A DNA stretch of 64,000 nucleotides from an uncultured Planctomycetia bacterium (GTDB taxonomy: Bacteria; Planctomycetota; MHYJ01; WSZJ01; CAZWCX01). Below are positions 1-64,000 of the stretch, piece after piece. Both the position numbers and the translations under genes were made by a program. The DNA lies in contig CAZWCX010000005.1 in the NCBI GenBank assembly GCA_964632945.1, positions 9,305 to 73,304 of the forward strand, in the 5' to 3' direction. The notes under the pieces are model-generated. The model worked only from the letters and a program-made list of their open reading frames with translations. It had not been told where the DNA came from and searched no databases. Positions within the stretch are counted from its first letter, which is position 1, and each line of letters opens with the position of its first letter.

Positions 1-6
1 CTGCGC

Positions 7-459
7 CTACCCCCCGGGCCCGGCCTCGGGCGGCAGGTATTCGAAGTACTCCTTCAGGTCCTGGATCTCGTGGTCCTTCTGTTCGAGCAGGCTGACGAGC
101 ACGTCCCGGAAACTGACTACGCCGGAAAGCCGGCCCGCATCGGTGATGGGGAGGTGTCGGCAACCAGTCTCGCGCATGATCCGGACTGCGTGGCGGACCG
201 TGTCCTCGCCCTCCACGCAGACGGGGTCCCGGGTCATCACGTCCCCCACGCGCGTGTGGGCGGCGTCCCGGCCTTCGGCGATCACCCGGAAGAGCGCATC
301 GCGCTCCGTGAAGATCCCCACGAGGTCCGCCCCCACCAGCACCGGAAGGGCGCCGATGCCGCGCTGCCTCATCAGGCTGGCGGCCTGCGCGACGGTGGCG
401 GTCGGGGTCGTGTGGGCCACGGTCTGGCCCTGAATGACCTTGTTCAGTTTCCGTTGCAT
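7..459 (-). CDS. CBS-domain pair protein
   Basis: C-terminal part of ORF 7..1125. ATG at 459 preceded by SD AGGAGG. Two CBS repeats (GIGALPVL..LVGIFTERD; CRHLPIT..LSGVVSFRD). Confidence 0.9.
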   Translation of the reverse strand: MQRKLNKVIQGQTVAHTTPTATVAQAASLMRQRGIGALPVLVGADLVGIFTERDALFRVIAEGRDAAHTRVGDVMTRDPVCVEGEDTVRHAVRIMRETGCRHLPITDAGRLSGVVSFRDVLVSLLEQKDHEIQDLKEYFEYLPPEAGPGG

Positions 460-710
460 ATACCCCTCCTGGATTGCGGTCGGGGCCCCGGGACGGAATC
501 GGGGGGCCGCCAACCTGGATTGGACCACACCGGATAGGGTCCGTTTCATCATCGCGTCGGCGGGTGGGCGCGGCGGAGGGAGGCTTGCGCTAGTAGTCTC
601 AGAATACCATCCGGACCGCGCGAGGTCAAGGCGGCTTCCGGGGCCCTCCGGCGGTCGTGCGCGCCGGGGGGAGCCCGCCGCGCGAACCCGGGCGGGACCC
701 GCGGAGAGGC

Positions 711-1097
711 TCAGGGCCACTCCTCGGCCGCCAGCCCGCCCTCGCACCAGGCCGTCCAATCGAAGCGTCGAGGATCGGCGATCAACTCGAGCGATCGCTG
801 CGCCCAGCGGGCGAGTCGCGGATCCTCGAGCTGGCGGGCGCGCTCGAGATGAGGCGAGAGGATCCGGCGCGCCGCCTCGCCACCCTCGAAACGGACGGCG
901 TCGCCCGTCAGCAGGTAGAGGCACTTCAAAAAAAAGATCCGATTCGGACAGGCGGGGTCGGCGGCCAACCGGAGGAAGAGGTCGGCGCGATCGAGGTCCG
1001 TGATCGTCACCGCCCACTCCTGGACCGGTTCGACGGCGTCCGGGTCGTAGGCCCACTCCACGAGCTCGTCGGCGGTGGGGTTGAAGGGATCGTTCAC
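711..1097 (-). CDS. Hypothetical protein (128 aa)
   Basis: ORF with normal globular composition (NPTADELVEWAYDPD...CPNRIFFLKCLYLLTGD), unlike the Arg/Pro-rich shadow frames. Function not recognised. Confidence 0.7.
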   Translation of the reverse strand: MNDPFNPTADELVEWAYDPDAVEPVQEWAVTITDLDRADLFLRLAADPACPNRIFFLKCLYLLTGDAVRFEGGEAARRILSPHLERARQLEDPRLARWAQRSLELIADPRRFDWTAWCEGGLAAEEWP

Positions 1098-1216
1098 GGT
1101 GGGCTCCAGACGGCGATGAAACCATGCTAGAGGCGATCGCGGGACCCTGTCAATGCCGGAAGGGCTGAAGCGGCAGCCCGGAACGCGGACCCGGGAGTTC
1201 GACCCGTTCCGGGCGC

Positions 1217-1245
1217 TTGATCCCCGGCCCGGGTTGCGCTAACGT
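1217..1245 (+). promoter_or_regulatory. Possible sigma70 promoter
   Basis: TTGATC-N17-TAACGT, 32 nt upstream of ATG 1278. Confidence 0.35.
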
Positions 1246-1277
1246 GGACGGGCGGAAATCGAAGGGAGAGGTGCGGA

Positions 1278-1841
1278 ATGCCGATCGCGATCCAATGCTC
1301 CTGCGGGAAGACTCTGCGCGCGCGCGAAGAACAGGCCGGGCGGCGCGTCAAGTGTCCGCACTGCGGGGCTCCCCTGCTGATCCCCGCCGCGACGTCTCCG
1401 GCACCCCCCGGGGGCGCGGGGGACTCGGACACCGACTTTCCCGAAGCGGGCGCGGCCGCCGCGGTCCGCCCGGCCGCGGCCCCGCCCCCCGCCGACCCCG
1501 ACCCGGCCGGCGCGCCCGCGACGGACGAGGACCGTGAGGATGCCCCGGCCGCGGCGGGCGGCTTCCTGGGCGGGATGAAGGCCAAGGTGCAGGCCACGGT
1601 CCAGGCAGGCAAGGAGGAGGCGCAACGACAGGCCCGCCGCGCGCAGATCGCCCTCGAGGTCTCCGAGAAAAAAAAGGAGCTTGAGGAAGTGTACGCACGG
1701 ATCGGCGAAAAGGTGTTCGAAGACCCGGAACTCCGCGCGCTCGTGAACATGGAAGACGTCCTCGGGCAGATCGAGAAACTCGATGCCGAACTGAGGGTGG
1801 CGGAGGACGAGGCGGAGGAGATCCGCCGGAGGCTGGAGTAG
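1278..1841 (+). CDS. Zinc-ribbon protein with acidic linker and coiled-coil C-terminus
   Basis: N-terminal CxC-x18-CxxC (QCSCGK...KCPHCG), a ribbon common in planctomycetes. SD GGAGAGG. Confidence 0.8.
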   Translation: MPIAIQCSCGKTLRAREEQAGRRVKCPHCGAPLLIPAATSPAPPGGAGDSDTDFPEAGAAAAVRPAAAPPPADPDPAGAPATDEDREDAPAAAGGFLGGMKAKVQATVQAGKEEAQRQARRAQIALEVSEKKKELEEVYARIGEKVFEDPELRALVNMEDVLGQIEKLDAELRVAEDEAEEIRRRLE

Positions 1842-1842
1842 C

Positions 1843-2460
1843 ATGACGGATCCGGCCCCCGCCCACCCGCGCGCGCTCTTGTCCCGCCTCGAATTCCGCA
1901 TTCGCAACCTCGAGGCCAAGCGCAAGGGGCTTTGCGGCCGGATCGGCCGCGCCTTGTTCGAGCGCGGACCGACGACGCCTCCGCAGCGCCGGGTGGCGAA
2001 GGACTTCGAGGCGGCGCGACAGGGACTGGCGGCGGTGGCCGCGCTCGAGGCGGAAGACGTCGCGCTGGCCGCGGACTCCGCCGGCACCTCGCGCGGGGCC
2101 CGGCTGGCCCACTCGCTGGCGCAGGTGACCGGGAAGGGGCGGGACTACGCCCGCTCGGTCCAGGTCGAGTCGCGGCAGAAGAAACTCCTCCGCGAGCGCG
2201 CCGAGTGCCTGGCGCGCCTGGGGCGCGCCTTGTCCGCAAAACGAGAGGAAGTGCACGACGAGCGGATCGACCGGATGCTCGCCCAGGCGGACTTGCTGGA
2301 AGCAGAACTCGCCGGCCGCGACGTGGAAGCCCGCACTCTCCAGGAGCAATCGGCTTCGATGGATCCCGCGCTGCGCAAGCGGGTCTATTGGATTGCCGCC
2401 GGGATCGGCGTCCTGTTGCTGGCCTTGTGCTGGTGGATCGCGCTCTCGGTGGTCTTCTGA
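1843..2460 (+). CDS. Coiled-coil protein with C-terminal transmembrane anchor
   Basis: Starts 1 nt after the previous stop. Helical charged body, hydrophobic tail VYWIAAGIGVLLLALCWWIALSVVF. Confidence 0.7.
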   Translation: MTDPAPAHPRALLSRLEFRIRNLEAKRKGLCGRIGRALFERGPTTPPQRRVAKDFEAARQGLAAVAALEAEDVALAADSAGTSRGARLAHSLAQVTGKGRDYARSVQVESRQKKLLRERAECLARLGRALSAKREEVHDERIDRMLAQADLLEAELAGRDVEARTLQEQSASMDPALRKRVYWIAAGIGVLLLALCWWIALSVVF

Positions 2461-2560
2461 CCGCGACGCGCCGGCGCCGACGGTCTTCTCCCGGGCCACC
2501 CTGCTTCGGTTGCTCCGGGCGTCCCCGCGAACGACGAGGGGATTCCGCGCGCGCCGGCGT

Positions 2561-3004
2561 CTACCTCTTGGCGGGAGGAAGGCGCGTCCCGAGAGGCGGT
2601 TCCGCCAGCAGCGTCAGCCCCGGGTCCAATTCCGCGGCCAGGTCGAGCAGCAGGTAGGTGTGACAGGCGCGATCGGGAGTGCGGTACGGGCACATGCACA
2701 TCAGGTAGACGTCGCCGGAGCGCGCTTCCCGGACCAGGACCCGCAGCGCATCGAGCGCGCCGGGGCGCGCGCGAAACTCCTCCCGGTAGCGCCGGCGATA
2801 GTCGATCCGGCGGCACGCCTCCGCATGCGCCTCCCCCGAGGACACCCCGGCTGCGCGGAGGCGCAGTTTTTCTTCGTGGAAGTCGCGCAGGAGTTCTTCC
2901 GAGGGCGCCAGGATCTTGAGTCCGCGGGTCCCGCGGCGCATGACCGGGACCCTCCGGGCGCCCGGCGGCGTCGGGGCGAAGCGGGTGATTCGACCCAGTC
3001 CCAT
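2561..3004 (-). CDS. DUF488-family-like protein
   Basis: LAPSEELL...YRRRYREE...VYLMCMC....ACHTYLL pattern, recalled as typical of DUF488. Confidence 0.65.
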   Translation of the reverse strand: MGLGRITRFAPTPPGARRVPVMRRGTRGLKILAPSEELLRDFHEEKLRLRAAGVSSGEAHAEACRRIDYRRRYREEFRARPGALDALRVLVREARSGDVYLMCMCPYRTPDRACHTYLLLDLAAELDPGLTLLAEPPLGTRLPPAKR

Positions 3005-3123
3005 GACGGTCCTCGCGACAGCCAGAGGGCATTGTGCCGGACCGTGACCGGTCCGTCAATCCGCGACGCCCGGACCCGGAAATTCGTTTCCGATCGAACC
3101 GCGGATGTGGGAAAATTCACGCC

Positions 3124-6100
3124 ATGTCCAGCACGCCTCCCGTCGACCCCCCCCAGGCCGAGACGCGTGCGCCCGGCGCGACCAGAACGGGCCCGCCTTC
3201 CGGCACAGATTTTCCGTTCGGCCGATTCCGGTTGCTTGAACGACTGGGCGCCGGGGGCATGGGGATCGTCCATCGTGCCTGGGATCCGAAACTCGGACGG
3301 CACGTCGCGCTCAAGCGCCTGCGCGTCGACGGGGACTCCGGCATCGAAGTCGCCCGTTTCCTGCGGGAGGCGCGGGTGGCGGCGCGGCTGCGTCATCCCG
3401 GCATCGTCCAGGTTCACGACTCCCTGGAGGTCGACGGTGCGCCGGCGATCGTCATGGAGTGGGTGCAAGGCTGCACCCTGGAGACGTGGCTGGCCGGGAA
3501 TCCGGCCGTGGGGGAGGAATCCCTGCGCCGGCGCGTCGGGTTGCTGCTCGGGATTGCCGAGGCCGTGGGGCACGCTCATGGGGAGGGGGTGATCCACCGG
3601 GATCTGAAGCCGGCGAACGTGCTGATCGACGATCAGGGTCGGCCGCGCGTTGCGGATTTCGGGTTGGCGAGGCGCCTCCCTTTCGCCGGGGGGATGGAGT
3701 CCGCGCCCGCGGCGGCCTTGACCGAGGCCGCCACGGTCCTGGGGACTCCCGCGTACATGAGCCCGGAGCAGGCGCGGGGCGAGTCCGACGGCATCGGTCC
3801 CCGCTCCGACGTCTGGTCCCTCGGCGTGATGCTCTACGAGATGATCACGGGACGGCCGCCGTTCCAACGGGAGAACGGTTGGCGTACGCTCGAAGCCGTG
3901 GCACGGGAGGAGGTCACGCCCCCGTCCGCGACGACCCCCCGGGTATCGCCCCCGCTCGAGGCGATTTGCCTGCGCGCCCTGCACCGGGACCCGGAGCGGC
4001 GCTACAGGGACGGCAAAGCGTTCGCCGACGATCTGCGTCGTTGGCTTGTGGGGGAGTCGGTGCAGGCGGGGCCGGGGGGGCGCGAGTACCGGGCGCGCGT
4101 GTGGATCCAGACCCGACGTCCTGCGCTGGCGGGCGCCCTGGTCGTCGCGATGGCGATCGTCGGCCTGACGGTCTGGGGAATCGCAGGTTCCGGACGACGG
4201 ATGCAGGAGGCGCTCCAGGTCGAAGCGGCGGAGTCGGTGACGTCCTTCGAGGACCGCGTACGTTCGATCGAGATGACCGTCGACGCACGCCGCGACCTTG
4301 CGCGACAGCCGCTGGCGCTGCTCGATCGCTGGATCGCCGAGGGCCCGGACGCCGGGGTCGGCCATGCGTGGCGCGGGCAGGTGCGCCTTCTGCTGGGCGA
4401 CGAAGCGGGCGCCGCGGCCGACTTCGAGCAGGCCTGCCGCCGCTCGCCGGAACGCTGGGAGCCGTGGTGGGTGCGGGGATTCTGGCGCATGGAGCAGTAC
4501 CTGTCGCTCCGCGGTCTGTCTGCATTCCGGATGACGGAGACGGGCGTCGAATCCGACCCCGCGCGCGCGGAGAGCGGCGAGGAAGCCGGCCTGCGGGTCT
4601 CCGCCCTGGCCGACCTCGGGCGCATGGTCCGCTGCTCCGCTGCCGGCGCCGCGGGGAACGACGAGCGGTTGAAGATGGCGCAGGCGCTGGCCGCCCTCGG
4701 TCAGGGGGATGCGGCGGGCTACAGGGAGGCGCTCACACGGCTCGAAGGGTTGAATCTGCCGCGGTCGCACAGGATTCGCGGTCGGGCACTGCATCAGTTG
4801 GGTCGATTCGAAGAGGCGGAAGAAGCCTACACCCGGGTGCTGGAGCGATGGCCCGAGGATGCGGACGCCTGGCGGTCCCGCGCCGTCAGCCGGAATGTTG
4901 CCGGGGTCCTGGCGGCGCAACGCGGGACCGAGCCGCAGGCCCTCCTGGAACGCGCGGAGGCCGACTTCGGCGAGGCCATCCGGTGCGAGCCCGACGAGTC
5001 GGCGGCGTATCTGGGTCGCGCCAACCTCCGGACCTGGCGGGTCAAGGTCCGAATCGACCGCGCGGAAGATCCGACCGGGGCGTTGCAGGAAGCGGAGGAA
5101 GATCTCTTCGAGGCGGGACGCCGGGGAGCCCCGGAGTGGCGCGTGGTCCGGCTGCAAGGTCAGCTTCTGCTCCTCGCGGCCGAATGGGACCGAATCCAGC
5201 ACCGCTCGGCTCGCACCCACATCGAAAGGGCGATCGAGGAGTTCGAGCGCGCGGCGCGGAGCGGTCCCGAGCCCGGGATCGACCGCCTCCTCCAGTCGCG
5301 TGCCTACGTGGCGCTGGCCGCCGATGAGATCGCGGCGCGGCAGGATCCACGCGCGACGTTCGACAAGGCCCTGGCCGCCGTCGACGAAGCCTGCGCGCTC
5401 CTCCCGACCCGCGGCGAGCCCTTGGCGGAACGCGGCGAGATGCGCTTCTCGATGGCGATCGCCGCGGTCCTGTTCGGGCGCGATCCGGTCCCCTTCCTGG
5501 GGCCGGCGATGGAGGATCTCGCCGCCGCGCTGAAGATCCGGCCCGGAGCCGTAAAGACGCTGCGCATCCGCGCCCGTGCGCGCGCCCTTCGCGCCCGGTA
5601 CGAGGACCGGGAACGCGCCGACCTCCACCGCGAAGTCCGCGCCAGCCTGGAAGACCTGGATGCCGTCCTCGCGGTGCTGCCTTCGGATGCCGATCTCCTG
5701 CAGGATCGGGCGCAGATGTGTCTGCGGCTCGGCGAACTCGAAGCATCGTTCGGCGGGGATCCGCGTCCGCACTACCGGTCTGGCGTAACCGCCATCGAGC
5801 GGTTGGAAGGGGCTCCGGTCCGCCAGCCCGGACCGCTGCTCGCGACGCTCGGAGCGCTGCGCTGGCGGCTTGCGCAGGCGGAAGCGGTGCGAGGGGGCGA
5901 TCCCGGCGCTGGATGGACCCGGGCCGTGGCGGACTTGCTGACGGCCCGCGGCCGTTTCGGGTTCGAGACCGGTCACACGCTGGGCCGACTTTACCGGACC
6001 CTCGGTCGATGGGGCGAGGCGGCAGGGGAGTTCGAGCGATTCGGCGGGACCCGGGGCGGATCCCCTGAAGTGGGGCGGGTCCTGGCGGAGGAGTGCCGCG

Positions 6101-6531
6101 CGCTCGACTGGGCCGGCGGCCGGGGATGGGCGGCAGCCTGGCGGCGCGGGGACGAGGCCTTGGCCGGGGGGGACCCCGCGGCGGCCTGGCGGGAGTACGA
6201 GACGGCCGCCGCCGGTCTCTTCGAAGACGTCGGCGGGCTTCCGGAAGCGGAACGGGATCCGCGCCAACGGCCCACGCCGCTGCGGGTCGCCTCGACGGCC
6301 GTGTCGCTTGGCCTGGCTCGCGCCGCAGCGGTGCTGGCCCACGGGGGCGAGGCTTCCGGCGAACCCGCCCGGGCGTCTGATCCGGCCGCACGAGAGCAAT
6401 GGCTCGATCGGATGCTCGAGCATTTGCAGGATGCCTGCGAGCAGGGCGCCGAGATCGCGATGTGGGGCGACGATCCGGTGTTCGCGCCGTTCGCGGAGGA
6501 CCCCCGGTTCCGAAATCTGCGGAGGCGCTGA
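3124..6531 (+). CDS. Ser/Thr protein kinase (Hanks type) with TM segment and TPR-like C-terminus
   Basis: GAGGMG, VALK, HRDLKPANVL, DFG and GTPAYMSPEQ motifs; TM LAGALVVAMAIVGLTVWGIA; helical repeats. Start placed at ATG 3124. Confidence 0.93.
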   Translation: MSSTPPVDPPQAETRAPGATRTGPPSGTDFPFGRFRLLERLGAGGMGIVHRAWDPKLGRHVALKRLRVDGDSGIEVARFLREARVAARLRHPGIVQVHDSLEVDGAPAIVMEWVQGCTLETWLAGNPAVGEESLRRRVGLLLGIAEAVGHAHGEGVIHRDLKPANVLIDDQGRPRVADFGLARRLPFAGGMESAPAAALTEAATVLGTPAYMSPEQARGESDGIGPRSDVWSLGVMLYEMITGRPPFQRENGWRTLEAVAREEVTPPSATTPRVSPPLEAICLRALHRDPERRYRDGKAFADDLRRWLVGESVQAGPGGREYRARVWIQTRRPALAGALVVAMAIVGLTVWGIAGSGRRMQEALQVEAAESVTSFEDRVRSIEMTVDARRDLARQPLALLDRWIAEGPDAGVGHAWRGQVRLLLGDEAGAAADFEQACRRSPERWEPWWVRGFWRMEQYLSLRGLSAFRMTETGVESDPARAESGEEAGLRVSALADLGRMVRCSAAGAAGNDERLKMAQALAALGQGDAAGYREALTRLEGLNLPRSHRIRGRALHQLGRFEEAEEAYTRVLERWPEDADAWRSRAVSRNVAGVLAAQRGTEPQALLERAEADFGEAIRCEPDESAAYLGRANLRTWRVKVRIDRAEDPTGALQEAEEDLFEAGRRGAPEWRVVRLQGQLLLLAAEWDRIQHRSARTHIERAIEEFERAARSGPEPGIDRLLQSRAYVALAADEIAARQDPRATFDKALAAVDEACALLPTRGEPLAERGEMRFSMAIAAVLFGRDPVPFLGPAMEDLAAALKIRPGAVKTLRIRARARALRARYEDRERADLHREVRASLEDLDAVLAVLPSDADLLQDRAQMCLRLGELEASFGGDPRPHYRSGVTAIERLEGAPVRQPGPLLATLGALRWRLAQAEAVRGGDPGAGWTRAVADLLTARGRFGFETGHTLGRLYRTLGRWGEAAGEFERFGGTRGGSPEVGRVLAEECRALDWAGGRGWAAAWRRGDEALAGGDPAAAWREYETAAAGLFEDVGGLPEAERDPRQRPTPLRVASTAVSLGLARAAAVLAHGGEASGEPARASDPAAREQWLDRMLEHLQDACEQGAEIAMWGDDPVFAPFAEDPRFRNLRRR

Positions 6532-6532
6532 A

Positions 6533-9500
6533 ATGGAGCCGGTCTGCGAGACTTGCGAAACCCCGTTGCACGCAGGCGTGTGCCCGCGATGCGAGCCGGC
6601 GCCGGAGGAGGTGGCGGCAACGGTTCGTCGGAATGGGGCGCCTCCCCCCAAGGGTCCGGCGGAGCCATCGGCTCCTTCCTTCGCCTTCGCCGAAACGCAA
6701 CTCCGAGGCGCCGGTTCGCCGCCCGCCACGAATCCCCAGCGGTCGGACGTCGAGGCCACGGCGCTCGACCCTCCCGGCTTGGAAACCTGCCTCGCTTCCG
6801 GCCCTGATTCCGGAGCGGCCGATGCGCAGACCCGGTTCCCGTCCGGGGCGTCCTGGTTGCCCGCTACCCCCGCCCCGCAAGGCAAGAAGTTCGGCCGGTA
6901 CGTGTTGCTCTCGGTCCTCGGGCACGGCACCATGGGGGTGGTGTATCGGGCCTTCGATTCCCAGCTCGGTCGTATGGTGGCGCTCAAGCAGTTGCTGAGG
7001 GAGGAAAATCCGGAGCTCGAAGAGCGTTTCCAGCGGGAGGCGCGCCTCTCGGCCCGACTCCGCCACCCGAATGTCGTACCGGTCCATGACGTCGGCCGCG
7101 AGGAGGGTCGACTCTATCTCGCCATGGAGTTCGTCGAGGGGCGCACCCTCGCGGCGTGGCTGGGGGAGACTCGGGACCTGAAGCGGGCGGGGGATCCGCG
7201 CGGGACGGAGCGGTTGCGCCGCGAAGTCGAGGTCCTGGGGATGGTGGCGGATGCGCTCGGCCATGCGCACGCCCTGGGAGTGGTGCATCGGGACCTCAAG
7301 CCGGGAAACATCCTGCTGGACCGCGAGGGGCGTCCCTATGTCACCGACTTCGGCCTTGCCATGGACGTCGTTCCGTGGAACCGCGAGGAAGGGCCCGGGG
7401 CGGAGCGCATGACCCGCTCCGGACAACTGCTCGGGACGCCGGCCTACATGAGCCCGGAACAGGCTCATGCCCAGTCGGGCACGATTGGTCCGCGCGCCGA
7501 CGTGTGGGCCCTCGGGGTGATCCTCTACGAGGTCCTGACCGGACACCTCCCCTTCGGCGGGAAGACCGCCTGGGACATGATGGCGGCCGTGAAGACGAGG
7601 GAGCCCGCGCCGCCTCGGCAGTTGCGCCCCGAGGTTCCCGGCGACCTCGAGCGGGTCTGCATGGCGGCACTGGTCAAGGAGCCCTCGCGGAGGACCCCGA
7701 CCGCCACGGCCTTCGCCGAGGATCTGCGGCGGTGGTTGAAGGGCGAACCGGTTACGGCATCTCCGCCCGGGCTGGCGTATCGCGGGGCCCGCTGGGCCCG
7801 ACGCCGGATCGCGTGGCTGACGGGCGCAACCGTCCTGGTCCTGTTGGTGGGGTCGGCGATCGTCTCGGTTCACCTCGAGCATCTCCGCGAGGCCGAACGG
7901 CGCCGCTCCGCCCTCGCCCAAGGAGCGGCCGCCGTCCTGCGATTCCAGCGCGAGGTCATGCGCACGCCGATGTCGCAGGACGCCCGCCTGGAACTGGCGC
8001 GGCAGCCCCTCGATGCCTTGTCCAGGATCCCTCCGGGCGATCCGCTGCATGGTTGTGCACTGGCCTGGCGGGCGTGGGTGACACTCCTGTTGGAGGGGCG
8101 GGACGAGACGGTCCGGGAGTTCGACCGGGCCTGCGCCCTGTCGCCCGAGGCCGCCGTTCCATGGCGCCTGCGCGGGCTGTTCCGGCTGGACACCTATGCC
8201 GGCCTGCGCGGGTTGCCGATGAGACGCCTCGGCCCGCTCGGGCTGGACTCCCCCGTCGTGGGGCCCGAGACCGACGAACTGCGCGAACTGCGGGAGGGCG
8301 GTCTTGCCGACCTGGCCCGCGCGCAGGCGCTCGATCCGCGGGACTCGATCGAGGAGATGAACATGGCCCGTGCCCTCGCGGCCGGTTACTCCGGTCGTCC
8401 GGGCGGATGGGAGGAAGCGTTGCGGCTCATGGGCGACGCCGTGTCGGTGCGAACCCACCGCCTGCGCGGGCTCGCGTTCTTCCAGCTCCGTCGCTTTCCG
8501 GAGGCCGTGGTGGAGTTCGGGCACGCGCTGGCCGAGTGGCCCCAGGATCCCGATCTGCATTTTCACCTCGCGCAGTCCCTTCAAGCGACGGCCATCGAGG
8601 CGATGTTGCGCGGCGAGGATCCGGAGCCGCTGTACGGGGAGGCGATCGAGGGGTACGAACGGGCCTCTCGACTGAATTCGAACAAGAGTGCGACCTACCT
8701 TGGACAGCAGGCGGTCGCCTGGATGGAGCTCGGGCTCTCGCGGGTCGCGCGGGGGATTGATCCCCGCGAGGTCTATCGCAAGTCGATCGTCACCCTGCGG
8801 CCCCTGGCGCGTCCGTCGTCGGTGTCCCCCTTTGCCTCGTTCGGGCGGCTCCAATTGGGATTGGTCCTTCGATTGCTCGGCGAAGCGGAGGGCGATTGCG
8901 GCGGGGACCCGCGACCACACTTCCTCGAGGCCATCGCGTCGCTCGACGAGGAGATCGCTCTTTTCCCCGACAACCTGGACGCGCGCAACGCCCGCGGGAA
9001 CGCCTGGCAACGACAGGGGGAGTACACGCGCGACGGGGAGTCGGAAGCCGCCTTCGGGCGCGCCCTGCAGGATTTCGATGCCGCCGTGCGCATGGCGCCC
9101 GACTCCCATCAATCCCTGACGAACCGGGCCTCGTTGCGAGTCAGCATGGCCCGCGCCGCGACCGATCGGGGCGTGGACGTGCGTCCCTGGCTCGAGGCGG
9201 CGATCCGCGACGCCGAGGCGGCCACGAAGACGAGCCCCGGGTCCTTCGGCGGATTTCAGAATCGCGCGGCCGCGCGCCTGATGTCGGCGAAGGAGGCGCT
9301 GCGCCGGGCCGAGGAGCCGTCCGCGCTCCTCGACGGGGCGGCGGAAGACTTCGACGCTGTCCTCGCGTTGAATCCGCGCCACCGGAGCGCCCGTCGCGGC
9401 CGCGGACAAGCGCGATTGCTGAAGGCCTGGCTGCTCCTCAGTCGCAACGGCGACGCAGCGGCGGCGCTGGCGTCCTCTCTGGCGGACCTGGAAGCCGCGG

Positions 9501-10096
9501 CCCGGGGCGAGGATCCCGACGCGACGCCGACATGGATCCAGGCATTGCGCGCCGCGGGCCGGGTCCGCGAGGCGATCCGGGTCGTGGAGTCCTACCGGGA
9601 CGCGCGCGGCGACCGGGCCGCCTGGGCCCGCGGTCGCTTGAACGCCCTGGAGCCGCTGGTTCGATACGAAGGCGAGCCGTGGGTCGCCCTGCATCTGGCC
9701 GGCCGCGACATGGCCTACGACGGGATCCGCCTCGTCTCGAGCGCGCTGCTCGAGCGGGCGCTCGCGGACGAGGCGCGCGTTCGAGAGCGGCTCTCGCCCG
9801 CCGACCTCGGCACGCGCGCCGCCGATCCGGGCCTGCGCGTCGTGCAGGCGGGGGATCGATACAATCTGGCCTACGCCGCCGTTCTGGATGCGGCCGGGAA
9901 GACGGATCCCCGGCTCCCGGCGGTGCGGGAGGTCACGGAGGTGGAGCGCAGCGCGCACGTCGACCGCGCCTTCGCGTTGCTGACGGAGGCCGTGCGCGCG
10001 TTTCCGGCGTACCGCAGCGACATCGCCGACGATCCGTATCTGGAACCGTTGCGAGGCGACCCGCGATTTGCGGCTCTGCTCGCCGAGGGAGAGTGA
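6533..10096 (+). CDS. Ser/Thr protein kinase with TM segment and TPR-like C-terminus
   Basis: ATG 1 nt after the kinase 1 stop. N-terminal CxxC-x8-CxxC; GHGTMG, HRDLKPGNIL, DFG, GTPAYMSPEQ; TM; TPRs. Confidence 0.93.
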   Translation: MEPVCETCETPLHAGVCPRCEPAPEEVAATVRRNGAPPPKGPAEPSAPSFAFAETQLRGAGSPPATNPQRSDVEATALDPPGLETCLASGPDSGAADAQTRFPSGASWLPATPAPQGKKFGRYVLLSVLGHGTMGVVYRAFDSQLGRMVALKQLLREENPELEERFQREARLSARLRHPNVVPVHDVGREEGRLYLAMEFVEGRTLAAWLGETRDLKRAGDPRGTERLRREVEVLGMVADALGHAHALGVVHRDLKPGNILLDREGRPYVTDFGLAMDVVPWNREEGPGAERMTRSGQLLGTPAYMSPEQAHAQSGTIGPRADVWALGVILYEVLTGHLPFGGKTAWDMMAAVKTREPAPPRQLRPEVPGDLERVCMAALVKEPSRRTPTATAFAEDLRRWLKGEPVTASPPGLAYRGARWARRRIAWLTGATVLVLLVGSAIVSVHLEHLREAERRRSALAQGAAAVLRFQREVMRTPMSQDARLELARQPLDALSRIPPGDPLHGCALAWRAWVTLLLEGRDETVREFDRACALSPEAAVPWRLRGLFRLDTYAGLRGLPMRRLGPLGLDSPVVGPETDELRELREGGLADLARAQALDPRDSIEEMNMARALAAGYSGRPGGWEEALRLMGDAVSVRTHRLRGLAFFQLRRFPEAVVEFGHALAEWPQDPDLHFHLAQSLQATAIEAMLRGEDPEPLYGEAIEGYERASRLNSNKSATYLGQQAVAWMELGLSRVARGIDPREVYRKSIVTLRPLARPSSVSPFASFGRLQLGLVLRLLGEAEGDCGGDPRPHFLEAIASLDEEIALFPDNLDARNARGNAWQRQGEYTRDGESEAAFGRALQDFDAAVRMAPDSHQSLTNRASLRVSMARAATDRGVDVRPWLEAAIRDAEAATKTSPGSFGGFQNRAAARLMSAKEALRRAEEPSALLDGAAEDFDAVLALNPRHRSARRGRGQARLLKAWLLLSRNGDAAAALASSLADLEAAARGEDPDATPTWIQALRAAGRVREAIRVVESYRDARGDRAAWARGRLNALEPLVRYEGEPWVALHLAGRDMAYDGIRLVSSALLERALADEARVRERLSPADLGTRAADPGLRVVQAGDRYNLAYAAVLDAAGKTDPRLPAVREVTEVERSAHVDRAFALLTEAVRAFPAYRSDIADDPYLEPLRGDPRFAALLAEGE

Positions 10097-10112
10097 TCAC
10101 GGGAGGTCGAAG

Positions 10113-11819
10113 TTGAGTCCGATTCGCACCCTGATCGGAGGGGCGCTGTTGGCGCTGCTGTCCGTGTCGCGCTCTTCCGGGGACCCCGCCCCGGCCGGGC
10201 CGGAAACGATCTTCGTGAATGCCGACATCTACACGCTCGATCCGGCGGGATCGCGGGCGGAGGCGATGGCCGTCGCCGGCGGGCGCATCGTCCGAATCGG
10301 CTCGCGAACGGCCGTCGAAGCCGGGCGCGGTCCCGACACGCGGGTGATCGACCTCGGCGGGCGCACGGTGCTGCCCGGCTTGATCGACGCCCATGCGCAC
10401 CTGGCGTCGCTGGGGGCGCTCGCCTCGGGGCGTCTGGACTTTTCGGACGCGCGGAGTTTCGCGGAGGTGGTGGCGGCGGTGAAAGAGGCGGCCGGTCGCG
10501 CCCCCGCCGGGCAATGGATCCTGGGTCGCCAGTGGGACCAGGCCGACTGGGGTCAGGAGGAGTTTCCGACGCACGCGGCCCTCTCCGAGGCGGTGCCCGG
10601 ACATCCGGTCTGGCTGGCGCGCGTGGACGGCCACGCTGCGATCGCCAATCGCAAGGCGATGGAGCTCGCGGGCGTCACCCGCGACACGCCGAACCCGGTC
10701 GGCGGGGAAGTGCTGCGCGACGCCGCGGGCGAACCGACGGGCGTCTTCGTGGACAACGCGCTCGACCTGGTGGAACGGGCGATCCCCGCCGAGCGGCGCG
10801 GGGCCTGGCGGGAACTTCTGCTGGCCGCGCAGGAGCGGTGCCTTGCCGCCGGTCTGACCGGCGTCCATGACGCGGGGATGTCGCCGGCGGGGATCGACGC
10901 CCTGAACGCCCTCGCCGGGGAGGGGCGCTGGAAGTTGCGCGCCTACGCCATGGTGGCCGGAGACGAGTCCGGACTGGCCTGGGCCCGGGCCCATTCGCCG
11001 CAGATGGGCGCCCCCGGGGATCGGGTGGTCGTCCGCTGTATCAAGCTCTTCATCGACGGCGCCCTCGGATCGCGGGGCGCCTGGCTGCTTGAGCCGTACA
11101 GCGACCGGCCGACCGGGACCGACGGATCGCCGTATGCGGGACTCCCGGTGACCGAACCGGATCAGGTCTACCGCGTGGCCCGGTGGGCGGCCGGCTCGGG
11201 ATGGCAGGTCGCGACCCATGCGATCGGCGATCGCGGCGTTCGCGAGGTCCTGAACGCGTACGAACGCGTCCTCGCGGAGGTCGGCGGCGGCCGCGATCTC
11301 CGCTTCCGGATCGAGCATTTCCAGTGCGCCGACCCGGCCGACATCGCGCGCCTCGCGCCCTTGGGAGTGATCGCGTCCATGCAGCCCACCCACGCCACGA
11401 GCGACATGCGGTGGGCCGAGGACCGCGTCGGACCCGCGCGCCTGCGCGGTTGCTACGCCTGGGCGTCGGTCCTGCGCAGCGGCGCCGTTCTCGCCTTCGG
11501 TTCGGACTTCCCCGTGGAATCGGAGAATCCGTTCTGGGGCCTCCATGCCGCGGTCACCCGCCAGGACGGGGACGGCCGGCCCGCCGGGGGGTGGCGGATC
11601 GAGGAGGCGCTCTCTCGCGAGCAAGCGCTGCGCGCCTTTACCCTGGGCGCGGCGAGATCCGCCTTTGCGGAAGCCGATCTCGGCAGCCTCGAGCCCGGAA
11701 AGTGGGCGGATTTCGTCGTGCTCGACCGAGACCCGATGACCTGCCCTCCGGCCGAGATTCGCGCGACGGGCTGTCTGCGCACCGTGATCGCGGGCGAAAC
11801 CGTGTTCGAGCGGCGGTGA
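10113..11819 (+). CDS. Secreted metal-dependent amidohydrolase (amidohydrolase_3/YtcJ-like)
   Basis: PGLIDAHAH, IKLFIDGALGSRGA, THAIGDRG, RIEHFQ and FGSDFPV motifs. Signal peptide. TTG start at 10113 after GGAGG. Confidence 0.92.
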   Translation: MSPIRTLIGGALLALLSVSRSSGDPAPAGPETIFVNADIYTLDPAGSRAEAMAVAGGRIVRIGSRTAVEAGRGPDTRVIDLGGRTVLPGLIDAHAHLASLGALASGRLDFSDARSFAEVVAAVKEAAGRAPAGQWILGRQWDQADWGQEEFPTHAALSEAVPGHPVWLARVDGHAAIANRKAMELAGVTRDTPNPVGGEVLRDAAGEPTGVFVDNALDLVERAIPAERRGAWRELLLAAQERCLAAGLTGVHDAGMSPAGIDALNALAGEGRWKLRAYAMVAGDESGLAWARAHSPQMGAPGDRVVVRCIKLFIDGALGSRGAWLLEPYSDRPTGTDGSPYAGLPVTEPDQVYRVARWAAGSGWQVATHAIGDRGVREVLNAYERVLAEVGGGRDLRFRIEHFQCADPADIARLAPLGVIASMQPTHATSDMRWAEDRVGPARLRGCYAWASVLRSGAVLAFGSDFPVESENPFWGLHAAVTRQDGDGRPAGGWRIEEALSREQALRAFTLGAARSAFAEADLGSLEPGKWADFVVLDRDPMTCPPAEIRATGCLRTVIAGETVFERR

Positions 11820-11831
11820 GCCGCGGACGGG

Positions 11832-13397
11832 TCAGAACCCGTAGGTGAGCGAAAAGCCGAACACGTTGCGGTCGAAGTCGAAGTCCTTCACGTTCGACTC
11901 CGCGTCGGTGAGCGTGTAGTAGAGGCTCGCGTCGAGGCCCGGGACGATCGGGCGCGAGAGGTTGATGCTGTAGATCTGGGTGTTGTTCACGCGCCGGTCC
12001 ACGAACCCGTCCCGGAAGTTGGGATGGTGATACGTCGTGTGCACGTGCTGATACGACGCGGTGGCGCGTACGTTCAGCGGCAGGACGTACGACACCGCCC
12101 CCTGGATCGCGTCGGAGTCGTAGTCGAAGTCGGATCCGTCGGTGTGTGAATTCTCGTGCGAGTACGAGAGACGGAACACCAGGGTCGTTTCCGGGATGAA
12201 GAAGTCCTGCGTGAACTGAACCCCGTCGATCGCCCCGTCGAGGTCCTCGGTGTGGAAGACGTTGTCATCGTAGAAGGTTTCCCATCGGAAATTGTACGAA
12301 ACCCGGCTCGCGGTCCAGGACGTCGCCCGCCAGGTCACGAAACCGCCCAGGGAGACCGCATTGTTCAGCTGGACCTGGTCCAGCCACAAGTGGGACCAGG
12401 CGCTGTCCACGCCGACCGAGACCCGGTCGAAGATGCGGTACTCCGGGGTCATGCTGATCCGGTAGAGGAAGATGTCCCGTTCGGAGAGCTGGTCGTTCGT
12501 GTGCAGCAGAGTGAACAGACGGCTGGTCAGGGTGAACCGGTCGGTCGCCTGCCAGCGATACCCGCCGTCGATGGAGAAGGTGCCGCGGAAGGCGTCCAGG
12601 CGGTCGGCGAAGTCCGGGTTGCGCGGCTTGGGTTGCTTCCCCGCGGTCGGAACATTGGTGTCGTACTCGAGGCCGCTGGTGAGGTTGACCCACCAGGGCT
12701 TTCCAGGCGCCCCGGCAACCCGGGTCGGCTGCTTCAACAGGTCGATCGTGCCGGAGATGTTCACCCGCTCCGCGTCGGTGAAATCCTGGGAGAGCGCCCC
12801 CTGGAGGCGGGAAACCGCCTCGTCGCCGCGATTCAGGCCGGTCAGGGCGGCAGCCGTGAGCAATTCGACGCGCAGTCGGGTCTCGGGATCCGGCGTGACC
12901 TTCGCCAGTTCGTCGAGAGCATCCTGGAAGCGCTCGGCGGCGAGCAAGGCCTCGGCGATCGCGATGCGGCTGTAGGCATCCCCGGGGGCGAGTCGGTGGT
13001 ACTCCTCGTAGGCGGCGATCGCCTCCGGGTAACGCTCCGCGACGAAGAACGCGCGGCCGCGTTCGAACGCCACGACGTCGAGGTTGAGCCCCGCGCGGAC
13101 CGCGCGATCGATCAGTTCGAGCGCCTCTTCCGGACGGCCGGTGCGGGACCGGCACTTGGCGAGCAGGAAGATGTAGAGCGGATGGTTGGGGGCGCCGGCG
13201 ACCAGGGCTTCGTAAAGCACCGCGGCGGCGGCGTAGTCCCGTGACTGATAGACCCGGGCGGCCTCGAGAGCGGGGGCGTCTTCGCCGGCAGGAGTCGGGG
13301 ATCCGGCCGCGCCTGCGGGTTCCTGGGCGTAGGGGGAAGTGGCCCAAAGGGCAAGCATGAGCAGCGCGGCGAGCGCCGCGCGCGCGTGGATCTTCAC
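11832..13397 (-). CDS. TPR plus outer-membrane beta-barrel protein (Slam/DUF560-like architecture)
   Basis: Signal peptide, several TPRs, then an alternating beta-strand region starting SGLEYDTNV and ending in the OMP signature FGFSLTYGF. Confidence 0.82.
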   Translation of the reverse strand: MKIHARAALAALLMLALWATSPYAQEPAGAAGSPTPAGEDAPALEAARVYQSRDYAAAAVLYEALVAGAPNHPLYIFLLAKCRSRTGRPEEALELIDRAVRAGLNLDVVAFERGRAFFVAERYPEAIAAYEEYHRLAPGDAYSRIAIAEALLAAERFQDALDELAKVTPDPETRLRVELLTAAALTGLNRGDEAVSRLQGALSQDFTDAERVNISGTIDLLKQPTRVAGAPGKPWWVNLTSGLEYDTNVPTAGKQPKPRNPDFADRLDAFRGTFSIDGGYRWQATDRFTLTSRLFTLLHTNDQLSERDIFLYRISMTPEYRIFDRVSVGVDSAWSHLWLDQVQLNNAVSLGGFVTWRATSWTASRVSYNFRWETFYDDNVFHTEDLDGAIDGVQFTQDFFIPETTLVFRLSYSHENSHTDGSDFDYDSDAIQGAVSYVLPLNVRATASYQHVHTTYHHPNFRDGFVDRRVNNTQIYSINLSRPIVPGLDASLYYTLTDAESNVKDFDFDRNVFGFSLTYGF

Positions 13398-13429
13398 CAG
13401 ACTTCCCTCCGTGCCGCTACCCGCGGCAG

Positions 13430-13457
13430 GTCCCCCCGCGCCGCTGCGCGAGGGGAC
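13430..13457 (-). terminator. Intergenic GC-rich hairpin (attenuator or mRNA stabiliser)
   Basis: GTCCCC-C-CGCGC-CGCT-GCGCG-A-GGGGAC between the small secreted gene and the beta-barrel gene. No clear U-tract. Confidence 0.4.
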
Positions 13458-13474
13458 TCAGCTCTTGACCGGCG

Positions 13475-13966
13475 CTAGTGGGTGCTCTTCGCCGCGTCGA
13501 GCGTCGCCCAATTCGCGTCGCTCGCCTGCTTGCTCGCGTCGTTCGCGGCGGGCGCCGGGCCCTTCGTCGTGCGGGTCACCGCCTGCGCAGCCTGCTGGGC
13601 GAGCAACCGCGCCTGCACTCGGGATTGCGCGGACGCCTGTCCGGCCAGTCGGGCCGCCAGGCTCGCCTGCGTGCGACCGATCTCCTCGACGTTCAGCGTC
13701 GAACTTCCGAGATTCGCCGACACGTTCGCGGTGGCGTCCGCCGCCGTGCTGATGCCGCCGCTCGGCACCGGAACGGGCGCATCCACCGGCCCCGCCACCG
13801 CGGGAGCGATCATCATTGCCGAAGCGGCCATCTGCATCTGTTGGGGAGGATTCGGATCCGGGCACCCCGGGTCCACGCCCGGATTTCAGGTAGGCAGGGC
13901 GAGGGCGCCACAGGGGACGAAGGTCAGGAGCGCGAGCAGCGCGAGGGAACCAATCGCCGTCTTCAT
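13475..13966 (-). CDS. Secreted Pro/Ala-rich protein with an in-frame TGA at codon 27 (candidate UGA-recoded or selenoprotein, 163 aa)
   Basis: SD GGGAGGT, ATG 13966, signal peptide MKTAIGSLALLALLTFVPCGALA, then LPT, TGA (13886..13888), then NPGVDPGCPDP continuing in frame into ORF 13475..13876. Confidence 0.7.
13856..13885 (-). other. SECIS-like hairpin immediately 3' of the in-frame TGA
   Basis: A-ATCCGGGC-GTGGACCCGGGGT-GCCCGGAT, an 8-bp perfect stem. An alternative upper stem GGACC-CGG-GGT(G)CC starts 11 nt after the TGA. Folded by eye only. Confidence 0.45.
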
Positions 13967-14033
13967 GGGGAATTTACCTCCCGATGCGGGTAGCTTGGGC
14001 CACAGGTTTGCCGCCTCCTCCCGTCCCATTCTC

Positions 14034-14057
14034 ATGAATGATACAATCGCCATTCAT
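14034..14057. promoter_or_regulatory. Operator-like inverted repeat
   Basis: ATGAATG-N10-CATTCAT overlapping the -10/+1 region of the promoter for the 13966 gene. Confidence 0.45.
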
Positions 14058-14083
14058 TATACCCCGGTCGCCGGGAAACTCAA
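14056..14083 (-). promoter_or_regulatory. sigma70-type promoter for the 13966 gene and beta-barrel gene
   Basis: Minus strand TTGAGT-N16-TATAAT in an AT-rich intergenic stretch. Confidence 0.6.
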
Positions 14084-14154
14084 GGCCAAAGTCCGAATCG
14101 CGCATAATACGAATCAATGGATTGCAACCTAATCTCGCAAAGCGACTTGTGGTT

Positions 14155-17100
14155 CTACTTCGCCATCCTTTCCAGGAACTTCTTCCAGCGCGGGTCCCCG
14201 TGCAACGGGGCGAGGTCGGTGTCTTTTTCGGTCTGATCCCGGGTTCGCGCGCTGGGGACGATTTTGCCCGAAGGATCCAGTTCCTTTCCCCAGTTCAATT
14301 CCGCCGCCTTCTCGAGTTCCTCGAAGGCCAGGTCCTGGTAGGCCTTTTTCTGGTCCGCGACGACGGCCGGCCGGGTCTGGGATCCGGCCTTGCCGGCGCT
14401 GGCCTGGGCGTAGACGCAGGCCAGGTTGTAGTGGGAAATCGCGATGCGGGATCCGTTCTCCCGCAGGATCTTCTCCACCTCTTCCGGCGTGCACAGCTTG
14501 AAGTATCCGTACAGTTTGTGGAACGCCTGCTCGAAGGCCTTTTCGGCCTCCAAGTACTTCTGGTTGAGGGTCAGGTCGTTGGCGGCGTCGAGGTCCCTGG
14601 TCAGGGTGGCGCGCTGGAGTCCGGCTTCCAGGCCTTCCATGAGCTTGTCGAGTTCGGGGTTCTCGTGGGGGACGACCGAGCGGTAGCGCCGGAACGCGTG
14701 CAGGGCCTTTTCGGCGCCGCCCATGGCGACGTAGAGCATGCCGAGGCTGTGCCAGGCGTCCTTCACGCCGCGATCGATGGCCTGCTGATAGTGTTCCTGG
14801 GCGCGCGCGTAGTACGAGGAGCGCAGGTCCTGGGGGATGTCGAACCAGAAGGCGAGGGTGCCTTCCGCATTGGCGAGCAGCTTGTAGAGTTCCGCGTCCT
14901 CGGGGAAGTCGGCGAGCGCGGCCTCGCAGTCGGCGCGCATGAGGTCGGCGTACTTGAACTTCTCCGCTTCCTTGCCGGCCTGCGAGTATTGTCCGCTCAT
15001 GCCGGCGAGGCAGCGGATGCGCATGCGGCGGGCGTCCTTGTCGGCGGGGCTGCGGTCGAGCGCGCGCGAGAGGTCGGCGAATCCCTTTTCGAAGGCGGGG
15101 GTGGAATCTTCCTTCTGATCGGCGAGGGCCTGGCCGAGGTCGTGCCAGGCGATGCCGCGGGCGCGGGTGAGGGCGGTGTCGTCCGCCTGCCGTGTCAAGA
15201 GCGTGTCGTACAGCGCGATGGCGCTCCGGTAGGATTCGCGCGCGTCCTTGCCGAGGGCACGCTGCGATTCCGCGACGCGGGACAGGAGGCCGGCGCGGCG
15301 GTCGAGGAGGTCGGCGTCGGCCGCCTGGGGATCGGCCTTGGCGAGTGCCGTGAGCGTTTCCTGCAGCGCCGGAAGCGCGGCCTCCACGCGACCCGCGGCC
15401 AGGTGGAGGTCGGCGAGATCGCTCCAGGAGCGGGCGCGGAAGAGCTCGACCGCTGGGGTCGAGGCGACGTCCTTCCAGGCGGCGAGGGTTTCCTCGAGCA
15501 GGGGGAGGGCGCGATCCGCCGGCGAGCGTCCGGTCTCGAAGAGGAGGCGCGCGGTCCAGCCGCGGACGATGGCGGTTCCCGGGAAGGCGGAGTCCCGCGC
15601 GACCAGGGCATCCAGTTCATCCCGGGTGCGCTGGAAGACGCGGTCGGCCCCTTCGGCGGCGGGTTCGGTGGTCAGGGCGCGTGCGAGGGCGGCGATGAAC
15701 CGGTCGCGGGGGACCGACGGGAGTGCGGAGTGGCGCTTGTGCAGTTCGGCGAGGGCGACGAGGGCTTCCTGGGGACGGCCGTCGTCGAGGGCGAGCCGCG
15801 CGAGCGCCCACCATCCCTCATCCGCGGACTCGACCGCCGCGACGGCCTTCTCGAGGGCCGCGCCGGCCGTGCCGTCGGCCCCGTCGCGGAGCGTCCCCGC
15901 GAGGGCGCGGGACAGTTCCAGGAGCGCGGGTTCCTCCGGCCACGCCTGGATCTTCGCCAGGTCCTCGGCGGCCTGGAGGCGCAGGGCGGTCAGCCCGGCG
16001 TCCGCCTTTTCCCATGCCGCGGAACCGGTCCAAGCCGCGAGCGGACCCGGCGGGTCCTCGAGGAGCCGTTCGGCCGTGACTGCGGCCAGCCGGGCCGCGG
16101 ACAGGCGCTCGGCGTACTCGTCCAGGCGCACGCGCGCGCGTTCGAGCCGGGCGGCGGGGAAGTCGGGATGGGCGGTGAGCAGGGCGTCGAGCGCTGCGAT
16201 CGCCGGGTCGCGTTGACCGGCCCACCGGAACGCCGACGCTTCCAGCACCCGGGCCTCGCGTAGATCCTCGATCTCGAGGGTGCCGCGGACGTGTTCGGTG
16301 ACCCGTTGCAGGCCGGTCGGGAGCGATCGCGCGTCCCCCTGACGCGAGGCCACGACCAGTTGGTTGAAGGCGGCTTGCGCGTCCGCCAGCCGTGCCAGGG
16401 CGCGGTTGCGGCGGTCTTCCGCCTCTTTTTTTCCGGTGAGCGCGGCCTCGAGATACGAGGCGCGCTGTTTGGCCCACTCGGTCTGCATGACGAAGTAGCC
16501 GGCCACCCCGAGCGCGGCCACGACGGCGGCGCCCAGCAGAATCGGGGTGCGCTTGCGCTTCACGAAGCGCTTGATCTTGTAGTCGATCGACGGCGCGTGG
16601 GCGAGGATGTGTTCGCCCTTCATGATGCGCCAGAGGTCTTCCGCCATCTCGCCGGCGGTGGGGTAGCGGCGGTCGGGGTCCTTTTCGAGCGCCTTCATGC
16701 ACAGGATGTCGAGCTGGCGGTCGAGGGTCGGCACGACCGCGCTGGGCTGGCGCGGATCCTCGTTGAGGACGCGCTGGATCAGCTGGATCGTTTCACCCCC
16801 TTCGAGCGGCGGTCGCCCGGTGAGCAATTCGTACAACATCGCCCCGAGGGCGTAGATGTCGCTGCGCGGGCCGACCTTGGACTGGTCGCCGGCCGCCTGC
16901 TCGGGCGCCATGTAGAGCACCGTGCCCAGCGTGGCGCCGGACTTGGTGAGGCGCTGTTCCGATTCGGTGAGGTCCTTGGCGAGCCCGAAGTCGGTGATGA
17001 CCGGCTTCTTCGTCTCGAGGTCGATGAGGATGTTCGCCGGCTTGATGTCGCGGTGGACGATCCCCTGGGAATGGGCGTAGTCCATCGCCCGGCAGATCTC

Positions 17101-18582
17101 GTTGGCGAGCTTGATCGCGACCGCGACCTCGAGCCCGCCCGGGCGGCCGTCGCGCGTGCGCGCGCCCTTGGGGAAGAGGTCGTCCTTGGGGGCGCGCACG
17201 ACCTTGTCGAGCGACTTTCCCTCGACGTAGTCCATGACGAGGTAGGGCGTATCGCCGTACATGCCGATGTCGTACACCGCGACGATGCCGGGGTGGCGCA
17301 GCTTCGCCGACGCCCGTCCTTCGCGCCAGAAGCGCGCCTGCAGGAGGTCGGGGTCGCCGCTGGCGGCCGTGAGGACCTTGATGGCGACATAGCGGTTGAG
17401 CTTGGGGTCGTACGCCTTGTAGACCGCGCCCATTCCCCCCTGGCCGAGCTTCTGGACCAGGTAGTAGTCGGCGAAGCGTTGCCCGGTGGCCTTGATCTGC
17501 TCGATCTGGCGAACGTCCAGGCCGGCGCGCGAGGCGATGGTGGTGACGCCGGCGCGGGAGCGGTCGACGCTGCTGTCCGCCTTCGAGGTCGCGGCGGGAG
17601 AGACCTTGGACACGGCCAGCTGGCTGTCTCCCTTCCGGCTGTCCCCCTTGGGAGAATGGCGGGTCTGGTCGACCGCGGAGCGCGGACCGCCCGCGACCGA
17701 GGGGGCGGCTGCGGCGGCGCCGGGGGGATCCATGACCGTGGGCTCATGGGGGGCGAGCCCCGCGGAGTCCGACTTCTCGGGGACCTTGGGCAGATTGGGC
17801 TGGAAGCCCGAGGGGCGGCGACCCGGCGGGATCGGGGGTGCGGGGGTCCGGGCGACCGGCATCTCCGGCATGGTCATGGCCGCCTGGAAGTTCGGGTCCT
17901 GCGGCGAGGGGTCGGCGGCGGAGGAATCTCCGTGCGGGATCCCGGGGGCCGACGCCGGGGGCGGGGCCCCGGGCATGCCCGGGAAGAGCGGCGCCCGGCG
18001 CGGCGGCGTTCCGCTCGCCGGCATCTCGGCCATCGTCATGGCCGCCTGGAAGTTCGGGTCCTGCGGCGAGGGGTCGGCGGTGGAGGAATCGCCGTGCGGA
18101 ATCCCGGGGGCCGAAGCCGGGGGCGGATCCATGGGCAATCCCGGGAAGAGCGGCGCGCGGCGCGGCGGCGTGCCCGTCGACGGCGCGTCGGCCATCGTCA
18201 TCGCCGCCTGGAAGTCGGGGTCGCCCGGGTCCCCGGCGCGCGCCGGATCCGGCGCGCCCGTCCCGCCGAGCGGACTCGCGTCCGACATCGTCATCGCATC
18301 CTGGAACCCCGGGTCGCTCATCCCCACCGCGAAGTCCGCGCCGGGATCGTCCCCCGCGCGCGGGCCGGGCGTGGGGCCCGAGGGCGCGAAGGAACGGGGC
18401 TTCACATCCGCTTCTTCGACCGTGCGCCCGGACGGCTCGCCTTCCTTCTCCGGGGAAGGCCCGCCGAACAGGACGTCGGGTACCGTCTCATCGGGCCGGC
18501 GTTCTCCCTTACCCGGCGGCGTCGGCGGACGCGTGCCGGCCTTCTCGTCCTTCTTCGGGTTCGTTTCGGATGGTTCCACCAT
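14155..18582 (-). CDS. Ser/Thr protein kinase with long Pro-rich repetitive N-terminus, TM segment and TPR C-terminus
   Basis: GQGGMG, VAIK, HRDIKPANIL, DFG and GTVLYMAPEQ motifs; TM ILLGAAVVAALGVAGYFVM; TPRs. Confidence 0.93.
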   Translation of the reverse strand: MVEPSETNPKKDEKAGTRPPTPPGKGERRPDETVPDVLFGGPSPEKEGEPSGRTVEEADVKPRSFAPSGPTPGPRAGDDPGADFAVGMSDPGFQDAMTMSDASPLGGTGAPDPARAGDPGDPDFQAAMTMADAPSTGTPPRRAPLFPGLPMDPPPASAPGIPHGDSSTADPSPQDPNFQAAMTMAEMPASGTPPRRAPLFPGMPGAPPPASAPGIPHGDSSAADPSPQDPNFQAAMTMPEMPVARTPAPPIPPGRRPSGFQPNLPKVPEKSDSAGLAPHEPTVMDPPGAAAAAPSVAGGPRSAVDQTRHSPKGDSRKGDSQLAVSKVSPAATSKADSSVDRSRAGVTTIASRAGLDVRQIEQIKATGQRFADYYLVQKLGQGGMGAVYKAYDPKLNRYVAIKVLTAASGDPDLLQARFWREGRASAKLRHPGIVAVYDIGMYGDTPYLVMDYVEGKSLDKVVRAPKDDLFPKGARTRDGRPGGLEVAVAIKLANEICRAMDYAHSQGIVHRDIKPANILIDLETKKPVITDFGLAKDLTESEQRLTKSGATLGTVLYMAPEQAAGDQSKVGPRSDIYALGAMLYELLTGRPPLEGGETIQLIQRVLNEDPRQPSAVVPTLDRQLDILCMKALEKDPDRRYPTAGEMAEDLWRIMKGEHILAHAPSIDYKIKRFVKRKRTPILLGAAVVAALGVAGYFVMQTEWAKQRASYLEAALTGKKEAEDRRNRALARLADAQAAFNQLVVASRQGDARSLPTGLQRVTEHVRGTLEIEDLREARVLEASAFRWAGQRDPAIAALDALLTAHPDFPAARLERARVRLDEYAERLSAARLAAVTAERLLEDPPGPLAAWTGSAAWEKADAGLTALRLQAAEDLAKIQAWPEEPALLELSRALAGTLRDGADGTAGAALEKAVAAVESADEGWWALARLALDDGRPQEALVALAELHKRHSALPSVPRDRFIAALARALTTEPAAEGADRVFQRTRDELDALVARDSAFPGTAIVRGWTARLLFETGRSPADRALPLLEETLAAWKDVASTPAVELFRARSWSDLADLHLAAGRVEAALPALQETLTALAKADPQAADADLLDRRAGLLSRVAESQRALGKDARESYRSAIALYDTLLTRQADDTALTRARGIAWHDLGQALADQKEDSTPAFEKGFADLSRALDRSPADKDARRMRIRCLAGMSGQYSQAGKEAEKFKYADLMRADCEAALADFPEDAELYKLLANAEGTLAFWFDIPQDLRSSYYARAQEHYQQAIDRGVKDAWHSLGMLYVAMGGAEKALHAFRRYRSVVPHENPELDKLMEGLEAGLQRATLTRDLDAANDLTLNQKYLEAEKAFEQAFHKLYGYFKLCTPEEVEKILRENGSRIAISHYNLACVYAQASAGKAGSQTRPAVVADQKKAYQDLAFEELEKAAELNWGKELDPSGKIVPSARTRDQTEKDTDLAPLHGDPRWKKFLERMAK
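17869..18315 (-). repeat. 162-nt (54-aa) tandem repeat inside the kinase N-terminus
   Basis: The motif CGCCTGGAAG recurs at 17881, 18043 and 18205 (period 162). DPxFQAAMTM occurs three times at that period, plus a degenerate DPGFQDAMTM copy near 18315. Confidence 0.85.
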
Positions 18583-18603
18583 GGTCTTTCCCCTCTCCGC
18601 GAC

Positions 18604-19356
18604 TCAGTCTTTTCTGCCGCTCCAGTCCACGAGGCGACCGGTTTCCATCTCGACCCCGTCCAGGACTCGGCGCGCCTCGACCCACCAGGGATGGCCCGCC
18701 TTCCATACCTGCGTGGAGACGAGGGGTTTTCCGTTGATCTGGGTCTTGATCTCGACCACGGCGGTCCGCCCGCCATCCGCGTACTTCGTCGTCTGGATGA
18801 ACTCCCGCGTGCCCGTGCCGATCGTGTCGGCCACCGTCTCGTCCGTCCCTTCCCGCGGCAATCGGGGCAGGTCGAGCGGAATCAGCAGCCCGGTGTCGGA
18901 GTGGACGTAGGTCTTGGACGGATTGTCGATGACCGAGGAGGTTTCGCCGTCGTCCGTCTGCTCCATCCGCTTCAGCGTGAGGTTCGAGGAGCGAACGATC
19001 AGCGTGACGCGCTCGGTGTCGAACTGATCGTTCGTCATCTCCAGGACGAAACACCGGTTCCCGTCCAGGGTCTTCATCTCGACCACCTGGAACGTGCAGG
19101 TGACCGTCGTCTTCCGGTCCTTCTCGAGTGTCGGCGGTTTGTTCGGCTGCTTCGGATTGACCCCGGCCATCGGATGGCATTCGATCTTCCACCAGTCCCC
19201 GACGGTCCAGGCGGGGGCGACGGTCATCGGGACCTCGTCTTTGGTCCCCGGCGGAGGCTCATCGCCGGGATCCTCGTCCTGGGCGTGCGACAGGGAGGCG
19301 GCCAGAAAGGCGAGCAACCACGCGAACACGAGTCTGCGCAGACAGAAGACGCGCAT
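18604..19356 (-). CDS. Secreted hypothetical protein (beta-rich)
   Basis: C-terminal part of ORF 18604..20001. Signal peptide MRVFCLRRLVFAWLLAFLAASLSHA, then APAWTVGDWWKI...TFQVVEMKTLDG. Confidence 0.75.
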   Translation of the reverse strand: MRVFCLRRLVFAWLLAFLAASLSHAQDEDPGDEPPPGTKDEVPMTVAPAWTVGDWWKIECHPMAGVNPKQPNKPPTLEKDRKTTVTCTFQVVEMKTLDGNRCFVLEMTNDQFDTERVTLIVRSSNLTLKRMEQTDDGETSSVIDNPSKTYVHSDTGLLIPLDLPRLPREGTDETVADTIGTGTREFIQTTKYADGGRTAVVEIKTQINGKPLVSTQVWKAGHPWWVEARRVLDGVEMETGRLVDWSGRKD

Positions 19357-19510
19357 GACGGCCACTCCGGCAACAGGGTGCGGGACCCCTTCATCATAGG
19401 GGCAGGGGAGGTGGCGGGCAACCCTTTCAGCCGGGCGCGGTTTTCGTTGCGGCCGCCGTCCCCCGGCTGGCACAGTGTCGCGATCGGGGGACACGAGAAC
19501 GGGAGAGGCC

Positions 19511-20413
19511 ATGACCAAGCGGCGGGCGCGGATTGCGGCCCCGGATCCCACCGGAGAGTGGGTGGTGCGCAATGGCCGCTTGCGGACCCACGCCGAGGCC
19601 GCGGTGCGGATCAGCCACCCCGGTTTTCGGATCGGTCTGGGGCTGTTCGAGACGCTCCTGGCGGTCGACGGCCGCGTCGTCGCGGCGGCGGAGCATGTCG
19701 AGCGCATGCGCGCGTCCGCGCGCTGGCTGGGACTCCGCGGGACCCCCGCCGCGCCGGCCGTGCGCCGGGGCGTGGCCGAACTGCACGCGGCATGGCGGTC
19801 CGCCGGCGCCTCGCGCGCCGCACTCCGCTTCCTCCTGGTCCGTCTCTCGCTTTCGCCCGCCTCGATCGATGCCCGCACCGCCGACTGGACCTTGACCGCG
19901 GAGCCGATCGACGCCGCGGCACGCGCGCGCCTGCGCCGCGGCGTCGCCTGCGGGCTGTCCTCCTGGCGGCAGCCGTCCACCCACCCGCTCGTCGCGCACA
20001 AGACCCTCGCCTATCTGGACCGCTGGCTCACCACGCGCGACGCGCGTCGTGAAGGGCACTTCGACGACATCCGGCTCGACGACGAGGGGTGCGTGGCCGA
20101 GGGGAGCCTGTCGTCCGTCTTCGTCGTTGCCGACGGCGTGCTGCGCGCCCCGCCGACCGCGGGCGGAATCCTCCCCGGCGTCACCGCCACGGCCGTCCTG
20201 CGCCTCGCGCGCCGGGCGCGCCTGCGGGTCCGAATCGAACCGATCCCCGCCGGCGACCTCCTCGACGCCGAAGAGATCTTTCTCACCAACTCGACCAAGG
20301 GGGTCGTGCCGGTTCTTCGCCTGGACGGCCGTCGGGTGGGGAAGGGGCGTCCCGGACCGGTCACGCGACGGTTGCAGGGGATGCTCGAACGCGCGCTCAC
20401 GGGCGGCGCGTGA
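19511..20413 (+). CDS. Aminotransferase class IV (ADC lyase / branched-chain aminotransferase family)
   Basis: GLGLFETL, HVERM, HKTL (PLP lysine), VAEGSLSSVF, ILPGVT and EEIFLTNS motifs. Confidence 0.88.
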   Translation: MTKRRARIAAPDPTGEWVVRNGRLRTHAEAAVRISHPGFRIGLGLFETLLAVDGRVVAAAEHVERMRASARWLGLRGTPAAPAVRRGVAELHAAWRSAGASRAALRFLLVRLSLSPASIDARTADWTLTAEPIDAAARARLRRGVACGLSSWRQPSTHPLVAHKTLAYLDRWLTTRDARREGHFDDIRLDDEGCVAEGSLSSVFVVADGVLRAPPTAGGILPGVTATAVLRLARRARLRVRIEPIPAGDLLDAEEIFLTNSTKGVVPVLRLDGRRVGKGRPGPVTRRLQGMLERALTGGA

Positions 20414-20492
20414 GCTTCGGCCGCTTCGCGCGGCGCGGGCCGACGACCCGCGGCCGACCGCGCACCCGACGGCGTCCGGGACCGCCCGGCCC

Positions 20493-22877
20493 TCAATAGC
20501 GTTCGTCGCGCGCCCGCCGCCGGTCGAGCACCGGCTTGCGCACGAGCCGGTTCCGGCTCACCGAGTAGCCGCCCGCGTCGAGGATCGCGCCGGCCTCTTC
20601 GTGGGTCGGGTCCAGGATCCGGAGCCGCAACGCGAAGAAGATCGCCGTTTCCTTCACGCGCAGGTCGGTCATCGAATGACACAGCCGCGCCAGCGCCAGC
20701 AGATCGTCCGGACGCAGGACCCCGCGCCGCTCGAGCAACAGGCGATCATACTCGTTGAGCAGCCGGTCGAATTCCACCTTGATCGGCTCCGGTTCCCGGT
20801 CGATCCGCTCCACCTCGGCGGAGTCGTACTGCAGTTCGGCGGACCCCCGGCCGGTGAGCAGCTTGAGCCGGACGATCCGGGCGTCGCGCGCGACGATCTT
20901 CCCGCGCAGGCTGCCGCCGGACTTCAGATGCACCGTGTCGATGAGATAGGGATCGGCCTTGCCCTCGAGATGATGGATGAGAAAGCGGATCATCGTATTG
21001 GCCGGTCCGCTCTCCGGCGTCTCGATGAATCGCTTGTAGAGCCGGATGGCGCGCTCGGGGTCGCGCAGGAAGACGCGGCAGAGGTCGGCCGCGTCGTACG
21101 TCGTGAACGGGTCCGGGGCCGAACGTTCGTGCGCCTTCTCGAACCACTCCACCGCCTCCGCGTACTTCCCGCGCTGCGCCTTGCAGCGGGCGAGGACCTC
21201 GTACCCGCGCGTGAACGCCGGGTTGCGCTGCAGCAGGGCCTCCACGCGCGGCTCGACCTCTTCGGCCTCGCCGAGGCTGAGCCGGAACCGGGCCCAGTGG
21301 TACACGGAGCGCGGGTCTTCGGGATACTCCTTCAGCATCCGCTCGTAGGCCTCGCGCGCGCGCTCGAGCTGCCCCGCGGCGTGCTGCGTCTCGCCGGCGC
21401 GCAGGAGGTCGCCCAGCGGGTCTTCGCCCGCGTTCCAGGTCTTCTGCAGGACCTTGGCCGGCTCCAGGCTGCCCAGGTTGCGTTCGGAAAAGAGGCTGCC
21501 GAAGGTCGCGTTGGGGGTGACCTGCAGGTGCAGCGGGATCGTCCCCAGGGCCTCCATCTGGCGCGCCCGCGCCAGCCGTTCCTGCTCCAGGGTGCCGATG
21601 TCGGTGGACAGAAGAGCCAACACCAGCGCCAGAACCGCCCCGCCCAGCGCGATCCCCCCGAGCGCGAGGCGCGTCGCCGACAGATGGACGACCTCGACCA
21701 GCTTCCCGGTTTGCCCGTTGATCAACAGCCGGTGGTAGTGGCCCTGGTAGTGGTAGCCGATCACGTACACGGGCATCATCACCAGCCGGACCTTGCGGTC
21801 GAGGAAGACGACCCGGACCTCCGGTCCATCCTCGTCGTCGATGTCCAGCCGGTGATGCTTCTGAAACCAGGCCAGTTCCGTGGCGATCACCTTCTCCGTC
21901 ACCCGCTCCCAGCAGGGGTCCTCGGATTCGGCCGGACGCTCGAGCTTGGCGGATCCGAGCATGAGCGGGCGGAACGGGCGAAGCATCCGGTAATTGTAGG
22001 GCAGCAGGCGTCGGAACTGTTCCGGGGGAACGCCCTGCGTGCAGGGGACCCGCTCGTTGTAGTATCCGGCGTGGCTTTCCTCGGCCCCCCCGCCCGGACC
22101 CGGCGCGGGCAGGACGGTGCGGAGGAACTTCCGCCACCGGCGCACCACCGAAGTCATGCGCGACCCGGGTGGCCCGGCGTTCGCCGCCGGAGGAGACGGG
22201 AGGGGCTCGGGGGCGGGCAGCAACCCGGAGAGCGTCGCCGCATCATGGCTCTCCCGCGTGTCGGCGACCGCGGTCGCGGGACCGTCGGGAGGCTCCGCCC
22301 CGCGCGGGTCGGGCTCCGCGCCCTCCGCCGCCACCGCCGAGTCCGCCTCCCCCGCGTCGTCTTCCGGAGAAAGCGGCGGGTGCGTCGGAATCTCGTCCGC
22401 GCCGTCGAGTGTCCCCGCTTCCGCCAGTGAGGTGCGTACGTTGCACGAGATCTGGTAGGTGGGGACGAAATGCGGCATCGGCGGGGCGCTGCGGAGCTGC
22501 TCGCGCACCTCCGCGGGAGCCCACAGATGGCTGCCCAGGTAGGACTGCACGCGGACGCGCGCCTGGTCCGGGTTGATCAGAAAGGGAAGAAAGTAGTGCT
22601 CCTCGAAAGATCCGGTCAGGTCGGGGACCTGGAGGAGCTTGCCGCTGCCGCAGTAGGAGCAGGCGAGGGGGGACAGCTTCGGGTCGAAGAACGTCTCGGC
22701 CGCGCACTGGGGGCAGCGATACCAGCGCCCCTCGGTGAACGCCGGGAAGATGACGGGGGAGCCTTCCTTGGGCGGGCGGAACGGCGAACCGCAGCACGGA
22801 CACTTCGCCTGCGGGCGGACCTCGCCGCCGCGCACTTCCAGCGAGGCGGAGCAGGTTTCGCAGGTGAGCCGAATCAA
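20493..22877 (-). CDS. Multi-zinc-ribbon membrane protein with TPR C-terminal region
   Basis: Four CxxC pairs (CETC, CPCC, CPQC, CSYC); one TM (LALGGIALGGAVLALVLALLS); TPRs; terminal DTVHLKSGGSLRGKIV module. Confidence 0.8.
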   Translation of the reverse strand: MIRLTCETCSASLEVRGGEVRPQAKCPCCGSPFRPPKEGSPVIFPAFTEGRWYRCPQCAAETFFDPKLSPLACSYCGSGKLLQVPDLTGSFEEHYFLPFLINPDQARVRVQSYLGSHLWAPAEVREQLRSAPPMPHFVPTYQISCNVRTSLAEAGTLDGADEIPTHPPLSPEDDAGEADSAVAAEGAEPDPRGAEPPDGPATAVADTRESHDAATLSGLLPAPEPLPSPPAANAGPPGSRMTSVVRRWRKFLRTVLPAPGPGGGAEESHAGYYNERVPCTQGVPPEQFRRLLPYNYRMLRPFRPLMLGSAKLERPAESEDPCWERVTEKVIATELAWFQKHHRLDIDDEDGPEVRVVFLDRKVRLVMMPVYVIGYHYQGHYHRLLINGQTGKLVEVVHLSATRLALGGIALGGAVLALVLALLSTDIGTLEQERLARARQMEALGTIPLHLQVTPNATFGSLFSERNLGSLEPAKVLQKTWNAGEDPLGDLLRAGETQHAAGQLERAREAYERMLKEYPEDPRSVYHWARFRLSLGEAEEVEPRVEALLQRNPAFTRGYEVLARCKAQRGKYAEAVEWFEKAHERSAPDPFTTYDAADLCRVFLRDPERAIRLYKRFIETPESGPANTMIRFLIHHLEGKADPYLIDTVHLKSGGSLRGKIVARDARIVRLKLLTGRGSAELQYDSAEVERIDREPEPIKVEFDRLLNEYDRLLLERRGVLRPDDLLALARLCHSMTDLRVKETAIFFALRLRILDPTHEEAGAILDAGGYSVSRNRLVRKPVLDRRRARDERY

Positions 22878-22954
22878 GGGAGCCTCCCGCGGCGGCGATT
22901 CGGGTGCGCAGGATCAGCCTGTGGTGTAGCACGCGCCGCAGGTGCTGGCAAGAA

Positions 22955-23806
22955 TCAACGCCGCTCCGGGGGCCAGATCCGGATCCGGATGGCCGATCGG
23001 GGCTCGATTCCGTGCGCGTCCCCCGGGATCGGGGTCGGGGGCCAATCGAAGGCGGCGGGTGCCACCCGTCGGATCGGCAGCGAGGGGTCGAACAGGGCCG
23101 GCATGCGGCGCAGGGCGTGGCGCATCTCGACCTGGAGCAATTCCTGACCCGCGCCGAACCAGACGAAAGCCGCCACCAGGACCAGCATGGGCTGAAACAG
23201 CATGCCGGCGAGTCCGAACACGATCGCCAGGGACCGGCCGATGCGGACCGCGATCCGCGTCGCCGAGACGTGCGGCATGGCGTAGGCCAGCAGGGCGCGC
23301 AGGACCCGGCCGCCGTCCATCGGGAAGGCCGGGATCATGTTGAACAACGCGAGCGCGATGTTGAGCAGGACCAGGGTGGCGAGGAATCCGGCGCCGTACT
23401 CCGCCGTAACCGCGTCCGTGCTCCATCCCATCGCCAGCAGCGCGGGGACCAACAGGAGTCCGGCCAGCATCACGTTGACGGCCGGACCGGCGAGGGCGAT
23501 CACCAGCTCCCGGGTCGGATCCTCGGGGATTCGCTCCAGACGCGCGACTCCGCCGATCGGCAGGAGGATGATGTCGCGCGTGCCGATGCCGTAGTGCCGG
23601 GCGGCGAGGGCATGACCGAGTTCATGCAGGACGATGATGCCGAAGGCGCAGAGCATCAGCAACAGGCCTCCCAGCAGCGAGGCCGTCCCGCCGCCTCCGG
23701 AGAGGTGGGCGAACACCACGAGGAGCGGCAGGAACAGGAAGGTGGCGTGAACGTAGACGTCGATGCCGGCCAGGCGTCCGATTTTCCAGGACCACTTCAT
23801 CTTCAT
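22955..23806 (-). CDS. Site-2 protease (M50 family) zinc metalloprotease
   Basis: HELGH, IALAGPAVN and FNMIPAFPMDGGR motifs; several TM segments; no CBS domain. Confidence 0.88.
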   Translation of the reverse strand: MKMKWSWKIGRLAGIDVYVHATFLFLPLLVVFAHLSGGGGTASLLGGLLLMLCAFGIIVLHELGHALAARHYGIGTRDIILLPIGGVARLERIPEDPTRELVIALAGPAVNVMLAGLLLVPALLAMGWSTDAVTAEYGAGFLATLVLLNIALALFNMIPAFPMDGGRVLRALLAYAMPHVSATRIAVRIGRSLAIVFGLAGMLFQPMLVLVAAFVWFGAGQELLQVEMRHALRRMPALFDPSLPIRRVAPAAFDWPPTPIPGDAHGIEPRSAIRIRIWPPERR

Positions 23807-24105
23807 GTTCGGGATCTCCGTGCGGAGTCGATACCGGCCTGCCCAGGGTTGCAATTGCCGTGCCGGGCGCGCGCCGCAGGTCTGCACTCCCTGGATTCAA
23901 ACAGGAAGGGCGCACGCCTTATTCGGGGATTGCCGTGACCCACTCCGGGTCCCGCGCGACAGTCTGTCAAAAGGGCAGGAGGCAGGGCCGAGATCACGGG
24001 GGCAGGCAGATGCGACCGGTCGGCCCCCATCGCGGGATCCGGGGGCTCACGTCGTTGACGCGCGGGACGGAGCGGGGTACCCTGCACGGATCGGAAGGAG
24101 GACCG

Positions 24106-24308
24106 ATGTCGCCGTCGACGGTTCCGGTGTTCGTCACGTCCGTGCTGGCCGCGGTCGCGGGGTTCGGGCTGTTCCTGCACGGAGCGGGGCGGCATGCCGA
24201 CGGCATGGCGTCGAAGCATTGGCCCGCCACGATCGGCAGCGTCATCGAGAGCCGCTGCCGGCGACCTTCGCCCGACTTGCGTACGAGCCGGACGCCTTCG
24301 TGAAGTGA
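24106..24308 (+). pseudogene. Truncated DUF3592-like gene relic
   Basis: SD AAGGAGG, ATG 24106, TM segment, then HWPATIGSVIES (resembling the DUF3592 start). The frame ends after 65 aa, and LAYEPDAF in a shifted frame also stops at once. Confidence 0.4.
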
Positions 24309-24410
24309 AGTCGCGATCCCCGGCCTCGCGACACGGGGATCGGCCAAGGGTTCTTCGCGGATCGTCCGGCAGACTGAAGCGGACGTCTTCCCCCCCCGGC
24401 GACCGGTCGC

Positions 24411-26036
24411 CTATTCCAGCCCCTCGGTGCGCAGTTTCTGCTTGGCCGTCTTTCCTTCCGTGGACTTGGCGTGCTTCGCGGCGAGGAGTTTCAGCAACTC
24501 GCCGCCGAACTCCCGTTCCGCGCCCATCCGCTCGGTGAATCGGTATCCCAGGTAGAGCAGGGCGTCCGGTCGGACGGCGGGCTTCTCCGCCTTGAGGCGC
24601 TTGAGCAGGGGAAAGTCCGGATTCCGGAGCAGGTGGGCGATCTGCACCACGGGAGACTGGGGATCGCTCGACGGTCGGGAGATGTCGAGGTTCATGAAGT
24701 CCAGCCGCGCGAGGGCGAGTTCGTACGTCACCTCCGGGGTGACGAGGTCGTCCCGGTTGACGAGCGCGAGATACTTCGCCGCCGCCTCCGGCTTCTTCGT
24801 TTTGCGCAGCGTGCGCCCCTTGTCGAGCAGGAGATCGACGAGGCGTTTGGGATCGGCCAGGCGCAGCAGTTCGAAATAGACCTTGACCTCTTCCTTGCCG
24901 CCGTCGACGGCGGCGAGGAGTTTCTTGCTGACCGAGAGGCGGGCGGGTCCCTCGAGTTTCACGCCCTGTCCCTTGAGGATCTGCACGAGCGTCCAGCCGC
25001 GGGCGACGCCGTCGAATTTTCCGAAGGCGTCGAGGACGGCCTTGGAGTACGCCGGATTCTGCAGGGCGCGCGCGGCCTCTTCGGCCTGCTTGGGATCGGG
25101 GTGGTCGAGGAGGCCGAGGAGGAGAGCGGCGGACTGCTTCGAGCCGGTGGTGCCGATCGCGCGTTCGGCGTAGAGGCGCACCGCATGGTGGGGGCTTTCG
25201 AGGATTTTCTCCAGGCGCTTCTGTGCGCTCTTGGGCGCGGGGATGCGGGCCAGCACGGCGAGGGCGTGGACCACGACGTTGGCGTAGTCCTCGTCCTCGA
25301 GCAGGGGGAGGAGGGCCTCCGCGAGGGTCGCTTCGTCCTTCGGCTGGATCGGGACGTGGCCGAGGGACAGGAGCGCATTGGCGCGCACCTGGGCAGGTTC
25401 CTTGTGCCCCGTGAAGCGGAGCAGGTGCTTGACCGCTTCGGGCTCGCGGAGGTGGCCGAGCAGTCGGATGGCGGAGACCGCGGCGTTGCGGTTCTTCTTC
25501 GCCTCCGCGCTGCCGAGCAGCTTGGCGCAGCGTTGGAACACCTCGCGGCGTTCCTTGTCGGTCATGGCGTCGATGCGCGTGCGGACGAGGGCGGTGGCGG
25601 TCTTGACGACTTCGTAGTCCTCGTCTTTCATGCATTCCATGAGCAGGTCGAGGGCTTCCTTGCTGCGCATGTGACCGAGCGTCTCGACGACGGCCATCCG
25701 CATGGCGGGGGACTTCCGGTCCAGGTAGGGGGTGAGCGCGGAGATGACGTCCGGTCCGGCGGCGACCAGGAGTTCGCGGGCCTTCGTGCGGAGGGGTTCG
25801 GGCTCGACGAGGGCGGCGATGACGTGTTTCAGCGCGTCGGCGCGGCGGAACTTGCCGAGGGCCTGGAGCGCGTAGGCGCGGGCGAGCGCGGGACCGTCGG
25901 CCAGGAGGCTGCCGAGCTTGCGGACGGTTTCTTCGTTGGCCGACCCGATCTCGCCGAGGACGCGGGCGGCCGCGCACTGCAGCTCGACGTCGGCGGACGA
26001 GAGCATGCCCAGGATGGCGTCCAGCTCGCGCGACAT
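24411..26036 (-). CDS. HEAT-repeat protein
   Basis: Repeated ..AAARVLGEIG / ALQALGKF / AVVETLGHM / AIRLLGHL helical units. Start placed at ATG 26036. Confidence 0.85.
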   Translation of the reverse strand: MSRELDAILGMLSSADVELQCAAARVLGEIGSANEETVRKLGSLLADGPALARAYALQALGKFRRADALKHVIAALVEPEPLRTKARELLVAAGPDVISALTPYLDRKSPAMRMAVVETLGHMRSKEALDLLMECMKDEDYEVVKTATALVRTRIDAMTDKERREVFQRCAKLLGSAEAKKNRNAAVSAIRLLGHLREPEAVKHLLRFTGHKEPAQVRANALLSLGHVPIQPKDEATLAEALLPLLEDEDYANVVVHALAVLARIPAPKSAQKRLEKILESPHHAVRLYAERAIGTTGSKQSAALLLGLLDHPDPKQAEEAARALQNPAYSKAVLDAFGKFDGVARGWTLVQILKGQGVKLEGPARLSVSKKLLAAVDGGKEEVKVYFELLRLADPKRLVDLLLDKGRTLRKTKKPEAAAKYLALVNRDDLVTPEVTYELALARLDFMNLDISRPSSDPQSPVVQIAHLLRNPDFPLLKRLKAEKPAVRPDALLYLGYRFTERMGAEREFGGELLKLLAAKHAKSTEGKTAKQKLRTEGLE

Positions 26037-26206
26037 CGGTGGAATCTCCAAAAAAAAGCAGCCGACGGATTCGCGGATGATAGCGGTCGACCTCGCGCGG
26101 CACAAGCAAATCCGCCCCGGCGTTCGATTTGCTTGCCGCGGGCGGGATCCAGAGGCTACAAAGGGGCGGAAACCTGCCGGGAGCGGTGGCTGATAGGAGA
26201 ACGATC

Positions 26207-27502
26207 GTGCCGGGACGCGTCCTGATCCTCGAGGAAGACGGCAAGCTGGTGGCTTCGTTCGTCAAGGCCCTCACCAAGCAGGGGTGCGAGGTGCTGGTCA
26301 ACCCCGACGTCGAGGCCGGGCTGGAGGACAACCGCAAGCAGGAGTTCGACCTCGTCCTCCTGACGGTGCCGACGGGGGACCGGCCGGCGGCGGAGGTGGT
26401 CCGGCAGCTGCAGGCGGACCGTCCGGAGCTGGACGTGCTGCTGCTGACGCCGGGCGATCCCGTGACCGGGGCGGCGGTGGGGGAGGCGTTGCGCGCCGGG
26501 GCGGGCGGCTGCCTCCCGCGCTCGGCCGACAATCCCGTGTGGGTGCGCACGGCCGTGGAGCGGGTGCTGGCCCTGCGCCGCCTGCGGCGCGAGAAGGAGG
26601 ATCTGCGGCGCCACCTCGAGCGGCACGCCACCGAGGACGCGCTCACCGGGCTTTCCAACAAGCGCGAATTCGACCGGCGCCTCGCCGCCGAGTTCAACCG
26701 CTCGGACCGGATCGCCACGCCGCTGTGCGTCATGCTGGTCGATCTCGACCGGTTCCAGGCGGTCACCGACACCTACGGGCGGGAGGTCGGCGATCGGATC
26801 GTGGTCCGGATCGCGGACGTGCTGCAATCCCAGCTGCGCCCGTACGACGTGCGCGCGCGTCTGGAAGTGGATCAGTTCGGATTGATTCTGCCCGCGATGG
26901 ACGTGTCGCTCGCCCGCTCGGTGGCCGAGCGGTTGCGCAAGGCGATCGAGCGGGCGGAAATCGACCATCAGGGGACGCGGATCGGCGTGACCGCGAGCCT
27001 GGGCGTGGCCGTCTACGGCCTGGACAATTTCGCCGGGCACGAAGCGTTGCTCGACGGCGCCGTGGATGCGCTGAAGCGCGCCAAGATGCGCGGGCGGAAC
27101 CGGACCGTCCTGTTTACCCGGGCGCGCGTGCCGGGGATCCTGCTGGTCGAGGACTCCTCGCACGATGCCGAGTTCCTCAACGCGCTCCTGCGCAGCGAGG
27201 GGTTCGAGGTCAAGATCGTGGAGCGGGGGGAGCAGGCGGTCGACCAGGTCCGGCGCGGCTGGAACGGGTGGATTTTCCTGAGCCTGGGGGTGCAGGATCC
27301 TCCCGGCGTCGAGACGCTGCAGCGGATCCTGCAGATCGCGCCGGGGGCGCAGGTGGTGCTGGCCGTCTCGGATGACGCGATCGCCCAGGTGCCGGCGGCG
27401 CTGGGGCTCGGACCCGCGATCCTGCTGCGCAAGCCGTTCGAATCGGAACAGGTCCGCCGGTTGTTGGTCGGCCTGATGTCGCGTGAGGTGAGCGGGGCAT
27501 AG
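26207..27502 (+). CDS. REC-GGDEF(degenerate)-REC protein, probable c-di-GMP receptor
   Basis: GTG start after AGGAG. EDALTGLSN and VDLDRFQ mark the GGDEF domain; the A-site reads RLEVDQF; I-site RPYD retained; both receiver domains lack the phospho-Asp. Confidence 0.88.
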   Translation: MPGRVLILEEDGKLVASFVKALTKQGCEVLVNPDVEAGLEDNRKQEFDLVLLTVPTGDRPAAEVVRQLQADRPELDVLLLTPGDPVTGAAVGEALRAGAGGCLPRSADNPVWVRTAVERVLALRRLRREKEDLRRHLERHATEDALTGLSNKREFDRRLAAEFNRSDRIATPLCVMLVDLDRFQAVTDTYGREVGDRIVVRIADVLQSQLRPYDVRARLEVDQFGLILPAMDVSLARSVAERLRKAIERAEIDHQGTRIGVTASLGVAVYGLDNFAGHEALLDGAVDALKRAKMRGRNRTVLFTRARVPGILLVEDSSHDAEFLNALLRSEGFEVKIVERGEQAVDQVRRGWNGWIFLSLGVQDPPGVETLQRILQIAPGAQVVLAVSDDAIAQVPAALGLGPAILLRKPFESEQVRRLLVGLMSREVSGA

Positions 27503-27653
27503 TCGCGTGTCCCGGCCGAGCCGCTCCCCGCCGGCGTTCACGCCGAAGGCGGGGCCGCGGACCCGGCGATCGGGCTGGACAAGCCCGGCGGTTGGAAGAG
27601 TTTCACCGGCGTGCCCGCGTCGCACGCTCCGGATGGCCCCCTTCGGTGCGCGC

Positions 27654-28559
27654 ATGGCCCGACGACTCGACTCCGATTCCGTGCGTCGCCACGTCTCCGG
27701 ATTGCTGCGCGAGTACGCGCGGCAGTTTCAGACCCTCTGCCGGCAGGTCCGCCGTCGCATCGAGGACGATCCGGTGCACGACCTGCGGGTGCTCACGCGG
27801 CGCATCCGGTCGGCGCTCTGGGTCGCGCGCCGGCTCGCCCCGGCGTGGGAGTTCGGACTTCTCCGGCGCGCCCTGCGGCGGCTGGGCAGCGTCCTCGGGC
27901 GCCGGCGCATGCTCGATGTGGCGGCCGCGGACGCGGCGCGCTACGGACTCGACGTCGCCCGCCTGGAGCGGCACCGCGCCCACGAAGGGGCCGCACTGAT
28001 CCAGCAGCTCGGGGATGTTCACCGCGTGGCGATCGTGGCGGCGCTCAAGGAGGCCGCGCGCATGGTCCTCCGCTCGACCGACGATCGCCTGGCCGGGGCG
28101 CTCGAGGGGCGCGCCCATCGCCTCGACGCCGCGCTTCGGCACTCCGATCGCGGCAAGGCCGCCCTGCACGAACTGCGCATCGAGGCCAAGCAGGTGCGCT
28201 ACCTCCTGGAGGCGCTTGGGCGCAAGGGCGACTTCCTCCGCGAACTGCAGCGGCGGATCGGTCGCGCGCACGACCTGGAGGTGCTCCAGAAGAGATTCAA
28301 GAAACGACACGAGGCGGTGGCCCGCGATGAGGCGCAGGAACGCGCCGCGGCGGAGCGGATCAAGGGTCGGGTGGTGGGTCGGGCCGTGGAAGTGCTCACG
28401 GCCTGCGTCGGCGCCTTGCGCGGGGAGGAGGCGGCTCCTCCCGCGAAGACGTCGTCCTCCGTTCAGGACCCGAGCGATGCCCACTCCCCACCCCCGACGG
28501 ATTTCGAGGACTCCACGAACCCTGCTGCCGACCCTGCGGCCGGAGAATCCGTCTCCTGA
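27654..28559 (+). CDS. CHAD-domain protein
   Basis: PVHDLRVLTRRIRS, LHELRIEAKQVRYLLE and LQRRIGRAHDLEV motifs. Confidence 0.85.
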   Translation: MARRLDSDSVRRHVSGLLREYARQFQTLCRQVRRRIEDDPVHDLRVLTRRIRSALWVARRLAPAWEFGLLRRALRRLGSVLGRRRMLDVAAADAARYGLDVARLERHRAHEGAALIQQLGDVHRVAIVAALKEAARMVLRSTDDRLAGALEGRAHRLDAALRHSDRGKAALHELRIEAKQVRYLLEALGRKGDFLRELQRRIGRAHDLEVLQKRFKKRHEAVARDEAQERAAAERIKGRVVGRAVEVLTACVGALRGEEAAPPAKTSSSVQDPSDAHSPPPTDFEDSTNPAADPAAGESVS

Positions 28560-28671
28560 CCGGAACCACGGACTGCCGGGACTCGGAGCGACTTCCCCGT
28601 CCGGCAACGGCGGCAACGCCGCCGCCCGCGTGCGGGGCATGTTCTCCCCCGTTCAGCATCGGAAGACCGAC

Positions 28672-30282
28672 ATGAAACTCGGCGTGCTCGACCTCGGCAC
28701 CAACTCGATCCACATTCTCATCGCGGAAATCGGCCGGGACATGAGCTTCGAAGTGGTCGGCCGCGCCAAGGACATGACCCGCCTCGGCGACGGCACGCTC
28801 AAAAGCGGATTCATCGCTCGCGACAAGTTCGATCGCGGCATCTCGGTGGTGAAGCACTTCGTCCAATTGGCGCGCAACCGCGGCGTCAGCAAGATCTTCG
28901 GCGTCGCCACCGCGGCCATTCGCGAGGCGTCCAACGGCGGCGAGTTCCTCGACCGCATCCAGCACGAGGCCGAGATCACGGTCCGCACCGTGACCGGGGA
29001 GGAGGAATCGCGCCTCATCTACCTCGCGGTCCGCCACTTCCTCGACCTGTCGGGGAAGCCGTCGTTGATCATCGACATCGGCGGCGGCTCGGCCGAGTTG
29101 ATCGTCGGCACCGACAAGGCGATCCAGTACGCCCGCAGCCTCAAGCTCGGCGGCGCGCGCCTCAAGGACCTCTTCCTCACCGGCTACCCGGTGCCGAAGG
29201 CGGACCACCAGCACATCCACCGCCACCTGCAAGACAGCCTGCGCCACACGCTCGAGGACCTGAAGGGATTCCCCATCCGCCAGGTGATCGCGACGTCCGG
29301 GACCCTGATCAACCTCGGCTCGGTCATCAGCGCCCGCCGCGACGGCGAACCGCTCACCAACCCGCAGGGATTCTCGTTCGAGCGCGACGAACTGGACGAC
29401 CTTCACAAAATCCTGATTCGCAGCGACGAAACCGAACTGGGACAGCTCAAGGGGATCGACCCCAACCGCAAGGACATCCTGCTCCCGGGGGCCTGCCTGA
29501 CCCTGGAGGTGATGGAGGCGCTGGATCTGGACCGCGTGACCCTCTGCGACAAGGCGATCCGCGAGGGAGTGGTGCTCGACTACATCAGCAAGAACGCGCG
29601 CAAGCTCGCGCTCGAGGCCGAAATCCCGAACGTCCGCCCGCGCACGGTCCTCCAGCTCGCGAATCGGTGCGAATACGACGAGCCCCACGCCCGGGAGACG
29701 GCGCGGCTTGCGCTGCAGCTCTACGACCAGCTGCCCCTGCGCAACCTGCGGCCCGGGGCGCGGGAACTGCTCGAGTATGGGGCCTTGCTTCACGACATCG
29801 GCTACCACGTCAGCTTCGAGCAGCACCACAAGCACGGCTGGTACCTGATCAAGAACGGCGAACTCTCCGGATTCGCACCGGAGGAAATCGACATCCTGGC
29901 ATGCATCGCGCGGTACCACCGCAAGCGGGCGCCGCGCAAACGCGACACGGTGATGGCGGCGCTCACGAAGGAGGACAAGCGCACGGTGGAGACGCTCGCC
30001 GCGATCGTGCGCGTCGCCGACGCCCTCGACCGGAGTCACTTCCACGTGGTCGCTTCGCTCAAGGTGCAGATGCGCCCGCGCCAGGTGACGGTGCGGATCA
30101 CCGCCCAGGAGGATCCGGCGATGGAATTGTGGGCGGCGCGCCAGAAGGTGACGTTGCTGGAAAAGGTGCTCGGGCGCCCGGTCACCTTCGAGCTCGACCG
30201 GCGGACGCAGCAATTCGTCGAGCGCCGCGCCGCCGCCGCACAGAAACCCGGGAGCGAGGGGAAGAAGACCTCGCCCGGATGA
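28672..30282 (+). CDS. ppx: Ppx/GppA exopolyphosphatase with HD domain
   Basis: LDLGTNS, ATAAIREASNG, GEEESRL, DIGGGSAE and LLHDIGY..HHKHG motifs. Alternative start 28639. Confidence 0.92.
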   Translation: MKLGVLDLGTNSIHILIAEIGRDMSFEVVGRAKDMTRLGDGTLKSGFIARDKFDRGISVVKHFVQLARNRGVSKIFGVATAAIREASNGGEFLDRIQHEAEITVRTVTGEEESRLIYLAVRHFLDLSGKPSLIIDIGGGSAELIVGTDKAIQYARSLKLGGARLKDLFLTGYPVPKADHQHIHRHLQDSLRHTLEDLKGFPIRQVIATSGTLINLGSVISARRDGEPLTNPQGFSFERDELDDLHKILIRSDETELGQLKGIDPNRKDILLPGACLTLEVMEALDLDRVTLCDKAIREGVVLDYISKNARKLALEAEIPNVRPRTVLQLANRCEYDEPHARETARLALQLYDQLPLRNLRPGARELLEYGALLHDIGYHVSFEQHHKHGWYLIKNGELSGFAPEEIDILACIARYHRKRAPRKRDTVMAALTKEDKRTVETLAAIVRVADALDRSHFHVVASLKVQMRPRQVTVRITAQEDPAMELWAARQKVTLLEKVLGRPVTFELDRRTQQFVERRAAAAQKPGSEGKKTSPG

Positions 30283-30442
30283 TCCACGAACCGCTTCGCG
30301 GTTCGCGAACCATCCGGCCTCGGCCGGCCAAGCAGGCCGTCCGGAGCGGGACTGCCTCGACCAGCATGCGACACCGCGTCGCGCACGCCGGTCGCCCCGC
30401 GATCCGGGCTGCTGACGCAGCCAGGCGGCCGCGGGCGGATTC

Positions 30443-30472
30443 TTCACGAAGCCGCCGACGCGGCTTCATGAA
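30443..30472. terminator. Hairpin between convergent ppx and desaturase genes
   Basis: TTCAC-GAAGCCGC-CGAC-GCGGCTTC-ATGAA. Confidence 0.5.
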
Positions 30473-30495
30473 TCATCCGGGCCGGCGACCCGTGC

Positions 30496-31500
30496 CTACG
30501 CCGTTTCGCCGCCCGACCCCACCCCGGTTTCCACCGGACCGGCGCCTGCGTGCGCCATCTCCTCCAGCACCTTCGCCGGGATCGGCCGCAGGTCCGAGAC
30601 CAGACCCGCCCAGGACATCGCCCGCAGCACCCAATAGGTGGGGTCGAACTCGTACCAGGCGAATCCCTGGTGCACCGTCGACTGGCAGTAGTGGTGGTTG
30701 TTGTGCCAGCCTTCCCCCATCGTGATCAGCGCCACCAGCCAGTTGTTGCGGCTCTCGTCCGTCGTGACGAATCGCTTCGTCCCGAAGAGGTGGGTCAGCG
30801 AGTTGACCGTGAACGTCCCGTGCGCGAGCACCACGGTGGAAATGAAAAAGCCCCAGATCAACATCTGCCACGCTCCCGTCCCCAGCGCGGGAGCCCAGAT
30901 CTCGAGCCCCCAGCCGAAGAAGAACAGCCCGACGGCGAGCGCCACCGGCACCAGCAGGTCGAACCGGTTCAGAAAGCGCAGTTCCGGATACCGCAGGAGG
31001 TCCGGCACCGACCGGTAGTCCGGTTGGAAATTGGCCAGCGACAGGAACCAGAGCGTGTGGCTCCACCAGAAGCCGTGCCGGATCGGGGAGTGCGCGTCCA
31101 CCTCCTCGTCCGAATGGAGGTGATGGTGCCGGTGGTGCGCCGCCCACCAGATCGGACCCCGCTGCGTCGCAGAGCAGCCGACCAGGGCGAAGGCGAACTG
31201 ACACGCGCGCGAGGTCCGGAACGTCTTGTGCGAGAAGTAGCGATGGTAGAAGCCGGTGATCGCGAACATTCGCACCCAGTAGAGCGCGATCGCGACCCCG
31301 ACCGCCGTCCAGCTCCAGCCGACCCAGATCACGGCAAGGCAGGCGACGTGCATCAGGAAGTACGGGATCGCCCGGAGGTAATCGATCCGGTCCGGTTCGT
31401 CCGGGTTGAACACGTGGCCGCCCAGCGAGGTATCGAACCAGCGGGCGATCGAGCGGATCGTGCGCGCGAAGACCGAACCGGAGGGGGTGGTGGAGGTCAC
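30496..31500 (-). CDS. Acyl-CoA (delta-9-type) fatty acid desaturase
   Basis: Three His boxes: HRYFSH, HHRHHH and WHNNHH. TM segments. GTG start after GGGAG. Confidence 0.93.
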   Translation of the reverse strand: MTSTTPSGSVFARTIRSIARWFDTSLGGHVFNPDEPDRIDYLRAIPYFLMHVACLAVIWVGWSWTAVGVAIALYWVRMFAITGFYHRYFSHKTFRTSRACQFAFALVGCSATQRGPIWWAAHHRHHHLHSDEEVDAHSPIRHGFWWSHTLWFLSLANFQPDYRSVPDLLRYPELRFLNRFDLLVPVALAVGLFFFGWGLEIWAPALGTGAWQMLIWGFFISTVVLAHGTFTVNSLTHLFGTKRFVTTDESRNNWLVALITMGEGWHNNHHYCQSTVHQGFAWYEFDPTYWVLRAMSWAGLVSDLRPIPAKVLEEMAHAGAGPVETGVGSGGETA

Positions 31501-31585
31501 GGCGAGACTCCCAGCAACGGAGGCGAATTTGAAGTAAGGGCATCTTCTCTCCGTCCAGGGGGACGCTCAATACGTATCTCCATGA

Positions 31586-31622
31586 GTCACAAACAAATTG
31601 GCAATGTCACAGGATTGTTACA
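31586..31622. promoter_or_regulatory. OmpR/PhoB-like direct repeats in the divergent desaturase/flgM intergenic region
   Basis: GTCACA (31586), TGTCAC-N5-TGTTAC with 11-bp period (31605, 31616). Confidence 0.35.
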
Positions 31623-31666
31623 TTGGCGTGTGGGTGCCGAAAATGGCAGGTTGCGAATGCTCTGGC

Positions 31667-31694
31667 TCAAGATTTCGTGCCGGATGGCCGATAC
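31667..31694 (+). promoter_or_regulatory. sigma28 (FliA)-type promoter upstream of flgM
   Basis: TCAAGATT-N12-GCCGATAC versus consensus TAAAGTTT-N11/12-GCCGATAA. Confidence 0.6.
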
Positions 31695-31776
31695 AGTAAA
31701 GTACATGGGGAAATTGGTTTGAGGGCGCGCCTGACTGTGAGGGCGGTCAGGGCGTCCGCTAGGAGAGGGTTGGTGC

Positions 31777-32058
31777 ATGGAAATCGTGCGTTCTGATGGT
31801 CCGTCCGGACCGGGGCGCGTCGAGGGACCGCGCCTGGGGTCGGTGAACCCCGCTGCCTCCGTCCCGCTGTCCGCCCGGGGCGACCGGGTGGAAATCTCCG
31901 AAGCCGCGCGCCTTTCTTCCGCCGTCGCGCGCGTTCCCGACGTGCGCACCGAGAAGATCCGCAACCTTCGCGACGTGATCGCCCGGGGCGATTACGAGTC
32001 CGAAGAGAAGTTCCGCATTGCCGTCGAGCGGTTCCTCGACGAACTCGACGGCGCGTAG
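31777..32058 (+). CDS. flgM: Anti-sigma28 factor FlgM
   Basis: 93 aa with DRVEISEAAR...PDVRTEKIRNLRDVIARGDY, the FlgM pattern. sigma28-like promoter upstream. Confidence 0.8.
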   Translation: MEIVRSDGPSGPGRVEGPRLGSVNPAASVPLSARGDRVEISEAARLSSAVARVPDVRTEKIRNLRDVIARGDYESEEKFRIAVERFLDELDGA

Positions 32059-32059
32059 G

Positions 32060-32827
32060 GTGGGACGCATCCTCTGTGCGCGCTGCCTGGGCTCCTTCGA
32101 CGAGGAGCTCATGGCGCGCGAGGGCCGGGAGGTCCTCTGCGCCGATTGCCGACAGCGCGCCCGCGCCGCTCCCCCCCCGGCGCCCGCGCGCTCCCCGGCC
32201 GGGTCCGAGGCGACGCCGGCCGGGACTGCGGACCCGGAGTCTGCGCAGCCGCCCGATTCCCCGTGGGTTGCGGCCTTGCGCCACGAGATCGAGTCGTGGT
32301 GCGCCGGCCGCAATCTCTGGGTGCGCCTCCCGCTCCTGATCTGGTTCCTCCTTATCCTCGCCCGCCACTGGGCGAACCCGGAGTACCAGAGCCTCTTCAA
32401 GCCGCTCAACCTGGGCATCCACGAACTCGGTCACTACCTGTTCGCCGCCTTCGGCAACTTCATGGCCGTTGCCGGCGGGTCGCTCGCCCAATGCCTCGCC
32501 CCCCTCGCCTCGATGATCATGTTCTGGCGGCAGCCGGACTATTTCGCCATCGCCGTGTGCTTCGGCTGGCTGGGCACCAACTGCTTCGACGTGGCCGTGT
32601 ATGCCGGGGATGCCCGCAGCATGGCTCTTCCCCTGGTCACCCCCGGCGGCGGGGAACCGATCCACGACTGGAATTGGCTGCTGGCCCGGATGGGCATGCT
32701 GGAGTGGGATCGCACGATCGAGATCCTCCTGCGCCTCCTCGGGTCCGCCTCCCTGCTTGCCGGAACGGCCGCGGGCGGCTGGATGCTGTGGGTCATGTAC
32801 CGGAATCCGACCCCCCGCCCGCACTGA
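32060..32827 (+). CDS. Membrane protein with N-terminal Zn finger and HExxH motif (M50B-like)
   Basis: GTG 1 nt after the flgM stop. CARC...CADC; NLGIHELGHYLF; HDWNWLL; several TM segments. Confidence 0.75.
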   Translation: MGRILCARCLGSFDEELMAREGREVLCADCRQRARAAPPPAPARSPAGSEATPAGTADPESAQPPDSPWVAALRHEIESWCAGRNLWVRLPLLIWFLLILARHWANPEYQSLFKPLNLGIHELGHYLFAAFGNFMAVAGGSLAQCLAPLASMIMFWRQPDYFAIAVCFGWLGTNCFDVAVYAGDARSMALPLVTPGGGEPIHDWNWLLARMGMLEWDRTIEILLRLLGSASLLAGTAAGGWMLWVMYRNPTPRPH

Positions 32828-32857
32828 CCGGCCGCGCCCGGTTGCCTCCGCCGTCGT

Positions 32858-32886
32858 TTGACACGGTGCGTCGCCGCGAGTACACT
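32858..32886 (+). promoter_or_regulatory. sigma70 promoter for the SRPBCC-ettA operon
   Basis: TTGACA-N17-TACACT. Confidence 0.75.
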
Positions 32887-32912
32887 CCCTGGCTCGAATT
32901 CCGGAGGTCACC

Positions 32913-33422
32913 ATGAATCTCGACGACGCCACGCGCAGCCGCCTGGAGCGCGGCGACGTGATCACCTCCCTGACCGACGTGAACGGACACAAGCGCGCGC
33001 AGGCGCTCGCGCTCATCTCCGCGCCCGTCGACGCCGTCTGGGAGGCGATCACCGACTACGACGAGTACAAGAACTTCATGCCCCACACCAAGGAGAGCAA
33101 GGTGCTCTCGCGCAAGAAAAACGAAGTGCTGTTCCACACCGAGCTCGAATTCCCGATCAAGGAAATCTGGTACGACATCCTCCTCACTCTCGATAAAAAA
33201 AACCACCACGTGGACTGGGTGATGAAGGAGGGGAGCATCCGTTCCAACGAGGGGTCGTGGGACCTGAAGAAGTATGACGGGGACCGGAAGCGGACCTTCG
33301 CGACCTACACCCTCGCGACCGATCCGGGCTTTTTCGTTCCGAAGTTCCTGCTCGAGAAGGCGACCCAGGGGTCGCTTCCGCTGATCATCCAGTCCGTCCG
33401 CAAGCGGGTCGAAAAGGGGTAA
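32913..33422 (+). CDS. SRPBCC/START (polyketide cyclase/COQ10-like) protein
   Basis: ISAPVDAVWEAITDYDEYKNFMPH...NEGSWDL...YTLATDPG. SD GGAGG. Confidence 0.85.
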   Translation: MNLDDATRSRLERGDVITSLTDVNGHKRAQALALISAPVDAVWEAITDYDEYKNFMPHTKESKVLSRKKNEVLFHTELEFPIKEIWYDILLTLDKKNHHVDWVMKEGSIRSNEGSWDLKKYDGDRKRTFATYTLATDPGFFVPKFLLEKATQGSLPLIIQSVRKRVEKG

Positions 33423-33427
33423 GCGTC

Positions 33428-35104
33428 ATGGCCCAGCAATTCATCATGGTCATCAAGGGCTTGCGCAAGTACTACGAGCGCAAGGAGGTCATCCGGGACA
33501 TCTCCCTCTCGTTCTACCCCGGCGCCAAGATCGGCATCCTGGGCGGAAACGGGGCCGGAAAGTCGACCCTGCTCCGGGTCATGGCCGGCGTGGAGAAGGA
33601 CATCGAGGGGGAAGTCTGGCACGCCCCCGGCACCACGATCGGGTATGTCCCGCAGGAACCGCTCCTCGACACGGACAAGGACGTGCGCGGCGTCGTCGAG
33701 GAGGCGGTGGAGCCGGTGCGTCGATTGCTGCAGGAACACGAGGAGATCGGCGCCCGCCTCGGGGAACCGCTCGAACCGGAGGAGATGGAAAAGGCCCTGG
33801 CGCGCCTGGAGACGGTTCAGGCCCAGATTGAGGCCTGCGGCGGGTGGGAGCTCGACCGGCAGCTGGAAATCGCGTCGGACGCGCTGCGTCTGCCCCCCTG
33901 GGACGCCAAGGTGAAGGTCCTCTCCGGCGGGGAGCGGCGGCGGGTGGCGCTCTGTCGCGTGCTCATGCAGCGTCCGGATCTCCTGCTCCTCGACGAACCG
34001 ACCAACCACCTCGATGCCGACACCGTGGCCTGGCTCGAACACCATCTCCAGGAGTATGCCGGATCGGTCATCGCGGTCACGCACGATCGTTACTTCCTGG
34101 ACAACGTCGCCGGCTGGATCCTCGAACTCGATCGCGGCCACGGCATCCCGTGGAAGGGGAATTATTCGAGTTGGCTGGAGCAGAAGAAACAGCGGCTGGA
34201 GCTCGAGGAAAAGGCGGAGACGGCGCGTCAGCGCACCCTGATGCGGGAGCTGGAGTGGGTCCGCATGTCCCCCCGGGCTCGCGTGGCCAAGAGCAAGGCC
34301 CGCCTGAAGGCGTACAACGAACTCGCCGCCCAGGAATTCGAGGAGCGGTCGGAGTCGGTCGTCCTTCAGCTGCCCCCGGGTCCGCAGCTCGGCAATCAGG
34401 TGGTCGAGACCCGCAGCCTGCGCAAGGGGTACGGGGACCGGGTGCTGATCGAGGACCTGACCTTCTCCCTCCCGCCCGGTGGAATCGTCGGGGTGATCGG
34501 CCCGAATGGCGCCGGCAAGACCACGCTCTTCCGCATGATCGTCGGCGAAGAGAAACCCGACTCCGGCGAGCTCGTGGTGGGAAACAGTGTCGTCCTGGCC
34601 TACGTGGACCAGAATCGCGAGACCCTGAACCCCGATCAGAGCGTCTTCCAGGAGGTCTCCGACGGGAAGGAGACCATCAAATTCGGCAAACGGGAGATCA
34701 ACTCCCGGGCCTACCTGGCGCGCTTCAATTTCAAGGGGTCGGACCAACAGAAGAAGGTGGGGGAGCTCTCCGGCGGGGAGCGAAATCGGATCCAGCTCGC
34801 CAAGTTGCTCCGTCGGGGGGGAAATGTCATCCTGCTCGACGAACCGACCAACGACTTGGATGTAGATACGCTTCGCGTCCTGGAGGAGGCCCTGCTGAAC
34901 TTCGCCGGGTGTGCGGTGATCATCAGCCACGACCGGTGGTTCCTGGACCGGATCGCGACCCACATCCTGTCCTTCGAGGGTGAGGGAAGGGTCCGCTGGT
35001 GGGAAGGCAACTACCAGTCCTATCACGAGATGCGCCGTGGCGAACTCGGGGACGCCGCCGATCGGCCGAGTCGCCTGAAGTACAAGAAGTTGATGAAAAC
35101 CTAG
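33428..35104 (+). CDS. ettA: Energy-dependent translational throttle protein EttA (ABC-F)
   Basis: ISLSFYPGAKIG, GGNGAGKST, LSGGERRRVAL, ELEWVRMSPRARVAKSKARL, second ABC domain GPNGAGKTT. Confidence 0.96.
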   Translation: MAQQFIMVIKGLRKYYERKEVIRDISLSFYPGAKIGILGGNGAGKSTLLRVMAGVEKDIEGEVWHAPGTTIGYVPQEPLLDTDKDVRGVVEEAVEPVRRLLQEHEEIGARLGEPLEPEEMEKALARLETVQAQIEACGGWELDRQLEIASDALRLPPWDAKVKVLSGGERRRVALCRVLMQRPDLLLLDEPTNHLDADTVAWLEHHLQEYAGSVIAVTHDRYFLDNVAGWILELDRGHGIPWKGNYSSWLEQKKQRLELEEKAETARQRTLMRELEWVRMSPRARVAKSKARLKAYNELAAQEFEERSESVVLQLPPGPQLGNQVVETRSLRKGYGDRVLIEDLTFSLPPGGIVGVIGPNGAGKTTLFRMIVGEEKPDSGELVVGNSVVLAYVDQNRETLNPDQSVFQEVSDGKETIKFGKREINSRAYLARFNFKGSDQQKKVGELSGGERNRIQLAKLLRRGGNVILLDEPTNDLDVDTLRVLEEALLNFAGCAVIISHDRWFLDRIATHILSFEGEGRVRWWEGNYQSYHEMRRGELGDAADRPSRLKYKKLMKT

Positions 35105-35268
35105 ATTACGTAACCGGTTGTGGAGTCTCCCATGGAACCAACCCGCCCCGGTTCGGTGGCGGCCCGCAGGCAGGGAATCGGGCCGACCGGGACACGGGGA
35201 TCGCGTGACGCCGCCCGCGCGAGGGGGGCTCCCAGGAACGCGCCCAAAGATTCCGAATTGGTAATAGT

Positions 35269-35286
35269 CGTTACTGCGGCGCAACA
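35269..35286 (+). promoter_or_regulatory. Candidate enhancer (UAS) for a sigma54 activator, copy 1
   Basis: CGT-N12-ACA (CGTTACTGCGGCGCAACA), 110 bp upstream of the -24 GG. Matches the site at 36467. Confidence 0.55.
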
Positions 35287-35377
35287 GATAGCCGGGATCG
35301 ATTTTGGGTGGAAATTGGTACGTTTCATTAAGTGCTTATAGATTAATGATTTATTAATTTCACGCTTCAATCGTCTT

Positions 35378-35395
35378 GGGTATGTCGATTGCTAA
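35378..35395 (+). promoter_or_regulatory. sigma54 -24/-12 promoter, copy 1
   Basis: GGGTATG-TCGA-TTGCTAA with GG-N10-GC spacing; AT-rich tract upstream. Confidence 0.65.
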
Positions 35396-35498
35396 CACCC
35401 CTCCCATCGGATTGACAACGAGACGACGAACGATACGGAGACAGAGAGAGTGAATCCCCGCAAGGGGGTCGAGTTGGTTGCGTTGTTGGAGTAGGAAT

Positions 35499-35768
35499 AT
35501 GAAGCACCTGTTCACACTGGCCGCAGTGCTGGTGCTGGTCGGGACGCTCTTCGTGGGCGTGCCTGCCAGCGTGTTCGGGTGACCCCCGCCTGGGGCCCCG
35601 CCTCCCCCGGACATTACGCCTGGCCCGGGTCCGGTTCCGGATCCGCCGGGGGGAGATGATGATGGTGGTGGTGACGACGATGACGGTGGTGGCGACGACG
35701 ACGACGGCGGCCCGGAGACGCAGGTTGATGACGGGCCCGACGCTGGCGAAGAGCGCTATCTGATGTAA
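35499..35768 (+). CDS. Small secreted Pro/Gly/Asp-rich peptide with an in-frame TGA at codon 28, copy 1 (89 aa if read through)
   Basis: SD GGAGTAGGA, MKHLFTLAAVLVLVGTLFVGVPASVFG, TGA (35580..35582), then PPPGAPPPPDITPGPGPVPDPPGGDDDGGGDDDDGGGDDDDGGPETQVDDGPDAGEERYLM-TAA. Missed by the ORF track. Confidence 0.7.
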
Positions 35769-35790
35769 TCGTTCCTCACTTCAGAACATC

Positions 35791-35832
35791 CTCGAGGGCT
35801 CGCGACACCCGTCGCGGGCCTTCGAGTGTTTT
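35791..35832 (+). terminator. Intrinsic terminator after copy 1
   Basis: 16-bp stem CTCGAGGGCTCGCGAC-ACCC-GTCGCGGGCCTTCGAG followed by TGTTTT. Confidence 0.7.
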
Positions 35833-36466
35833 CGGGGTCTTTACAGCCTCTGCACTTGCACGTCCTCGACGGCCGCCCGTCAACCCGCGCGTTGCGGGAG
35901 CTACTGCCGGGCCGGAATCGTGCCGGGCGTCCCCGACGCCGCTCACACCGGAGGCCATGGATCCTGGCTCGCCCCCCGGCTCATCTCGGCTTGGCTGGGA
36001 TCTTTGTAGGGAAGGCTCCGGGAGCAGGCGCGGCGACACAAATGCGGCTCCCGTTGGCCCGGCGTCAGGCCGGCCCGGGTCCAGGCGCACGGAGACCCGC
36101 ACCCGCGCGCGAGCGGGGGGCGGTCGCGGCCGTTCGTGGTGCTCGCCCCTCGGCTCAGGACCCGCGCGCGATCGGGACGCGGTGGCGAGGCGGTCCATGC
36201 CCCGGGCGTGGGCCAAGGACTCCGTCCGAATCGAGCGACCGTCGGCCGCCTTGCCACTTCGATGGATCTTCTTAAAGTGGGCGTTCATGTAGTAGCGTGA
36301 ATGCGAGAAGTGCGGGGCGTGCGCACCCAGGTCCGGGGTGTTCCCCTGCGGTCGAGTTTCCGCCCCGACGCGATCCAGTACCCACCGCCCGTGCCCGAGA
36401 CCCGTCCGATCTCGGTCGGGCCCTCGCCTGAATCGCTACCCTGAGGAAACAGTCATTGGAGTTCCC

Positions 36467-36484
36467 TGTTACCCGTGCGGAACA
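36467..36484 (+). promoter_or_regulatory. Candidate enhancer (UAS) for a sigma54 activator, copy 2
   Basis: TGT-N12-ACA (TGTTACCCGTGCGGAACA), 112 bp upstream of the -24 GG. Confidence 0.55.
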
Positions 36485-36577
36485 AATCGAAAGTCGTGAT
36501 CCAGCGCTGAATTCCAAGTATGGTTTTAAAGCGTTTTATAATAACATGTTGAGAAACAAATAAGAATTCTAGTCCTG

Positions 36578-36595
36578 CGGTACGGTCGTTGCTAA
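36578..36595 (+). promoter_or_regulatory. sigma54 -24/-12 promoter, copy 2
   Basis: CGGTACG-GTCG-TTGCTAA versus consensus TGGCACG-N4-TTGCW; AT-rich tract upstream. Confidence 0.7.
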
Positions 36596-36688
36596 ATGCA
36601 CCCTCGTCCAACACGAACGACGCCGAACGAAACCAACGAAGTAGTGACGGGGCCGCGAGGCCCTGAAGGACCTGTGAAGGAGAGAAGC

Positions 36689-36958
36689 ATGAAGCACCTG
36701 TTCACACTGGCCGCAGTGCTGGTGCTGGTCGGGACGCTCTTCGTGGGCGTGCCTGCCAGCGTGTTCGGGTGACCCCCGCCTGGGGCCCCGCCTCCCCCGG
36801 ACATTACGCCTGGCCCGGGTCCGGTTCCGGATCCGCCGGGGGGAGATGATGATGGTGGTGGTGACGACGATGACGGTGGTGGCGACGACGACGACGGCGG
36901 CCCGGAGACGCAGGTTGATGACGGGCCCGACGCTGGCGAAGAGCGCTATCTGATGTAA
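36689..36958 (+). CDS. Small secreted Pro/Gly/Asp-rich peptide with an in-frame TGA at codon 28, copy 2
   Basis: Identical by eye to 35499..35768. SD AAGGAG. TGA at 36770..36772. Confidence 0.7.
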
Positions 36959-36985
36959 TCTCCTCAACACAGTGGAACGTTCCAG

Positions 36986-37020
36986 AGGGGGCTTGCGATT
37001 GCGATCGCAAGCCCCCTTGT
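36986..37020 (+). terminator. Terminator-like hairpin after copy 2
   Basis: 14-bp stem AGGGGGCTTGCGAT-TGCG-ATCGCAAGCCCCCT followed by TGT. Confidence 0.65.
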
Positions 37021-37130
37021 CCATTTCTCCTCAATCTCGCCGAATCCACGAACTTTCCGCTCGCCCCGAGGGTCTAAGGACCCGGCCATCCTTGATTCGG
37101 AAGTTCCGCAAGCTCCTTCCAGGGATTGGC

Positions 37131-37158
37131 TTGACGACTTCCCGCGACGGGCTATAAT
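37131..37158 (+). promoter_or_regulatory. sigma70 promoter for the 37200..50783 gene run
   Basis: TTGACG-N16-TATAAT. Confidence 0.75.
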
Positions 37159-37199
37159 TCATGAAGTAAAATCCTGCGCCCCCCCTCTAGGAGACGGGC

Positions 37200-39146
37200 A
37201 TGGAGTTGATCCTGAAGAAGGTCAGGGCCATCCAGCGGTGGCTCTTCCTCGTTCGCTTTGGCGAGAACTCGGTACGCCTTCTCTTCTATGCTCTGTGCAT
37301 CTTCTCGCTCCTGGTCCTGCTGGATCGCCTGATCTTCCTCAATGTCGATCTCTACCAGGGCATGGTGATCATGACCGGCACCGCTCTCCTCGGCGCGGCG
37401 GTCTGGGTAGCTCTGTCCCGGATCACCCTCCTGCGTGCCGCCATGGTCGCGGACGAGCAGCTCGGCCTGAAAGAGCGGCTTTCGAGCGCCTTGTCCGTCG
37501 GTCAAGCCGGCACTCCCATGGAGCAGGCCCTGATCCTCGATACCGCCCAGAAGGCGCAGAAGGTGGTCGTCACGCGCACCGCGTCGTTCCGGTTCCCGCG
37601 GGAGTCGCGGTTCTTCTACATCCCCGCGGCCCTCATCGTCCTCTCCCTCATGGTCCTCCCGCCGCTCGACCTCCTGGGTCGGCTCGAGGCCAAGACCATC
37701 AGCGAAGCCAAGAAGGAAGAGGCCAAGAAGGACTCGCTCAAGGTGGAGAAGCGCACCGAGAAGATCAAGAAGCGCCTGGAGGAAAAGAGTCTCCCCGAAC
37801 TCGAGGGCGTGATCAAGAAGCTGGAAGCCCTCTCGGAGGATCTGAAGGCACAGAAGACCGACAAGGTCGACGCAATGGCCAAGCTCTCGAACCTCTCCGA
37901 TGAATTGAAGGATCGTCGCGAGCAGCTCGGGGAGAAGATGGCGGTCAAGCGCGACCTGGAGTCTCTCTCCGGTGAAGAAGGCGAGATGGGCAAACTCGCC
38001 GAGGCCGTCAAGTCGGGGGATTGGGAAGAGGCCAGAGAGCAATTGAAAAACCTCGAGGAGAAGCTCAACAGCGACTCCCTCACGCCCGAGGAGAAGCAGA
38101 AACTCCAGCGGCAGCTTCAGCAACTCGCGAAGTCCCTCAAGAATGATCGCAATCTGGAGCGGCTCGGGAAGTCGCTCGAGAAGCTCGCCGAGCGCATGGA
38201 GAAGGTGCAGGACAAGCTGGGCGAGGAGGATCGCAACTACGCCAGCAAGGCATTCGAAGAACTCGATGAGCAGATGAAGACTCTCGAGGATCTGTCGGAA
38301 GAGGAACTGGAGGAGTTGGAGAAGACCCTCGACGAGCTGGAACAGGCCAAGGACGACCTGACCGAGGAAAACGGCGAGGAAGGCCAGCAGGGCCAAAATG
38401 GCCAGGACGGACAGCAGGGTCAGGAAGGCCAGGAAGGCCAAGAGGGACAGGAAGGTCAGGAAGGCCAGGAAGGCCAGAAGCAGGGCCAGCAGGGCCAGAA
38501 GCAGGGGCAGCAGGGTCAGAAGCAGGGGCAACAGGGTCAGAAAGGCCAACAAGGACAGAAGGGCCAGGAAGGCCAGAAGAAGGGCGGCGACCAGGAGTGC
38601 ATCAATTGCAAGAAGAAGATGAGCCAATCCGGCGGAACCTGAAGTAGCGGCCAGGGCAAGAAGCCCGGGACCTGAAAGGTCCTCGGGGCCTACGGGCTAG
38701 GCCGATCGAAAGCGAACCAGGGTCAAGGCGGCAAGGGCAGCCAGAGCGGCAAGGGTCTGGGATCCGGGGGTCCGGGAACGGGCAAGGGCGGCAAGGTGCC
38801 GGAGAGCGGCAATCGCAATGTCCGATTCGACAAGGAGAAGATCAAGGGGCTCCTGGACAGCAAGGGGGAGATCCTGGGCGGCATCTTCGTAAAGGGCCAG
38901 GCCACCAAGGGCGAGGCCAAGCAGGAGTACGTCGAGGCCTACAAGGCCGAGATTCAGGAATCCACCGACGCGCTCACCAAGGAAGACATTCCTCTCGGTT
39001 ACAAGCAATTCGTCTCGACCTACTTTGACTCGATCGATGGCGCCGGGGAGGATGACTCCGCGGCCGACGAGGGCGCTACACCTCCGTCCGGCGGTTCCCC
39101 CGGGGAGGGGACCAAGCCGACCGAGGGGCAAGGGGGCGGGAAGTAA
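37200..39146 (+). CDS. Membrane-anchored coiled-coil protein of the kind found with MoxR/vWA operons, with two in-frame TGAs (648 aa if read through)
   Basis: ORFs 37200..38642 and 38796..39146 share a frame, interrupted only by TGA 38640..38642 and 38673..38675. N-terminal TMs, coiled coil, GQ repeats, CINC-x10-TGA-x10-TGA, Gly-rich linker, C-terminal ALTKEDIPLGYKQFVSTYFDSI. Confidence 0.75.
38382..38579 (+). repeat. Gly-Gln low-complexity tandem repeats (9- and 21-nt units)
   Basis: GQQGQNGQDGQQGQEGQEGQEGQEGQEGQKQGQQGQKQGQQGQKQGQQGQK... Confidence 0.85.
38654..38666 (+). other. SECIS-like hairpin 11 nt after TGA 38640
   Basis: GGGC-AAGAA-GCCC, extendable by CC/GG past a bulged A. A second hairpin CCCG-GGACC-TGAAA-GGTCC-T-CGGG (38664..38687) holds the next TGA in its loop. 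Confidence 0.4.
38687..38703 (+). other. SECIS-like 17-nt hairpin exactly 11 nt after TGA 38673
   Basis: GGCCTA-CGGGC-TAGGCC, a perfect 6-bp stem with a G-containing loop. Uses codons CTA and CGA, which look rare in this GC-rich context. Confidence 0.6.
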
Positions 39147-39152
39147 CGCAGC

Positions 39153-40214
39153 ATGCATTCTCCCGCTTCCCGGACGGAGCGGCGGCCGCCGCTCTGGATC
39201 CCCGCCGTGGTCGTCGCCCTGTTCGGCCTGGGATGGCTCCTGCTCCTTGCCGGCCATCGTTCCGGGCAGTGGATCGGCCGCGTGGTCGTCTACACCAGCC
39301 TGGACGAGCTCTACTCCGAGCCGATCCTGCGCGAATTCGAGCGCCGCACTTCGGTCCGGGTCGACGTCGTCTATGACAGCGAGGCAACCAAGACGGTCGG
39401 GCTGGCCAACCGGATCCTGTTCGAGCGCCGGAACCCGCGGGCGGACGTGTTCTGGAATTCGGAAATCCTGCACACGATCCGATTGCAGGCCGAAGGGGCG
39501 TTCGAGGCGTATTCCAGCCCGTCGGCCCAGGACATTCCCGCCGAATTCCGGGATCCTGGCGGCGTGTGGACCGGCTTCGCCGCGCGCGCGAGGGTCATCG
39601 GCGCGTACAAGGACGTGCTCACGAAGCAGGGCTATCCGCCGCGAGGCATCGAGGAACTGGTCCACGCGCGTTTCCGGGACCGCATCGGCATCGCCTCGCC
39701 CTTTTTCGGGACCACGGCGACGCACATGGCCGCGCTCTGTCAGGCCCTGGGGAAGAGTCAGACGGTAGCGCTGCTGCAGAAACTGAAGAATCATGGCCTG
39801 CGCGTGTATCCCGGCAATGGCCCGGTCGCCGATGCGGTGGCACGGGGCGAGATCCTGGCCGGGCTCACCGACACCGACGACGTGGCCATTCGCAAGCAGG
39901 CCGGGAAGCCGGTGTTCGCGATCTACCCGGACGCGATGGGGATGGGAACGCTGGTCATCCCGAACACGGTGGCCCTGGTGAAGGGCGGACCGAATCCGGA
40001 GTTCGGTCGGATGCTGATCGACTTCCTGCTTTCGCGCCAGGTCGAAGAGAAGCTGGCCCGCGCACGCGGGCGCCAAATGCCGGTCCGGGACCTCCCGGTT
40101 CCCGAGGGGGACATGACCCTCTCGCAGATCCGGCCGATGAAGGTCGATTGGTCCACCCTGCCGCGGCACTTCGACGAAATCCTGCCCGAGTTGAAGCGGC
40201 TGTTCATGGATTAG
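39153..40214 (+). CDS. ABC transporter substrate-binding protein (Fe3+/thiamine-type cluster D family)
   Basis: VVVYTSLD, PRADVFW, WTGFAARARVI, GLTDTDD and LVIPNTVALVKG motifs. Confidence 0.88.
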   Translation: MHSPASRTERRPPLWIPAVVVALFGLGWLLLLAGHRSGQWIGRVVVYTSLDELYSEPILREFERRTSVRVDVVYDSEATKTVGLANRILFERRNPRADVFWNSEILHTIRLQAEGAFEAYSSPSAQDIPAEFRDPGGVWTGFAARARVIGAYKDVLTKQGYPPRGIEELVHARFRDRIGIASPFFGTTATHMAALCQALGKSQTVALLQKLKNHGLRVYPGNGPVADAVARGEILAGLTDTDDVAIRKQAGKPVFAIYPDAMGMGTLVIPNTVALVKGGPNPEFGRMLIDFLLSRQVEEKLARARGRQMPVRDLPVPEGDMTLSQIRPMKVDWSTLPRHFDEILPELKRLFMD

Positions 40215-40245
40215 CAGGGGCGGTCCGCGCCTCAGGAGGTGGCGG

Positions 40246-41829
40246 GTGCCTCGCCGGGTCGTCGTCCCCGCCGCCGCGATCGCGATTCTCCTCCTCGCGC
40301 TGCTTCCCCTGCTTTGGGTCTACCTCCTGCCCTGGGTCGACGCGGGCGGGGGCGGAGCGTTCCTCCGCGCGCTCCAGGAACCGCTTCGCTGGACCCTTGC
40401 CGCCCGCAGTCTGGCCGTGGCCGGCCTGGCGGCGACGGCGGCGACGGCGATCGGCCTGGCGGTCGGGCTGGCCCCGTCGCTTCCGGCAGGGAGACCGCGC
40501 ACGGTCTGGGCCGCCCTCGCGCTGCTTCCGCTCGCCCTTCCCCCGTACGTCTCGGCGGTCGGATGGATCGGCCTCTGCTCCGGCGAGGGCGGAATCGGGC
40601 GGATCCTGTCGTGGCTCGGATTCGGGCCACCGGACGTTTTTCTGAGGTCGGTCGTCGGGTGCGCCTGGGTGCATGCCCTGGCCTTCTGGCCCTGCGTCGC
40701 GCTGCTGGTGCGCGCGGCGCGGCTCGCGCTCGACCCGGCGGTCGAAGAGGCCGCGCGGCTGCACCTCTCGCCGGGCCGTGCGTGGCGGCGGGTCCTGCTT
40801 CCGGCGGTCGCCCGCGAGGCGCGGGCCGGGGCGGCGATCGTCTTCGTCCTTTCGCTGGCCGACTTCTCGGTGCCGTCGGTCCTGCAGGTCAACGTGTTCG
40901 CCCTCGAGGTCTTCACCCGCTTCGAGCAGAACTACGATCACGTCGCGGCCGCGGCCCTGTCCTTCCCCGTCCTGATCGCCGTCGCGGTGGCGATTTTCCT
41001 CGAGCGCCGCTGGGCGGGCGTCGCGGATCGAGCCTTCTCGCCGCAGGCGCGCCCCTTCGACTCCCCGGCGAGCGGACGGGCCTGGATCGCCCTGGGCCTG
41101 CCCCTGACGCTGGCGGTCGGCATCCCGGTCCTGCAGTTGCTCGTCGATGCCGGCGCCCCCGACGCGTACGTGCGCGTCCTCCTGGTTGCGGGTCGGCCAC
41201 TCGGAAACACCCTGCTGCTCGGATTCGCGGGTGCGCTCTGGGTCGGGCTGGCCGGACTGGTCCTGGCACTGTTGGTCCGCGGCGGGGCCCGCTGGCTCGA
41301 GGGCCCCGCCACCGCCGCCCTGGCGGCCTCGTTCGCGCTTCCCGCCGCGCTCGTCGGCATCGGATTGGCCCTGGTGTGGAATCGGCCCGGCCTCCCCGGA
41401 CTCGTCTACGGGAGCCCGGCCATCCTGCTCCTGGCCTACCTCGCCCGCTTCCTGCTGGTGCCGTTCCGGCTCGTCTGCGGCGGACTCGCATCCGACGAAC
41501 TGGGCGCTGCCCTCGACGCCGCCCGGCTCCACGGCCTGCCGCCGGCCGTCACCCTTTTCCGCGTGGTCCTGCCGTCGCTCACGGAGCACCTTCGCGCCGC
41601 TTCCCTCGCACTCTACGTTTTCATCGTCGGAGAGTTGGCCACCGTCGTGCTGGTCCAGCCCCCGGGATGGGACACCGTGCCGGTGCGCATCTTCCAATTG
41701 GTGCACTACGGGTACGAACGCGAGGTCGCCGCGCTTTGTGTGGTGCTGCTGGTCGCCGTGGTCGTTCCCGTCGCCGTGGCGTGGACCGCGTTCGATTCGG
41801 CCCGCTTGCATCCGCGCAAAGCCCTCTGA
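40246..41829 (+). CDS. ABC transporter permease with two fused TM domains (FbpB-like)
   Basis: About 12 TMs with two EAA loops (VEEAARLHLSP; ALDAARLHGLP). Confidence 0.88.
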   Translation: MPRRVVVPAAAIAILLLALLPLLWVYLLPWVDAGGGGAFLRALQEPLRWTLAARSLAVAGLAATAATAIGLAVGLAPSLPAGRPRTVWAALALLPLALPPYVSAVGWIGLCSGEGGIGRILSWLGFGPPDVFLRSVVGCAWVHALAFWPCVALLVRAARLALDPAVEEAARLHLSPGRAWRRVLLPAVAREARAGAAIVFVLSLADFSVPSVLQVNVFALEVFTRFEQNYDHVAAAALSFPVLIAVAVAIFLERRWAGVADRAFSPQARPFDSPASGRAWIALGLPLTLAVGIPVLQLLVDAGAPDAYVRVLLVAGRPLGNTLLLGFAGALWVGLAGLVLALLVRGGARWLEGPATAALAASFALPAALVGIGLALVWNRPGLPGLVYGSPAILLLAYLARFLLVPFRLVCGGLASDELGAALDAARLHGLPPAVTLFRVVLPSLTEHLRAASLALYVFIVGELATVVLVQPPGWDTVPVRIFQLVHYGYEREVAALCVVLLVAVVVPVAVAWTAFDSARLHPRKAL

Positions 41830-41865
41830 TATCATGACCCGGATTCGGTAAGGATTCAGGCCGCG

Positions 41866-42960
41866 ATGGTTGCGTCGATTCCCACCCTCGGCACACCGGT
41901 CCCGGAGTCTCTCCCTTCGGCGCGGGCGCACGGCCCCGCGCTCGAACTCGAGTCCGTGCGGCTCGAGCGGGCGGGTACTTGCGTCCTCGACGGCGTCTCC
42001 CTGCGCGTGGAGGCCGGCGAACAGGTGGCCGTGTTCGGCCCCACCGGGGCCGGCAAGACGACCCTGTTGCGCGTGATCGCGGGACTGCTGGAGCCGAACG
42101 CGGGGGAAGTGCGCATCGGCGGCCGGACCGTGTGCGGTCGCGGGCCCGCCGAGCCCCCGCATCGGCGCGGGGTGGCCATGGTATTCCAGGGGCTCGCCCT
42201 GTGGCCGAACTTGACCGTCTTCGAACACGCCTTCGAGGCCGCGCGCGCCCGCGGTCTGGACGAAGCGGCCGCCCGGGACGAAGCCAATGCCGCGATCGCC
42301 GCGGTGGCGCTCGAGCCGCTGGCGGGGGAGCGTCCGGCGCGGCTCTCCGGAGGCGAGCGGCAGCGGCTGGCGATGGCGCGCGCCCTGGCAGCGAAACCGC
42401 ACTTGCTGCTGCTGGACGAACCGTTTGCGAACATCGACCGCCCGGCGCGGGATCTCATGATCCGGCGCCTGGATGCCCTCCGGCGCGAGTCCGGCTCGGC
42501 GGTCGTGTGGGTGACGCACGACGTCCATGAAGGCCTGGAAGGATCGGGCCGGGTGGCGATCCTGCGCGCCGGTCGCATCGAGCAGGTCGGCTCTCCCTGC
42601 GAGGTCTTTGCCGCGCCGGTGTCGCGGTTCACCGCGGCGTGCGTCGGGTTTTCCGCCTTTCTGCCGGCGCTGCGCGTCTCCGCAGGCGAGGTCGAAACCC
42701 GCTGGGGCCGCTTCGTGGTCGCCGGCGGCGCCGAAGGGGACGGCGACGGATTCCTCGCCCTGCGCCCCCGGGCGCTGGCGCGGGACGAATCGTCCCCGTT
42801 GCGCGGGATGGTGGCTTCCTGCGGGTTTCGCGACGGCGCATACCTTGCGCGGGTGCAGGTGGACGGAGCGGATCTCGTGTGCGCCGTGCCGGAACCGCTG
42901 GCGCCCGGCATGGAAGTCGGGGTCCGGATCTCCGGTTGCGGAGTTTTCGTGCGTGCCTGA
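41866..42960 (+). CDS. ABC transporter ATP-binding subunit (FbpC/PotA-like)
   Basis: GPTGAGKTT, LSGGERQR, LLLDEPF and VTHD motifs; TOBE-like tail. Confidence 0.92.
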   Translation: MVASIPTLGTPVPESLPSARAHGPALELESVRLERAGTCVLDGVSLRVEAGEQVAVFGPTGAGKTTLLRVIAGLLEPNAGEVRIGGRTVCGRGPAEPPHRRGVAMVFQGLALWPNLTVFEHAFEAARARGLDEAAARDEANAAIAAVALEPLAGERPARLSGGERQRLAMARALAAKPHLLLLDEPFANIDRPARDLMIRRLDALRRESGSAVVWVTHDVHEGLEGSGRVAILRAGRIEQVGSPCEVFAAPVSRFTAACVGFSAFLPALRVSAGEVETRWGRFVVAGGAEGDGDGFLALRPRALARDESSPLRGMVASCGFRDGAYLARVQVDGADLVCAVPEPLAPGMEVGVRISGCGVFVRA

Positions 42961-43038
42961 TCCGGCTGCGACCGGTTGTCCTTCGAGTGCTCTCCTTCGC
43001 GTTCCGGGCCGCGGCCCGAACCGGGAAACGACCTTCGC

Positions 43039-43983
43039 ATGATCGTACTCGTCCCGCGCGGCTTCGTCCGATGGGTCGCGATCCTCGTCCTCGGGATCGC
43101 GATCCCGGGTTGCGACCGCGTCCAGGCCGCGACCCAGCCTTCCGCGCCGGGAGCCTTCATCATCGGCTCCGCCGGCAATCAGCCGGGACGCTTCGTGAAG
43201 CCGCGCGCGGTGGCGGTCGCACCCGACGGGACCGTCTGGGTGATGGACCGGTCCGGCCGTCTGCAGGCGTTCGACGACCGCGGGAACTACCTCCGCGGCT
43301 GGATCATGCGGGACGTCGAAAAGGGAACGCCCGAGGACATCGAGTGCGATCGCGAGGGCAACATCCTGGTCACCGAGACCCACTATGCGAAAATCACCGT
43401 CTATTCGCCCGCCGGGGACGTCGTGCGCGAGTGGGGATCGTGGGGCAAGGAGCCGGGACAATTCATCTACCCGGTGGGACTGGCCGTGGACGCGGACGGC
43501 AACGTCTTCGTGAGCGAATACGGAGGCAATGATCGGGTGCAGAAATTCGACCGGCACGGCAACTTTCTGCTCCAGTGGGGGCGCTTCGGCGAGGCCCGCG
43601 GGGAGTTCACGCGGCCCGAAGACGTGTGCGTCGACGACCGCGGACGCGTCTACGTCGCGGACTCCTGCAACCATCGGATCCAGGTCTTCGACTCCTCGGG
43701 GGCGCTGCTGGACGTCTGGGGCGAAGTGGGCGACGCCCCGGGGCAGTTGCGCTACCCGTACGACGTCGAGATCCGGCCGGACGGCGATCTCGTCGTCTGC
43801 GAGTACGGCAATCACCGCGTGCAGCGCATGACCCCGGAGGGCCGGCCGCGGTCCTCGTGGGGCCGCGTCGGTCGGGCCGACGGCGAGCTCAACTTCCCTT
43901 GGGATCTCGCGGTCGACCGGCAGGGCCGCTGCCTCGTCGCCGACACGCAGAACCATCGCGTGCAACGGTTCACACTCGATTGA
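43039..43983 (+). CDS. NHL-repeat six-bladed beta-propeller protein
   Basis: Repeated GxFxxPxGxAVDxxGxVYVxDxxNHRxQxF units; N-terminal signal or lipoprotein-like segment (ILVLGIAIPGC). Confidence 0.9.
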   Translation: MIVLVPRGFVRWVAILVLGIAIPGCDRVQAATQPSAPGAFIIGSAGNQPGRFVKPRAVAVAPDGTVWVMDRSGRLQAFDDRGNYLRGWIMRDVEKGTPEDIECDREGNILVTETHYAKITVYSPAGDVVREWGSWGKEPGQFIYPVGLAVDADGNVFVSEYGGNDRVQKFDRHGNFLLQWGRFGEARGEFTRPEDVCVDDRGRVYVADSCNHRIQVFDSSGALLDVWGEVGDAPGQLRYPYDVEIRPDGDLVVCEYGNHRVQRMTPEGRPRSSWGRVGRADGELNFPWDLAVDRQGRCLVADTQNHRVQRFTLD

Positions 43984-43990
43984 GGCGTCG

Positions 43991-46927
43991 ATGACCTTCA
44001 GCTTTCTCAACCCCACCGCGCTGCTCCTGCTGGCGCTCCTGCCGGCGGTGTGGTTCCTCGTCCGGCACTCCCGCGCCGGGCTGGAGCCGGGACGCAAGAT
44101 CGCGTCGCTCGTGGTCCGCATGCTCATCGTCCTGCTGCTGGTCCTCGCGTTGGCCGAGATGCAGATGGTTCGGGAGACCGATCGGCTGGCGGTGATCTTC
44201 TGTTACGACAACTCGGAGAGCGTTCCGGCGGATCTCAAGCGATCCGCGACCGAGTACCTGAAGCAGAAGACCGCCGAGATGAAAAAGAACGACATGGCAG
44301 GGATGGTCGTCTTCGGCGGCGATGCGTCGATGGAGCTGTCGGCGACCAACCTGGTCGCGATCCGGCCGAATCCGAGCTCCGTGGTCGAAACCCGGGCGAC
44401 GAACATCAGCGCCGCCGTCCGCCTGGCCCTGGCGGCGTTCCCCGAAGGCACCCAGCGGCGGATGGTCCTGCTCACCGACGGCAATGAAAACCAGGGCACG
44501 GCGATGGCGGAGGCCGAAAATGCCCGGGTGAACGGCGTGAAGATCGACGTCCTCCCGCTCTCCTACGGACACGAGCGCGAGGTCTTGTTCGAGAGCATGG
44601 TCCTGCCGGCCCAGGTGCAGAAGAACGAGACCTTCGACGTCAAGATGGTGGTGAACGCGCTGCAGGACGGGAAGGGCCGGCTGCAACTGTTCGAGAACGG
44701 GGAACTCGTGGCCAACGAGGAAGTCGAGTTCAGCGCGGGCAAGAACGTCTTCGTGATCCCGCGCAAGATCGACGAGCCCGGGTTCAAGACGTACGAAGCC
44801 GTGATCACGACGGATCGGGCCGAGGACAGCGTTGCCGAGAACAACCGCGCGTACGCCTTCACCTACATCCAGGGCGAGCCGAAGGTGCTGTACATCGAGG
44901 CGGACGAGGCGGCCGCGGGGTATCTGATCGGCGCCCTGGAGCAGGAGAACATCCGCGTCGAGGCGCGCAATCTGGCCGGCTTGCCGACGTCGGTCGCCGA
45001 GCTGCAGAACTTCGATTCGCTCGTATTCTCGAATGTTCCCGCGTATGCCCTGTCGCGCGATCAGATGAAGATGATTGCCAGCGCCGTGCGCGATCTCGGG
45101 CTGGGCTTCGTCATGATCGGCGGGGACGAGAGCTTCGGGGCGGGGGGCTGGCAGGGGACCCCGATCGAGGAGATCCTGCCGGTTTCCATGGACATCCCGC
45201 AGCGCAAGGTGATGCCCAAGGGGGCCCTGGCGGTGATTCTTCACACCTGCGAGTTCGCCGACGGGAATACCTGGGCGAAGGAGATCGCCAAGGCGGCGCT
45301 CCACGCCCTCTCCAAGCACGACCTCTACGGCGTCCTGGTGTACGACATGCGCGGAGAGCGCTGGGCGATCCCGTTGGTGGAAGCGTCCGACAAGGCGCGC
45401 CTGGTGCGGGAGATCGACACTCTGAACCCGCTGGACATGCCCTCGTTCGACCCGACGCTCCAGCACGCCTACGCGGGTCTGAAGAACTGCAGCGCCGCGC
45501 TTCGCCACATCGTAATCATCTCCGACGGGGACCCGAGTCAGCCCTCCCCGGGCCTCGCCACCGCGATCGTCAACGCCAAGATCACGATCAGCACCGTCTG
45601 CATCAACCCGCACAGTCCGCGCGACTCGACCGTGATGCAGCAGTTGTCGATCTGGGGCAAGGGACGCCACTACGACGTGGTCAATCCCCGCCACCTCCCG
45701 CAGATCTTCGTCAAGGAGGCGGCGGTCATCCGCAAGTCGCTGATCTTCGAAGAGACGTTCATCCCCCGCACGGTCTACTTCTCCGAGGTGATCCGCGGCC
45801 TCGCCGCGGGCGAGATCCCCTCCCTGCACGGGTACGTGGCCACTTCCCCCAAGCCGCGGGCGGAAGTCCCCATGGTGAGCCCCAAGGAGGACGCCGACCC
45901 GATCCTGGCGCACTGGCGACACGGAATGGGCAAGACCGCCGCCTTCACGTCGGACGCGAAGAACCGCTGGGGGGCCAACTGGGTGACCTGGGCGAAGTAC
46001 GCCAAATTCTGGGGCCAGGTCGTGCGCTGGACCCTGCGCGAAACCGGTCGCGGCGATCTGCGGGTGGTCAGCCAGGTCCGCGACGGCCAAGGCGTCGTTA
46101 CGGTGGATGCGGTCGACCGCGAGGGGAAGTTCGTCAACTTCATGGAGATGCGGGCGCGCCTGGTGGATCCCGAGTTCGAGGGCCGGGATCTCCGCTTCGA
46201 GCAGACCGGTCCCGGCCGATATGAGGCCCGCTTCCCGGCCGACCAGGTCGGGCCGTACATGGTGAACATCGAGCATCAGGGCGAATCCGGCGTCAAGGGC
46301 CAGACCAGCCTCGGCGTCGCGGTCTCGTACGCCGCGGAGTACAAGGACGTGGATGCGAACGTCGCCTTGCTCACACGCCTGGCCGAATCCACCGGCGGGA
46401 GGCTCCTGACCCCGGCCGACGACGTCTTCCTGCACGACGCCACGCGCACCCGGGTGCCCCAGGACCTATGGCCGACGCTGCTTTGGCTGGCGGTTTTGCT
46501 TTTCCCACTCGACGTCTTCCTGCGCCGGGTCATGGTCGACATGAAGGAGGTCCGCAAGGCGCTGGAGAAGGTCGCGGCCCATCTGCCCCTGATCGGCGCG
46601 CGCTTCCGTAAGGAGCGGCCCGCCGTCGACCCGACCCTGTCCGCGCTGCTGGCCCGCAAGGAATCGCTGCGCAAGCAGGAGGCGGAACGCAAGGTCTTCC
46701 AGGCCAGCGAAGAGGAACTCAAGGAATCCCCGGCGATGCCGACCACCTTCGCGCCGAGCGTCGGCGCTCCGGGCAAGGCCCGTCCGGCCGAACCGGCCGC
46801 CCGCCGCGACAAGCCCGCCGAGGTCGCCAAAGCCGCCGGCGCGGAGGACGAGGACGGCTACACCAACCGGCTGCTCAAGGCCAAGAAGCGGGCCATGGAG
46901 GACATGAAGAAGAAGCCGGGAGAATAG
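43991..46927 (+). CDS. vWA-domain protein with glutamine-amidotransferase-like domain
   Basis: BatA-like N-terminal TM; MIDAS DNSES and LLTDGNEN; GLGFVMIGGDESFGAGG; a second, degenerate vWA domain. Confidence 0.88.
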   Translation: MTFSFLNPTALLLLALLPAVWFLVRHSRAGLEPGRKIASLVVRMLIVLLLVLALAEMQMVRETDRLAVIFCYDNSESVPADLKRSATEYLKQKTAEMKKNDMAGMVVFGGDASMELSATNLVAIRPNPSSVVETRATNISAAVRLALAAFPEGTQRRMVLLTDGNENQGTAMAEAENARVNGVKIDVLPLSYGHEREVLFESMVLPAQVQKNETFDVKMVVNALQDGKGRLQLFENGELVANEEVEFSAGKNVFVIPRKIDEPGFKTYEAVITTDRAEDSVAENNRAYAFTYIQGEPKVLYIEADEAAAGYLIGALEQENIRVEARNLAGLPTSVAELQNFDSLVFSNVPAYALSRDQMKMIASAVRDLGLGFVMIGGDESFGAGGWQGTPIEEILPVSMDIPQRKVMPKGALAVILHTCEFADGNTWAKEIAKAALHALSKHDLYGVLVYDMRGERWAIPLVEASDKARLVREIDTLNPLDMPSFDPTLQHAYAGLKNCSAALRHIVIISDGDPSQPSPGLATAIVNAKITISTVCINPHSPRDSTVMQQLSIWGKGRHYDVVNPRHLPQIFVKEAAVIRKSLIFEETFIPRTVYFSEVIRGLAAGEIPSLHGYVATSPKPRAEVPMVSPKEDADPILAHWRHGMGKTAAFTSDAKNRWGANWVTWAKYAKFWGQVVRWTLRETGRGDLRVVSQVRDGQGVVTVDAVDREGKFVNFMEMRARLVDPEFEGRDLRFEQTGPGRYEARFPADQVGPYMVNIEHQGESGVKGQTSLGVAVSYAAEYKDVDANVALLTRLAESTGGRLLTPADDVFLHDATRTRVPQDLWPTLLWLAVLLFPLDVFLRRVMVDMKEVRKALEKVAAHLPLIGARFRKERPAVDPTLSALLARKESLRKQEAERKVFQASEEELKESPAMPTTFAPSVGAPGKARPAEPAARRDKPAEVAKAAGAEDEDGYTNRLLKAKKRAMEDMKKKPGE

Positions 46928-46994
46928 CGGGGCGCCCGCGCCCCCGGAATTCCCTCACGATTCGTCGTTCGAAACCCTCTCGAGGAACGCCCGA

Positions 46995-48005
<1,011 letters not shown>

Positions 48006-48015
48006 CGGAGATACG

Positions 48016-48906
48016 ATGCCCACCAAGGCCACCGACCTGCTCGACGCCGACTTCATGGCGAAGCTGGACCAGCTCAACCTGGTCTCGCGCAAGATTTTCA
48101 CCGGGCGCATGAAGGGCGAGCGGCGGAGCAAGAAGAAGGGGTTCTCGGTCGAGTTCGCGGACTATCGCGACTACGCCCACGGCGACGACCTGCGGTTCAT
48201 CGACTGGAACGTGTACGGCCGGCTCGACCGGATCTTCATCAAGCTCTTCTACGAGGAAGAGGACCTCCACGTCTACGTGCTGGTCGACGCCAGCGATTCG
48301 ATGACGTTCGGCTCCCCGTCGAAATTCGACTACGCCCGGCGGGTGGCGGCCGCGCTCGGCTACATCGGCATCAGCAACCAGGACCGCGTGTCGGTCCAGG
48401 CCCTCTCCGCCGACGGGTTCCAGGTCTTCCCGCTCGCGCGCGGAAAGAAGATGGCCTGGCGCATGTTCGACTTCATCTCCGGCCTCAAGGCGGGCGGCGG
48501 AACCTCGCTCACGCGGAGCTGCAAGGAGTTCACCATCCGCAATCGCGGCAAGGGGATCCTCGTCATCCTCTCCGATTTCCTGGACAAGGACGGCTACGAG
48601 CAGGGGCTCAAGCAGTTCATGTACAATCACATGGACGTCTTCGTCCTTCACCTCCTGTCGCCCGAAGAGATCGACCCGCCGATGGTGGGCGACCTCCGCC
48701 TGATCGACGTCGAGGACGCCGACGTCGCGGAGGTCTCCGTCACCGCGGGACTCCTCGCCTCCTACAAGCGAAACCTGGCGGCCTACTGCCAGCGCCTCAA
48801 GGAGTTTTGCACCCATCACGGGTTCGCCTACCTGTTCACCAGCACCGCCGTGCCGTTCGACCAGCTGGTGCTGAACTACCTGCGCCAGGCCGGCATGTTC
48901 AAATAG
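48016..48906 (+). CDS. DUF58-domain protein
   Basis: SVEFADYRDYAHGDDLRFIDWN...LVDASDSM motifs; adjacent to moxR. Confidence 0.92.
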   Translation: MPTKATDLLDADFMAKLDQLNLVSRKIFTGRMKGERRSKKKGFSVEFADYRDYAHGDDLRFIDWNVYGRLDRIFIKLFYEEEDLHVYVLVDASDSMTFGSPSKFDYARRVAAALGYIGISNQDRVSVQALSADGFQVFPLARGKKMAWRMFDFISGLKAGGGTSLTRSCKEFTIRNRGKGILVILSDFLDKDGYEQGLKQFMYNHMDVFVLHLLSPEEIDPPMVGDLRLIDVEDADVAEVSVTAGLLASYKRNLAAYCQRLKEFCTHHGFAYLFTSTAVPFDQLVLNYLRQAGMFK

Positions 48907-48914
48907 GGAAGACG

Positions 48915-50783
48915 ATGGGCAATTTCCTCGACCCGGGAGCCTTCGCCCTGCTCGGGCTGCTGCCCGTCATCGTCCTGTTCTACATCCTGAAGCTGAAGCG
49001 GAAGGAGCATGTGATCGCGTCGACCTTCCTGTGGCGGAAGAGCATCGACGACCTGCGCGTGAACGCGCCGTTCCAGAAGCTGCGCCAGAACCTGCTCCTC
49101 TACCTGCAGCTCTTCTTCCTCGCGCTGGCCGTCTTCGCGATGGCGCGCCCGTTCCTCAAACTCCGCGGCTTCGAGGGGCAGAGCGTCATTCTGCTCTTCG
49201 ATACCTCCGCCAGCATGCTCGCCACCGACGTCGAGCCCACGCGGTTCGAAGCCGCCCGGCGCATGGCGATCGAGATGGTGGATGACATGAGCCGCGGCGA
49301 CAAGATGATGGTCATCACCTTCGACGCGAAGTCGGCGACGGTCTGCTCCCTGACCACCGATCGATCCCTCCTGCGCCGGGTGATCGGTTCCCTGGAGGCG
49401 CGCCAGACGCGCACCAGCATCCGCGAGGCGCTCACCATCGCCCAGGCCGCGGCGTCCGCGCAGGACAATCCGGAAATCGTGATCCTGAGCGACGGCGGCT
49501 TCCCCGACCTGCCCGCAAACCTCGACGTCAAGGCGCGCGTCAGCTACATCGCGGTCGGGAAACGCAGCCGCAACCTCGGTATCGTCGGTCTGGAGCCGCG
49601 CCGAAACGTGGACGTCGGCAACGAATACGAGGTCTTCTGCAAGGTCCAGAATTCGACGGAAACGGACTGGGCCGGCGTCGTGGAGTTCCACCTCAACGGA
49701 CAGCTTACCGACGCGAAAGAAATCAAGATCCCCAAGGGGGATCGCGGCAGCGTCCTGTTCAACCGGCCCGGCATCACCGACGGCGTCGTGCAGGCCCGTC
49801 TCCAGGGGGAAGACGATCTCTCCTGCGACGACCAGGCCTGGCTCGTGCTCGCGCCGGAGCGGAAAACCTCCGTCCTGCTCGTGACCTCCGGCGGGAACTA
49901 CTTCCTGGAGAAGGTGCTCGACAAGGATCCGACCCTGCGTGTGGAACGCGCCAGCCCTTCCACGTTCGAGTCGATCCCGGCCGGAGAGTTCGAGAAGTGG
50001 GACGTGTTCGTCTTCGACGGCGTGTCTCCCGAGCGGCTCCCCGCACAGGGACGGTTTCTATTCTTCCACGCCATCCCCAAGCTGCAGGGGTTCGAGGACG
50101 GCGGAGAACTTCCGTCCCCGACGGTGCTCGACTGGTCGCGCGCGCATCCGGCCAACCGGTTCGTCAACTTCGCGAACCTCGAGGTCATGAAGGCCCGATT
50201 GGTGAAGTACCCGAAGTGGGCGGAGCAGATCCTGGAGGCCGAGGGCGGGCCGCTGATTCTGTCGCTTGACCGGGAACTGACCCGGGCCCTGATCACCACC
50301 TTCGACGTGTTCGAAAGCGACTGGCCCCTTCGCCTGTCGTTCCCGATCTTCGTCGCCAACTCGATGCAGTGGCTGGGCGGACGCGACCGCATGTCCGCGG
50401 GGGAGCAGGTCCGGACCGGCGAGGTGTACTCGTTCATGCCCGATCGGGGCGCTCGCGAGGTCACCATCACGCTCCCGGGCGGGGAACCCGTGACCCTGCC
50501 GGTGGGGAGCGAGCGACGGTTGCTCTTCGGCGAGACTCGGCGCATCGGACTGTATGCCGTGAGCATCGCCGAACGACCCGACCGCTTTTTCGCCGCCAAC
50601 CTCCTGGATCCGAACGAGTCCGCCACCCTCCCGAAGGAGTCCTTCCGGGTCGGCGATCAATTGGTGAAGGGGACGAAGGAACCGGTGGAGGCCAACCGGG
50701 AGGTCTGGCATTGGCTCGCCATCCTCGCGCTCACCCTGCTGATGGCGGAGTGGTACATCTTCAATCGGCGGGTCTTCCTCTAG
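48915..50783 (+). CDS. BatA N-terminal plus vWA domain protein
   Basis: FLDPGAFALLGLLPVIVLFYILK, STFLW, MIDAS DTSASM, LSDG; C-terminal TM (WHWLAILALTLLMAEW). Confidence 0.9.
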   Translation: MGNFLDPGAFALLGLLPVIVLFYILKLKRKEHVIASTFLWRKSIDDLRVNAPFQKLRQNLLLYLQLFFLALAVFAMARPFLKLRGFEGQSVILLFDTSASMLATDVEPTRFEAARRMAIEMVDDMSRGDKMMVITFDAKSATVCSLTTDRSLLRRVIGSLEARQTRTSIREALTIAQAAASAQDNPEIVILSDGGFPDLPANLDVKARVSYIAVGKRSRNLGIVGLEPRRNVDVGNEYEVFCKVQNSTETDWAGVVEFHLNGQLTDAKEIKIPKGDRGSVLFNRPGITDGVVQARLQGEDDLSCDDQAWLVLAPERKTSVLLVTSGGNYFLEKVLDKDPTLRVERASPSTFESIPAGEFEKWDVFVFDGVSPERLPAQGRFLFFHAIPKLQGFEDGGELPSPTVLDWSRAHPANRFVNFANLEVMKARLVKYPKWAEQILEAEGGPLILSLDRELTRALITTFDVFESDWPLRLSFPIFVANSMQWLGGRDRMSAGEQVRTGEVYSFMPDRGAREVTITLPGGEPVTLPVGSERRLLFGETRRIGLYAVSIAERPDRFFAANLLDPNESATLPKESFRVGDQLVKGTKEPVEANREVWHWLAILALTLLMAEWYIFNRRVFL

Positions 50784-50817
50784 CCGACGCTCCGGCGCCC
50801 TCCCTGCGGGAAAAACC

Positions 50818-50845
50818 TTGATGGGAGCGGCCCCGCGGCTATAAT
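50818..50845 (+). promoter_or_regulatory. sigma70 promoter of tRNA-Gln
   Basis: TTGATG-N16-TATAAT, 19 nt upstream of the tRNA. Confidence 0.65.
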
Positions 50846-50864
50846 GGCCGTACTCGTCTCCTCT

Positions 50865-50935
50865 TGGGGCGTGGTGTAACGGTAGCACGACAGACTCTGG
50901 ATCTGTCTGTCTAGGTTCGAATCCTAGCGCCCCAG
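50865..50935 (+). tRNA. tRNA-Gln (anticodon CTG), CCA not encoded
   Basis: Acceptor stem TGGGGCG/CGCCCCA, anticodon arm ACAGA-CTCTGGA-TCTGT, T arm CTAGG-TTCGAAT-CCTAG. Confidence 0.95.
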
Positions 50936-51016
50936 CTTCCTGCCGACCCTGCGGGCTCCCGGCGCGGACCGCGCCCGGGAACCCGGGTCCGAACGCCCGT
51001 CGGACCGAGTTGCACC

Positions 51017-52906
51017 ATGGCCCTCCCCCCGAGTTCCCGCTCCGCCACCGGCCGAATCACCGTCCATGCGCGCGGATTCGGCTTCCTCGTGTGCGAGGAC
51101 GCCGGCGGGCGTCTCGATGCCTTCATTGCGCCGCCGGACCTGCAGCCGTTTCTGGCCGACGATCTGGCCGCGGCCACCGTCCGACAGGGGCAGGACGGCC
51201 GTTGGACTGCCGCAGACCTGCAGTTGGTCGAACGCCGGCGCGAACGGATCTTCGGGGAAGTCGTCTTCCGCCGCACGGCACCGTGGTTGCGTCCCGACCG
51301 GGAAGTGGGCAATACCGATCTAAGACTCGAAGCGCAGGGGGTCACGCTGCGCACCGGGGACGCGGTGATCGCGCGACCGACCCCGCAGGGCGCCGCAGTC
51401 GTCCGCGTGCTCGCTGCCGGGGAGGACCGGTCGCTGGCGCGAACGACGGCGCGTCACGACCTCCGGGAGGATTTCGAACCCGGCTGCCATGCGGAAGCCA
51501 GGCAGGTGGCCGGGCGCCCCCACGCGCTGGGGGCGCGCCGAGACCTGCGCGGGATCCCGCTGCTCACGGTCGACGCGGCCCACACCCGGGACATCGACGA
51601 CGCCGTCGCCGTCCTCCCGGCCGGGCCGGACGGAGCCCTGCGCCTGTTGGTGGCCATCTCCGACGTCGGGGCCTTCGTTCCCGAGGGTTCCGTGCTGGAT
51701 CTCGCCGCTCGTGACCGCGCCACGAGCGTCTACCTCGCCGGTCGCACGCTGCCCATGTTCCCCGAGGAACTCTCGGCCGGGTGGCTGAGTCTGAACCCGG
51801 GCGTGGACCGGGCCTGCCTCGCCGCAGAGTTGCGGCTGGACCCGGAAGGGACGGTGACGTCGGTCGACGTGTACGAGGGGCTGCTCCGCTCCCGGGCCCG
51901 GCTCGACTACACGGAGACGGCGGCGTTCCTCGACCGGGGCGTGATTTCGCCGGCGATGGGCCCGGTGGCGGAGGCGATGCCGTGGTTGCGGGCGGCCTCG
52001 GCGCGCCTGGCGATCGCGCGCCAACGGCGCGGCGGGGTGAAGATGTCGCGCGAGGAAACGCGGATCACGTTCGATGCCGGCAGCGGGGAGGCGACCGGTC
52101 TGGAAAGCGTGCGACCGACGAGCGCGCACGCCATGATCGAACGATTCATGGTGGCCGCCAACGAGGCGATGGCGCACTGGCTCGTCGACCGGGGCGTGGG
52201 AACGCTTTTTCGTTCCCATGCGCAGCCGAACGTCGAGCGGGTGCGGGATTTGGCGGACTTTGCGCGAAATTTCGGTTTCGCGGCCGGCTTCGCATCGTCG
52301 ATCACGCCCCTGGCGCTGGCCGCATTCGAAGCGCAGGTGACGGGGGCCGACTGCGAACCGGCCCTGCGGGCCGTTCTCCTGCGCTCGCTCGGGCCCGCCC
52401 AGTACGTCGGGACCGCGGCGCCCCACTTCGGCCTGGCCGCGGATCGGTATCTGCACTTCACCTCTCCGATCCGGCGCTACGCCGACCTGGTGGTGCACCG
52501 GACCGTAAAGGCCTACCTGCAGGGGGAACGGGAGTTCGCGGGGCGTGCGGAGGTTCTCGGGCGCCTGGCGGAACACGTCAACCGACGCGCCCGCGCGGCG
52601 TCGCGCGCGGAGGCGGACCGTCGCCGGACGCTGTTCGCGCGCCTCTTCGCGTCCCGGGTCGGCGAGGAGCTTCCCGCCCGGGTCGTCCAGGTGCGTCCCT
52701 TCGGGCTCATCGTGCAGCTCGACGGCACCTGGGTGGAGGGAGTGCTGCCTGCGGAGACGCTTCCCGACGGGCCCTACGCGATCGACGACCGCGAGACGGC
52801 GCTGAGGGGCGCGGCGCGGGAGTTCGCGATCGGAGTCCCGCTGCGGGTCCGCGTGGCCTCGAGCGATGAGGGCGCGGGGCGGATCGAGTTCGCGCTCGCG
52901 CCGTAG
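51017..52906 (+). CDS. RNB-domain exoribonuclease (RNase R/II family)
   Basis: Cold-shock-like HARGFGF, catalytic TVDAAHTRDIDDA, IERFMVAANE, HFTSPIRRYADL, C-terminal S1 domain. Confidence 0.92.
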   Translation: MALPPSSRSATGRITVHARGFGFLVCEDAGGRLDAFIAPPDLQPFLADDLAAATVRQGQDGRWTAADLQLVERRRERIFGEVVFRRTAPWLRPDREVGNTDLRLEAQGVTLRTGDAVIARPTPQGAAVVRVLAAGEDRSLARTTARHDLREDFEPGCHAEARQVAGRPHALGARRDLRGIPLLTVDAAHTRDIDDAVAVLPAGPDGALRLLVAISDVGAFVPEGSVLDLAARDRATSVYLAGRTLPMFPEELSAGWLSLNPGVDRACLAAELRLDPEGTVTSVDVYEGLLRSRARLDYTETAAFLDRGVISPAMGPVAEAMPWLRAASARLAIARQRRGGVKMSREETRITFDAGSGEATGLESVRPTSAHAMIERFMVAANEAMAHWLVDRGVGTLFRSHAQPNVERVRDLADFARNFGFAAGFASSITPLALAAFEAQVTGADCEPALRAVLLRSLGPAQYVGTAAPHFGLAADRYLHFTSPIRRYADLVVHRTVKAYLQGEREFAGRAEVLGRLAEHVNRRARAASRAEADRRRTLFARLFASRVGEELPARVVQVRPFGLIVQLDGTWVEGVLPAETLPDGPYAIDDRETALRGAAREFAIGVPLRVRVASSDEGAGRIEFALAP

Positions 52907-53024
52907 CCGGCCGGGCGGCATGGCGCGCAGCCGACCGGCCCCTTCGCGATCGCGGACCGGGTTCGGCCGCGGGGCGGACGAATCCGTCGCGCCTCTCCGC
53001 GGTCCCGATCGCGTGGAGGTCGGG

Positions 53025-54113
53025 TTACCTCGCCGCCCGGTGCTGCAGCAGGGCGCGCCAGGCTTCCGGATCCGCCGGCAGAGGGACGCCGGAAAGCAGC
53101 TTGAGCGCGCCGTGGGCAGCCGCCGCGACGTCCGGCTGCGCGTCGCCGAGAAGCTCCACCAATCGCGGCATGCCGTCTTTGTACTTCAAGAGCGCGCAGG
53201 CGATCGCGGCTTCCTGTCGGACCGACGGTTCGGCGTCGACGAGGAGGGCGGGCAGAAGGGGCTTGAGGCCCCGGTCCAGGTGCCAGCGCATCGCGCGCAC
53301 GGCGGCTGCGCGCAACGGCGGGCGGCCGGAATCGAGAAACGTTCGGACCAGCTCTCGCGTTCCGGCGCGATCCACCGCGGCGCATGCGAACAGGAGCCGG
53401 CCGGCCGGCTCCGGGTCGAGCGAGCGGATCAGGCTCGCGAGCGAAAAGTCCTCGCGATTCCGATTCCGCTCGTACCACCGGCCGATCCCTCGCAAGGAGG
53501 GTTCCGCGAGGAACGGGTCGTCGGCGGAGGCGAGCCGAAGCAGGCCGGCAAGGGCCTCCGCGGCATCGTGGACGCCGAGCGCCTCGGCGGCCGCCTGACG
53601 AACGACCACGATCGGATCGTCGGCGAGGTCGAGGAGGATCGGGACTCCCTCCGGATCCGCCGAATCCGCCAATCGCCGCACGAGAGCAAGTCGCGCCGCG
53701 GTGTCCTGAGAGCGGGCGATCTCTTCGTCCGCTCCCGGCCCGGAGTGCGCCGTCGCCCCGAACTCGGGTCGCGGCGGCGGGGAGCAGCGGTGGGTGGCCG
53801 ATCGCGCCGACCCGATCCGGCCATCGGCGGATCGGGATGCTGCACGCGTCACCGGCGCGTTGCGGGCCCCCATCCGAGGGACGGTGCGGGCCGGTGGATC
53901 GGAGGCGGGCTGCGCCTGGGGCACCACCTTCACCACGTCGGTCGCCGAAACGCTGATTCTTCCGAAATCGGTCGTGAGGGTCCAGACCCGGTCGGTCTTT
54001 TCAATCCCGCTCGCGTCCAGAATGCGCCCGTTGCTCAGGTGAACTTCATCCGCCGCCGCCGTGGAGAGGATCGCCGACGCCAACAGCGCCATCGATCCCG
54101 CGCAGAGTCTCAT
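53025..54113 (-). CDS. Secreted HEAT-repeat protein
   Basis: Signal peptide, DEVHLSNGRIL module, HEAT repeats (VRQAAAEALG, VRQEAAIACA). Start uncertain. Confidence 0.75.
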   Translation of the reverse strand: MRLCAGSMALLASAILSTAAADEVHLSNGRILDASGIEKTDRVWTLTTDFGRISVSATDVVKVVPQAQPASDPPARTVPRMGARNAPVTRAASRSADGRIGSARSATHRCSPPPRPEFGATAHSGPGADEEIARSQDTAARLALVRRLADSADPEGVPILLDLADDPIVVVRQAAAEALGVHDAAEALAGLLRLASADDPFLAEPSLRGIGRWYERNRNREDFSLASLIRSLDPEPAGRLLFACAAVDRAGTRELVRTFLDSGRPPLRAAAVRAMRWHLDRGLKPLLPALLVDAEPSVRQEAAIACALLKYKDGMPRLVELLGDAQPDVAAAAHGALKLLSGVPLPADPEAWRALLQHRAAR

Positions 54114-54150
54114 CGAAGTGGTCACGCCGAATCCTCCTCCCCCAGAATCC

Positions 54151-55737
54151 CTATTTGCCGTTCCCCTTGCCCTTGCCGCCGCCGACTTTGAATCCGCCCT
54201 GTCCGCCCGTGTCCGGACTGCTGCCATAGCCGTTTCCGGCTCCACCGGCGCTCGCCGGAGGTTCGCTGGACTGATAGGCCAACGCCTGCGCAGGGGGCGC
54301 ATAGGCGAGCAGGGGAGAGATCTCCATCCAGCCCTGCATCCGATACGTGGGCGGCGGCAGCATCATGTCCTCGATGAACCCGAGGAGTCCGGCCACTGCA
54401 CGATCGAGGTGGTTCTGGTTGAATTGAACGTGCACGTTGCCGTCGAAGTCGACCTCGGCGTAGCCGTCCTGCGACTGGCTTCCGTCGACGCCGACGCTGA
54501 CGCTGCCCAGAACGTTGAACACCCCCTGGGCGTTGGTGGCCTTGAATTGCGCGGTGCCGCCGAAGATGCCGACCCAACCGTGCATGTTCACGCCGCCGCT
54601 GCCGACCTCGAAGTGGGCGGTGTCGTTGGGCGCGGCGCCGGCCATCAGCATGACCGCGCCGTTGATCAGCGTGTTCGAGTTGCCGCTCGCCGAGGCGATC
54701 ACCAGGTCGGCCGCGGACCCGTCATTCCCCAGGGCGATCACGTTTCCCTGGATCGTGACCGTTCCGCCGTTGTTCAGGAACTTGGCCCCGCCGCCGCTCG
54801 CGCCCAGCAGGATGACCGTGCCGTCCCAATGGAACTGGTTGTTGTTGGTGACTTCCAGGCTCCCGCCCCGGATGACCAGGGTGCCCGAGCCGTTGATGTT
54901 GGAGTTCGCCTGCAGGGAAGCACCGTCGATGACCGTGATGCCGGGGCCCAGGGTGGTCGGCGTCGTGAAGTGGGTCGAACCCGGCCCGTAGACCCGGTTC
55001 GCCCCCGGAATCAACGAGGTCTCCGTCTTGTCGACCAGGCGCGTGCGCAGGAGCTCCAGCTTCTCCGCGTCCCACTCGGGCGTGGGCATCGGGAGGATCG
55101 GAACCTCGGCCGTCTCTCCGGTCGAGGCCGTGTAGCTCACGTCCGGCGTTCCTCGGAAGGTGTTTTCGCTCACCGCCCCGCTGACGATCTTCGGGATCAG
55201 GTCTTCCATGAGGGTGGTGTACGTATCCGGATCTTCCACTCCGACCGCCGGCAATCCCCCGGACATCCCGCTGATCAGGACGTTGCGATTGCTCGACGTC
55301 TCGGTATCGAGCGCCGAAGCGGAACCGGCGGGGCCGACGATGGTGATCGCGGCCCGATTCACCGGGATCGGCAACGCGGGAACGACGACCGTGCGCACCG
55401 CCCGCGAGAATTGCTGGTTTGAACCGACCGAGTCGACGATGAATCGGTCGTCGGCGCGAACCGCCCGGGCGTCGAAGGCGATGCCTCCCACCTGGCCGGT
55501 CACGTTTCCCGGGCCCCCCCGGTTCAGGTCCGCAATGGCCTCATGCAGCCCGGCCTCGGCCGCCATCAGCGCCTTCACGTTTTCGGAGGCCGTGAGAGAG
55601 TCGGTGCTGTGGGCCAGGGAGACGCCCATGAGGGCGGCGCTGAACGCGAGGAAGAGGACGGTGAGCATCACCGCGACGAGGAGGGCCGCCCCGTGCCGGG
55701 AGCCGGCGGTTCGATTCAGGAAACTGGGCGTGCGCAT
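54151..55737 (-). CDS. PilX-like minor pilin/pseudopilin with large beta-rich C-terminal domain
   Basis: RHG|AALLVAVML class III-like signal, ALMAAEAGLHEA PilX N-terminal motif, Gly/Asn-rich beta repeats. Confidence 0.8.
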   Translation of the reverse strand: MRTPSFLNRTAGSRHGAALLVAVMLTVLFLAFSAALMGVSLAHSTDSLTASENVKALMAAEAGLHEAIADLNRGGPGNVTGQVGGIAFDARAVRADDRFIVDSVGSNQQFSRAVRTVVVPALPIPVNRAAITIVGPAGSASALDTETSSNRNVLISGMSGGLPAVGVEDPDTYTTLMEDLIPKIVSGAVSENTFRGTPDVSYTASTGETAEVPILPMPTPEWDAEKLELLRTRLVDKTETSLIPGANRVYGPGSTHFTTPTTLGPGITVIDGASLQANSNINGSGTLVIRGGSLEVTNNNQFHWDGTVILLGASGGGAKFLNNGGTVTIQGNVIALGNDGSAADLVIASASGNSNTLINGAVMLMAGAAPNDTAHFEVGSGGVNMHGWVGIFGGTAQFKATNAQGVFNVLGSVSVGVDGSQSQDGYAEVDFDGNVHVQFNQNHLDRAVAGLLGFIEDMMLPPPTYRMQGWMEISPLLAYAPPAQALAYQSSEPPASAGGAGNGYGSSPDTGGQGGFKVGGGKGKGNGK

Positions 55738-55768
55738 GGTTCACTCCGCGAAAGGGTGAATCGGCCGT

Positions 55769-56326
55769 TCAGTTGCGAGGAAACACCGACGTCTCGAGCG
55801 AACGAACGATCATGCTGCCGTACGGACCCGGCAGTTCCAGGGAGAGCCGGATGGTCAGCTTGTTCGTCAGCACCGGGTCCCGCTCCAGGCGAAAACCATT
55901 GGCCTGCAATCGGGAAACCAGGACCTCCGTGCGACCGTTCTGGGTGCGCGTCACTTCCCCCCAGTTCGCCGTCGCGTTCCAACGGTAGGCGTACGTGACG
56001 CTGGGTCCGTAGATCGGCGCCATCCCGCTGAATCCGGTGACTTCCTGGAAGACCAGCGTCTGGCCGCTCCCCGGCGAGACCGGAATCTGCGTGTGCACCT
56101 GGGACAACGGGGAGTTGCGCATCTCCGAGCTGAGGATCTCCATGGCGCGCAGGGCCTCTCCCTCCAGCGTGGCCACGGTCACCTCGACCTGGAATTCGTC
56201 GGTCGACGTGCGCAACAGGGACAGCGTGATCGAGATGAGTCCGACCAGCACGGTGGTGGACACGAGCATCTCGACGATCGTGAAGCCGGCTCTCCCGCGA
56301 GGCGCGCGAAGTCGGGGTTGCGACAT
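55769..56326 (-). CDS. Prepilin-type N-terminal cleavage/methylation protein (PilW/GspJ-like)
   Basis: AG|FTIVEMLV. Confidence 0.85.
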   Translation of the reverse strand: MSQPRLRAPRGRAGFTIVEMLVSTTVLVGLISITLSLLRTSTDEFQVEVTVATLEGEALRAMEILSSEMRNSPLSQVHTQIPVSPGSGQTLVFQEVTGFSGMAPIYGPSVTYAYRWNATANWGEVTRTQNGRTEVLVSRLQANGFRLERDPVLTNKLTIRLSLELPGPYGSMIVRSLETSVFPRN

Positions 56327-56336
56327 CGGAGATCTC

Positions 56337-56783
56337 CTAGCGGCTGGTCATACGGGTGGAGTACGAAGTCGTCCGCGGCTCGTGGATCCCCTGCCAGGCG
56401 ATGGTGACGGTGATCTCGAGCACCGTGGGCGCCGCCCCCACCTGGACCGCCGTGACCCGACCGGCCGGGTTGGGAAAGAGCCCGGGCACGTCGAAGGTCA
56501 CCGTCTGGCCGGCGTAGGTGCCGACCACCCGGTCGAAGGTCTGGCCCTGCAGCTCGTCCACCTTGGCCCGGGCCGCATTCGCCGCGACGGTCGTCTCCTG
56601 GGCCGTCATGGACGCCTTGGCCATGTAGGTGTACGAGGAGATGGTGCCGAGAATGCCGATGGCGATGATCGAAGCGGCGACGATGAGTTCGATCAGCGTG
56701 AATCCGTCGCACCCGAAGCGCGAATGGCGGGCGTGGGCCGCCGCGGAGCGTTGCGGGCGGTCGGTATGGCGCAGGCAAGTCAT
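56337..56783 (-). CDS. Prepilin-type N-terminal cleavage/methylation protein (PilV/GspI-like)
   Basis: DG|FTLIELIV; C-terminal LEITVTIAW. Confidence 0.85.
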   Translation of the reverse strand: MTCLRHTDRPQRSAAAHARHSRFGCDGFTLIELIVAASIIAIGILGTISSYTYMAKASMTAQETTVAANAARAKVDELQGQTFDRVVGTYAGQTVTFDVPGLFPNPAGRVTAVQVGAAPTVLEITVTIAWQGIHEPRTTSYSTRMTSR

Positions 56784-56902
56784 GGATCCCCCTCGGAGTC
56801 GTTCGCAAGACGGCGAACGGACTCTCTTCCCCAGGTTGGGAGATCTTGCCTGCGCGGTGTGTTCGGTCGGGTCACCTTGGGTGTGGATGCATCTGAAATG
56901 TA

Positions 56903-56931
56903 TTTATACTTCATCATCGGGTCTCCGTCAA
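56903..56931 (-). promoter_or_regulatory. sigma70 promoter for the minor pilin cluster
   Basis: Minus strand TTGACG-N17-TATAAA. Confidence 0.7.
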
Positions 56932-57183
56932 GATCATTTTCATTCTGCGCCCGTAACGGCGAAAGAAGGGCAGCAAGCGACGAGAGCGGATCACAAGGTA
57001 ATGTGTTCCTAGATCTTGCGACGCACCAGGGGGACGGAAGCCGGCGGGCCCGCGCGTTCCCCGAGGGGAAGCGGGGCGGTAAAAATCGTTGCCTCTGCCG
57101 GAGGCCCCCCCTAGAATCCCGCGATGGATGAAAATCAGGGTCGTCTACGGTCCGACGAAACGATGAAGAGGGGAGGGAATCCC

Positions 57184-58086
57184 ATGATTCCGTTCCAGAC
57201 CCGGTGGACGGGCGTTCGCGGGCGCGCCGTGATTGCGTTGTTGATGCTGTCGTTTGGGTCCAGCCACCTCCTCGCTCATACGCCCCCGGCACCCACGCCG
57301 GCCCCTGCGGGCGGGCCGGTGGTTTCCATTCCCGCGCGTCCGTCGGGTGCCCCGACCGGCAGCGCCTTCCTCGCCCAGACCAAGGGTCTCACGCGTGCCC
57401 AGCGCGAGGACGCGATCCTCGCCCAGTTGGCCGCGGGAAATGTCCCCGCCTTCCTGCGGGAGTGGCGGAAGGTGACGGTGGTTGCGGCGGGAGCGGACGG
57501 CAAGAGTCGGACCTGCACGTACCGAGTCCTCCCGGACTATCTGGCCATCGGAACGGACGCCGACTTCGTGCGGATTCCGATGGGGTCGCGGACGGCGCAA
57601 AAGGTCGCCGACCTCTTCGGCGCGTCGCTGCCGACCCGCCGCATGGTCGACCAGGTCTGGAAGGCGTCGGAGGTGAAGCTGTCCCCGATTCCGCTCCCGC
57701 CGGGAGCGATCATGACCACGAATTACTACTACGGACTGCATCACACCAAGGTGGAAGCGAAGCGCAAGGTCTTCCCGCTCGGCGTGCTCACCGCGGGCCA
57801 CAAGAAGGACGTGGTGATTTCCAATCGCCTGCTCTGGTATCCCGCCCGGGTGGCCATCTACGGCTGGCACTTCACCACCGGGAAGCCGATTCAGCCGTTG
57901 AGCACGGTGCACGAGCACTCGTATGCCGATTACAGCCACGGCATCCGTCTCATCGATGCCACGGTGACCGTCGACGGCGTGGACATGCCGTTGGTCGACG
58001 TGCTCAAGTCGCCCGTGATGCACAAGTTGCTGAGCGACGAAGGGGTGATGCCGTCCCCGCGCGTCCCCGGCGTTCCGAAGCCCTGA
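57184..58086 (+). CDS. Secreted protein of unknown function
   Basis: Signal peptide, Pro-rich linker, globular domain with AGHKKDVV, VAIYGWH, IQPLSTVH and YADYSHGIRL. Confidence 0.8.
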   Translation: MIPFQTRWTGVRGRAVIALLMLSFGSSHLLAHTPPAPTPAPAGGPVVSIPARPSGAPTGSAFLAQTKGLTRAQREDAILAQLAAGNVPAFLREWRKVTVVAAGADGKSRTCTYRVLPDYLAIGTDADFVRIPMGSRTAQKVADLFGASLPTRRMVDQVWKASEVKLSPIPLPPGAIMTTNYYYGLHHTKVEAKRKVFPLGVLTAGHKKDVVISNRLLWYPARVAIYGWHFTTGKPIQPLSTVHEHSYADYSHGIRLIDATVTVDGVDMPLVDVLKSPVMHKLLSDEGVMPSPRVPGVPKP

Positions 58087-58344
58087 AGCCGCGCTCGCCC
58101 CCCCTCGAGGGGGGAAGATCCCGGCGCCACCCGCCGGGATCGGGCGGTCCTCCGCGCCGCACGCGGCCGGAGTCTATTCCGGCAGGCCGTCGCAACAAGT
58201 CTCGACGATGGCGTGACACTTCACGCAGTGAAGCTTGCCGCGGATGTGCGCCAGTTCCGTGCCGCCGCAGACCGGGCACGTCGTTCGGCGCGGACGCGGA
58301 CAGGAGTTTTTCTCCCGGGGGGTGGGCGGCATGGCCATTCTCCG

Positions 58345-60234
58345 CTACCCGGTCGCGAACAGCCAGAGGATGGGGGCGAGGAAGACCAGGGGGAAGATCC
58401 ATCGGGAGAGCCGGGCGGACCGGCGTGCGCCTTCTTCCCGTCCCCGCAGGAGCAGGCTCTGTTCGTACACGACCTGGACGAGGCACAAGCAGATCATGAC
58501 GTATGCGTCGAGAAAGAACCAGTCCGCCTTCACGACATACCCGGCCTCCGGCAAGTGTCCGGCGTGGGCGATGTGCAGCCCGATGCAGTTCAGCAAGGCC
58601 AGGATGCCGAGGCAGATCTTCGCGTCGAAGTGTTGGGGGTCGATCCAGAAGACGATGAATCCCATGGAAACCGCCACCAGCAGGGGCAACAGGAGTTTGA
58701 CGGCGTAGCGGGCCACCGTGCGGCGGACGTCGATCGAGAATTCATACCGCGAGGAGCGTCCCTGCCACTCGTCCCGGTCGATGGTGCCGAAGTCGGTCTC
58801 GTACTGCTTCGTATAGGAGCGATGTGCAACCTTCTCGATGCGCCAATCGTGGATTTCGAGACCTTCGGCGAGGAAGGCGTGGCGCAGGTCCGCTCCGCGG
58901 GCCGCGAGGTCGTCGGGCACGAAGACGAGCTTTTCGGATCCCTGCCACCGGTGTTCCAGGATCATCGCGAGGCGCTGACGGTCGAAGGGGTAGTCCGACA
59001 GCAGGAAATTGGACCGCAGGCGGACCGTCAGACGGCGGCTCTGGCGATTCCAACCGTTCTTGCGGATCACGCGCGCGCCTTCGTCGATCGACTCGATGAC
59101 TCCGTTCACCACGGCGAACTCGAACGGCCCGTCCGACTCCTGAAACAACCGTCCCTGCCAGCGGAACCAGACGTACCCGTCGAACAGGAACGTGCCGCTG
59201 ACGGTGTCGAGCTCGGAGATCGAGTAAGCGTAGACCCCGACGAGGACCTTGATCGGGTACCGCGTCGTCACGGCAGTGTCGAGGTGGGCGGACAGTCCGT
59301 CATGCAGAGGGAGCACGGAACGCTGCGAGGTGAGCGCGGCCCCGACGGGCTGGAGGAGCGGGGTGGTCCGGCGGAGTTCCTGGGCCGAGGCGAACAGGGT
59401 CTCGGAGAGATCCCGGGCGACGTCCCGTCCCATCCGATCCGTGGTCGCCAGGACATAGTCGAGTTCCAGGGCGGCCATTTCCAGCGGCCGGCCGTAGGCG
59501 GCCGCGGAGATTCGGCCGCGGCGCAGGTAGGGGTGGGCGGTCAGGACCCGGTCGATGTTCCGGGTCGCCCCGTGCTGCAGCGCCCCTTCGAGGGGAAGCA
59601 GAACGGATCCCGAATGGAGGGCTTCTCGCAGGCCCGGATGAGGGACGGCGGCCGGCAACAGGGCCGCATCGAGTTCCCCGGACTCCAGCCGGGCGGCGAG
59701 GGAGGCCTCGTCGGTTCGCACCACCACCACGTCCGCCGGGTCGAGCCCGTGGGCGCGCAGGATTTCCCAGCAGGGAAGCGCCCCGCCGTTCTCGCTCGAG
59801 CCCAGGGACACCCGCTTCCCGCGCAATCCGGCCGGCCCCCCGAAGGTCGCTCCCGGTCGGGCGACCATGTGGATCGCGGCCTCGTGCAGAAGGCCAAGGA
59901 CCCGAAGTTCCGGGTGGGGGACGTCGAATTCGCCTTCCCCACGGAATGCCTGCCAGAGGACATCCGCCCGCACGATCGCGACGGCCGCCGAGCCGTCGAT
60001 CAGTCGCCGGGCGTTTTCCACGGACCCCCAGGTGGGGAGGTAGCGGACCGTGCTCAACTTGGCATGGCGTTGGAACACGGTTTCGAGGGCGCGCCCGACC
60101 GTCTCGTACTCGCCGCCCGGCGGGCCGCCGGCCAGGAGGAGTTCCTCGGCCGGGACCGGGCAGGCGCCGAAGACCCATCCGAGCACGAACGCGGCGATCG
60201 GGAGGCCCCGGACGGTTCGGGGGATACGCCGCAT
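58345..60234 (-). CDS. TAXI-type periplasmic binding domain fused to a pentameric ligand-gated ion channel (GLIC/ELIC-like)
   Basis: Signal peptide; TAXI-like GGPPGGEY, TWGSVEN, RGKRVSLG and PLHDG; then pLGIC VLVGVY, YPFDRQ, M1 LLLPL, FWID, LPEAGY and M4 SRWIFP. Confidence 0.85.
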   Translation of the reverse strand: MRRIPRTVRGLPIAAFVLGWVFGACPVPAEELLLAGGPPGGEYETVGRALETVFQRHAKLSTVRYLPTWGSVENARRLIDGSAAVAIVRADVLWQAFRGEGEFDVPHPELRVLGLLHEAAIHMVARPGATFGGPAGLRGKRVSLGSSENGGALPCWEILRAHGLDPADVVVVRTDEASLAARLESGELDAALLPAAVPHPGLREALHSGSVLLPLEGALQHGATRNIDRVLTAHPYLRRGRISAAAYGRPLEMAALELDYVLATTDRMGRDVARDLSETLFASAQELRRTTPLLQPVGAALTSQRSVLPLHDGLSAHLDTAVTTRYPIKVLVGVYAYSISELDTVSGTFLFDGYVWFRWQGRLFQESDGPFEFAVVNGVIESIDEGARVIRKNGWNRQSRRLTVRLRSNFLLSDYPFDRQRLAMILEHRWQGSEKLVFVPDDLAARGADLRHAFLAEGLEIHDWRIEKVAHRSYTKQYETDFGTIDRDEWQGRSSRYEFSIDVRRTVARYAVKLLLPLLVAVSMGFIVFWIDPQHFDAKICLGILALLNCIGLHIAHAGHLPEAGYVVKADWFFLDAYVMICLCLVQVVYEQSLLLRGREEGARRSARLSRWIFPLVFLAPILWLFATG

Positions 60235-60537
60235 CGCGCGTCCTCGAGGAATCGGGCCGATGAGAGCAGGTGTGGGGATTCTAGCCGTCCCGGGGCGATC
60301 GCGGCCAACGAAATCGAGGTCGCTCGGGACCCGGCCGGGACGAAGGTCGTCGATTCGCTTCGCCCAGAGAGTCGGCCGCGAAACGGCGACCTCCGCGCGA
60401 GCTCCCCGCTCCACGCGGGGGGCGACCGAGTCGTCTCATGGTCGCGGAGCTTCACGGGCGGCGGCGCCTGCCGTCGGGTCCGTTGACGCGAAACGGACCG
60501 CGGGCTAGGATGGGTCGAAACGCCTGACGGGGATGCC

Positions 60538-61515
60538 ATGAAGACGTACGTGCGACCCACCCTCAAGAAGCCCGTGGCCCTCTTCGTCGCCATCCTGCTG
60601 CTCACCATCGGGCTGTCCATTCTCTGGAACGTCGTGCTGGTTCACGACTACAACCGCATTCGCGAACTGGCCACCGCGGACACGCGGTCGGCCGGGGAGT
60701 ATCACGGGCTCTATCTCGCCCTCGGCACCGCGATCTTCGTCGCCATCATCGGACTCGTGGTGTGGCTGGCCGTCACGTTGTTCGCGGCCGTCAAGTTCAA
60801 CCAGCAGATGTCGATGTTCCTGGCCAGCGTGAGCCACGAGCTCAACTCCCCGCTCTCGGCGATCAAGCTCTATGCGCAGACCTTGCGCTCGAGCGGACTC
60901 TCGGAAGAGGAGCGCCTGGGATTCGTCACCACGATCCTGGCGAACGTGGACCGGTTGACGAGCCAGATCCGCAACATCCTGCGTGCGGCGCAGGAGGAGC
61001 AGGACCGCCTGAGCCCTTCGCTGGAAACGGTCAGTCTCGGCACCTTTCTATCCGAATACGCGAACGAATGTCGGGGCGTCCTGGAACGTCGGTCCCCGGG
61101 GGGGGAGATCCGCTTCCTGGGCGGAGGGGAGTTTCCGGTTCGCATCGACACCGGCATGTTCCGCCAGATCCTCGACAATCTCGTCGACAACGCGGTCAAG
61201 TACGCGGGCAAGGAACCGCCGAAGATCGAGATCACCTGTTGCCAGGGCCCCGACGGTCGCGCCGCCATCGAGGTTGCGGACCACGGTCGGGGGATCCCGC
61301 AGGAGGTCCTTCCCCGCTTGTTCGAGCGGTTTCGTCGGTTCGAATCGGACGTCCCGGCCCACCGGCGCGAAGGGATCGGACTCGGGCTTTCCATCGTTCG
61401 GTCGCTCGTCGGCGTGCACGGGGGAACGGTGGATGCGCGGAGCGAGGGAGCGGGCATGGGCACGACGTTTCGCATCGTCCTGCCGCGGGCCGAGGCCCAC
61501 GAGGTGGTCGCGTGA
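60538..61515 (+). CDS. Sensor histidine kinase
   Basis: Two TM segments, H-box SHELNSPL, N-box NLVDNAVKY, DHGRGI and GIGLGL. Confidence 0.93.
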   Translation: MKTYVRPTLKKPVALFVAILLLTIGLSILWNVVLVHDYNRIRELATADTRSAGEYHGLYLALGTAIFVAIIGLVVWLAVTLFAAVKFNQQMSMFLASVSHELNSPLSAIKLYAQTLRSSGLSEEERLGFVTTILANVDRLTSQIRNILRAAQEEQDRLSPSLETVSLGTFLSEYANECRGVLERRSPGGEIRFLGGGEFPVRIDTGMFRQILDNLVDNAVKYAGKEPPKIEITCCQGPDGRAAIEVADHGRGIPQEVLPRLFERFRRFESDVPAHRREGIGLGLSIVRSLVGVHGGTVDARSEGAGMGTTFRIVLPRAEAHEVVA

Positions 61516-62210
61516 GTCACATCTTGATCGTCGAGGATGAGCAGGACCTGGCGGCCGGCATCGCCTTCAACCTGCGCAATGCCGGCTATCATGCCACCGT
61601 TGCTTCGGATGGCGAGAAGGCCGTCGAATTGCTCGCCAAGACCGACTTCGACCTCGTGCTCCTCGACCTCATGTTGCCGGGGATGGACGGACTGGAGGTG
61701 ACGCGAAGGGTTCGGGAGGGAGGAAACTACTGCCCGATCGTCATGCTGACCGCCAAGGGGCAGGCGGAGGACGTCGTCCGCGGGCTGAATGCGGGTGCCG
61801 ATGACTACGTCACCAAGCCCTTCGACTTGGATCTGCTGCTGGCGCGAATTCGCAGCTTCCTGCGCCGGCAGGTCTGGGGGCGGGAAAACGCACCGGGCGG
61901 TCCGCCGCCGCGATTGGCGTTCGGGGAATGCTGGATCGACTTCAAGACCTTCCGCGCGCGCACGGTCGACGGGGAGGAGATCGAGTTGTCCTCCAAGGAG
62001 GCGCGCATCATGGCGATGTTCGCGTCCCGCGAAGGGGCGGTGATCACCCGAGCGCAGCTACTGCAGGAGGTCTGGGGGCTCCCGGCCACCTTCGAGACGC
62101 GGACGGTCGAGAACTTCATTTCCCGCCTGCGGAAGTACTTCGAGACCACCCCGGGGAGCCCGACCCACATCCTGTCGGTTCGCGGCATCGGGTATCGATT
62201 CGAGCGCTGA
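61512..62210 (+). CDS. OmpR/PhoB-family response regulator
   Basis: GTG overlaps the kinase TGA (GTGA). IVEDE, LDLMLPGMDG, DDYVTKPF, winged helix ending VRGIGYRF. Confidence 0.94.
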   Translation: MSHILIVEDEQDLAAGIAFNLRNAGYHATVASDGEKAVELLAKTDFDLVLLDLMLPGMDGLEVTRRVREGGNYCPIVMLTAKGQAEDVVRGLNAGADDYVTKPFDLDLLLARIRSFLRRQVWGRENAPGGPPPRLAFGECWIDFKTFRARTVDGEEIELSSKEARIMAMFASREGAVITRAQLLQEVWGLPATFETRTVENFISRLRKYFETTPGSPTHILSVRGIGYRFER

Positions 62211-62260
62211 GCGGACCCGCTCCTGGACCGGGAGGGGGGGCTCATGTCCTGACGGGCGCG

Positions 62261-64000
62261 TCACCGCGATCGAGTCAAATTGGCGCGCGCCTTATCCAGG
62301 TTCTCCCCGAACCGGCGGGTCACGTCCTCGTCCTTCTTTACCGACCGATCCGCCAGTGCCTCCTGGAGGCTCGTCCGCTTCCGTTCCACCAGGTCCAGGG
62401 CCTCCGCGCGCCAGGCATCTCCTTCGATCCGGTCGGATTGGAGGTAGGCGAACGCGTCGGCGATCCAAGGGTAGCTGTAGCGAAGCTGGTTCGAGCCGTA
62501 TTCTTCGAGATTCAGCAGGTGGTACCGGTGGCGCGTTTCGGCGGTCACGTGCCCCTTCGCGTCCAGAAGTCGATGGCAGCTGTAGCGCAGCGGGACATTG
62601 CCGGGCTCGAGGACGTGATCGAGCAGGAAGCGAAGGCACGGTTCGTAGAACAGGACCCCGATGACGCCGATGGCATTCTCCACCTGTGCGGTCCCGTACT
62701 TCTCCAGAATCGGAAGTCCGTCGTAGTGCTGATCGTGGGTGAACGGTTTCACGGCCTCGGGCTTGTCGAGCCAGTTCTTCACGAAGTAGTCGGTGGCCTG
62801 GTCGTGGAATTCGTCGAAGAAATCGACGCACTGAAAGAGGTTGAGCCGGTGGTACTCGAACTGTTCGGCGACCGGGATCTCGGCAATGCGGCTGCACACT
62901 CCATAGGCGTGCAGGCGCGCCGGGACCTCGGAGTCGAGGTTGACCCGGGGGCGGAACCGGGCGATCGCCTCCTCCGGGTATTGGCGCGCGATCATCTCCC
63001 ACAGGGTCGGCCCGTCGCCGGAGGTGGGGGAGAGTTCGTTCTTTTCGGCGTATCGCAGCAAGGTCTCGCGGACCCTGGATTCGGCGGCGAGCGTAGGATC
63101 GAGGCGGAGGGCGGCGGCGATGTGTTCGACGATTTTCGAGACGTAGCGCTGGGGGGCCTGGTCGGCGGCCAGGGCGTAGTCGAGCAGGCGGCGGCCGACC
63201 TCGGGGAGTTTCTCATGCCGTTTCCAGAGCAGATCGAGGGCTTCGTTCCAGGACTGTCCGCCGCGGGCCATGAGCCGGGAGGCCTGTTCGAGGAGGACGC
63301 GATCGGCGAGCGCGTCGAGGCCGGGAATGTAGCCGCGGTCCTTGCGTTGGGACTCGAGCCAGGTGAGCGCCTGCGCGTGGTCGCCGGTGGCGGCGAAGGC
63401 GGCGACCTGGGCCTCCGCGAGTTCCCGGGCGAGATCCGGGATGCGCGGGTCGGCGGGACGTTCGGCGAAGCGCCGGTCGACCCGCTCCCAGGCTTGCACC
63501 CATCCCCCCGCGCGCGCCGCCTCCCGGGCCTCCTGCGCCCAGTCGGACCGTTGCGTCCACCACCAGGTGGCCCAGGAGCTGCCGCCCGCCAACGCGAGCG
63601 CGGCCGCCGCCAGGACCCAGGGCCTCGAGCGGCGGCGATCTCCGATGCGGCTGCGGCGCTCCGCTTCGGAAGGTTCGAGCGCCCGACCCCGGACCGTTTC
63701 GAGGATGCGCCGGTACTGGTCCGAGGCGTCGTCCTGGATCAGGCGATAGACCTTGATCGGCTCCGGCACGCCCTTCAGGATCCGTTCCCCGACTTCGCTC
63801 GAGGGGACCTCCGTCTTGTTCATCGCCAGGTAGACGGCGTGCGTGAAATAGACCTCTCCCGGTTCGGTGATCGTGTTGATCCGCGAGGCCACGTTCACCG
63901 GTTCCCCGAAGATGTCGTCGGTGGTGATCTGGACCTCGCCCGTGTTGATCGCGACCCGGACCTCCATCCGGGCGGACTCCGGCGCGGCGGCGTTGTAGTC
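62261..64000 (-). CDS. Class III adenylate/guanylate cyclase-domain membrane protein (5' end outside the window)
   Basis: VRVAINTGEV, DIFGEPVNVASRI and ILKGVPEPIKVY motifs, then a TM segment and a large helical C-terminal domain. Confidence 0.88.
   Translation of the reverse strand, partial: DYNAAAPESARMEVRVAINTGEVQITTDDIFGEPVNVASRINTITEPGEVYFTHAVYLAMNKTEVPSSEVGERILKGVPEPIKVYRLIQDDASDQYRRILETVRGRALEPSEAERRSRIGDRRRSRPWVLAAAALALAGGSSWATWWWTQRSDWAQEAREAARAGGWVQAWERVDRRFAERPADPRIPDLARELAEAQVAAFAATGDHAQALTWLESQRKDRGYIPGLDALADRVLLEQASRLMARGGQSWNEALDLLWKRHEKLPEVGRRLLDYALAADQAPQRYVSKIVEHIAAALRLDPTLAAESRVRETLLRYAEKNELSPTSGDGPTLWEMIARQYPEEAIARFRPRVNLDSEVPARLHAYGVCSRIAEIPVAEQFEYHRLNLFQCVDFFDEFHDQATDYFVKNWLDKPEAVKPFTHDQHYDGLPILEKYGTAQVENAIGVIGVLFYEPCLRFLLDHVLEPGNVPLRYSCHRLLDAKGHVTAETRHRYHLLNLEEYGSNQLRYSYPWIADAFAYLQSDRIEGDAWRAEALDLVERKRTSLQEALADRSVKKDEDVTRRFGENLDKARANLTRSR

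Follow-up and report, generated by a model that had tools for sequence, protein, structure and literature searches.

Bacterial selenoprotein genes of the SelB/SECIS type, for which E. coli fdhF is the prototype, are the closest described counterparts of the locus analysed here. As in those genes, UGA is conserved in orthologues (here of the genes termed g4 and g2), TGA otherwise acts as a stop, a Cys codon occupies the same position in a homologue (at the first g4 site), and a candidate stem-loop with a G in its first two loop positions lies 17-31 nt past the UGA (in g1 and at the g4 sites). Unlike those genes, the locus appears to encode exported proteins that are not recognisable enzymes; its twin genes g2 and g3 lack a model-fitting hairpin, and the candidate SECIS pair of g4 overlaps, with the second UGA lying inside the apical loop of the first.

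Families with two selenocysteines in metal-binding or zinc-ribbon-like proteins include the FmdB-family UxxU (TIGR02605), metal-binding UxxU (NF041115) and MbdU (NF045648) proteins (PMC13188914, Table 1). The putative g4 product would share with these families two Sec residues plus Cys in a short metal- or redox-like motif, but the spacing of that motif, CxxC-x10-U-x10/11-U, differs, and it sits inside a membrane-anchored coiled-coil protein of ~650 residues. A 2026 catalogue of 119 prokaryotic selenoprotein families (PMC13188914) holds no entry resembling g1, g2/g3 or g4. Searches of NCBIfam gave nothing above noise, whether with g1, g2, g4 and its motif region or with the L008 orthologue; for g4 and the motif region, relaxing the threshold to E <= 1 still brought no model, and Pfam yielded no domain. 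Full Sec machinery has been described in several Planctomycetes (PMC4807772).

In-frame TGA codons in the window

The window, a 64-kb stretch of DNA from an uncultured Planctomycetia bacterium, had been read from sequence alone as holding five in-frame TGA codons in four genes, and translations and contig comparison confirm all five (Table 1). The shared context ACC-TGA-A that this reading ascribed to three of them belongs to g1 and to both g4 sites, in contrast to the GGG-TGA-C of g2/g3. Its proposal that each gene carries its own start signals agrees with the Shine-Dalgarno-like motifs (GGAG, AGGAG or GGGAGG) found 5' of all four ATGs, and with sigma-70-like sites recognised upstream of g4 and g1. 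The observation that the interruptions are always TGA holds for all five codons; as an argument for recoding it is weak, because in this DNA, with a GC content of 68-70% and TGA accounting for 1129 of 1514 stop triplets (75%), the same outcome is expected by chance.

TGA also serves as a genuine stop, as at the GTGA overlap at 61512 and after ...LTYGF at 11832, and it ends ~20 of the 39 long GC3-supported ORFs, many of them with Pfam domains, as expected from the earlier exclusion of codes 4 and 25. Any recoding must be site-specific, because elsewhere in the window TGA terminates genes in the usual way. Gene callers fail on all four genes, as had been predicted: g4 is split, g2 and g3 are missed entirely and g1 is truncated, which leaves the proteins invisible to annotation. 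The concern that the codons might be sequencing errors is answered by their recurrence in DNA contigs of other, independent metagenomes and in contigs built from metatranscriptomes. The codons are real and transcribed, and those of g2 and g4 are conserved in relatives.

A six-frame scan for a Shine-Dalgarno motif, start codon, hydrophobic peptide, TGA and at least 40 open codons recovered the three signal-peptide sites and two trivial cases; the succession of signal peptide, TGA and open frame is not a product of chance. A strict GC3 scan of the window for readthrough candidates flagged just ordinary same-frame neighbours, and a same-frame junction at 18606 proved to be an ordinary gene boundary with its own Shine-Dalgarno motif and ATG. 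Domain and Rfam searches found no selC, SelA, SelB or SelD gene within the 64 kb, the sole Rfam match being one tRNA-Gln, and no tRNA was found at the related loci.

Table 1. Genes, in-frame TGA codons, promoters and candidate hairpins, in window coordinates.
Feature	Coordinates	Strand	Remarks
g1	13475..13966	-	163-codon gene: signal peptide, TGA, downstream part, Ala/Gln-rich tail (translation)
g1 in-frame TGA	13886..13888	-	context ACC-TGA-A
g1 SECIS-like hairpin	13854..13874	-	GGAC-CCGGG-GUG-CCCGG-AUCC, 11 nt past TGA
g1 promoter-like site	14056..14083	-	TTGAGT-16-TATAAT, 10/12 matches; shuffle mean 0.1
g2	35499..35768	+	89-codon gene (translation)
g2 in-frame TGA	35580..35582	+	GGG-TGA-C, directly 3' of signal peptide
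g3	36689..36958	+	second copy of g2
g3 in-frame TGA	36770..36772	+	kept in independent strain contig X5 (36122-36811)
g4 promoter	37131-37158	+	sigma-70-like TTGACG-16-TATAAT, 11/12
g4	37200..39146	+	648-residue protein (translation)
g4 CxxC (C467, C470)	38598..38609	+	precedes both TGAs; invariant in five UGA-bearing lineages
g4 first in-frame TGA (codon 481)	38640..38642	+	kept in X8, X10 and X11 contigs
g4 second in-frame TGA (codon 492)	38673..38675	+	kept in X10 DNA and X3 RNA contigs
g4 candidate SECIS 1	38649..38698	+	long hairpin 3' of TGA1; apical loop contains TGA2
g4 candidate SECIS 2	38687..38703	+	17 nt, GGCCUA-CGGGC-UAGGCC, exactly 11 nt past TGA2

The signal-peptide genes g1 and g2/g3

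In g1, a signal peptide of 26 residues, MKTAIGSLALLALLTFVPCGALALPT, is followed by the TGA, then by NPGVDPGCPDPNPP... and last by the Ala/Gln-rich tail, with a GC3 of 0.85-0.86 on both sides of the codon. RNA contigs at 13327-14059 and 13386-14006 (depth 26-29) cover the whole unit, and the contig end near 14059 agrees with the promoter-like site. DNA contigs of X1 and X2, like RNA contigs of X3 and X4, have the TGA unchanged, and all four strain differences (13541, 13556, 13772 and 13775) fall at third codon positions. Internal starts, among which an in-frame GTG lies 10 nt past the TGA, have no Shine-Dalgarno motif upstream, and no homologue was found among 5.8 billion proteins. Internal evidence and a single transcript over both parts argue for recoding in g1, which we propose encodes an exported protein unrelated to those of g2/g3 and g4, with the same layout as g2/g3.

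The g2 frame runs from a signal peptide ending in ...VPASVFG through the TGA to PPPGAPPPP..., GGDDD repeats and a terminal ...EERYLM. Positions 36689-36960 (272 nt) match 35499-35770 without a single difference, from the ATG to two bases beyond the TAA, a stretch that spans the whole readthrough ORF between diverged flanks. Both copies are very highly transcribed, with RNA contigs at 35499-35684 for g2 (depth 447) and at 36757-36974 for g3 (depth 1418), and the TGA is unchanged in RNA contigs X3 and X6. A search of 1.84 billion representatives gave no g2 homologue. L005/L001 has an orthologue in which the TGA persists; its L005 copy stands upstream of a g4 orthologue. Downstream of the TGA, g2 and its relative differ at 4, 9 and 28 sites by codon position, with 17 codons changed synonymously only, 13 changed non-synonymously and indels of whole codons only, a pattern that points to purifying selection on the downstream frame of g2.

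We propose that the g2/g3 product is a small acidic, proline-rich peptide, secreted or lipid-anchored, whose first mature residue would be the one encoded by UGA. The lipobox of lipoprotein signal peptides (PROSITE PS51257) reads [LIVMFWSTAG](2)-[LIVMFYSTAGCQ]-[AGS]-C, with the preceding six residues uncharged. The g2/g3 sequence ...S-V-F-G-U would fit this pattern if U took the place of the invariant Cys, and it leads into a Pro-rich tether; by inspection, g1 (ALPT-U) does not fit. No lipoprotein with Sec at position +1 turned up in our searches, and cleavage by signal peptidase I, giving a free N-terminal Sec, is as possible as processing to a lipoprotein.

The g4 family and the candidate SECIS elements

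By inspection, the g4 protein has three hydrophobic segments near its N-terminus, then a long coiled coil and a tract rich in Gln and Gly, then the motif CINC-x10-U-x10-U, and last a conserved domain of two helices at the C-terminus (...EDIPLGYKQFVSTYFDSI). An AlphaFold model of the C-terminal 194 residues (pLDDT 57) contains two confident helices and leaves the motif without a confident fold. We infer a membrane-anchored coiled-coil protein whose motif part, coming after the last hydrophobic segment, would face outwards; membrane topology and function are predictions for the other products as well. RNA contigs cover 37191-37865 and 38326-39132 at a depth of ~4. The TGAs are unchanged in RNA contigs X3 and X11, and among DNA contigs of other studies and strains X10 keeps both sites and X8 the first. 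Public databases hold g4 relatives as N-terminal pieces of 468-482 aa and C-terminal pieces of 115-153 aa. Some 260 further homologues of 550-700 aa carry no interruption and span both halves, covering 90-98% of g4, which establishes that g4 is one gene.

Comparison across lineages shows that the codon at site 1 is likewise TGA in L001/L005/L006/L007 (68-73% identity to g4) and in the Planctomycetota MAG contigs L008 (= L011) and L010 (35-38% identity), and TGC (Cys) in L003/L004, and that site 2 is TGA in all five lineages, window included; the family motif is CxxC-x10-U-x10/11-U. Scans for related loci found none with g4 alone as query; with an alignment as query they returned four genome loci and one contig already known. 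The suggested comparison of each TGA with Cys codons in relatives bore out at g4 site 1, where the TGC of L003 forms the single unambiguous Cys/Sec pair, and yielded no Cys forms for g1 or g2; no relative has TGG at any site. Even in lineages at 35% identity the ten codons between the g4 TGAs remain conserved, whereas a restart codon does not; downstream of TGA2, g4 differs from L006 by 32, 28 and 63 substitutions by codon position. The conserved downstream frames that had been named as a further test are present in relatives of g4 and g2, g1 having no relatives, and both are under purifying selection.

Distant g4 homologues carry CxxC-x8-10-CxxC in the motif region, some of the DnaJ CxxCxGxG type, in alignments that used C for U, and so bias U towards Cys columns, and in which the motif lies in Gly-rich low-complexity sequence. 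Because close and distant homologues have cysteines there, the CxxC-x10-U-x10-U segment most likely forms a four-ligand Cys/Sec cluster that would act as a redox or soft-metal site.

The published bSECIS model specifies a loop of 3-9 nt, a G in the first two loop positions, a spacing of 16-37 nt and an energy of <= -7.5 kcal/mol (PMC13188914). Hairpins at g1 (-16.0 kcal/mol), g4 site 1 (core, -17.2) and g4 site 2 (-11.4) fit this model, which is weakly specific in GC-rich DNA, as the -7.5 kcal/mol limit is also satisfied by 55% of random window TGAs and -16 is attained by ~12%; no such hairpin lies downstream of the g2/g3 TGA. Fold energies were no better than those of shuffled sequence, a comparison that is uninformative at high GC content. 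The g1 hairpin, whose energy ~12% of random window TGAs equal, has an apical GUG loop at a spacing of 20 nt from its UGA, and both it and the g4 site 2 hairpin begin exactly 11 nt past their UGA.

In g4, the apical loop of candidate SECIS 1 is 31 nt from UGA1, and candidate SECIS 2 overlaps its 3' arm. L008 and L010 form a hairpin of different sequence in the same place as candidate SECIS 1, with one compensatory pair (G-C vs A-U) between the two, and at site 2 another hairpin, whose loop contains GGU and is spaced 23-24 nt from the UGA. Candidate SECIS 2 recurs as an identical hairpin in L001 and as a 7-bp version with a GGC loop in L003. The overlapping pair would offer a compact test case for the decoding of closely spaced Sec codons in bacteria.

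Proposed decoding of the UGA codons, and their genomic setting

On this evidence we consider it probable that the five TGAs are site-specific sense codons, read as selenocysteine through SelB and SECIS elements, with TGA terminating translation elsewhere. Decoding would follow the standard bacterial route, in which Sec is inserted by tRNA-Sec and SelB at a UGA that an mRNA hairpin closely follows; both the identity of the residue and the dependence of the five UGAs on SelB are what we infer. Identity of the residue aside, the analysis supports the proposal of the sequence-only reading that UGA is recoded at specific sites, in proteins that are exported and non-enzymatic and belong to none of the known selenoprotein families. 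These are probably new selenoprotein families that use a known mechanism.

For g2/g3 at least, and perhaps g1, the UGA might instead be read through in a leaky, context-driven manner without SelB, by a near-cognate Trp, Arg or Cys tRNA, most ribosomes stopping and a fraction yielding the extended protein. Of the bacterial termination signals, UGA-C is generally described as the weakest and UGA-A as leaky too; g2/g3 has the context Gly-UGA-C and no model-fitting SECIS, and its transcript level is so high that a few percent of readthrough would suffice for product. We nevertheless regard such leakage as unlikely: the g2 TGA is retained in a relative despite changed flanking codons, the retention of a mostly wasteful stop right behind the signal peptides of two unrelated genes would go unexplained, the neighbouring syntenic g4 shows a Cys/TGA pair, and TGG occupies none of the sites in any relative. 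Insertion of cysteine by SelB/SECIS-type recoding, through Cys-charged tRNA-Sec-like tRNAs of the kind that Mukai and colleagues reportedly described in some bacteria, would fit the site-specific evidence equally well, the L003 Cys codon at g4 site 1 included; such tRNAs are rare, and we think this quite improbable.

Were the TGAs true stops, g4 would be split or decaying, g1 and g2/g3 would encode short hydrophobic peptides only, and the downstream frames would be open by chance or independently started. Long accidental ORFs are indeed frequent in this DNA, g1 has the nearby in-frame GTG and no relatives, and public gene callers split g4. Conservation of both g4 TGAs and the codons between them at 35% identity, with no conserved restart codon, speaks against termination, as do the third-position-biased changes and whole-codon indels in the downstream frames of g2 and g4, the extension of the g2/g3 identity block over the entire readthrough ORF, and the occurrence of both parts of g1 on one transcript, with internal starts that lack a Shine-Dalgarno motif. 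We judge this reading very improbable, and a pseudogene interpretation of g4 and g2 was rejected. Genome-wide reassignment of TGA (code 4 or 25) or an error of sequencing or assembly has no support except the interruptions themselves and can practically be dismissed, as about half of the well-supported genes, domain-complete ones included, end in TGA and the five codons turn up again in RNA and in studies and strains independent of this one.

If the residue is indeed selenocysteine, the locus would add up to three families to the ~119 known in prokaryotes, none of them a classical redox enzyme and all apparently exported, and g2/g3, whose transcription ranks among the highest in this bioreactor organism, would encode a small peptide starting with Sec. 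Downstream of g4 on the same strand lie an ABC importer (39153-42960), an NHL protein, a VWA/GATase1-like protein and then a run containing MoxR (46995), DUF58 and BatA-VWA (48807). The gene adjoins a set of the kind found in Bat-type MoxR-DUF58-BatA/VWA operons, for which we found no published link to selenium, and Sec decoding would tie selenium to these poorly understood membrane systems. As a tentative possibility, g2/g3 and g4 could form a conserved extracytoplasmic selenium module in Planctomycetota, in which a selenolipoprotein or free N-terminal selenol without a canonical bSECIS partners the CxxC-U-U protein g4 on MoxR-VWA/ABC operons; g2/g3 would then supply an abundant exported peptide with Sec as its first mature residue, at the position of the invariant lipobox Cys. 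The pairing of g4 with an SBP gene recurs in L003 and L008.

In-frame TGA codons and stop usage

The five TGA codons of g1-g4, the four interrupted genes, each lie in frame between an SD-preceded start and a downstream stop, as the sequence-only reading had described (U denotes the residue at each TGA). That reading had also assigned every gene its own promoter and SD; an SD precedes all four, and sigma-70-like promoters were matched at g4 (11/12) and g1 (10/12). The further claim that every interruption is a TGA is correct, but has little weight by itself, as 75% of the stop triplets in the window are TGA in any case. GC there is 63-72%. Long accidental ORFs are abundant, and only a comparison with relatives can decide the matter.

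TGA is also a normal terminator, as had been proposed: it closes some 20 of the 39 long ORFs whose GC3 is of coding type, among them genes with complete Pfam domains. TAG, at 20% of stop triplets in the window DNA, ends 17 of the 39 (TGA 20, TAA 2); at ~70% GC, a stronger dominance of TGA among gene stops would be expected.

Features of the window discussed in the text
Feature	Position	TGA	Content
g1	13966..13475 (minus)	13888-13886	MKTAIGSLALLALLTFVPCGALALPT-U-NPGVDPGCPDPNPP..., then Ala/Gln-rich tail
g2	35499-35768	35580	MKHLFTLAAVLVLVGTLFVGVPASVFG-U-PPPGAPPPPDITPGPGPVPDPPGGDDDGGG...EERYLM
g3	36689-36958	36770	reads as g2: MKHLFTLAAVLVLVGTLFVGVPASVFG-U-PPPGAPPPPDITPGPGPVPDPPGGDDDGGG...EERYLM
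g4	37200-39146	38640-38642 (site 1), 38673-38675 (site 2)	...CINCKKKMSQSGGT-U-SSGQGKKPGT-U-KVLGAYGLG..., then conserved C-terminal domain
g1 transcript	13327-14059		single, spans both parts of g1
g2/g3 identity block	35499-35770 vs 36689-36960		272 nt, 100% identity
Rejected site	18604-18582 (minus)		465-aa TGA-ended ORF, in frame with next gene, gap of seven codons
Run 3' of g4	39153-50783		SBP, 527-aa permease, ATPase (ABC importer), NHL-repeat (ScyF-like) protein, 978-aa double-VWA/GATase1-like protein, MoxR AAA+, DUF58, BatA-N/VWA
Kinase regions	3034-10096, 14155-18582		three large Ser/Thr protein kinase genes with TPR regions; HEAT-repeat proteins; one protein with N-terminal methylation motif
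AT-rich stretches	35320-35498, 36510-36688		e.g. TTATAGATTAATGATTTATTAATTT
Direct repeat	36101-36187		28 nt, 86% identical, 59 nt apart

A six-frame scan of the window for SD, start, basic residue, hydrophobic stretch, TGA and at least 40 open codons returned the three signal-peptide TGA sites of g1, g2 and g3 and only two others, which were dismissed, one for its non-coding composition and one as an ordinary gene junction. The minus-strand site at which a 1475-aa Ser/Thr kinase gene follows was rejected as a further recoding site; its gap carries a good SD motif and an ATG, and it looks like an ordinary junction from the sequence.

Conservation of the TGAs and their downstream frames

Sequencing error as the source of the TGAs is excluded by DNA and RNA contigs of independent studies, in which the codons named by the sequence-only reading recur. 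The locus is present in bioreactor, sludge and wastewater metagenomes, and contigs from other studies keep the TGAs of g3 (X5), both g4 sites (X10) and g4 site 1 (X8) despite nearby SNPs; metatranscriptome contigs carry them unchanged in g4 (X3, X11), g3/g2 (X3, X6) and g1 (X3, X4). Over the g2/g3 TGA, k-mer depth of the RNA contigs is 447 (X6) and 1418 (X3), compared with ~4 over g4 in these runs; g2/g3 is a very highly transcribed gene.

Approximately 260 homologues of g4 (550-700 residues), several from named Planctomycetota or Phycisphaerae, run uninterrupted over both halves. Searching short proteins with the g4 C-terminal piece as sole query recovered exactly the fragments into which gene callers had split the gene in relatives; the sequence-only reading had foreseen that callers would split or miss all four genes. 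The window, the contigs of these fragments and two Planctomycetota MAG contigs make up five g4 lineages. Both TGAs of the window are found at 68-73% identity (L001/L005/L006/L007), at 35-41% (L008, the same as L011) and at 38% (L010), whereas L003/L004 (72% over a partial, C-terminal match) have TGC (Cys) at site 1 and TGA at site 2. This lone exchange, at one of the TGAs for which the sequence-only reading had proposed a check of Cys alignment in relatives, is the classical Sec/Cys signature. The motif is CxxC-x10-U-x10/11-U, and the 10 or 11 codons separating the TGAs represent conservation at the protein level. Distant Cys-form homologues have CxxC-x8-10-CxxC in the same region, some CxxCxGxG, in an alignment biased by the representation of U as C. 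The lineages compared share no restart codon beyond TGA2, and substitutions 3' of this TGA relative to L006 number 32/28/63 by codon position, a third-position bias. Conservation of the TGAs and motif, together with these two observations, excludes both a pseudogene and a split into two proteins, and we consider Sec at both g4 UGAs quite probable.

The g2/g3 identity block starts at the ATG and stops two bases beyond the TAA, and the flanking promoters, leaders and terminators have diverged, indicating that the full readthrough ORF is the unit kept identical; a gene conversion or a very recent duplication, confined to the coding part, would account for this. One contig (X1) fuses 35498 directly to 36689, through collapse of the repeat or because the allele has a single copy. 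In L005 a g2 orthologue, its TGA kept after ...VSVFG, lies directly upstream of the g4 orthologue, and the g2-g4 pair is therefore syntenic; a search of the protein collections found no further g2/g3 homologues. Past the TGA, the window gene and its L005 orthologue are separated by codon changes of which 17 are synonymous-only and 13 non-synonymous (differences at codon positions 1/2/3: 4/9/28), carry only whole-codon indels and both finish ...Y-x-M-stop, which together argue that this part is translated and under selection. We have little doubt that g2/g3 readthrough is real, and moderately favor Sec as the residue.

The homologue search found no relatives of g1, and its case is accordingly built on internal evidence. 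GC3 is of coding type on both sides of the TGA, the upstream ATG has a strong SD whereas the internal GTG and ATG have none, and all four strain differences fall at third codon positions. The transcript has a depth of 26-29 and agrees with the predicted promoter. Like g2, g1 comprises a signal peptide, then UGA, then a Pro-rich segment. Readthrough is likely, and Sec at this UGA is slightly favored.

Hairpins and the mechanism of decoding

Because TGA still ends most genes, decoding at the five sites must be local, and to our knowledge SelB acting with a SECIS hairpin is the sole established bacterial mechanism for this. Hairpins were scored by the bSECIS consensus constraints quoted in a 2026 review (PMC13188914). 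Those of g1 (GGAC-CCGGG-GUG-CCCGG-AUCC, -16 kcal/mol) and g4 site 2 (GGCCUA-CGGGC-UAGGCC, -11.4 kcal/mol) start 11 nt 3' of the UGA; that of g4 site 1 is long, with the second UGA in its tip, a core of -17.2 kcal/mol and an apical loop at a distance of 31 nt from the UGA. In the window, part of the sequence is common to both g4 hairpins, such that the second could form only after the ribosome unwinds the first, an arrangement that would suit sequential decoding. In L003, where Cys at site 1 requires no SECIS, the site-2 hairpin is stronger. L008 and L010 have hairpins of different sequence at corresponding places, with GGU in the site-2 apical loops (GGU or AGGUU by folding model); their site-1 hairpins differ by one compensatory pair, G-C versus A-U.

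No hairpin fitting the bSECIS model lies 3' of the g2/g3 TGA, fold energies are no better than those of shuffled sequences, and 55% of random window TGAs pass the model at -7.5 kcal/mol, with 12% reaching -16. Sec is thus compatible with the hairpins but not proven by them. The 64-kb window contains no sel genes or tRNA-Sec; complete Sec machinery occurs in several Planctomycetes (PMC4807772). Retention of the g4 and g2 TGAs and downstream frames in relatives supports the proposal of site-specific UGA recoding, for which ordinary Sec insertion is overall the most likely mechanism.

Protein families, location and gene neighborhood

As the sequence-only reading had surmised, these are not recognized selenoproteins: g1, g2/g3 and g4 match no Pfam or NCBIfam family and resemble none of the 119 selenoprotein families of the 2026 catalogue (PMC13188914). 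The novelty is in the families and the residue position: in g1 and g2/g3, U comes immediately after the signal peptide, and in g2/g3 it would be the first mature residue. A literature search for Sec with a lipobox, or selenoproteins with MoxR/VWA, found nothing relevant. The lipobox pattern has an invariant Cys; S-V-F-G-U of g2/g3, with a Pro-rich tether next, fits if U replaces it, and cleavage by signal peptidase I, which would leave Sec at the N-terminus, is just as possible. The g4 N-terminus reads as three hydrophobic segments, and by the positive-inside rule its coiled coil and Cys/Sec motif would lie outside the cytoplasm; AlphaFold gives the C-terminal region low confidence (pLDDT 57), with only a two-helix hairpin at ~75.

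The same-strand run directly downstream of g4 is, by its predicted gene content, a Bat-type module with an attached transporter, and L003 and L008 show the same g4-SBP synteny. The kinase/TPR/HEAT gene content elsewhere resembles that of Planctomycetota (or Myxococcota), and fits with Planctomycetota MAGs as the nearest g4 relatives. The AT-rich stretches upstream of g2 and g3 are atypical of the genome and are followed by leaders of ~150 nt with only patchy similarity to each other; they may serve the very highly transcribed g2/g3 as strong promoters or as regulatory leaders. The direct repeat lies in the apparently gene-free, lower-GC interval between g2 and g3.

Follow-up and report, generated by a model that had tools for sequence, protein, structure and literature searches.

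A candidate family of small exported selenocysteine proteins encoded upstream of a TPR/beta-barrel outer-membrane protein gene

In the fdhF element of E. coli, the loop nucleotides G23 and U24 contact SelB. The distance from the UGA to the apical loop in bacterial SECIS elements is 16–37 nt (PMC10778597), and a Cys homologue exists for almost all selenoprotein families (PMC9312934). Selenoproteins that leave the cytoplasm include the SAO proteins SaoB, SaoX and SaoC, which are exported or lipoprotein-type (Haft and Gwadz, bioRxiv 10.1101/2022.07.06.499078). Here we compare with these systems a small gene on the minus strand of a 64,000-nucleotide stretch of DNA from an uncultured Planctomycetia bacterium (the window), whose reading frame contains a TGA shortly after a predicted signal peptide. 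On comparative evidence we consider it likely that this gene belongs to a new, Sec-only family of small exported proteins, in which the UGA would be decoded by SelB, the Sec would form a selenylsulfide or a soft-metal site together with a Cys, and the product would work with, or be exported by, the outer-membrane protein encoded next to it.

The small gene and its relatives

The features of the locus are collected in Table 1. Signal peptidase I is predicted to cut after A-L-A, with LPT beginning the mature chain. The residues after the TGA read NPGVDPG-C-PDPNPPQQMQ…, and 136 in-frame codons follow up to the TAG. GC content by codon position 3' of the TGA is 0.69/0.60/0.85, as in the real genes of the window, whose GC content is 70%, and the high GC3 runs uninterrupted across the TGA. 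At the promoter one site was seen, compared with 0.1 expected from shuffles. A preliminary description of this DNA had proposed the same layout (Shine-Dalgarno sequence, promoter, signal peptide, ALA cut and LPT-TGA-NPGVDPG-C), all of which agrees with the sequence; the hairpin that it placed directly after the TGA is also present, as CCGGG-GUG-CCCGG with a lower stem beneath it.

Table 1. Features of the small gene and of its partner gene in the window, with the candidate hairpins of the relatives
Feature	Position	Strand	Description
Full read-through CDS	13475..13966	(-)	163 residues, proposed Sec at position 27, plus TAG stop
Shine-Dalgarno GGGAGG	13977..13982	(-)	10 nt 5' of ATG 13966
Sigma70-type promoter TTGAGT-16-TATAAT	14056..14083	(-)	10/12 matches
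Predicted signal peptide MKTAIGSLALLALLTFVPCGALA	13898..13966	(-)	sequence features: K2, hydrophobic core, A-x-A
In-frame TGA, proposed selenocysteine codon	13886..13888	(-)	codon 27, +4 of mature protein
TGC, Cys35, putative U-x7-C partner of Sec27	13862..13864	(-)	sole Cys of mature protein
Candidate SECIS-type hairpin	13853..13875	(-)	lower stem UGGA/UCCG (4 pairs), upper stem CCGGG/CCCGG 13870-13858
Apical loop GUG of this hairpin	13865-13863	(-)	+24 to +26, U of UGA = 1
TAG stop of read-through frame	13475-13477	(-)	
GC-rich hairpin, stem of 10-12 pairs	13432..13455	(-)	~20 nt 3' of stop, without U tract
Partner gene	11832..13397	(-)	521-aa protein: signal peptide, TPR, C-terminal beta-barrel ending in F
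L001 candidate hairpin			stem GCGACCC/GGGUUGC, loop GUU at 24-26, -10.5 kcal/mol
L004 candidate hairpin			stem GGGC/GCCC, loop AGUU at 22-25
L011 candidate hairpin			stem CCUGGC/GCCAGG, loop AGUU at 22-25

A reassigned genetic code was rejected, since TGA is the ordinary stop codon for most genes in the window. A lipoprotein reading was likewise rejected, as the sequence FVPC is no lipobox and is also not conserved. No Lys or Arg occurs in the mature protein before R100, and the Sec-bearing tryptic peptide would be ~76 residues long; tryptic peptides of the read-through protein 3' of the TGA are TQASLAAR, LAGQASAQSR and LLAQQAAQAVTR.

Direct searches with the read-through protein gave no homologue in a word-indexed search of 5.8 billion clusters or in genome contigs and metagenome contigs, and an exhaustive phmmer search of 1.84 billion representatives returned just one low-complexity, compositional repeat match. 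Relatives were reached instead through synteny with the partner gene and then by profile search. The partner gene has two relatives, 57–59% identical, and both contigs (L001 and L004) carry a syntenic small gene immediately upstream of the relative and in the same orientation. In L001, GGAGG and an ATG precede MSLRWAALALIAILFVPPTASA/G-TGA-ESDPSDPLG-C-PQALQM… (cleavage motif ASA; the slash marks the predicted cut), and L004 encodes MKQVFALALGFVATLLGASQALA/VPT-TGA-DPTVMGS-C-PPP… (cleavage motif ALA). A profile built on these three sequences yielded a fourth gene, P0011 on contig L011, which reads MKHYLAVALGIVAALLGASQALA/QPT-TGA-NPAVPGS-C-QEV…. The final 22 nt of L011 are the initial 22 nt of L004, and as judged from their sequences the L011 and L004 genes are probably tandem paralogues that precede the barrel gene. 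The family at present comprises four genes from three organisms, two of the genes being these paralogues. The L001 sequence recurs unchanged in L002, L005 and L010, which brings the number of assemblies to four, and it is also present in two runs, X11 and X12.

Using BLASTP, the window protein matched L004 with an E-value of 3e-9, in an alignment that runs across the TGA, and L001 with an E-value of 2e-4, while L001 and L004 matched each other at 2e-9; these pairwise E-values establish homology. GGAGG lies 6–9 nt before the ATG in all three relatives. In each of the four members the signal peptide has an A-x-A site, the in-frame TGA comes 2–4 residues after the cleavage site, and the mature protein contains exactly one Cys besides its one proposed Sec; the spacing is U-x7-C in three members and U-x9-C in L001. 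A Pro/Ala-rich stretch and a tail ending in S-T-H/D-(Y) are also common to the four. Since three homologous genes combine a signal peptide with TGA-x7/9-Cys, this arrangement is more than chance. Searches of Pfam, NCBIfam and PDB sequences with the small-protein family were empty, and an AlphaFold2 model of the small protein (pLDDT 44), with a low-confidence disordered N-terminal half and C-terminal helices, was unusable.

The idea of a decoded TGA with a Cys partner at the N-terminus of an exported protein, put forward in the preliminary description, gains strong comparative support from these relatives. The C-x7-C homologues that it had led us to expect did not appear: every member has TGA, and no Cys form in its place was found among 1.84 billion representatives, 5.8 billion clusters and the genome and metagenome contigs. 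Homologues that start at the internal GTG and lack a signal peptide, which the same description had considered, were not found either, all relatives having a signal peptide.

Decoding of the in-frame TGA

Downstream of the TGA, all four genes contain a candidate hairpin with GU in a loop of 3–4 nt at +23 to +25 (dG −7.1 to −11.2), a loop geometry that resembles that of the E. coli fdhF SECIS. All four loops fall inside the 16–37 nt range given for bacterial elements (PMC10778597). The stem sequences are unlike among the four genes, and a compensatory double change, G-C to U-A, separates L004 from L011 at one pair. In L001, where two additional codons stand between the TGA and the Cys, the hairpin-to-UGA distance is unchanged, which argues for a constraint on the RNA and not on the protein alone. 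The family thus offers a compact example of a candidate SECIS whose spacing from the UGA is constant over a changing coding sequence.

The criterion for a hairpin (at least 4 pairs, a loop of 3–6 nt, the G of GU at +22 to +25, and a dG no higher than −7) was set post hoc, and only 10 of the 1129 TGA trinucleotides in the window (0.9%) have such a hairpin, the site at 13886-13888 included; the TGA of the 35499 peptide, with which the preliminary description had compared this one, has no comparable hairpin. Compared with shuffled GC-rich sequence, the hairpins show no excess of stability (z +0.3 to +0.8 for the one in the window, and +0.3 to −0.6 for the hairpins of the family). RNAalifold found no consensus in a UGA-anchored ungapped alignment because the registers differ by 1–3 nt. 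The full-length minimum-free-energy (MFE) fold of L001 contains an ACC-loop hairpin (−9.5 kcal/mol alone, next to −10.5 for the GUU-loop hairpin) and a second small hairpin, and in L004 the MFE fold is another structure (−14.9), with the AGUU-loop hairpin suboptimal only (−14.0). The Rfam SECIS models matched nothing at gathering or E-value thresholds, and no tRNA-Sec was found within the window, where the only tRNA is a tRNA-Gln.

UGA is the leakiest stop codon, and the codon might therefore be read at low efficiency by a near-cognate or suppressor tRNA carrying Trp, Cys, Arg or Gly, with the hairpin merely slowing termination. The ordinary stability of the hairpins would fit such read-through. 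However, the TGA has been kept over a dS of 0.66 between L004 and L011 and of above 1 to L001 and to the window, which would not be expected for a residue that can be encoded directly. The presence of a GU loop at a SelB-type distance in each of the four genes and the pairing with one conserved Cys, which is typical of Sec chemistry, also argue against it. We regard read-through without Sec as highly improbable and infer that the inserted residue is Sec.

Selection on the frame beyond the TGA was assessed in L004 and L011. Over 180 aligned codons 3' of the TGA, dN was 0.21 and dS 0.66 (dN/dS 0.32); in the two shifted frames these nucleotides gave dN/dS values of 1.6–1.7, and the differences at codon positions 1, 2 and 3 numbered 34, 32 and 72. 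The dN/dS values and the codon-position pattern indicate that the region after the TGA is translated in the read-through frame and is under purifying selection. In a strain variant from a sludge metagenome (X7), whose coverage ends short of the TGA, all four listed SNPs lie at third codon positions of the read-through frame.

If the TGA were instead a true stop, a conserved, signal-peptide-like leader ORF of 26 codons could regulate a separate ORF, beginning for example at GTG 13876, by coupling or re-initiation. Start codons 3' of the TGA are indeed present as a GTG four codons on in the window, GTG-ATG in L004 and TTG in L001, and gene callers annotate the downstream pieces only. None of these start codons is conserved, however, and L011 has none at all for ~26 codons, which makes a separate ORF 3' of the TGA unlikely. 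The internal candidates also lack a Shine-Dalgarno sequence, and the motif P-T-U-[ND]-P-x-V is kept in one frame on both sides of the TGA. Moreover, the product of a downstream ORF would be without an export signal, though its gene is paired with that of an outer-membrane protein, and we know of no role for a gene that encodes a signal peptide alone. We consider a leader ORF highly improbable.

Reads had been proposed as the means of telling TGA from TGC. The codon at 13888-13886 is invariably TGA, not TGC. This is so in the DNA contigs of runs X1 and X2 and in RNA contigs of two studies, namely the metatranscriptome contigs X3 and X4 and an RNA-seq contig, X5, of a second, later study; in X9, a run of the second study, 91% of the sampled words were present. 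Since the TGA is identical in DNA and RNA contigs, sequencing error and RNA editing are excluded.

The RNA contigs also define a transcript. Four RNA runs gave a single substantial contig across positions 10500–16500 of the window, at 13327–14059 and with a depth of 26–29; beside it the RNA depth is at most ~4.7, for the most part owing to short fragments of foreign contigs. The 5' ends lie at 14059 (X3), close to the predicted promoter, at 14006 (X4) and at 13988 (X5), and the transcript, of 0.6–0.73 kb, includes the signal-peptide part. The contigs stop 35–110 nt past the 3' hairpin, and the RNA depth falls ahead of the partner gene. The small gene is a discrete, abundant and strongly expressed transcript. 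A strong hairpin lies 3' of the stop codon in all four small genes, and we propose that the one in the window acts as an attenuator or 3' stabiliser; the hairpin and the drop in depth can be likened to those of operons in which the subunit is produced in large amounts and the exporter in small ones. That the gene is a pseudogene, or that the TGA stems from an error of sequencing or assembly, is barely credible, and nothing speaks for either beyond the in-frame stop codon itself. Against both stand the identical TGA in five runs of DNA and RNA, the same TGA in four assemblies of the L001-type gene, its conservation in four genes, the purifying selection downstream and the strong expression; the selection and the persistence of the TGA over this divergence rule out a pseudogene.

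Gene callers miss or truncate the small gene everywhere, giving pieces 3' of the TGA only or a stub of 41 codons. As a result, neither annotations nor metaproteome databases show this strongly expressed protein.

The partner protein and a proposed mechanism

In all three organisms the partner gene lies directly downstream of the small gene on the same strand. The partner has a clear TPR domain, whose repeats cover approximately residues 41–222, and a predicted model (pLDDT 58.8) consists of TPR plus barrel. Its mature part has a single Cys, C82 (in LAKCRxRTG), which is invariant in the three orthologues. Matches to SlipAM (E 0.007–0.024) and to TPR_Slam (E 0.043) are both below Pfam gathering scores; these sub-threshold matches to Slam models are in the right order, but occur in one or two of the three orthologues. 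The best structural match of the model is to a BcsC-type TPR and barrel, with a low TM of 0.25. When the partner alignment was used as a query, no relative was found in genome contigs, and metagenome contigs gave the L001 organism again together with L006 and L007, which encode TPR-barrel proteins 24–25% identical to the partner and have no small gene; tblastn against plasmids gave no match. The architecture of the partner appears Slam/T11SS-like, a likeness that does not establish membership. The partner probably receives, anchors or exports the proposed selenoprotein.

In the Sec-containing reading that we favour, the strong promoter of the small gene would give an abundant, largely monocistronic mRNA ending at the 3' hairpin, with translation beginning at ATG 13966. 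The mRNA hairpin, with its GU-containing apical loop 20-odd nt downstream of the UGA, would recruit SelB·Sec-tRNASec, which would decode the UGA at codon 27 as selenocysteine. Removal of the Sec-pathway signal peptide after A-L-A would leave a mature LPT-U-NPGVDPG-C-P, in which Sec4 and Cys12 would be the only chalcogen residues; a Pro/Ala-rich linker and then a helical, Ala/Gln-rich body would follow Cys12. Between them, Sec4 and Cys12 would probably make either a selenylsulfide loop with redox activity or a hook that binds soft metal(loid)s. The small gene and the downstream TPR/beta-barrel gene form a conserved two-gene module.

A more specific version of this mechanism is possible but doubtful. 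The Sec-only small proteins might be dedicated substrates or partners of a Slam/BcsC-like TPR-barrel that delivers them to the surface, where the loop might exchange with the Cys in the TPR part of the partner; the system would carry out redox or metal(loid) chemistry at the outer membrane or outside the cell. The bacteria concerned come from bioreactors and groundwater.

If the main reading is correct, the family would be one of selenoproteins outside the thioredoxin-fold UxxC pattern, with Sec close to the N-terminus that processing leaves on an exported protein. Together with the lack of a known Cys form and the link to an outer-membrane TPR-barrel, these features would point to selenium chemistry in the cell envelope or beyond it, where, to our knowledge, few bacterial selenoproteins are known.

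Comparison with known systems

With SelB/SECIS-dependent selenoproteins of the fdhF type, the family shares an in-frame UGA conserved among homologues (in all four members), a hairpin within the ORF 3' of the UGA with GU in its loop, and a nearby Cys that is a possible resolving partner. The family is similar to nothing in Pfam, NCBIfam or PDB and, as far as we have checked, appears to be absent from the 87 catalogued prokaryotic selenoprotein families (PMC9312934) and from the SAO families, the unnamed 'hypothetical' families of the catalogue lying outside the sequence comparison. Cys homologues are known for almost all of the catalogued families (PMC9312934), whereas none was found for this one. 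It also differs from the thioredoxin-fold selenoproteins with UxxC or CxxU, having U-x7/9-C and no Trx domain, and its low-confidence model (pLDDT 44) is helical or disordered.

The SAO selenoproteins are unrelated in sequence and share several other properties with the window family (bioRxiv 10.1101/2022.07.06.499078). Members of both groups are small, count as 'dark matter' and carry signal peptides, and gene callers cut both short at the UGA; both also have Cys/Sec pairs, for which metal binding has been proposed in SAO. The SAO pairs, however, are adjacent CU/CC motifs encoded in an ABC-transport locus of nine genes in anaerobic Firmicutes, whereas the module in the window has two genes, an outer-membrane barrel and a host of 70% GC. 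In Slam/type XI secretion, a protein made of TPR and a DUF560 barrel is like the partner in architecture and size and, as here, adjoins the gene for a small exported protein. Its cargo, in contrast, is often lipidated and has a C-terminal beta-barrel (TbpB-like), and the small protein has neither a lipobox nor such a domain. The Ni-hook of NiSOD (HCxxPC), an example of the N-terminal metal hooks made by leader cleavage, is an analogy only: it also places two chalcogen ligands within the first 12 residues, in a Pro-containing loop at a processed N-terminus, but the window protein has no sequence similarity to it and no His, and Sec would replace Cys.

Departures from the selenoprotein norm are therefore the spacing U-x7/9-C in place of UxxC, the position of the proposed Sec 2–4 residues from the cleavage site, a family for which no Cys form is known, and the coupling to an outer-membrane barrel. 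The decoding mechanism would be the known bacterial one, and it is the family of small proteins that appears to be new.

The small protein and its barrel partner

The mature part of the partner, the TPR and beta-barrel outer-membrane protein encoded downstream of the small gene, contains a single cysteine, C82, which lies in the motif LAKCRxRTG and is unchanged in both orthologues. The small protein itself has one predicted Sec and one Cys and no more. A thiol-selenol exchange between the two proteins, or a covalent tether of the small protein to its partner, is possible, though speculative. In the mature small protein (13478-13897, minus strand), the first Lys or Arg is R100, so the tryptic peptide bearing Sec is predicted to be about 76 residues long and would be invisible to standard shotgun proteomics. 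A strain from a sludge metagenome (run X7) differs from the window at four positions (13541, 13556, 13772 and 13775), each of which is the third base of a codon when read in the frame of the small gene.

Neighbours and relatives

Three very large Ser/Thr kinase genes flank the small-gene locus on both sides, and the end of the minus-strand one lies 70 nt from the promoter of the small gene, on its upstream side. On contig L007, the place of the small TGA gene, ahead of a TPR-barrel protein with 24% identity to the partner, is taken by a PEP-CTERM-type protein (…PEPGTALLLAFGLCGLAARARAGR), a hint that the exported proteins which this barrel family serves may differ. The organism of contig L004 appears to carry the small gene as two tandem paralogues, both with the TGA; the adjacency of L011 and L004 is based on contig ends that overlap by 22 nt. 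Both paralogues have about 60 additional C-terminal residues, absent from the window and L001 members.

Features in the window and on related contigs
Feature	Location	Strand	Source
Small gene	13475-13966	-	window
Partner	11832-13397	-	window
Ser/Thr kinases with TPR tails (1174, 1384, 1475 aa)	3007-10096; 14155-18582	+; -	window
Signal peptide-TGA-Pro/Asp-rich peptide gene, two copies	35499-35766; 36689-36956	+	window
Glu/Lys/Gln-rich frame, 651 codons	37191-39146	+	window
PEP-CTERM-type protein upstream of TPR-barrel relative	1-720		L007
Small-gene paralogues with TGA	236-862; 74-715		L011; L004

Other TGA-containing frames

The Glu/Lys/Gln-rich frame, which has no Pfam match, contains two in-frame TGAs (38640 and 38673) downstream of CINC. 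The 81 nt starting at 38640 form an unusually stable fold (z -2.0; 8 of 200 shuffles), and no hairpin by the GU-loop criterion (at least 4 pairs, a 3-6 nt loop, the G of GU at +22 to +25, dG <= -7) was found in this frame. By the same criterion, no SECIS-type hairpin was found 3' of the TGA in the duplicated peptide gene, where the following region is less structured than its shuffles (z +2). The two window copies of this gene show 100% identity over precisely the stretch that opens with ATG, includes the in-frame TGA and closes with TAA, whereas their flanks have diverged; since the identity is bounded by ATG and TAA and spans the TGA, the unit kept identical is the read-through CDS. This TGA may be decoded differently from that of the small gene.

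Follow-up and report, generated by a model that had tools for sequence, protein, structure and literature searches.

The classical enhancer-dependent promoters are those of nifH, which is controlled by NifA through TGT-N10-ACA together with IHF, and glnAp2, which is controlled by NtrC. In Pseudomonas, Myxococcus and Xanthomonas, the type IV pilin genes are driven by PilS/PilR and sigma-54 (PMC6058289, PMC7170775). The closest described case to the locus analysed here is the PrsK/PrsR/sigma-54 control of PEP-CTERM genes, which acts on many single-gene operons (Haft et al. 2006, PMC1569441).

The locus consists of two identical peptide genes in a bacterial genome from an uncultured lineage. As in the PrsR system, the peptide genes are single-gene operons for small secreted proteins. 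Their long upstream regions have the layout described for PrsR targets (PMC1569441), in which an activator motif, a spacer, a -24/-12 motif and a leader of roughly 70 nt follow one another, and the motif appears tied to one NtrC-family response regulator. Unlike PrsR targets, the peptides lack a PEP-CTERM anchor or domain, the spacer measures about 92-128 nt instead of about 63, and the co-regulated genes encode pseudopilins instead of exopolysaccharide functions; the candidate activator reaches 363.5 bits against the PrsR model TIGR02915, whose cut-off is 502.6. Since the PEP-CTERM domain is absent and the PrsR cut-off is missed, the PrsR system is an analogue and not one to which this locus belongs. 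The likeness to PilR lies in an NtrC-family response regulator encoded among prepilin-type genes with sigma-54 promoters, here on contig C73 and also in the genomes of genus g2. In contrast to PilR, the targets resemble T2SS-type or 'Verru_Chthon cassette' pseudopilins, and the putative regulon adds a small non-pilin peptide family that provides its most abundant transcript; no PilS-like kinase gene was found next to the regulator in the loci read, including the 8.5-kb C73 locus, and no PilR model was among the NCBIfam matches of the C73 regulator. Like the promoters of nifH and glnAp2, the locus has GG at -24 and GC at -12, an enhancer with palindromic symmetry roughly 100 bp further upstream, and a spacer that is AT-rich or bent, whereas its dyad reads GTTAC-N6-GTAAC, with GT-N12-AC as the outer shell, and an IHF consensus is missing.

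Results

Twin peptide genes with a TGA codon

The window, by which we mean the whole 64-kb stretch analysed, is C5:9305-73304 of genome G000 (7.63 Mb, 263 contigs, 69% GC) and holds two copies of a 270-nt peptide gene (Table 1). While the two coding sequences are 100% identical, their upstream regions and flanks are only about half identical, so that the promoter and dyad motifs described below stand out as conserved islands. An Rfam search of 35100-37150 returned nothing.

When the TGA is read through, the product is a signal peptide followed by [U]PPPGAPPPPD... and an acidic Gly/Asp tail; its C-terminus (...GEERYLM) is without a membrane helix, and no Pfam or NCBIfam family matched the peptide. 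Most relatives carry a Cys where the window copies and G003 have the TGA, in the context F-[AG]-[C/U]-PPP, and a tRNA-Sec gene is present. Decoding of the TGA is thus supported by the Cys-bearing relatives and the tRNA-Sec gene, separately from the promoter evidence. The first-pass annotation had read the promoters as independent support that the TGA-containing gene is functional, which stands for its expression and fails for the decoding of the TGA, a matter on which a promoter is silent.

Table 1. Coordinates of the features at the twin peptide genes (positions in the window) and loci of the genome that combine a dyad with a sigma-54 site.
Feature	Position	Strand	Details
Enhancer (UAS), copy 1	35270..35285	.	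GTTACTGCGGCGCAAC; candidate site; one mismatch, right half; 108 nt upstream of promoter 16-mer
AT-rich spacer, copy 1	35300..35375	.	down to 28% GC (35310-35369); possible bend or HU/IHF site
Sigma-54 -24/-12 element, copy 1	35378..35393	+	GGGTATGTCGATTGCT; GG 35379-80, GC 35391-92; score 18.4
Predicted 95-nt leader, copy 1	35404..35498	+	GNRA-loop hairpin 35454-35469
Peptide gene copy 1	35499..35768	+	signal peptide, in-frame TGA 35580-35582, acidic Pro/Gly/Asp tail; RNA depth to 1308-1418
Terminator-like hairpin after copy 1	35791..35826	+	sequence scan
Enhancer (UAS), copy 2	36468..36483	.	GTTACCCGTGCGGAAC; candidate site; one mismatch, right half; 110 nt upstream of promoter 16-mer
AT-rich spacer, copy 2	36495..36575	.	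down to 25% GC (36510-36569); includes TATAAT at 36537
Sigma-54 -24/-12 element, copy 2	36578..36593	+	CGGTACGGTCGTTGCT; GG 36579-80, GC 36591-92; score 20.3
Predicted 85-nt leader, copy 2	36604..36688	+	GNRA-loop hairpin 36648-36665
Peptide gene copy 2	36689..36958	+	100% identical to copy 1, ATG to TAA
Copy 2 RNA 3' end and GC-rich hairpin	36976..37016	+	adapter junctions 36976-36978; hairpin 36987-37016
Dyad and sigma-54 loci	both window copies; C16		third peptide paralogue on C16
Dyad and sigma-54 locus	C36		pseudopilin gene
Dyad and sigma-54 locus	C5:90645		GspK-like 972-aa gene
Dyad and sigma-54 locus	C73		three prepilin-type (N_methyl) genes
Dyad and sigma-54 locus	C99		weaker case; gene of no assigned identity

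Sigma-54 promoter elements upstream of both copies

The pattern GGTAYG-N4-TTGCTAA occurs as GGTATGTCGATTGCTAA at 35379-35395 and as GGTACGGTCGTTGCTAA at 36579-36595, both with the GG-N10-GC spacing that is canonical for sigma-54. Allowing one mismatch brings no further match in the window, where chance would give 0.02. Sigma-54 sites were scored genome-wide with a simple weight matrix derived from the published consensus, which gave 993 sites scoring at least 17.5 over 15.3 Mb of strand (about 737 expected under a first-order Markov model) and only 34 scoring at least 20. The 77 best-scoring sites precede, among others, an FlgB-like gene and pilin genes, and top-scoring sites lie in low-GC DNA in 32% of cases, compared to 8.6% of random positions; such targets and such a setting indicate that the matrix finds real promoters in this organism. 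The chance of meeting a site of this kind is 0.021 per 330 nt in this genome.

In order to follow the promoter across the peptide family, 61 related genomes were searched. Members were found in ten genomes (G000, G001, G003, G004, G006-G011), which belong to three families of one order, and amount to 19 distinct genes, or 20 with the second window copy; they often stand in tandem arrays of two or three. In all 20 upstream regions the best site is a GG-N10-GC element scoring 17.6-20.3, whose -12 C lies 51-107 nt before the ATG. The GG and the TTGC are invariant and the A at -22 is kept in 19 of the 20, within surrounding sequence that is without conservation. What speaks most for real promoters is the conservation of the -24/-12 element in 20/20 genes, where chance would give about 0.02 per gene (0.019 per 330 nt at the relatives' loci, and 0.0035 in the 60-nt range of positions observed). 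The sigma-54 promoters assigned to 35379 and 36579 in the first-pass annotation thus proved exact, unique in the window and conserved in relatives. At -23 both window promoters have a T where 18 of 20 relatives have a C, and the C73 promoter likewise reads TGGTAT. A recurrent (A/G)ACTT(A/G), found in eight relatives some 32 nt before the promoter 16-mer, is absent from the window copies.

A shared dyad upstream of the promoters

The motif GTTAC-N7-SAACARAT also has two matches in the window, at 35270 and 36468, with 0.04 expected; the distances of 110 and 112 bp to the promoter elements given previously are correct when the extra 5' base is counted. When the upstream regions were anchored on the promoter, the conserved inverted repeat appeared as GTTAC-N6-GTAAC. 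A shared site had therefore rightly been noticed, while the TGT-N12-ACA enhancer proposed for it is better read as the outer shell of this dyad. Both window copies depart from this repeat at the second base of the right half, giving GCAAC and GGAAC, and the copy 2 dyad is unaltered in a strain variant with five differences close to it.

Within the family, 12 of the 20 genes have this dyad with one mismatch or none; it lies 108-144 nt upstream of the promoter 16-mer, and a third GTAAC half-site is frequent in relatives. The dyad is absent from the other eight, including a four-gene subfamily in which the search for an alternative shared enhancer gave no clear dyad, just a loose CGTCTTG-N6-GTTCG block; the family is thus not tied to one activator everywhere. 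Judged from these upstream sequences, the sigma-54 promoter is the constant element of the family and the putative enhancer is not. The Rayleigh test for helical phasing of dyad and promoter gives p = 0.03 at 10.5 bp per turn, which is weak support for such phasing because the data points are non-independent.

Between enhancer and promoter, the AT-rich tracts reported earlier are confirmed, at 25-28% GC in a genome of 69% GC. The accompanying suggestion of IHF bending found no support, as no good IHF consensus lies in this interval: the copy 1 spacer has no site within one mismatch of WATCAANNNNTTR, copy 2 has a single site with one mismatch, and few relatives have any. Two strong HU/IHF-family genes are present in the genome.

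A putative dyad-defined regulon and its candidate activator

A genome-wide scan returned 18 dyads with at most one mismatch. Eight of these, at seven loci (Table 1), have a sigma-54 site scoring at least 18 within 220 nt, against about 0.5 expected. The dyad lies 79-190 bp upstream of the sigma-54 element at the seven loci of this genome and at three of four in G007. Perfect dyads number four in the 5.4 Mb of G007 and zero for the reversed control; they mark a peptide gene, the candidate activator gene, the pseudopilin cluster and a secreted-protein gene, and at all of these except the activator gene a sigma-54 site is found 79-122 nt from the dyad. Enrichment of perfect dyads reaches beyond these genomes, with counts versus controls of 39 versus 2 in the order, 125 versus 21 in the rest of the class and 0 versus 9 in other classes. 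The scan for the upstream site, which had been advised as a way to define the regulon, thus outlines one made of peptide genes, pseudopilin genes and one activator gene.

The machinery that such promoters need, rpoN and NtrC-like genes, was also to be confirmed. The genome has a single rpoN (Sigma54_DBD match of 210 bits; its 576-aa ORF includes a typical region I as well as the RpoN box ARRTVTKYR) and about 29 strong Sigma54_activat AAA+ domains of bacterial enhancer-binding proteins (bEBPs), with no bEBP gene on the window's own contig C5. The candidate activator, G000:C73:14847-16202, is a 451-aa response regulator with receiver, Sigma54_activat and HTH_8 (Fis-type) domains, which does not reach the cut-off of any NCBIfam equivalog, NtrC, AtoC and PrsR among them. 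Its gene sits in a pseudopilin gene cluster. Two dyads in tandem, 21 bp apart, lie directly 3' of the gene, and TGGTATGACATTTGCT and three N_methyl genes come after. Orthologues are 50-57% identical to it, compared to 43% for the next paralogue, and in the genus-g2 genomes they are located inside pseudopilin clusters. A perfect dyad stands 43 nt upstream of the orthologue start in seven of seven g2 orthologue loci and a second one 20 nt upstream in six of the seven, while no dyad was found at the paralogue loci. When the comparison was carried to other families of the class, the dyads no longer stood beside the best protein match (in G027 they stand beside a 45%-identical paralogue); outside the order the tie to one orthogroup is ambiguous, so that the activator assignment holds only within the order. 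We lean, by a modest degree, towards the C73 NtrC-family regulator being the activator that acts via the dyad.

Expression of both copies and the position of the RNA ends

We used assembled (Logan) contigs of public metatranscriptomes, comprising eight RNA runs, in which the 5' boundaries vary, between 35470 and 35617. In four bioreactor runs (X5, X6, X24, X25) the depth of contigs over the coding sequence is 139-1418, while neighbouring genes reach 2-7; the ratio of peptide to neighbour is about 200 in X5, 280 in X24 and 60 in X6, and the neighbours gave no contig in X25. These ratios are too few to demonstrate the conditional induction that had been proposed. RNA contigs include flanks specific for copy 1 (35470-35498 and 35771-35786) and a flank specific for copy 2 (36959-36978), hence both copies are transcribed. 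The strong expression anticipated for the two copies is therefore observed, at 60-280 times the depth of the neighbours.

No RNA contig lies upstream of any -24/-12 element. Contigs of copy 1 have their 5' ends at 35470-35499 and, in two runs, further into the gene; one contig begins at the base just after the 35454-35469 hairpin. An adapter junction was read at 35481, which is 77 nt past the predicted start of 35404, and indicates that the RNA has a defined end there. Contig coverage is lacking over 35404-35469 and 36480-36688 in the eight runs, and sampled words of either leader occur in no RNA run. Transcription starts near 35404 and 36604, as expected about 12 nt downstream of the -12 C, are not supported by these data; contig ends at 35470-35499 neither confirm nor exclude them. 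A start at the TATAAT at 36537, named in advance as the finding that would speak against the sigma-54 promoter, was not seen either, and no contig covers this position.

RNA ends lie downstream of the predicted start at three regulon promoters, by 66-95 nt in the window, 20 nt at the C16 paralogue and 98 nt at the C73 operon, a mismatch that suggests leader processing. At C16 the end is an adapter junction placed at the foot of a small hairpin. In the window, whole-leader folds are not more stable than those of shuffled sequences (z -0.4 and -0.6), and the two leaders share only their small GNRA hairpins. With the 5' end of the abundant mRNA shorter than predicted, the leader is probably trimmed after the GNRA hairpin; trimming is the simplest reading of contigs that cannot tell primary from processed ends.

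Discussion

We propose, with a probability of roughly 0.85, that each peptide gene is its own sigma-54 transcription unit driven by an NtrC-family activator at the dyad. Sigma-54 RNA polymerase would bind GGTAYG-N4-TTGCT (-12 C at 35392 and 36592) and wait there as a closed complex. An NtrC-family activator, most likely the C73 response regulator, would occupy the dyad GTTAC-N6-GTAAC some 100 bp further upstream, the DNA could loop by way of the AT-rich spacer, and ATP hydrolysis by the activator would open the promoter. The predicted transcription starts are near 35404 and 36604, and trimming of the leader after the GNRA hairpin would yield the mRNA 5' end at 35470-35499. The peptide genes and the pseudopilin genes would then belong to one regulon.

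The position of the RNA ends could also mean that the sigma-54 elements are real, that they fire only under other conditions or very little, and that the bioreactor mRNA comes from another promoter near the ATG (about 35440-35480). The contig starts, the adapter junction at 35481 and the leaders, uncovered in eight runs and with sampled words in none of them, would fit with this. Yet no sigma-70-like site is present between the sigma-54 element and the ATG of either copy, the leaders share no promoter-like block, and at C16 a further promoter would not fit into the 20 nt between predicted start and RNA end; in relatives the -12 C comes as near as 51-57 nt to the ATG, which makes the sigma-54 element the sole conserved upstream signal. 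We consider a second promoter of this sort quite unlikely. For copy 2, the perfect hexamer at 36537-36542 raises the idea of transcription from a sigma-70-like TATAAT, with the sigma-54 look-alike being incidental, which is very improbable: the hexamer has no matching -35 hexamer on the + strand and no equivalent in copy 1, the RNA depth over 36480-36688 is nil, the strain variant has TAGAAT in its place, and such hexamers arise by chance in AT-rich spacers. Chance could in principle have produced all these motifs without any function, as short degenerate motifs are common and the genome has 993 sites at or above 17.5 where about 737 are expected. A site within the same 60-nt positional window in 20/20 family genes, at a chance of 0.0035 each, together with eight co-occurrences of dyad and promoter against 0.5 expected, reduces that probability to a negligible level, and the chance-match reading is effectively refuted by the comparative data.

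As for the dyad, its binding by the activator is deduced from sequence, and it might instead be bound by another regulator, either a repressor or a response regulator that is not a bEBP, the bEBP binding elsewhere or acting from solution. The g2 dyads, 20-43 nt before the start codon of the regulator gene, have a position typical of operators, and eight of the 20 family promoters do without the dyad. Against this, the dyad precedes sigma-54 elements by 79-190 bp, the distance of a classical enhancer, tandem dyads are about two helical turns apart as in bEBP sites, and the sole regulator gene that is consistently flanked by the dyad encodes a bEBP. Binding by a different regulator is for us an unlikely alternative to activation through the dyad by an NtrC-family protein.

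The mode of control is in itself ordinary, of the textbook sigma-54 type. What is new is the regulon, which has not been described before and joins the dyad, the candidate activator, pseudopilin genes and a Cys/Sec-headed peptide family. Tentatively, and with more doubt than confidence, we suggest that the dyad and the NtrC-family regulator could define a sigma-54 regulon of pseudopilins (type IV filament/T2SS-like) which in this order has recruited the acidic Cys/Sec-headed peptides. If this is true, the peptide would have a functional link to the filament system, whether as its cargo, as a partner or as a component of a matrix, and it would be the first selenopeptide known under enhancer-dependent control.

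Altogether, the peptide genes with a TGA prove to be real genes under independent control and with strong expression, and the uncultured lineage gains an enhancer sequence open to testing and a named candidate activator. By linking an undescribed family of Cys/Sec-headed peptides to pseudopilin genes, the shared putative enhancer gives a first functional lead for both.

The peptide family at the in-frame TGA codon

Both twin peptide genes carry an in-frame TGA codon, and an alignment of the family with its relatives (L003-L021) places Cys opposite this codon in 16 of the 19 distinct genes, and a second instance of TGA at the position in G003. The source genome (G000) contains a tRNA-Sec gene. 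In the family the Cys/Sec position falls within an F-[AG]-[C/U]-PPP context that comes after the signal peptide; this context is compatible with a signal peptidase I site, since positions -3 and -1 are occupied by small residues, and it loosely resembles a lipobox.

The coding sequences of the two copies are 100% identical over 272 nt, whereas their flanks are only about 50% identical on both sides, which suggests a gene conversion restricted to the gene itself. Metagenome runs from sea and soil also contain the identical coding sequence, at low depth. Judging by adapter junctions present in two RNA runs, the transcript of copy 2 has its 3' end 9-11 nt ahead of a GC-rich hairpin and not past it.

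Coordinates of the features
Feature	Location	Strand
Identical stretch, copy 1	window 35499-35770
Identical stretch, copy 2	window 36689-36960
In-frame TGA, copy 1	window 35580-35582
In-frame TGA, copy 2	window 36770-36772
Copy 2 RNA 3' end	window 36976-36978
GC-rich hairpin	window 36987-37016
Further sigma-54 element, CGGCACGGCAATTGCA	window 23850-23865	-
RNA contig	L021:1938-2146 (G000:C16, about 52548-52756)
TTGACGCAnTGCGTCAA palindromes	L036:577-593, 671-687, 776-791; present in L042 too

Sigma-54 elements, the dyad and neighbouring features

Immediately upstream of the putative enhancer of the third peptide paralogue we observed an RNA contig of ~207 nt, with depths of 94 and 22 in the metatranscriptome runs X5 and X6, respectively. 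An Rfam search with this contig gave no match; the contig may stem from a small RNA or from an untranslated region. The window also holds a further, near-consensus sigma-54 element (score 21.1), which ranks within the genome's top five; downstream of it, at a distance of 43 nt, is an ORF starting MKMKWSWKIGRLAGIDVYVH.

In genomes of the related genus g2, the pseudopilin operon driven by sigma-54 has a leader in which one palindrome occurs three times, and these copies could form the operator of a second regulator or, alternatively, RNA hairpins.

In five genomes of other classes, perfect GTTAC-N6-GTAAC dyads numbered 0 versus 9 for the reversed control. Among genomes of the same class (G012-G055) they are enriched, with 125 versus 21 for the reversed control, and they frequently occur in tandem arrays spaced by 20-50 bp.

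Follow-up and report, generated by a model that had tools for sequence, protein, structure and literature searches.

The locus examined lies in the window, the 64,000-nucleotide stretch of contig CAZWCX010000005.1 from an uncultured Planctomycetia bacterium that was analyzed here, and holds two identical small genes on the forward strand. Copy 1 has an ATG at 35499, then 27 codons (MKHLFTLAAVLVLVGTLFVGVPASVFG), a TGA at 35580-35582, then 61 sense codons (PPPGAPPPPDITPGPGPVPDPPGGDDDGGGDDDDGGGDDDDGGPETQVDDGPDAGEERYLM) and a TAA at 35766-35768. The repeat unit, 35499-35770 and 36689-36960, is 272 nt long with 100% identity, and it starts exactly at the ATG and ends 2 nt after the TAA. The flanking sequences can be aligned but are strongly diverged; however, both copies have kept a Shine-Dalgarno sequence. 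The features of the locus are as follows.

35499-35768 (+), copy 1 of the recoded CDS (27 codons, TGA, 61 codons, TAA)
36689-36958 (+), copy 2 of the recoded CDS, 100% identical to copy 1
35580-35582 (+), in-frame TGA (codon 28) of copy 1, context GGG-TGA-CCC
36770-36772 (+), in-frame TGA of copy 2
35577-35599 (+), hairpin HP1, GGGUGACCCC[CGCCU]GGGGCCCC, with the UGA inside the stem between the Gly27 GGG and Gly32 GGG codons; the same hairpin in copy 2 is at 36767-36789
35626-35645 (+), hairpin HP2, CGGGUCCG[GUUC]CGGAUCCG, -12.6 kcal/mol, with its apical loop 51 nt after the UGA; the same hairpin in copy 2 is at 36816-36835
35377-35395 (+), sigma54-type -24/-12 promoter of copy 1 (GGGTAT-N5-TTGCTAA)
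36578-36595 (+), sigma54-type -24/-12 promoter of copy 2 (CGGTAC-N5-TTGCTAA)
35260-35274 (+), possible activator site, function inferred (GGTAA-N5-TTAC, partly palindromic), about 105 nt upstream of the copy 1 promoter; the counterpart for copy 2 is at 36458-36473
35488-35491 (+), Shine-Dalgarno GGAG of copy 1; copy 2 has AAGGAG at 36677-36682
35791-35834 (+), terminator-like GC hairpin plus T-run after copy 1
36986-37017 (+), terminator-like perfect 14-bp hairpin after copy 2

The first-pass annotation had described a 27-residue signal peptide ending in SVFG, an in-frame TGA and 61 further codons rich in proline and aspartate, and this observation was confirmed. An open frame of 61 codons after a stop is not remarkable in itself; at 68% G+C, we calculate from base composition that it would occur about 27% of the time. 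What lifts the observation above chance is the comparison with relatives and the RNA data described below.

Conservation of the TGA and of the frame behind it

Syntenic relatives were found in three metagenomes (loci L081, L082, and L083), in which the ABC-F gene is 78% identical in DNA and the downstream gene is 74% identical to those of the window. The TGA was at the same codon in L081 and L082/L083, and also in variant contigs from other runs (X28 and X40/X42), so that it was kept in every homologue in which the codon could be read. After the TGA, there were 16 synonymous and 13 non-synonymous codon differences between window and relative, and differences by codon position were 5/10/26 (chi-square p=1.5e-4). 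The dN/dS was 0.19 after the TGA and 0.08 for codons 29-52, and all indels were multiples of three. No ATG, GTG, or TTG is present in frame after the TGA. The +1 frame after the TGA is open and has high GC3, which follows from the first codon letters of Pro, Gly, and Asp; however, when read in the other two frames, only 0/29 and 3/25 of the differing codons were synonymous, and translation in the +1 or +2 frame was rejected. These data show that the frame after the TGA is under purifying selection as protein.

RNA contigs from two studies carried the TGA unedited, with 0 differences over 35470-35786, and had a depth of 48-1418 compared to 2-10 for neighboring genes, or about 100-fold higher. 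A related strain (runs X3/X4) showed no change in DNA across 36689-36811, the part of the copy 2 CDS that was covered. RNA editing and sequencing error at the TGA were therefore rejected. The RNA is about 300 nt long; raw-read RNA runs X36 and X37 held essentially nothing, and transcript ends were not obtained from them. Reassignment of TGA throughout the genome was likewise rejected because many well-supported genes in the window end in TGA, including three consecutive genes in one frame.

All four upstream regions examined had a sigma54-type promoter. Compared to the canonical TGGCAC-N5-TTGCW, the four regions had GGGTAT-N5-TTGCT, CGGTAC-N5-TTGCT, TGGTAC-N5-TTGCT, and TGGCGC-N5-TTGCT; GG-N10-GC with TTGCTAA was conserved in all four, as was the GTTAC block of the possible activator site.

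Searches for homologues

Searches of 5.8 billion protein clusters and 1.84 billion representatives returned no significant hits, only low-complexity hits or none, and no homologue with Cys or any other sense codon at the TGA position. A DNA pattern search of metagenomes that admitted TGC and TGT as well as TGA returned only TGA. Pfam, NCBIfam, and Rfam searches found nothing for the gene. The loci around the 80 best ABC-F relatives among genome contigs were examined; the best was 70% identical, and none carried the peptide gene. A scan of viral contigs was empty. Of the exact-protein look-ups, one found only a short Logan contig and the other two found nothing.

Hairpins near the TGA

The bacterial SECIS model used here requires a 3-9 nt loop with G in its first two positions, a 4-16 bp stem, and an MFE of -7.5 kcal/mol or lower, at 16-37 nt from the UGA (PMC13188914). 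No hairpin fits this model in the 16-37 nt range. HP2, a conserved 7-8 bp hairpin, meets the loop, stem, and energy constraints but lies at 51 nt, outside the published range. Only 25 of 1126 TGA triplets in the window have such a hairpin at 38-60 nt. HP2 is conserved in L081/L082, where GAT to GAC turns a G.U pair into G-C. Codons 43-47 showed no synonymous variation in any variant seen, such that synonymous variation was found in 0/5 codons within HP2 compared to 9/14 codons between the TGA and HP2 (Fisher p=0.03). However, the fold of the region was no more stable than shuffled sequence (z=+0.87), the spacer structure was not the same in the window and in the relatives, and covariation is thin because only a handful of fairly close relatives are available.

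HP1 was recovered in both the MFE fold and the consensus fold. Its variable sites, 35588 and 35591, fall in the loop, and a change of GCC to GCT gives a G.U pair.

The neighboring gene, 37200-39146, keeps both of its in-frame TGAs in relatives, with SECIS-like hairpins that conform to the model. Searches for sense-codon homologues of the two other TGA-containing proteins found none.

Interpretation of the recoded codon

Our best explanation, which we hold with no more than moderate confidence, is that each copy is a real gene, transcribed from a sigma54-type promoter and translated from its own Shine-Dalgarno sequence and ATG, in which ribosomes decode UGA28 in frame, most likely as selenocysteine delivered by SelB. 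The product would have a 27-residue Sec-pathway signal peptide cut after SVFG, either by signal peptidase I or by signal peptidase II after lipidation, and in either case the recoded residue would become residue 1 of a roughly 62-residue, proline-rich, and strongly acidic exported peptide (net charge about -18 at pH 7 and pI 4.05 for a Cys-substituted model). The mature peptide has a single Arg (R86) and no Lys. The proposed recoding signal is HP2, which has the stem, loop size, and G-U loop start of a bacterial SECIS. In this view, the GC-rich spacer can fold once the first ~11 nt are inside the ribosome, which would bring the hairpin to the mRNA entrance. The analysis itself establishes the gene, its conservation, translation of frame 0 past the TGA, the high RNA level, the promoter motif, and the hairpin. 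That the residue is Sec, that the hairpin is its signal, where the peptide is cleaved, whether the +1 residue is acylated, and what the peptide does (a surface or periplasmic polyanion with one reactive selenol, possibly binding cations or metals) are inferences from sequence. Against selenocysteine, in addition to the position of HP2, no Cys-containing homologue was found in the public data searched, whereas nearly all known selenoproteins have one (PMC13188914), and the mature peptide has no partner Cys or redox motif.

The interpretation offered in the first-pass annotation was partly supported. Its proposal that the full read-through CDS is the functional unit and its failure to find a canonical SECIS agree with our results. 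It also proposed that FG-U resembles a lipobox or gives a free N-terminal selenol; SVFG|U fits both a lipobox-like and a signal peptidase I-like cleavage context in all homologues, although Phe at -2 is outside the strict lipobox pattern. Its inference that the residue is Sec or Cys was not shown. Its suggestion of a RiPP-like precursor was not supported. The neighbors are an ABC-F protein, a coiled-coil membrane protein, a solute-binding protein with ABC transporter genes, an NHL-repeat protein, and a vWA protein, and the relative has a Laminin_G_3-like protein beside the gene; Pfam scans of neighboring ORFs in the window and of the large ORF beside the gene in the syntenic locus returned no match that looks like a peptide-modifying enzyme. 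A metal-binding or mineral-templating role of the poly-Asp tail, also suggested there, remains conjecture.

More than one other scenario is possible. The strongest alternative, although we consider it less likely than selenocysteine, is a programmed leaky stop, in which UGA-C after a Gly codon is read at low frequency by a near-cognate tRNA (Trp, Cys, or Arg), most ribosomes make only the 27-residue hydrophobic peptide, and very high transcription compensates for the minority that make the exported acidic peptide. UGA-C is the weakest UGA context in E. coli, the GGG-TGA-C context is invariant in all homologues, and the lack of a SECIS at the canonical distance, the RNA depth, and the selection after the TGA are all compatible with this scenario. 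However, if a standard residue were wanted, some homologue should carry TGG, TGC, or TGT, and none was found among billions of predicted proteins; a leaky stop also does not explain the conserved HP2 or its invariant spacing, and the same lineage keeps other in-frame TGAs that do have SECIS-like hairpins. A short translational bypass is doubtful. Peptidyl-tRNA-Gly could take off from GGG27 and land on GGG32, 15 nt on and in the same frame, assisted by HP1, giving a product that lacks residues 28-31. The matched GGG codons flanking the UGA are invariant in all variants although GGG makes up only 29% of Gly codons here, and the conserved HP1 pairs the take-off and landing regions. In contrast, the two variable sites between the GGG codons are both third positions of Pro codons, as expected if those codons are translated (though the chance probability is about 0.1), known efficient bypass needs a nascent-peptide signal and a longer gap, and a hop does not explain HP2.

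It is similarly unlikely that translation ends at the TGA to give a 27-residue hydrophobic micro-protein (a membrane peptide or type-I-toxin-like), with the remaining 190 nt as a structured 3' region or the whole as a dual-function small RNA. The short ORF has a good Shine-Dalgarno sequence and a hydrophobic helix, the RNA is abundant, and the genes lie in tandem copies; however, the region after the TGA evolves like a protein in frame 0 and ends in a conserved aromatic-x-Met-stop, and an RNA-only constraint would not give this pattern. Least likely is a gene recently inactivated by a nonsense mutation. The in-frame stop and the lack of annotated homologues would be consistent with decay, but the same TGA is shared by lineages that differ at 26% of post-TGA sites while staying under purifying selection, both tandem copies with their promoters and Shine-Dalgarno sequences are kept, and the genes are transcribed at a very high level. 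A true degenerate copy exists in L081 and looks quite different.

Comparison with known systems

As in bacterial selenoprotein genes such as E. coli fdhF, where UGA is recoded by SelB and a SECIS hairpin within the CDS, the in-frame TGA is conserved across homologues with protein similarity running through it, the context is UGA-C, the UGA itself lies in a stem, and a downstream hairpin has a small loop beginning with G-U. The gene differs in the distance of that hairpin, in the lack of Cys homologues and a redox motif, and in the position of the recoded residue directly after the signal peptide. Two of the three review criteria for new selenoprotein families found by truncation at TGA (Haft, bioRxiv 10.1101/2022.07.06.499078) are satisfied, namely a universal TGA at the site and strong similarity running through it; however, fewer than ten clear examples are in hand, and unlike the families in that paper this one has no non-selenoprotein (Cys) members.

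Compared to bacterial lipoproteins of the Lgt/LspA pathway, the n-region has K2/H3 and is followed by a hydrophobic h-region, V-F-G before the recoded residue at position 28, and a Pro-rich disordered tether such as many lipoproteins have. SVFG is conserved in all homologues. Phe at -2 is atypical and outside the strict pattern [LVI][ASTVI][GAS]-C, the residue that would be lipidated is encoded by TGA rather than a Cys codon, and the site equally fits signal peptidase I. In programmed read-through, such as phage Qbeta coat/A1, a UGA in a weak context also separates a short product from an extended one, but here the gene is chromosomal, the short product is only a signal peptide, and there are conserved downstream hairpins. 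Phage T4 gene 60 shares a Gly take-off codon followed directly by a stop, both inside a hairpin, with a matching Gly codon downstream. The gap here would be 12 nt rather than 50 nt, no nascent-peptide signal is known, and the landing codon is in the same hairpin.

A bolder reading, which we consider unlikely but which the data do not rule out, is that selenocysteine sits exactly where the lipidated cysteine of a lipoprotein sits. The product would then be the first seleno-lipoprotein (Se-diacylglyceryl anchor) or, if cut by signal peptidase I, an exported peptide with a free N-terminal selenol, and insertion would be driven by a SECIS hairpin acting from 51 nt through a folded spacer. The first UGA of the neighboring gene has the same arrangement, with a SECIS-like loop 50 nt away. 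A literature search for Sec in a lipobox found nothing relevant, and such a residue would raise a direct question of whether Lgt can acylate a selenol.

If the residue is Sec, this is a selenoprotein family with none of the usual hallmarks, having no Cys relatives, no redox motif, and a SECIS outside the accepted distance. Both standard ways of finding selenoproteins, SECIS models and Cys/Sec pairs, miss it, so selenoproteomes of poorly studied phyla may be under-counted. If the residue is not Sec, this would be a conserved chromosomal case of programmed UGA read-through or hopping in a bacterium, which is also rare. Whichever mechanism applies, the gene is not seen by current gene callers, yet in reactor metatranscriptomes it is far more highly transcribed than any other gene in the 19 kb around it.

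Sequence of the two gene copies

The first-pass annotation had described a secreted acidic peptide gene in which a signal peptide is followed by TGA, an in-frame tail and TAA, and this observation is confirmed, on evidence much stronger than could be seen from the sequence alone. Copy 1 encodes MKHLFTLAAVLVLVGTLFVGVPASVFG, then TGA, then 61 codons giving PPPGAPPPPDITPGPGPVPDPPGGDDDGGGDDDDGGGDDDDGGPETQVDDGPDAGEERYLM. A second, 100% identical copy lies downstream, and the 272-nt repeat begins exactly at the ATG and ends 2 nt after the TAA, whereas the flanks are alignable but far diverged. The features are as follows.

35499-35768: copy 1, from ATG at 35499 to TAA at 35766-35768
35580-35582: in-frame TGA of copy 1
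35499-35770 and 36689-36960: the 272-nt identical repeat
35377-35395 and 36578-36595: sigma54-type -24/-12 elements of copies 1 and 2
35260-35274 and 36458-36473: upstream GTTAC-containing blocks
35771-36688: 918-nt spacer between the copies

Each copy has its own Shine-Dalgarno sequence (GGAG for copy 1 and AAGGAG for copy 2), a sigma54-type element about 105 nt upstream, and a terminator-like hairpin about 25 nt after the TAA. The spacer is very GC-rich, has only implausible ORFs, and is not conserved with the spacer of the relatives described below. A related strain (runs X3/X4) shows SNPs and a 2-nt deletion in the spacer but none in the part of the CDS that was covered. The window is 68% G+C, and we calculated from base composition that a 61-codon open stretch after a stop would occur about 27% of the time; the bare observation therefore proves nothing on its own.

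TGA is not reassigned in this organism. Many genes with a clear coding signature end in TGA, several of these were matched to Pfam families, and three consecutive genes in a single frame are separated only by TGA. The TGA in this gene is therefore a local event.

Homologues and conservation of the TGA

We searched for annotated relatives. With Cys in place of the TGA, a word-indexed search of 5.8 billion protein clusters gave only low-complexity Asp/Gly hits, and a full HMMER scan of 1.84 billion representatives gave nothing at E <= 1e-3. Pfam, NCBIfam and Rfam gave nothing. The adjacent ABC-F gene has no relative closer than 70% in the genome contigs searched; the best hits are Planctomycetota MAGs, and none of those 80 loci carries the peptide gene.

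Relatives do exist at the DNA and RNA level, and they keep the TGA. Alignment of RNA contigs from other environments to the gene showed divergent versions. A contig from an aquifer metatranscriptome (X28) covers 35500-35689 with 16 differences and an in-frame 21-nt insertion, and continues as PESQVDDGP in frame 0. A soil metatranscriptome (X29) has two further variant contigs. Variants from groundwater and freshwater-sediment runs (X40, X42, X45) also align across the codon; for X40 and one X42 contig the TGA lies far from the alignment ends and no difference is listed there, whereas some shorter contigs, in which the TGA lies within about 15 nt of an alignment end, were not counted as evidence. 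The GAT/GAC/GGT repeat at 35656-35710 and 36846-36900 attracts many unrelated contigs at 80% likeness from any metagenome, so k-mer shares below about 0.2 for this gene are often low-complexity noise.

A degenerate pattern around the TGA, allowing TGA, TGC or TGT at the recoded codon, was scanned against metagenome contigs and returned three loci, all with TGA. These loci are syntenic relatives, in which the ABC-F gene is about 78% identical in DNA and the downstream gene 74%. Their CDS reads M[KR]HLYTLAAVL..VSVFG-TGA-PPPGAPPPPDIDPGPGPVPDP[PI]GGGDDGGDDDDGGPEIDTGDDRQDGEDDLYPM-stop. One of them, L081, holds the 3' end of one copy, a decayed remnant, and a second intact copy on a single contig; the tandem arrangement is therefore shared with the window. 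The decayed third copy lies between the two peptide-gene copies on the reverse strand, about 380-560 nt from the start of the reverse-complemented locus, and has a recognisable signal-peptide end, GTGTTCGGG followed by GCCCCC (the TGA is lost), a truncated tail, and its own terminator-like hairpin. In the relative L083, a 1073-residue protein with a weak Laminin_G_3 match (2932-6153, minus strand) lies between the ABC-F gene and the peptide gene; the window has no counterpart there.

Coding selection after the TGA

We compared the window with L081 after the TGA to determine whether the frame evolves as a translated sequence.

Table. Comparison of the window and L081 after the TGA, except where stated.
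Codons compared: 53
Synonymous / non-synonymous codon differences: 16 / 13
Differences by codon position (1st/2nd/3rd): 5 / 10 / 26 (chi-square p = 1.5e-4)
dS, dN, dN/dS: 0.96, 0.18, 0.19
dN/dS, codons 29-52 only: 0.08
dN/dS before the TGA: 0.27
Synonymous among the differing codons, read in the +1 and +2 frames: 0/29 and 3/25

All indels are multiples of three (24 nt, 3 nt, the 21-nt insertion in X28 and a 12-nt insertion in X42). No ATG, GTG or TTG lies in frame between the TGA and the last codon, so independent initiation is not available. Both lineages carry the TGA and have since diverged at 26% of post-TGA sites under purifying selection; a recent nonsense mutation is therefore contradicted. 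Absence of a conserved frame after the TGA in homologues had been named beforehand as grounds for rejecting the first-pass proposal, and the frame was found to be conserved.

Transcription

RNA contigs from two independent reactor studies match 35470-35786 with no differences, and the TGA is therefore present in the RNA and is not edited. Contig depth for this gene is 239-1418, compared to 2-10 for neighbouring genes in the same runs, while DNA depth is flat at 4-8. All four upstream regions compared (two in the window and two in relatives), which are otherwise diverged, keep GG-N10-GC with TTGCTAA, the sigma54 arrangement, and share a GTTAC block about 105 nt further upstream. No sigma54 activator gene was seen among the neighbouring ORFs scanned with Pfam. 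In run X6 a sequencing-adapter sequence abuts position 35482, and the contig from run X8 also starts there, 17 nt before the ATG. This could be a processed 5' end or a second start site rather than the sigma54 start expected near 35405, although contig ends at repeats make this uncertain.

Candidate recoding signals

The published bacterial SECIS model requires an apical loop of 3-9 nt with G in one of its first two positions, an upper stem of 4-16 bp, an MFE <= -7.5 kcal/mol, and 16-37 nt between the UGA and the loop (PMC13188914). No hairpin downstream of this TGA meets the model in the 16-37 nt range, in agreement with the first-pass annotation, which had found no canonical SECIS. The region as a whole folds no better than shuffled sequence (z = +0.87). 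However, two local structures are conserved.

35577-35599: hairpin HP1, with the UGA in its stem
35626-35645: hairpin HP2, CGGGUCCG-GUUC-CGGAUCCG

HP1 holds the UGA between the invariant codons GGG27 and GGG32, and its variable sites fall in the loop or give a G.U pair. HP2 has 8 bp and -12.6 kcal/mol and meets the loop, stem and energy constraints, but its loop lies 51 nt from the UGA. Only 25 of 1126 TGA triplets in the window (2.2%) have a hairpin this good at 38-60 nt. In the relatives, GAT to GAC turns a G.U pair of HP2 into G-C. Its codons include GGT and GTT, which make up 6% and 4% of Gly and Val codons here. Codons 43-47 show no synonymous change in any variant seen, against 9 of the 14 codons between the TGA and HP2 (Fisher p = 0.03), and no indel occurs between the TGA and HP2 in any homologue. 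With the first 10-11 nt occupied by the ribosome, the spacer could fold and place the base of HP2 at the mRNA entrance; this is conjecture, as the predicted spacer fold differs between the window and the relatives.

Other in-frame TGAs in the window

Two further genes in the window have in-frame TGAs.

37200-39146, plus strand: coiled-coil membrane protein with in-frame TGAs at 38640 and 38673
13966-13478, minus strand: signal-peptide protein with a TGA at 13886-13888

The coiled-coil protein is the next gene and continues through both TGAs (CINCKKK..GGT-U-..PGT-U-KVLG). Both are kept in L083 and L081, the surrounding roughly 50 nt are almost invariant, and one RNA contig spans both. No full-length homologue with sense codons was found. 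The two sites have model-conforming hairpins at 30-31 nt and 17 nt, and the hairpin of the second site also lies 50 nt from the first UGA, the same distance as in the peptide gene. In the minus-strand gene the TGA lies four residues after a signal-peptide-like ALA motif and is followed by a Pro-rich stretch and a Cys seven residues on, with a CCGGG-GUG-CCCGG hairpin 20 nt after the TGA. No protein homologues were found. This context favours Sec in the peptide gene, but meeting the simple hairpin model is weak evidence in this GC-rich DNA, as 144 of 1126 TGA triplets meet it by chance at 16-37 nt.

Interpretation of the recoded codon

Taken together, these data show a conserved, tandemly duplicated, very highly transcribed gene family with a sigma54-type promoter arrangement, in which the TGA is read through in frame. 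That the residue is Sec, that HP2 is its signal, where the signal peptide is cut and what the product does are inferred from sequence alone. The first-pass annotation had proposed that the mature peptide starts with Sec or Cys, in a lipobox-like context or with a free N-terminal selenol, and that its tail could bind metals or template a mineral or that it could be a RiPP-like precursor; this interpretation is partly supported.

Sec with a displaced SECIS-like hairpin is the best-supported reading, although we consider it only about as likely as not. UGA recoding and selenoproteins are already known, but the spacing here is outside the published range, no Cys homologue was found whereas nearly all selenoproteins have one (PMC13188914), and there is no partner Cys. 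Alternatively, a leaky UGA-C stop could be read by a near-cognate tRNA. This would explain the missing canonical SECIS and the very high transcription, but it would explain neither why no relative carries a sense codon nor why HP2 is conserved, and we regard it as possible but unlikely. A short hop from GGG27 to GGG32 within HP1 is formally possible but very unlikely. Termination at the TGA, giving only a micro-protein with the remainder acting as RNA, is similarly improbable, and a pseudogene is a remote prospect; both are contradicted by the selection pattern.

Predicted product

Whichever residue is inserted, it follows the conserved SVFG. With Cys or Sec there, V-F-G-C/U after a Lys-bearing n-region and a hydrophobic core resembles a lipobox, although Phe at -2 is atypical, and the -3 Val and -1 Gly also suit signal peptidase I. 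A Pro-rich stretch directly after the first residue is what lipoprotein tethers look like. We found no paper linking Sec and a lipobox. Pfam scans of nearby ORFs gave no match that looks like a peptide-modifying enzyme, so a RiPP reading is not supported. By inference only, the product could be an envelope or surface polyanion with one reactive selenol, perhaps binding cations or metals, switched on by a sigma54 activator. With either predicted cleavage, residue 28 would become the N-terminus of a roughly 62-residue peptide with 15 Pro, 15 Gly, 16 Asp and 3 Glu, which, modelled with Cys at residue 28, has a net charge of about -18 and a pI of 4.05.
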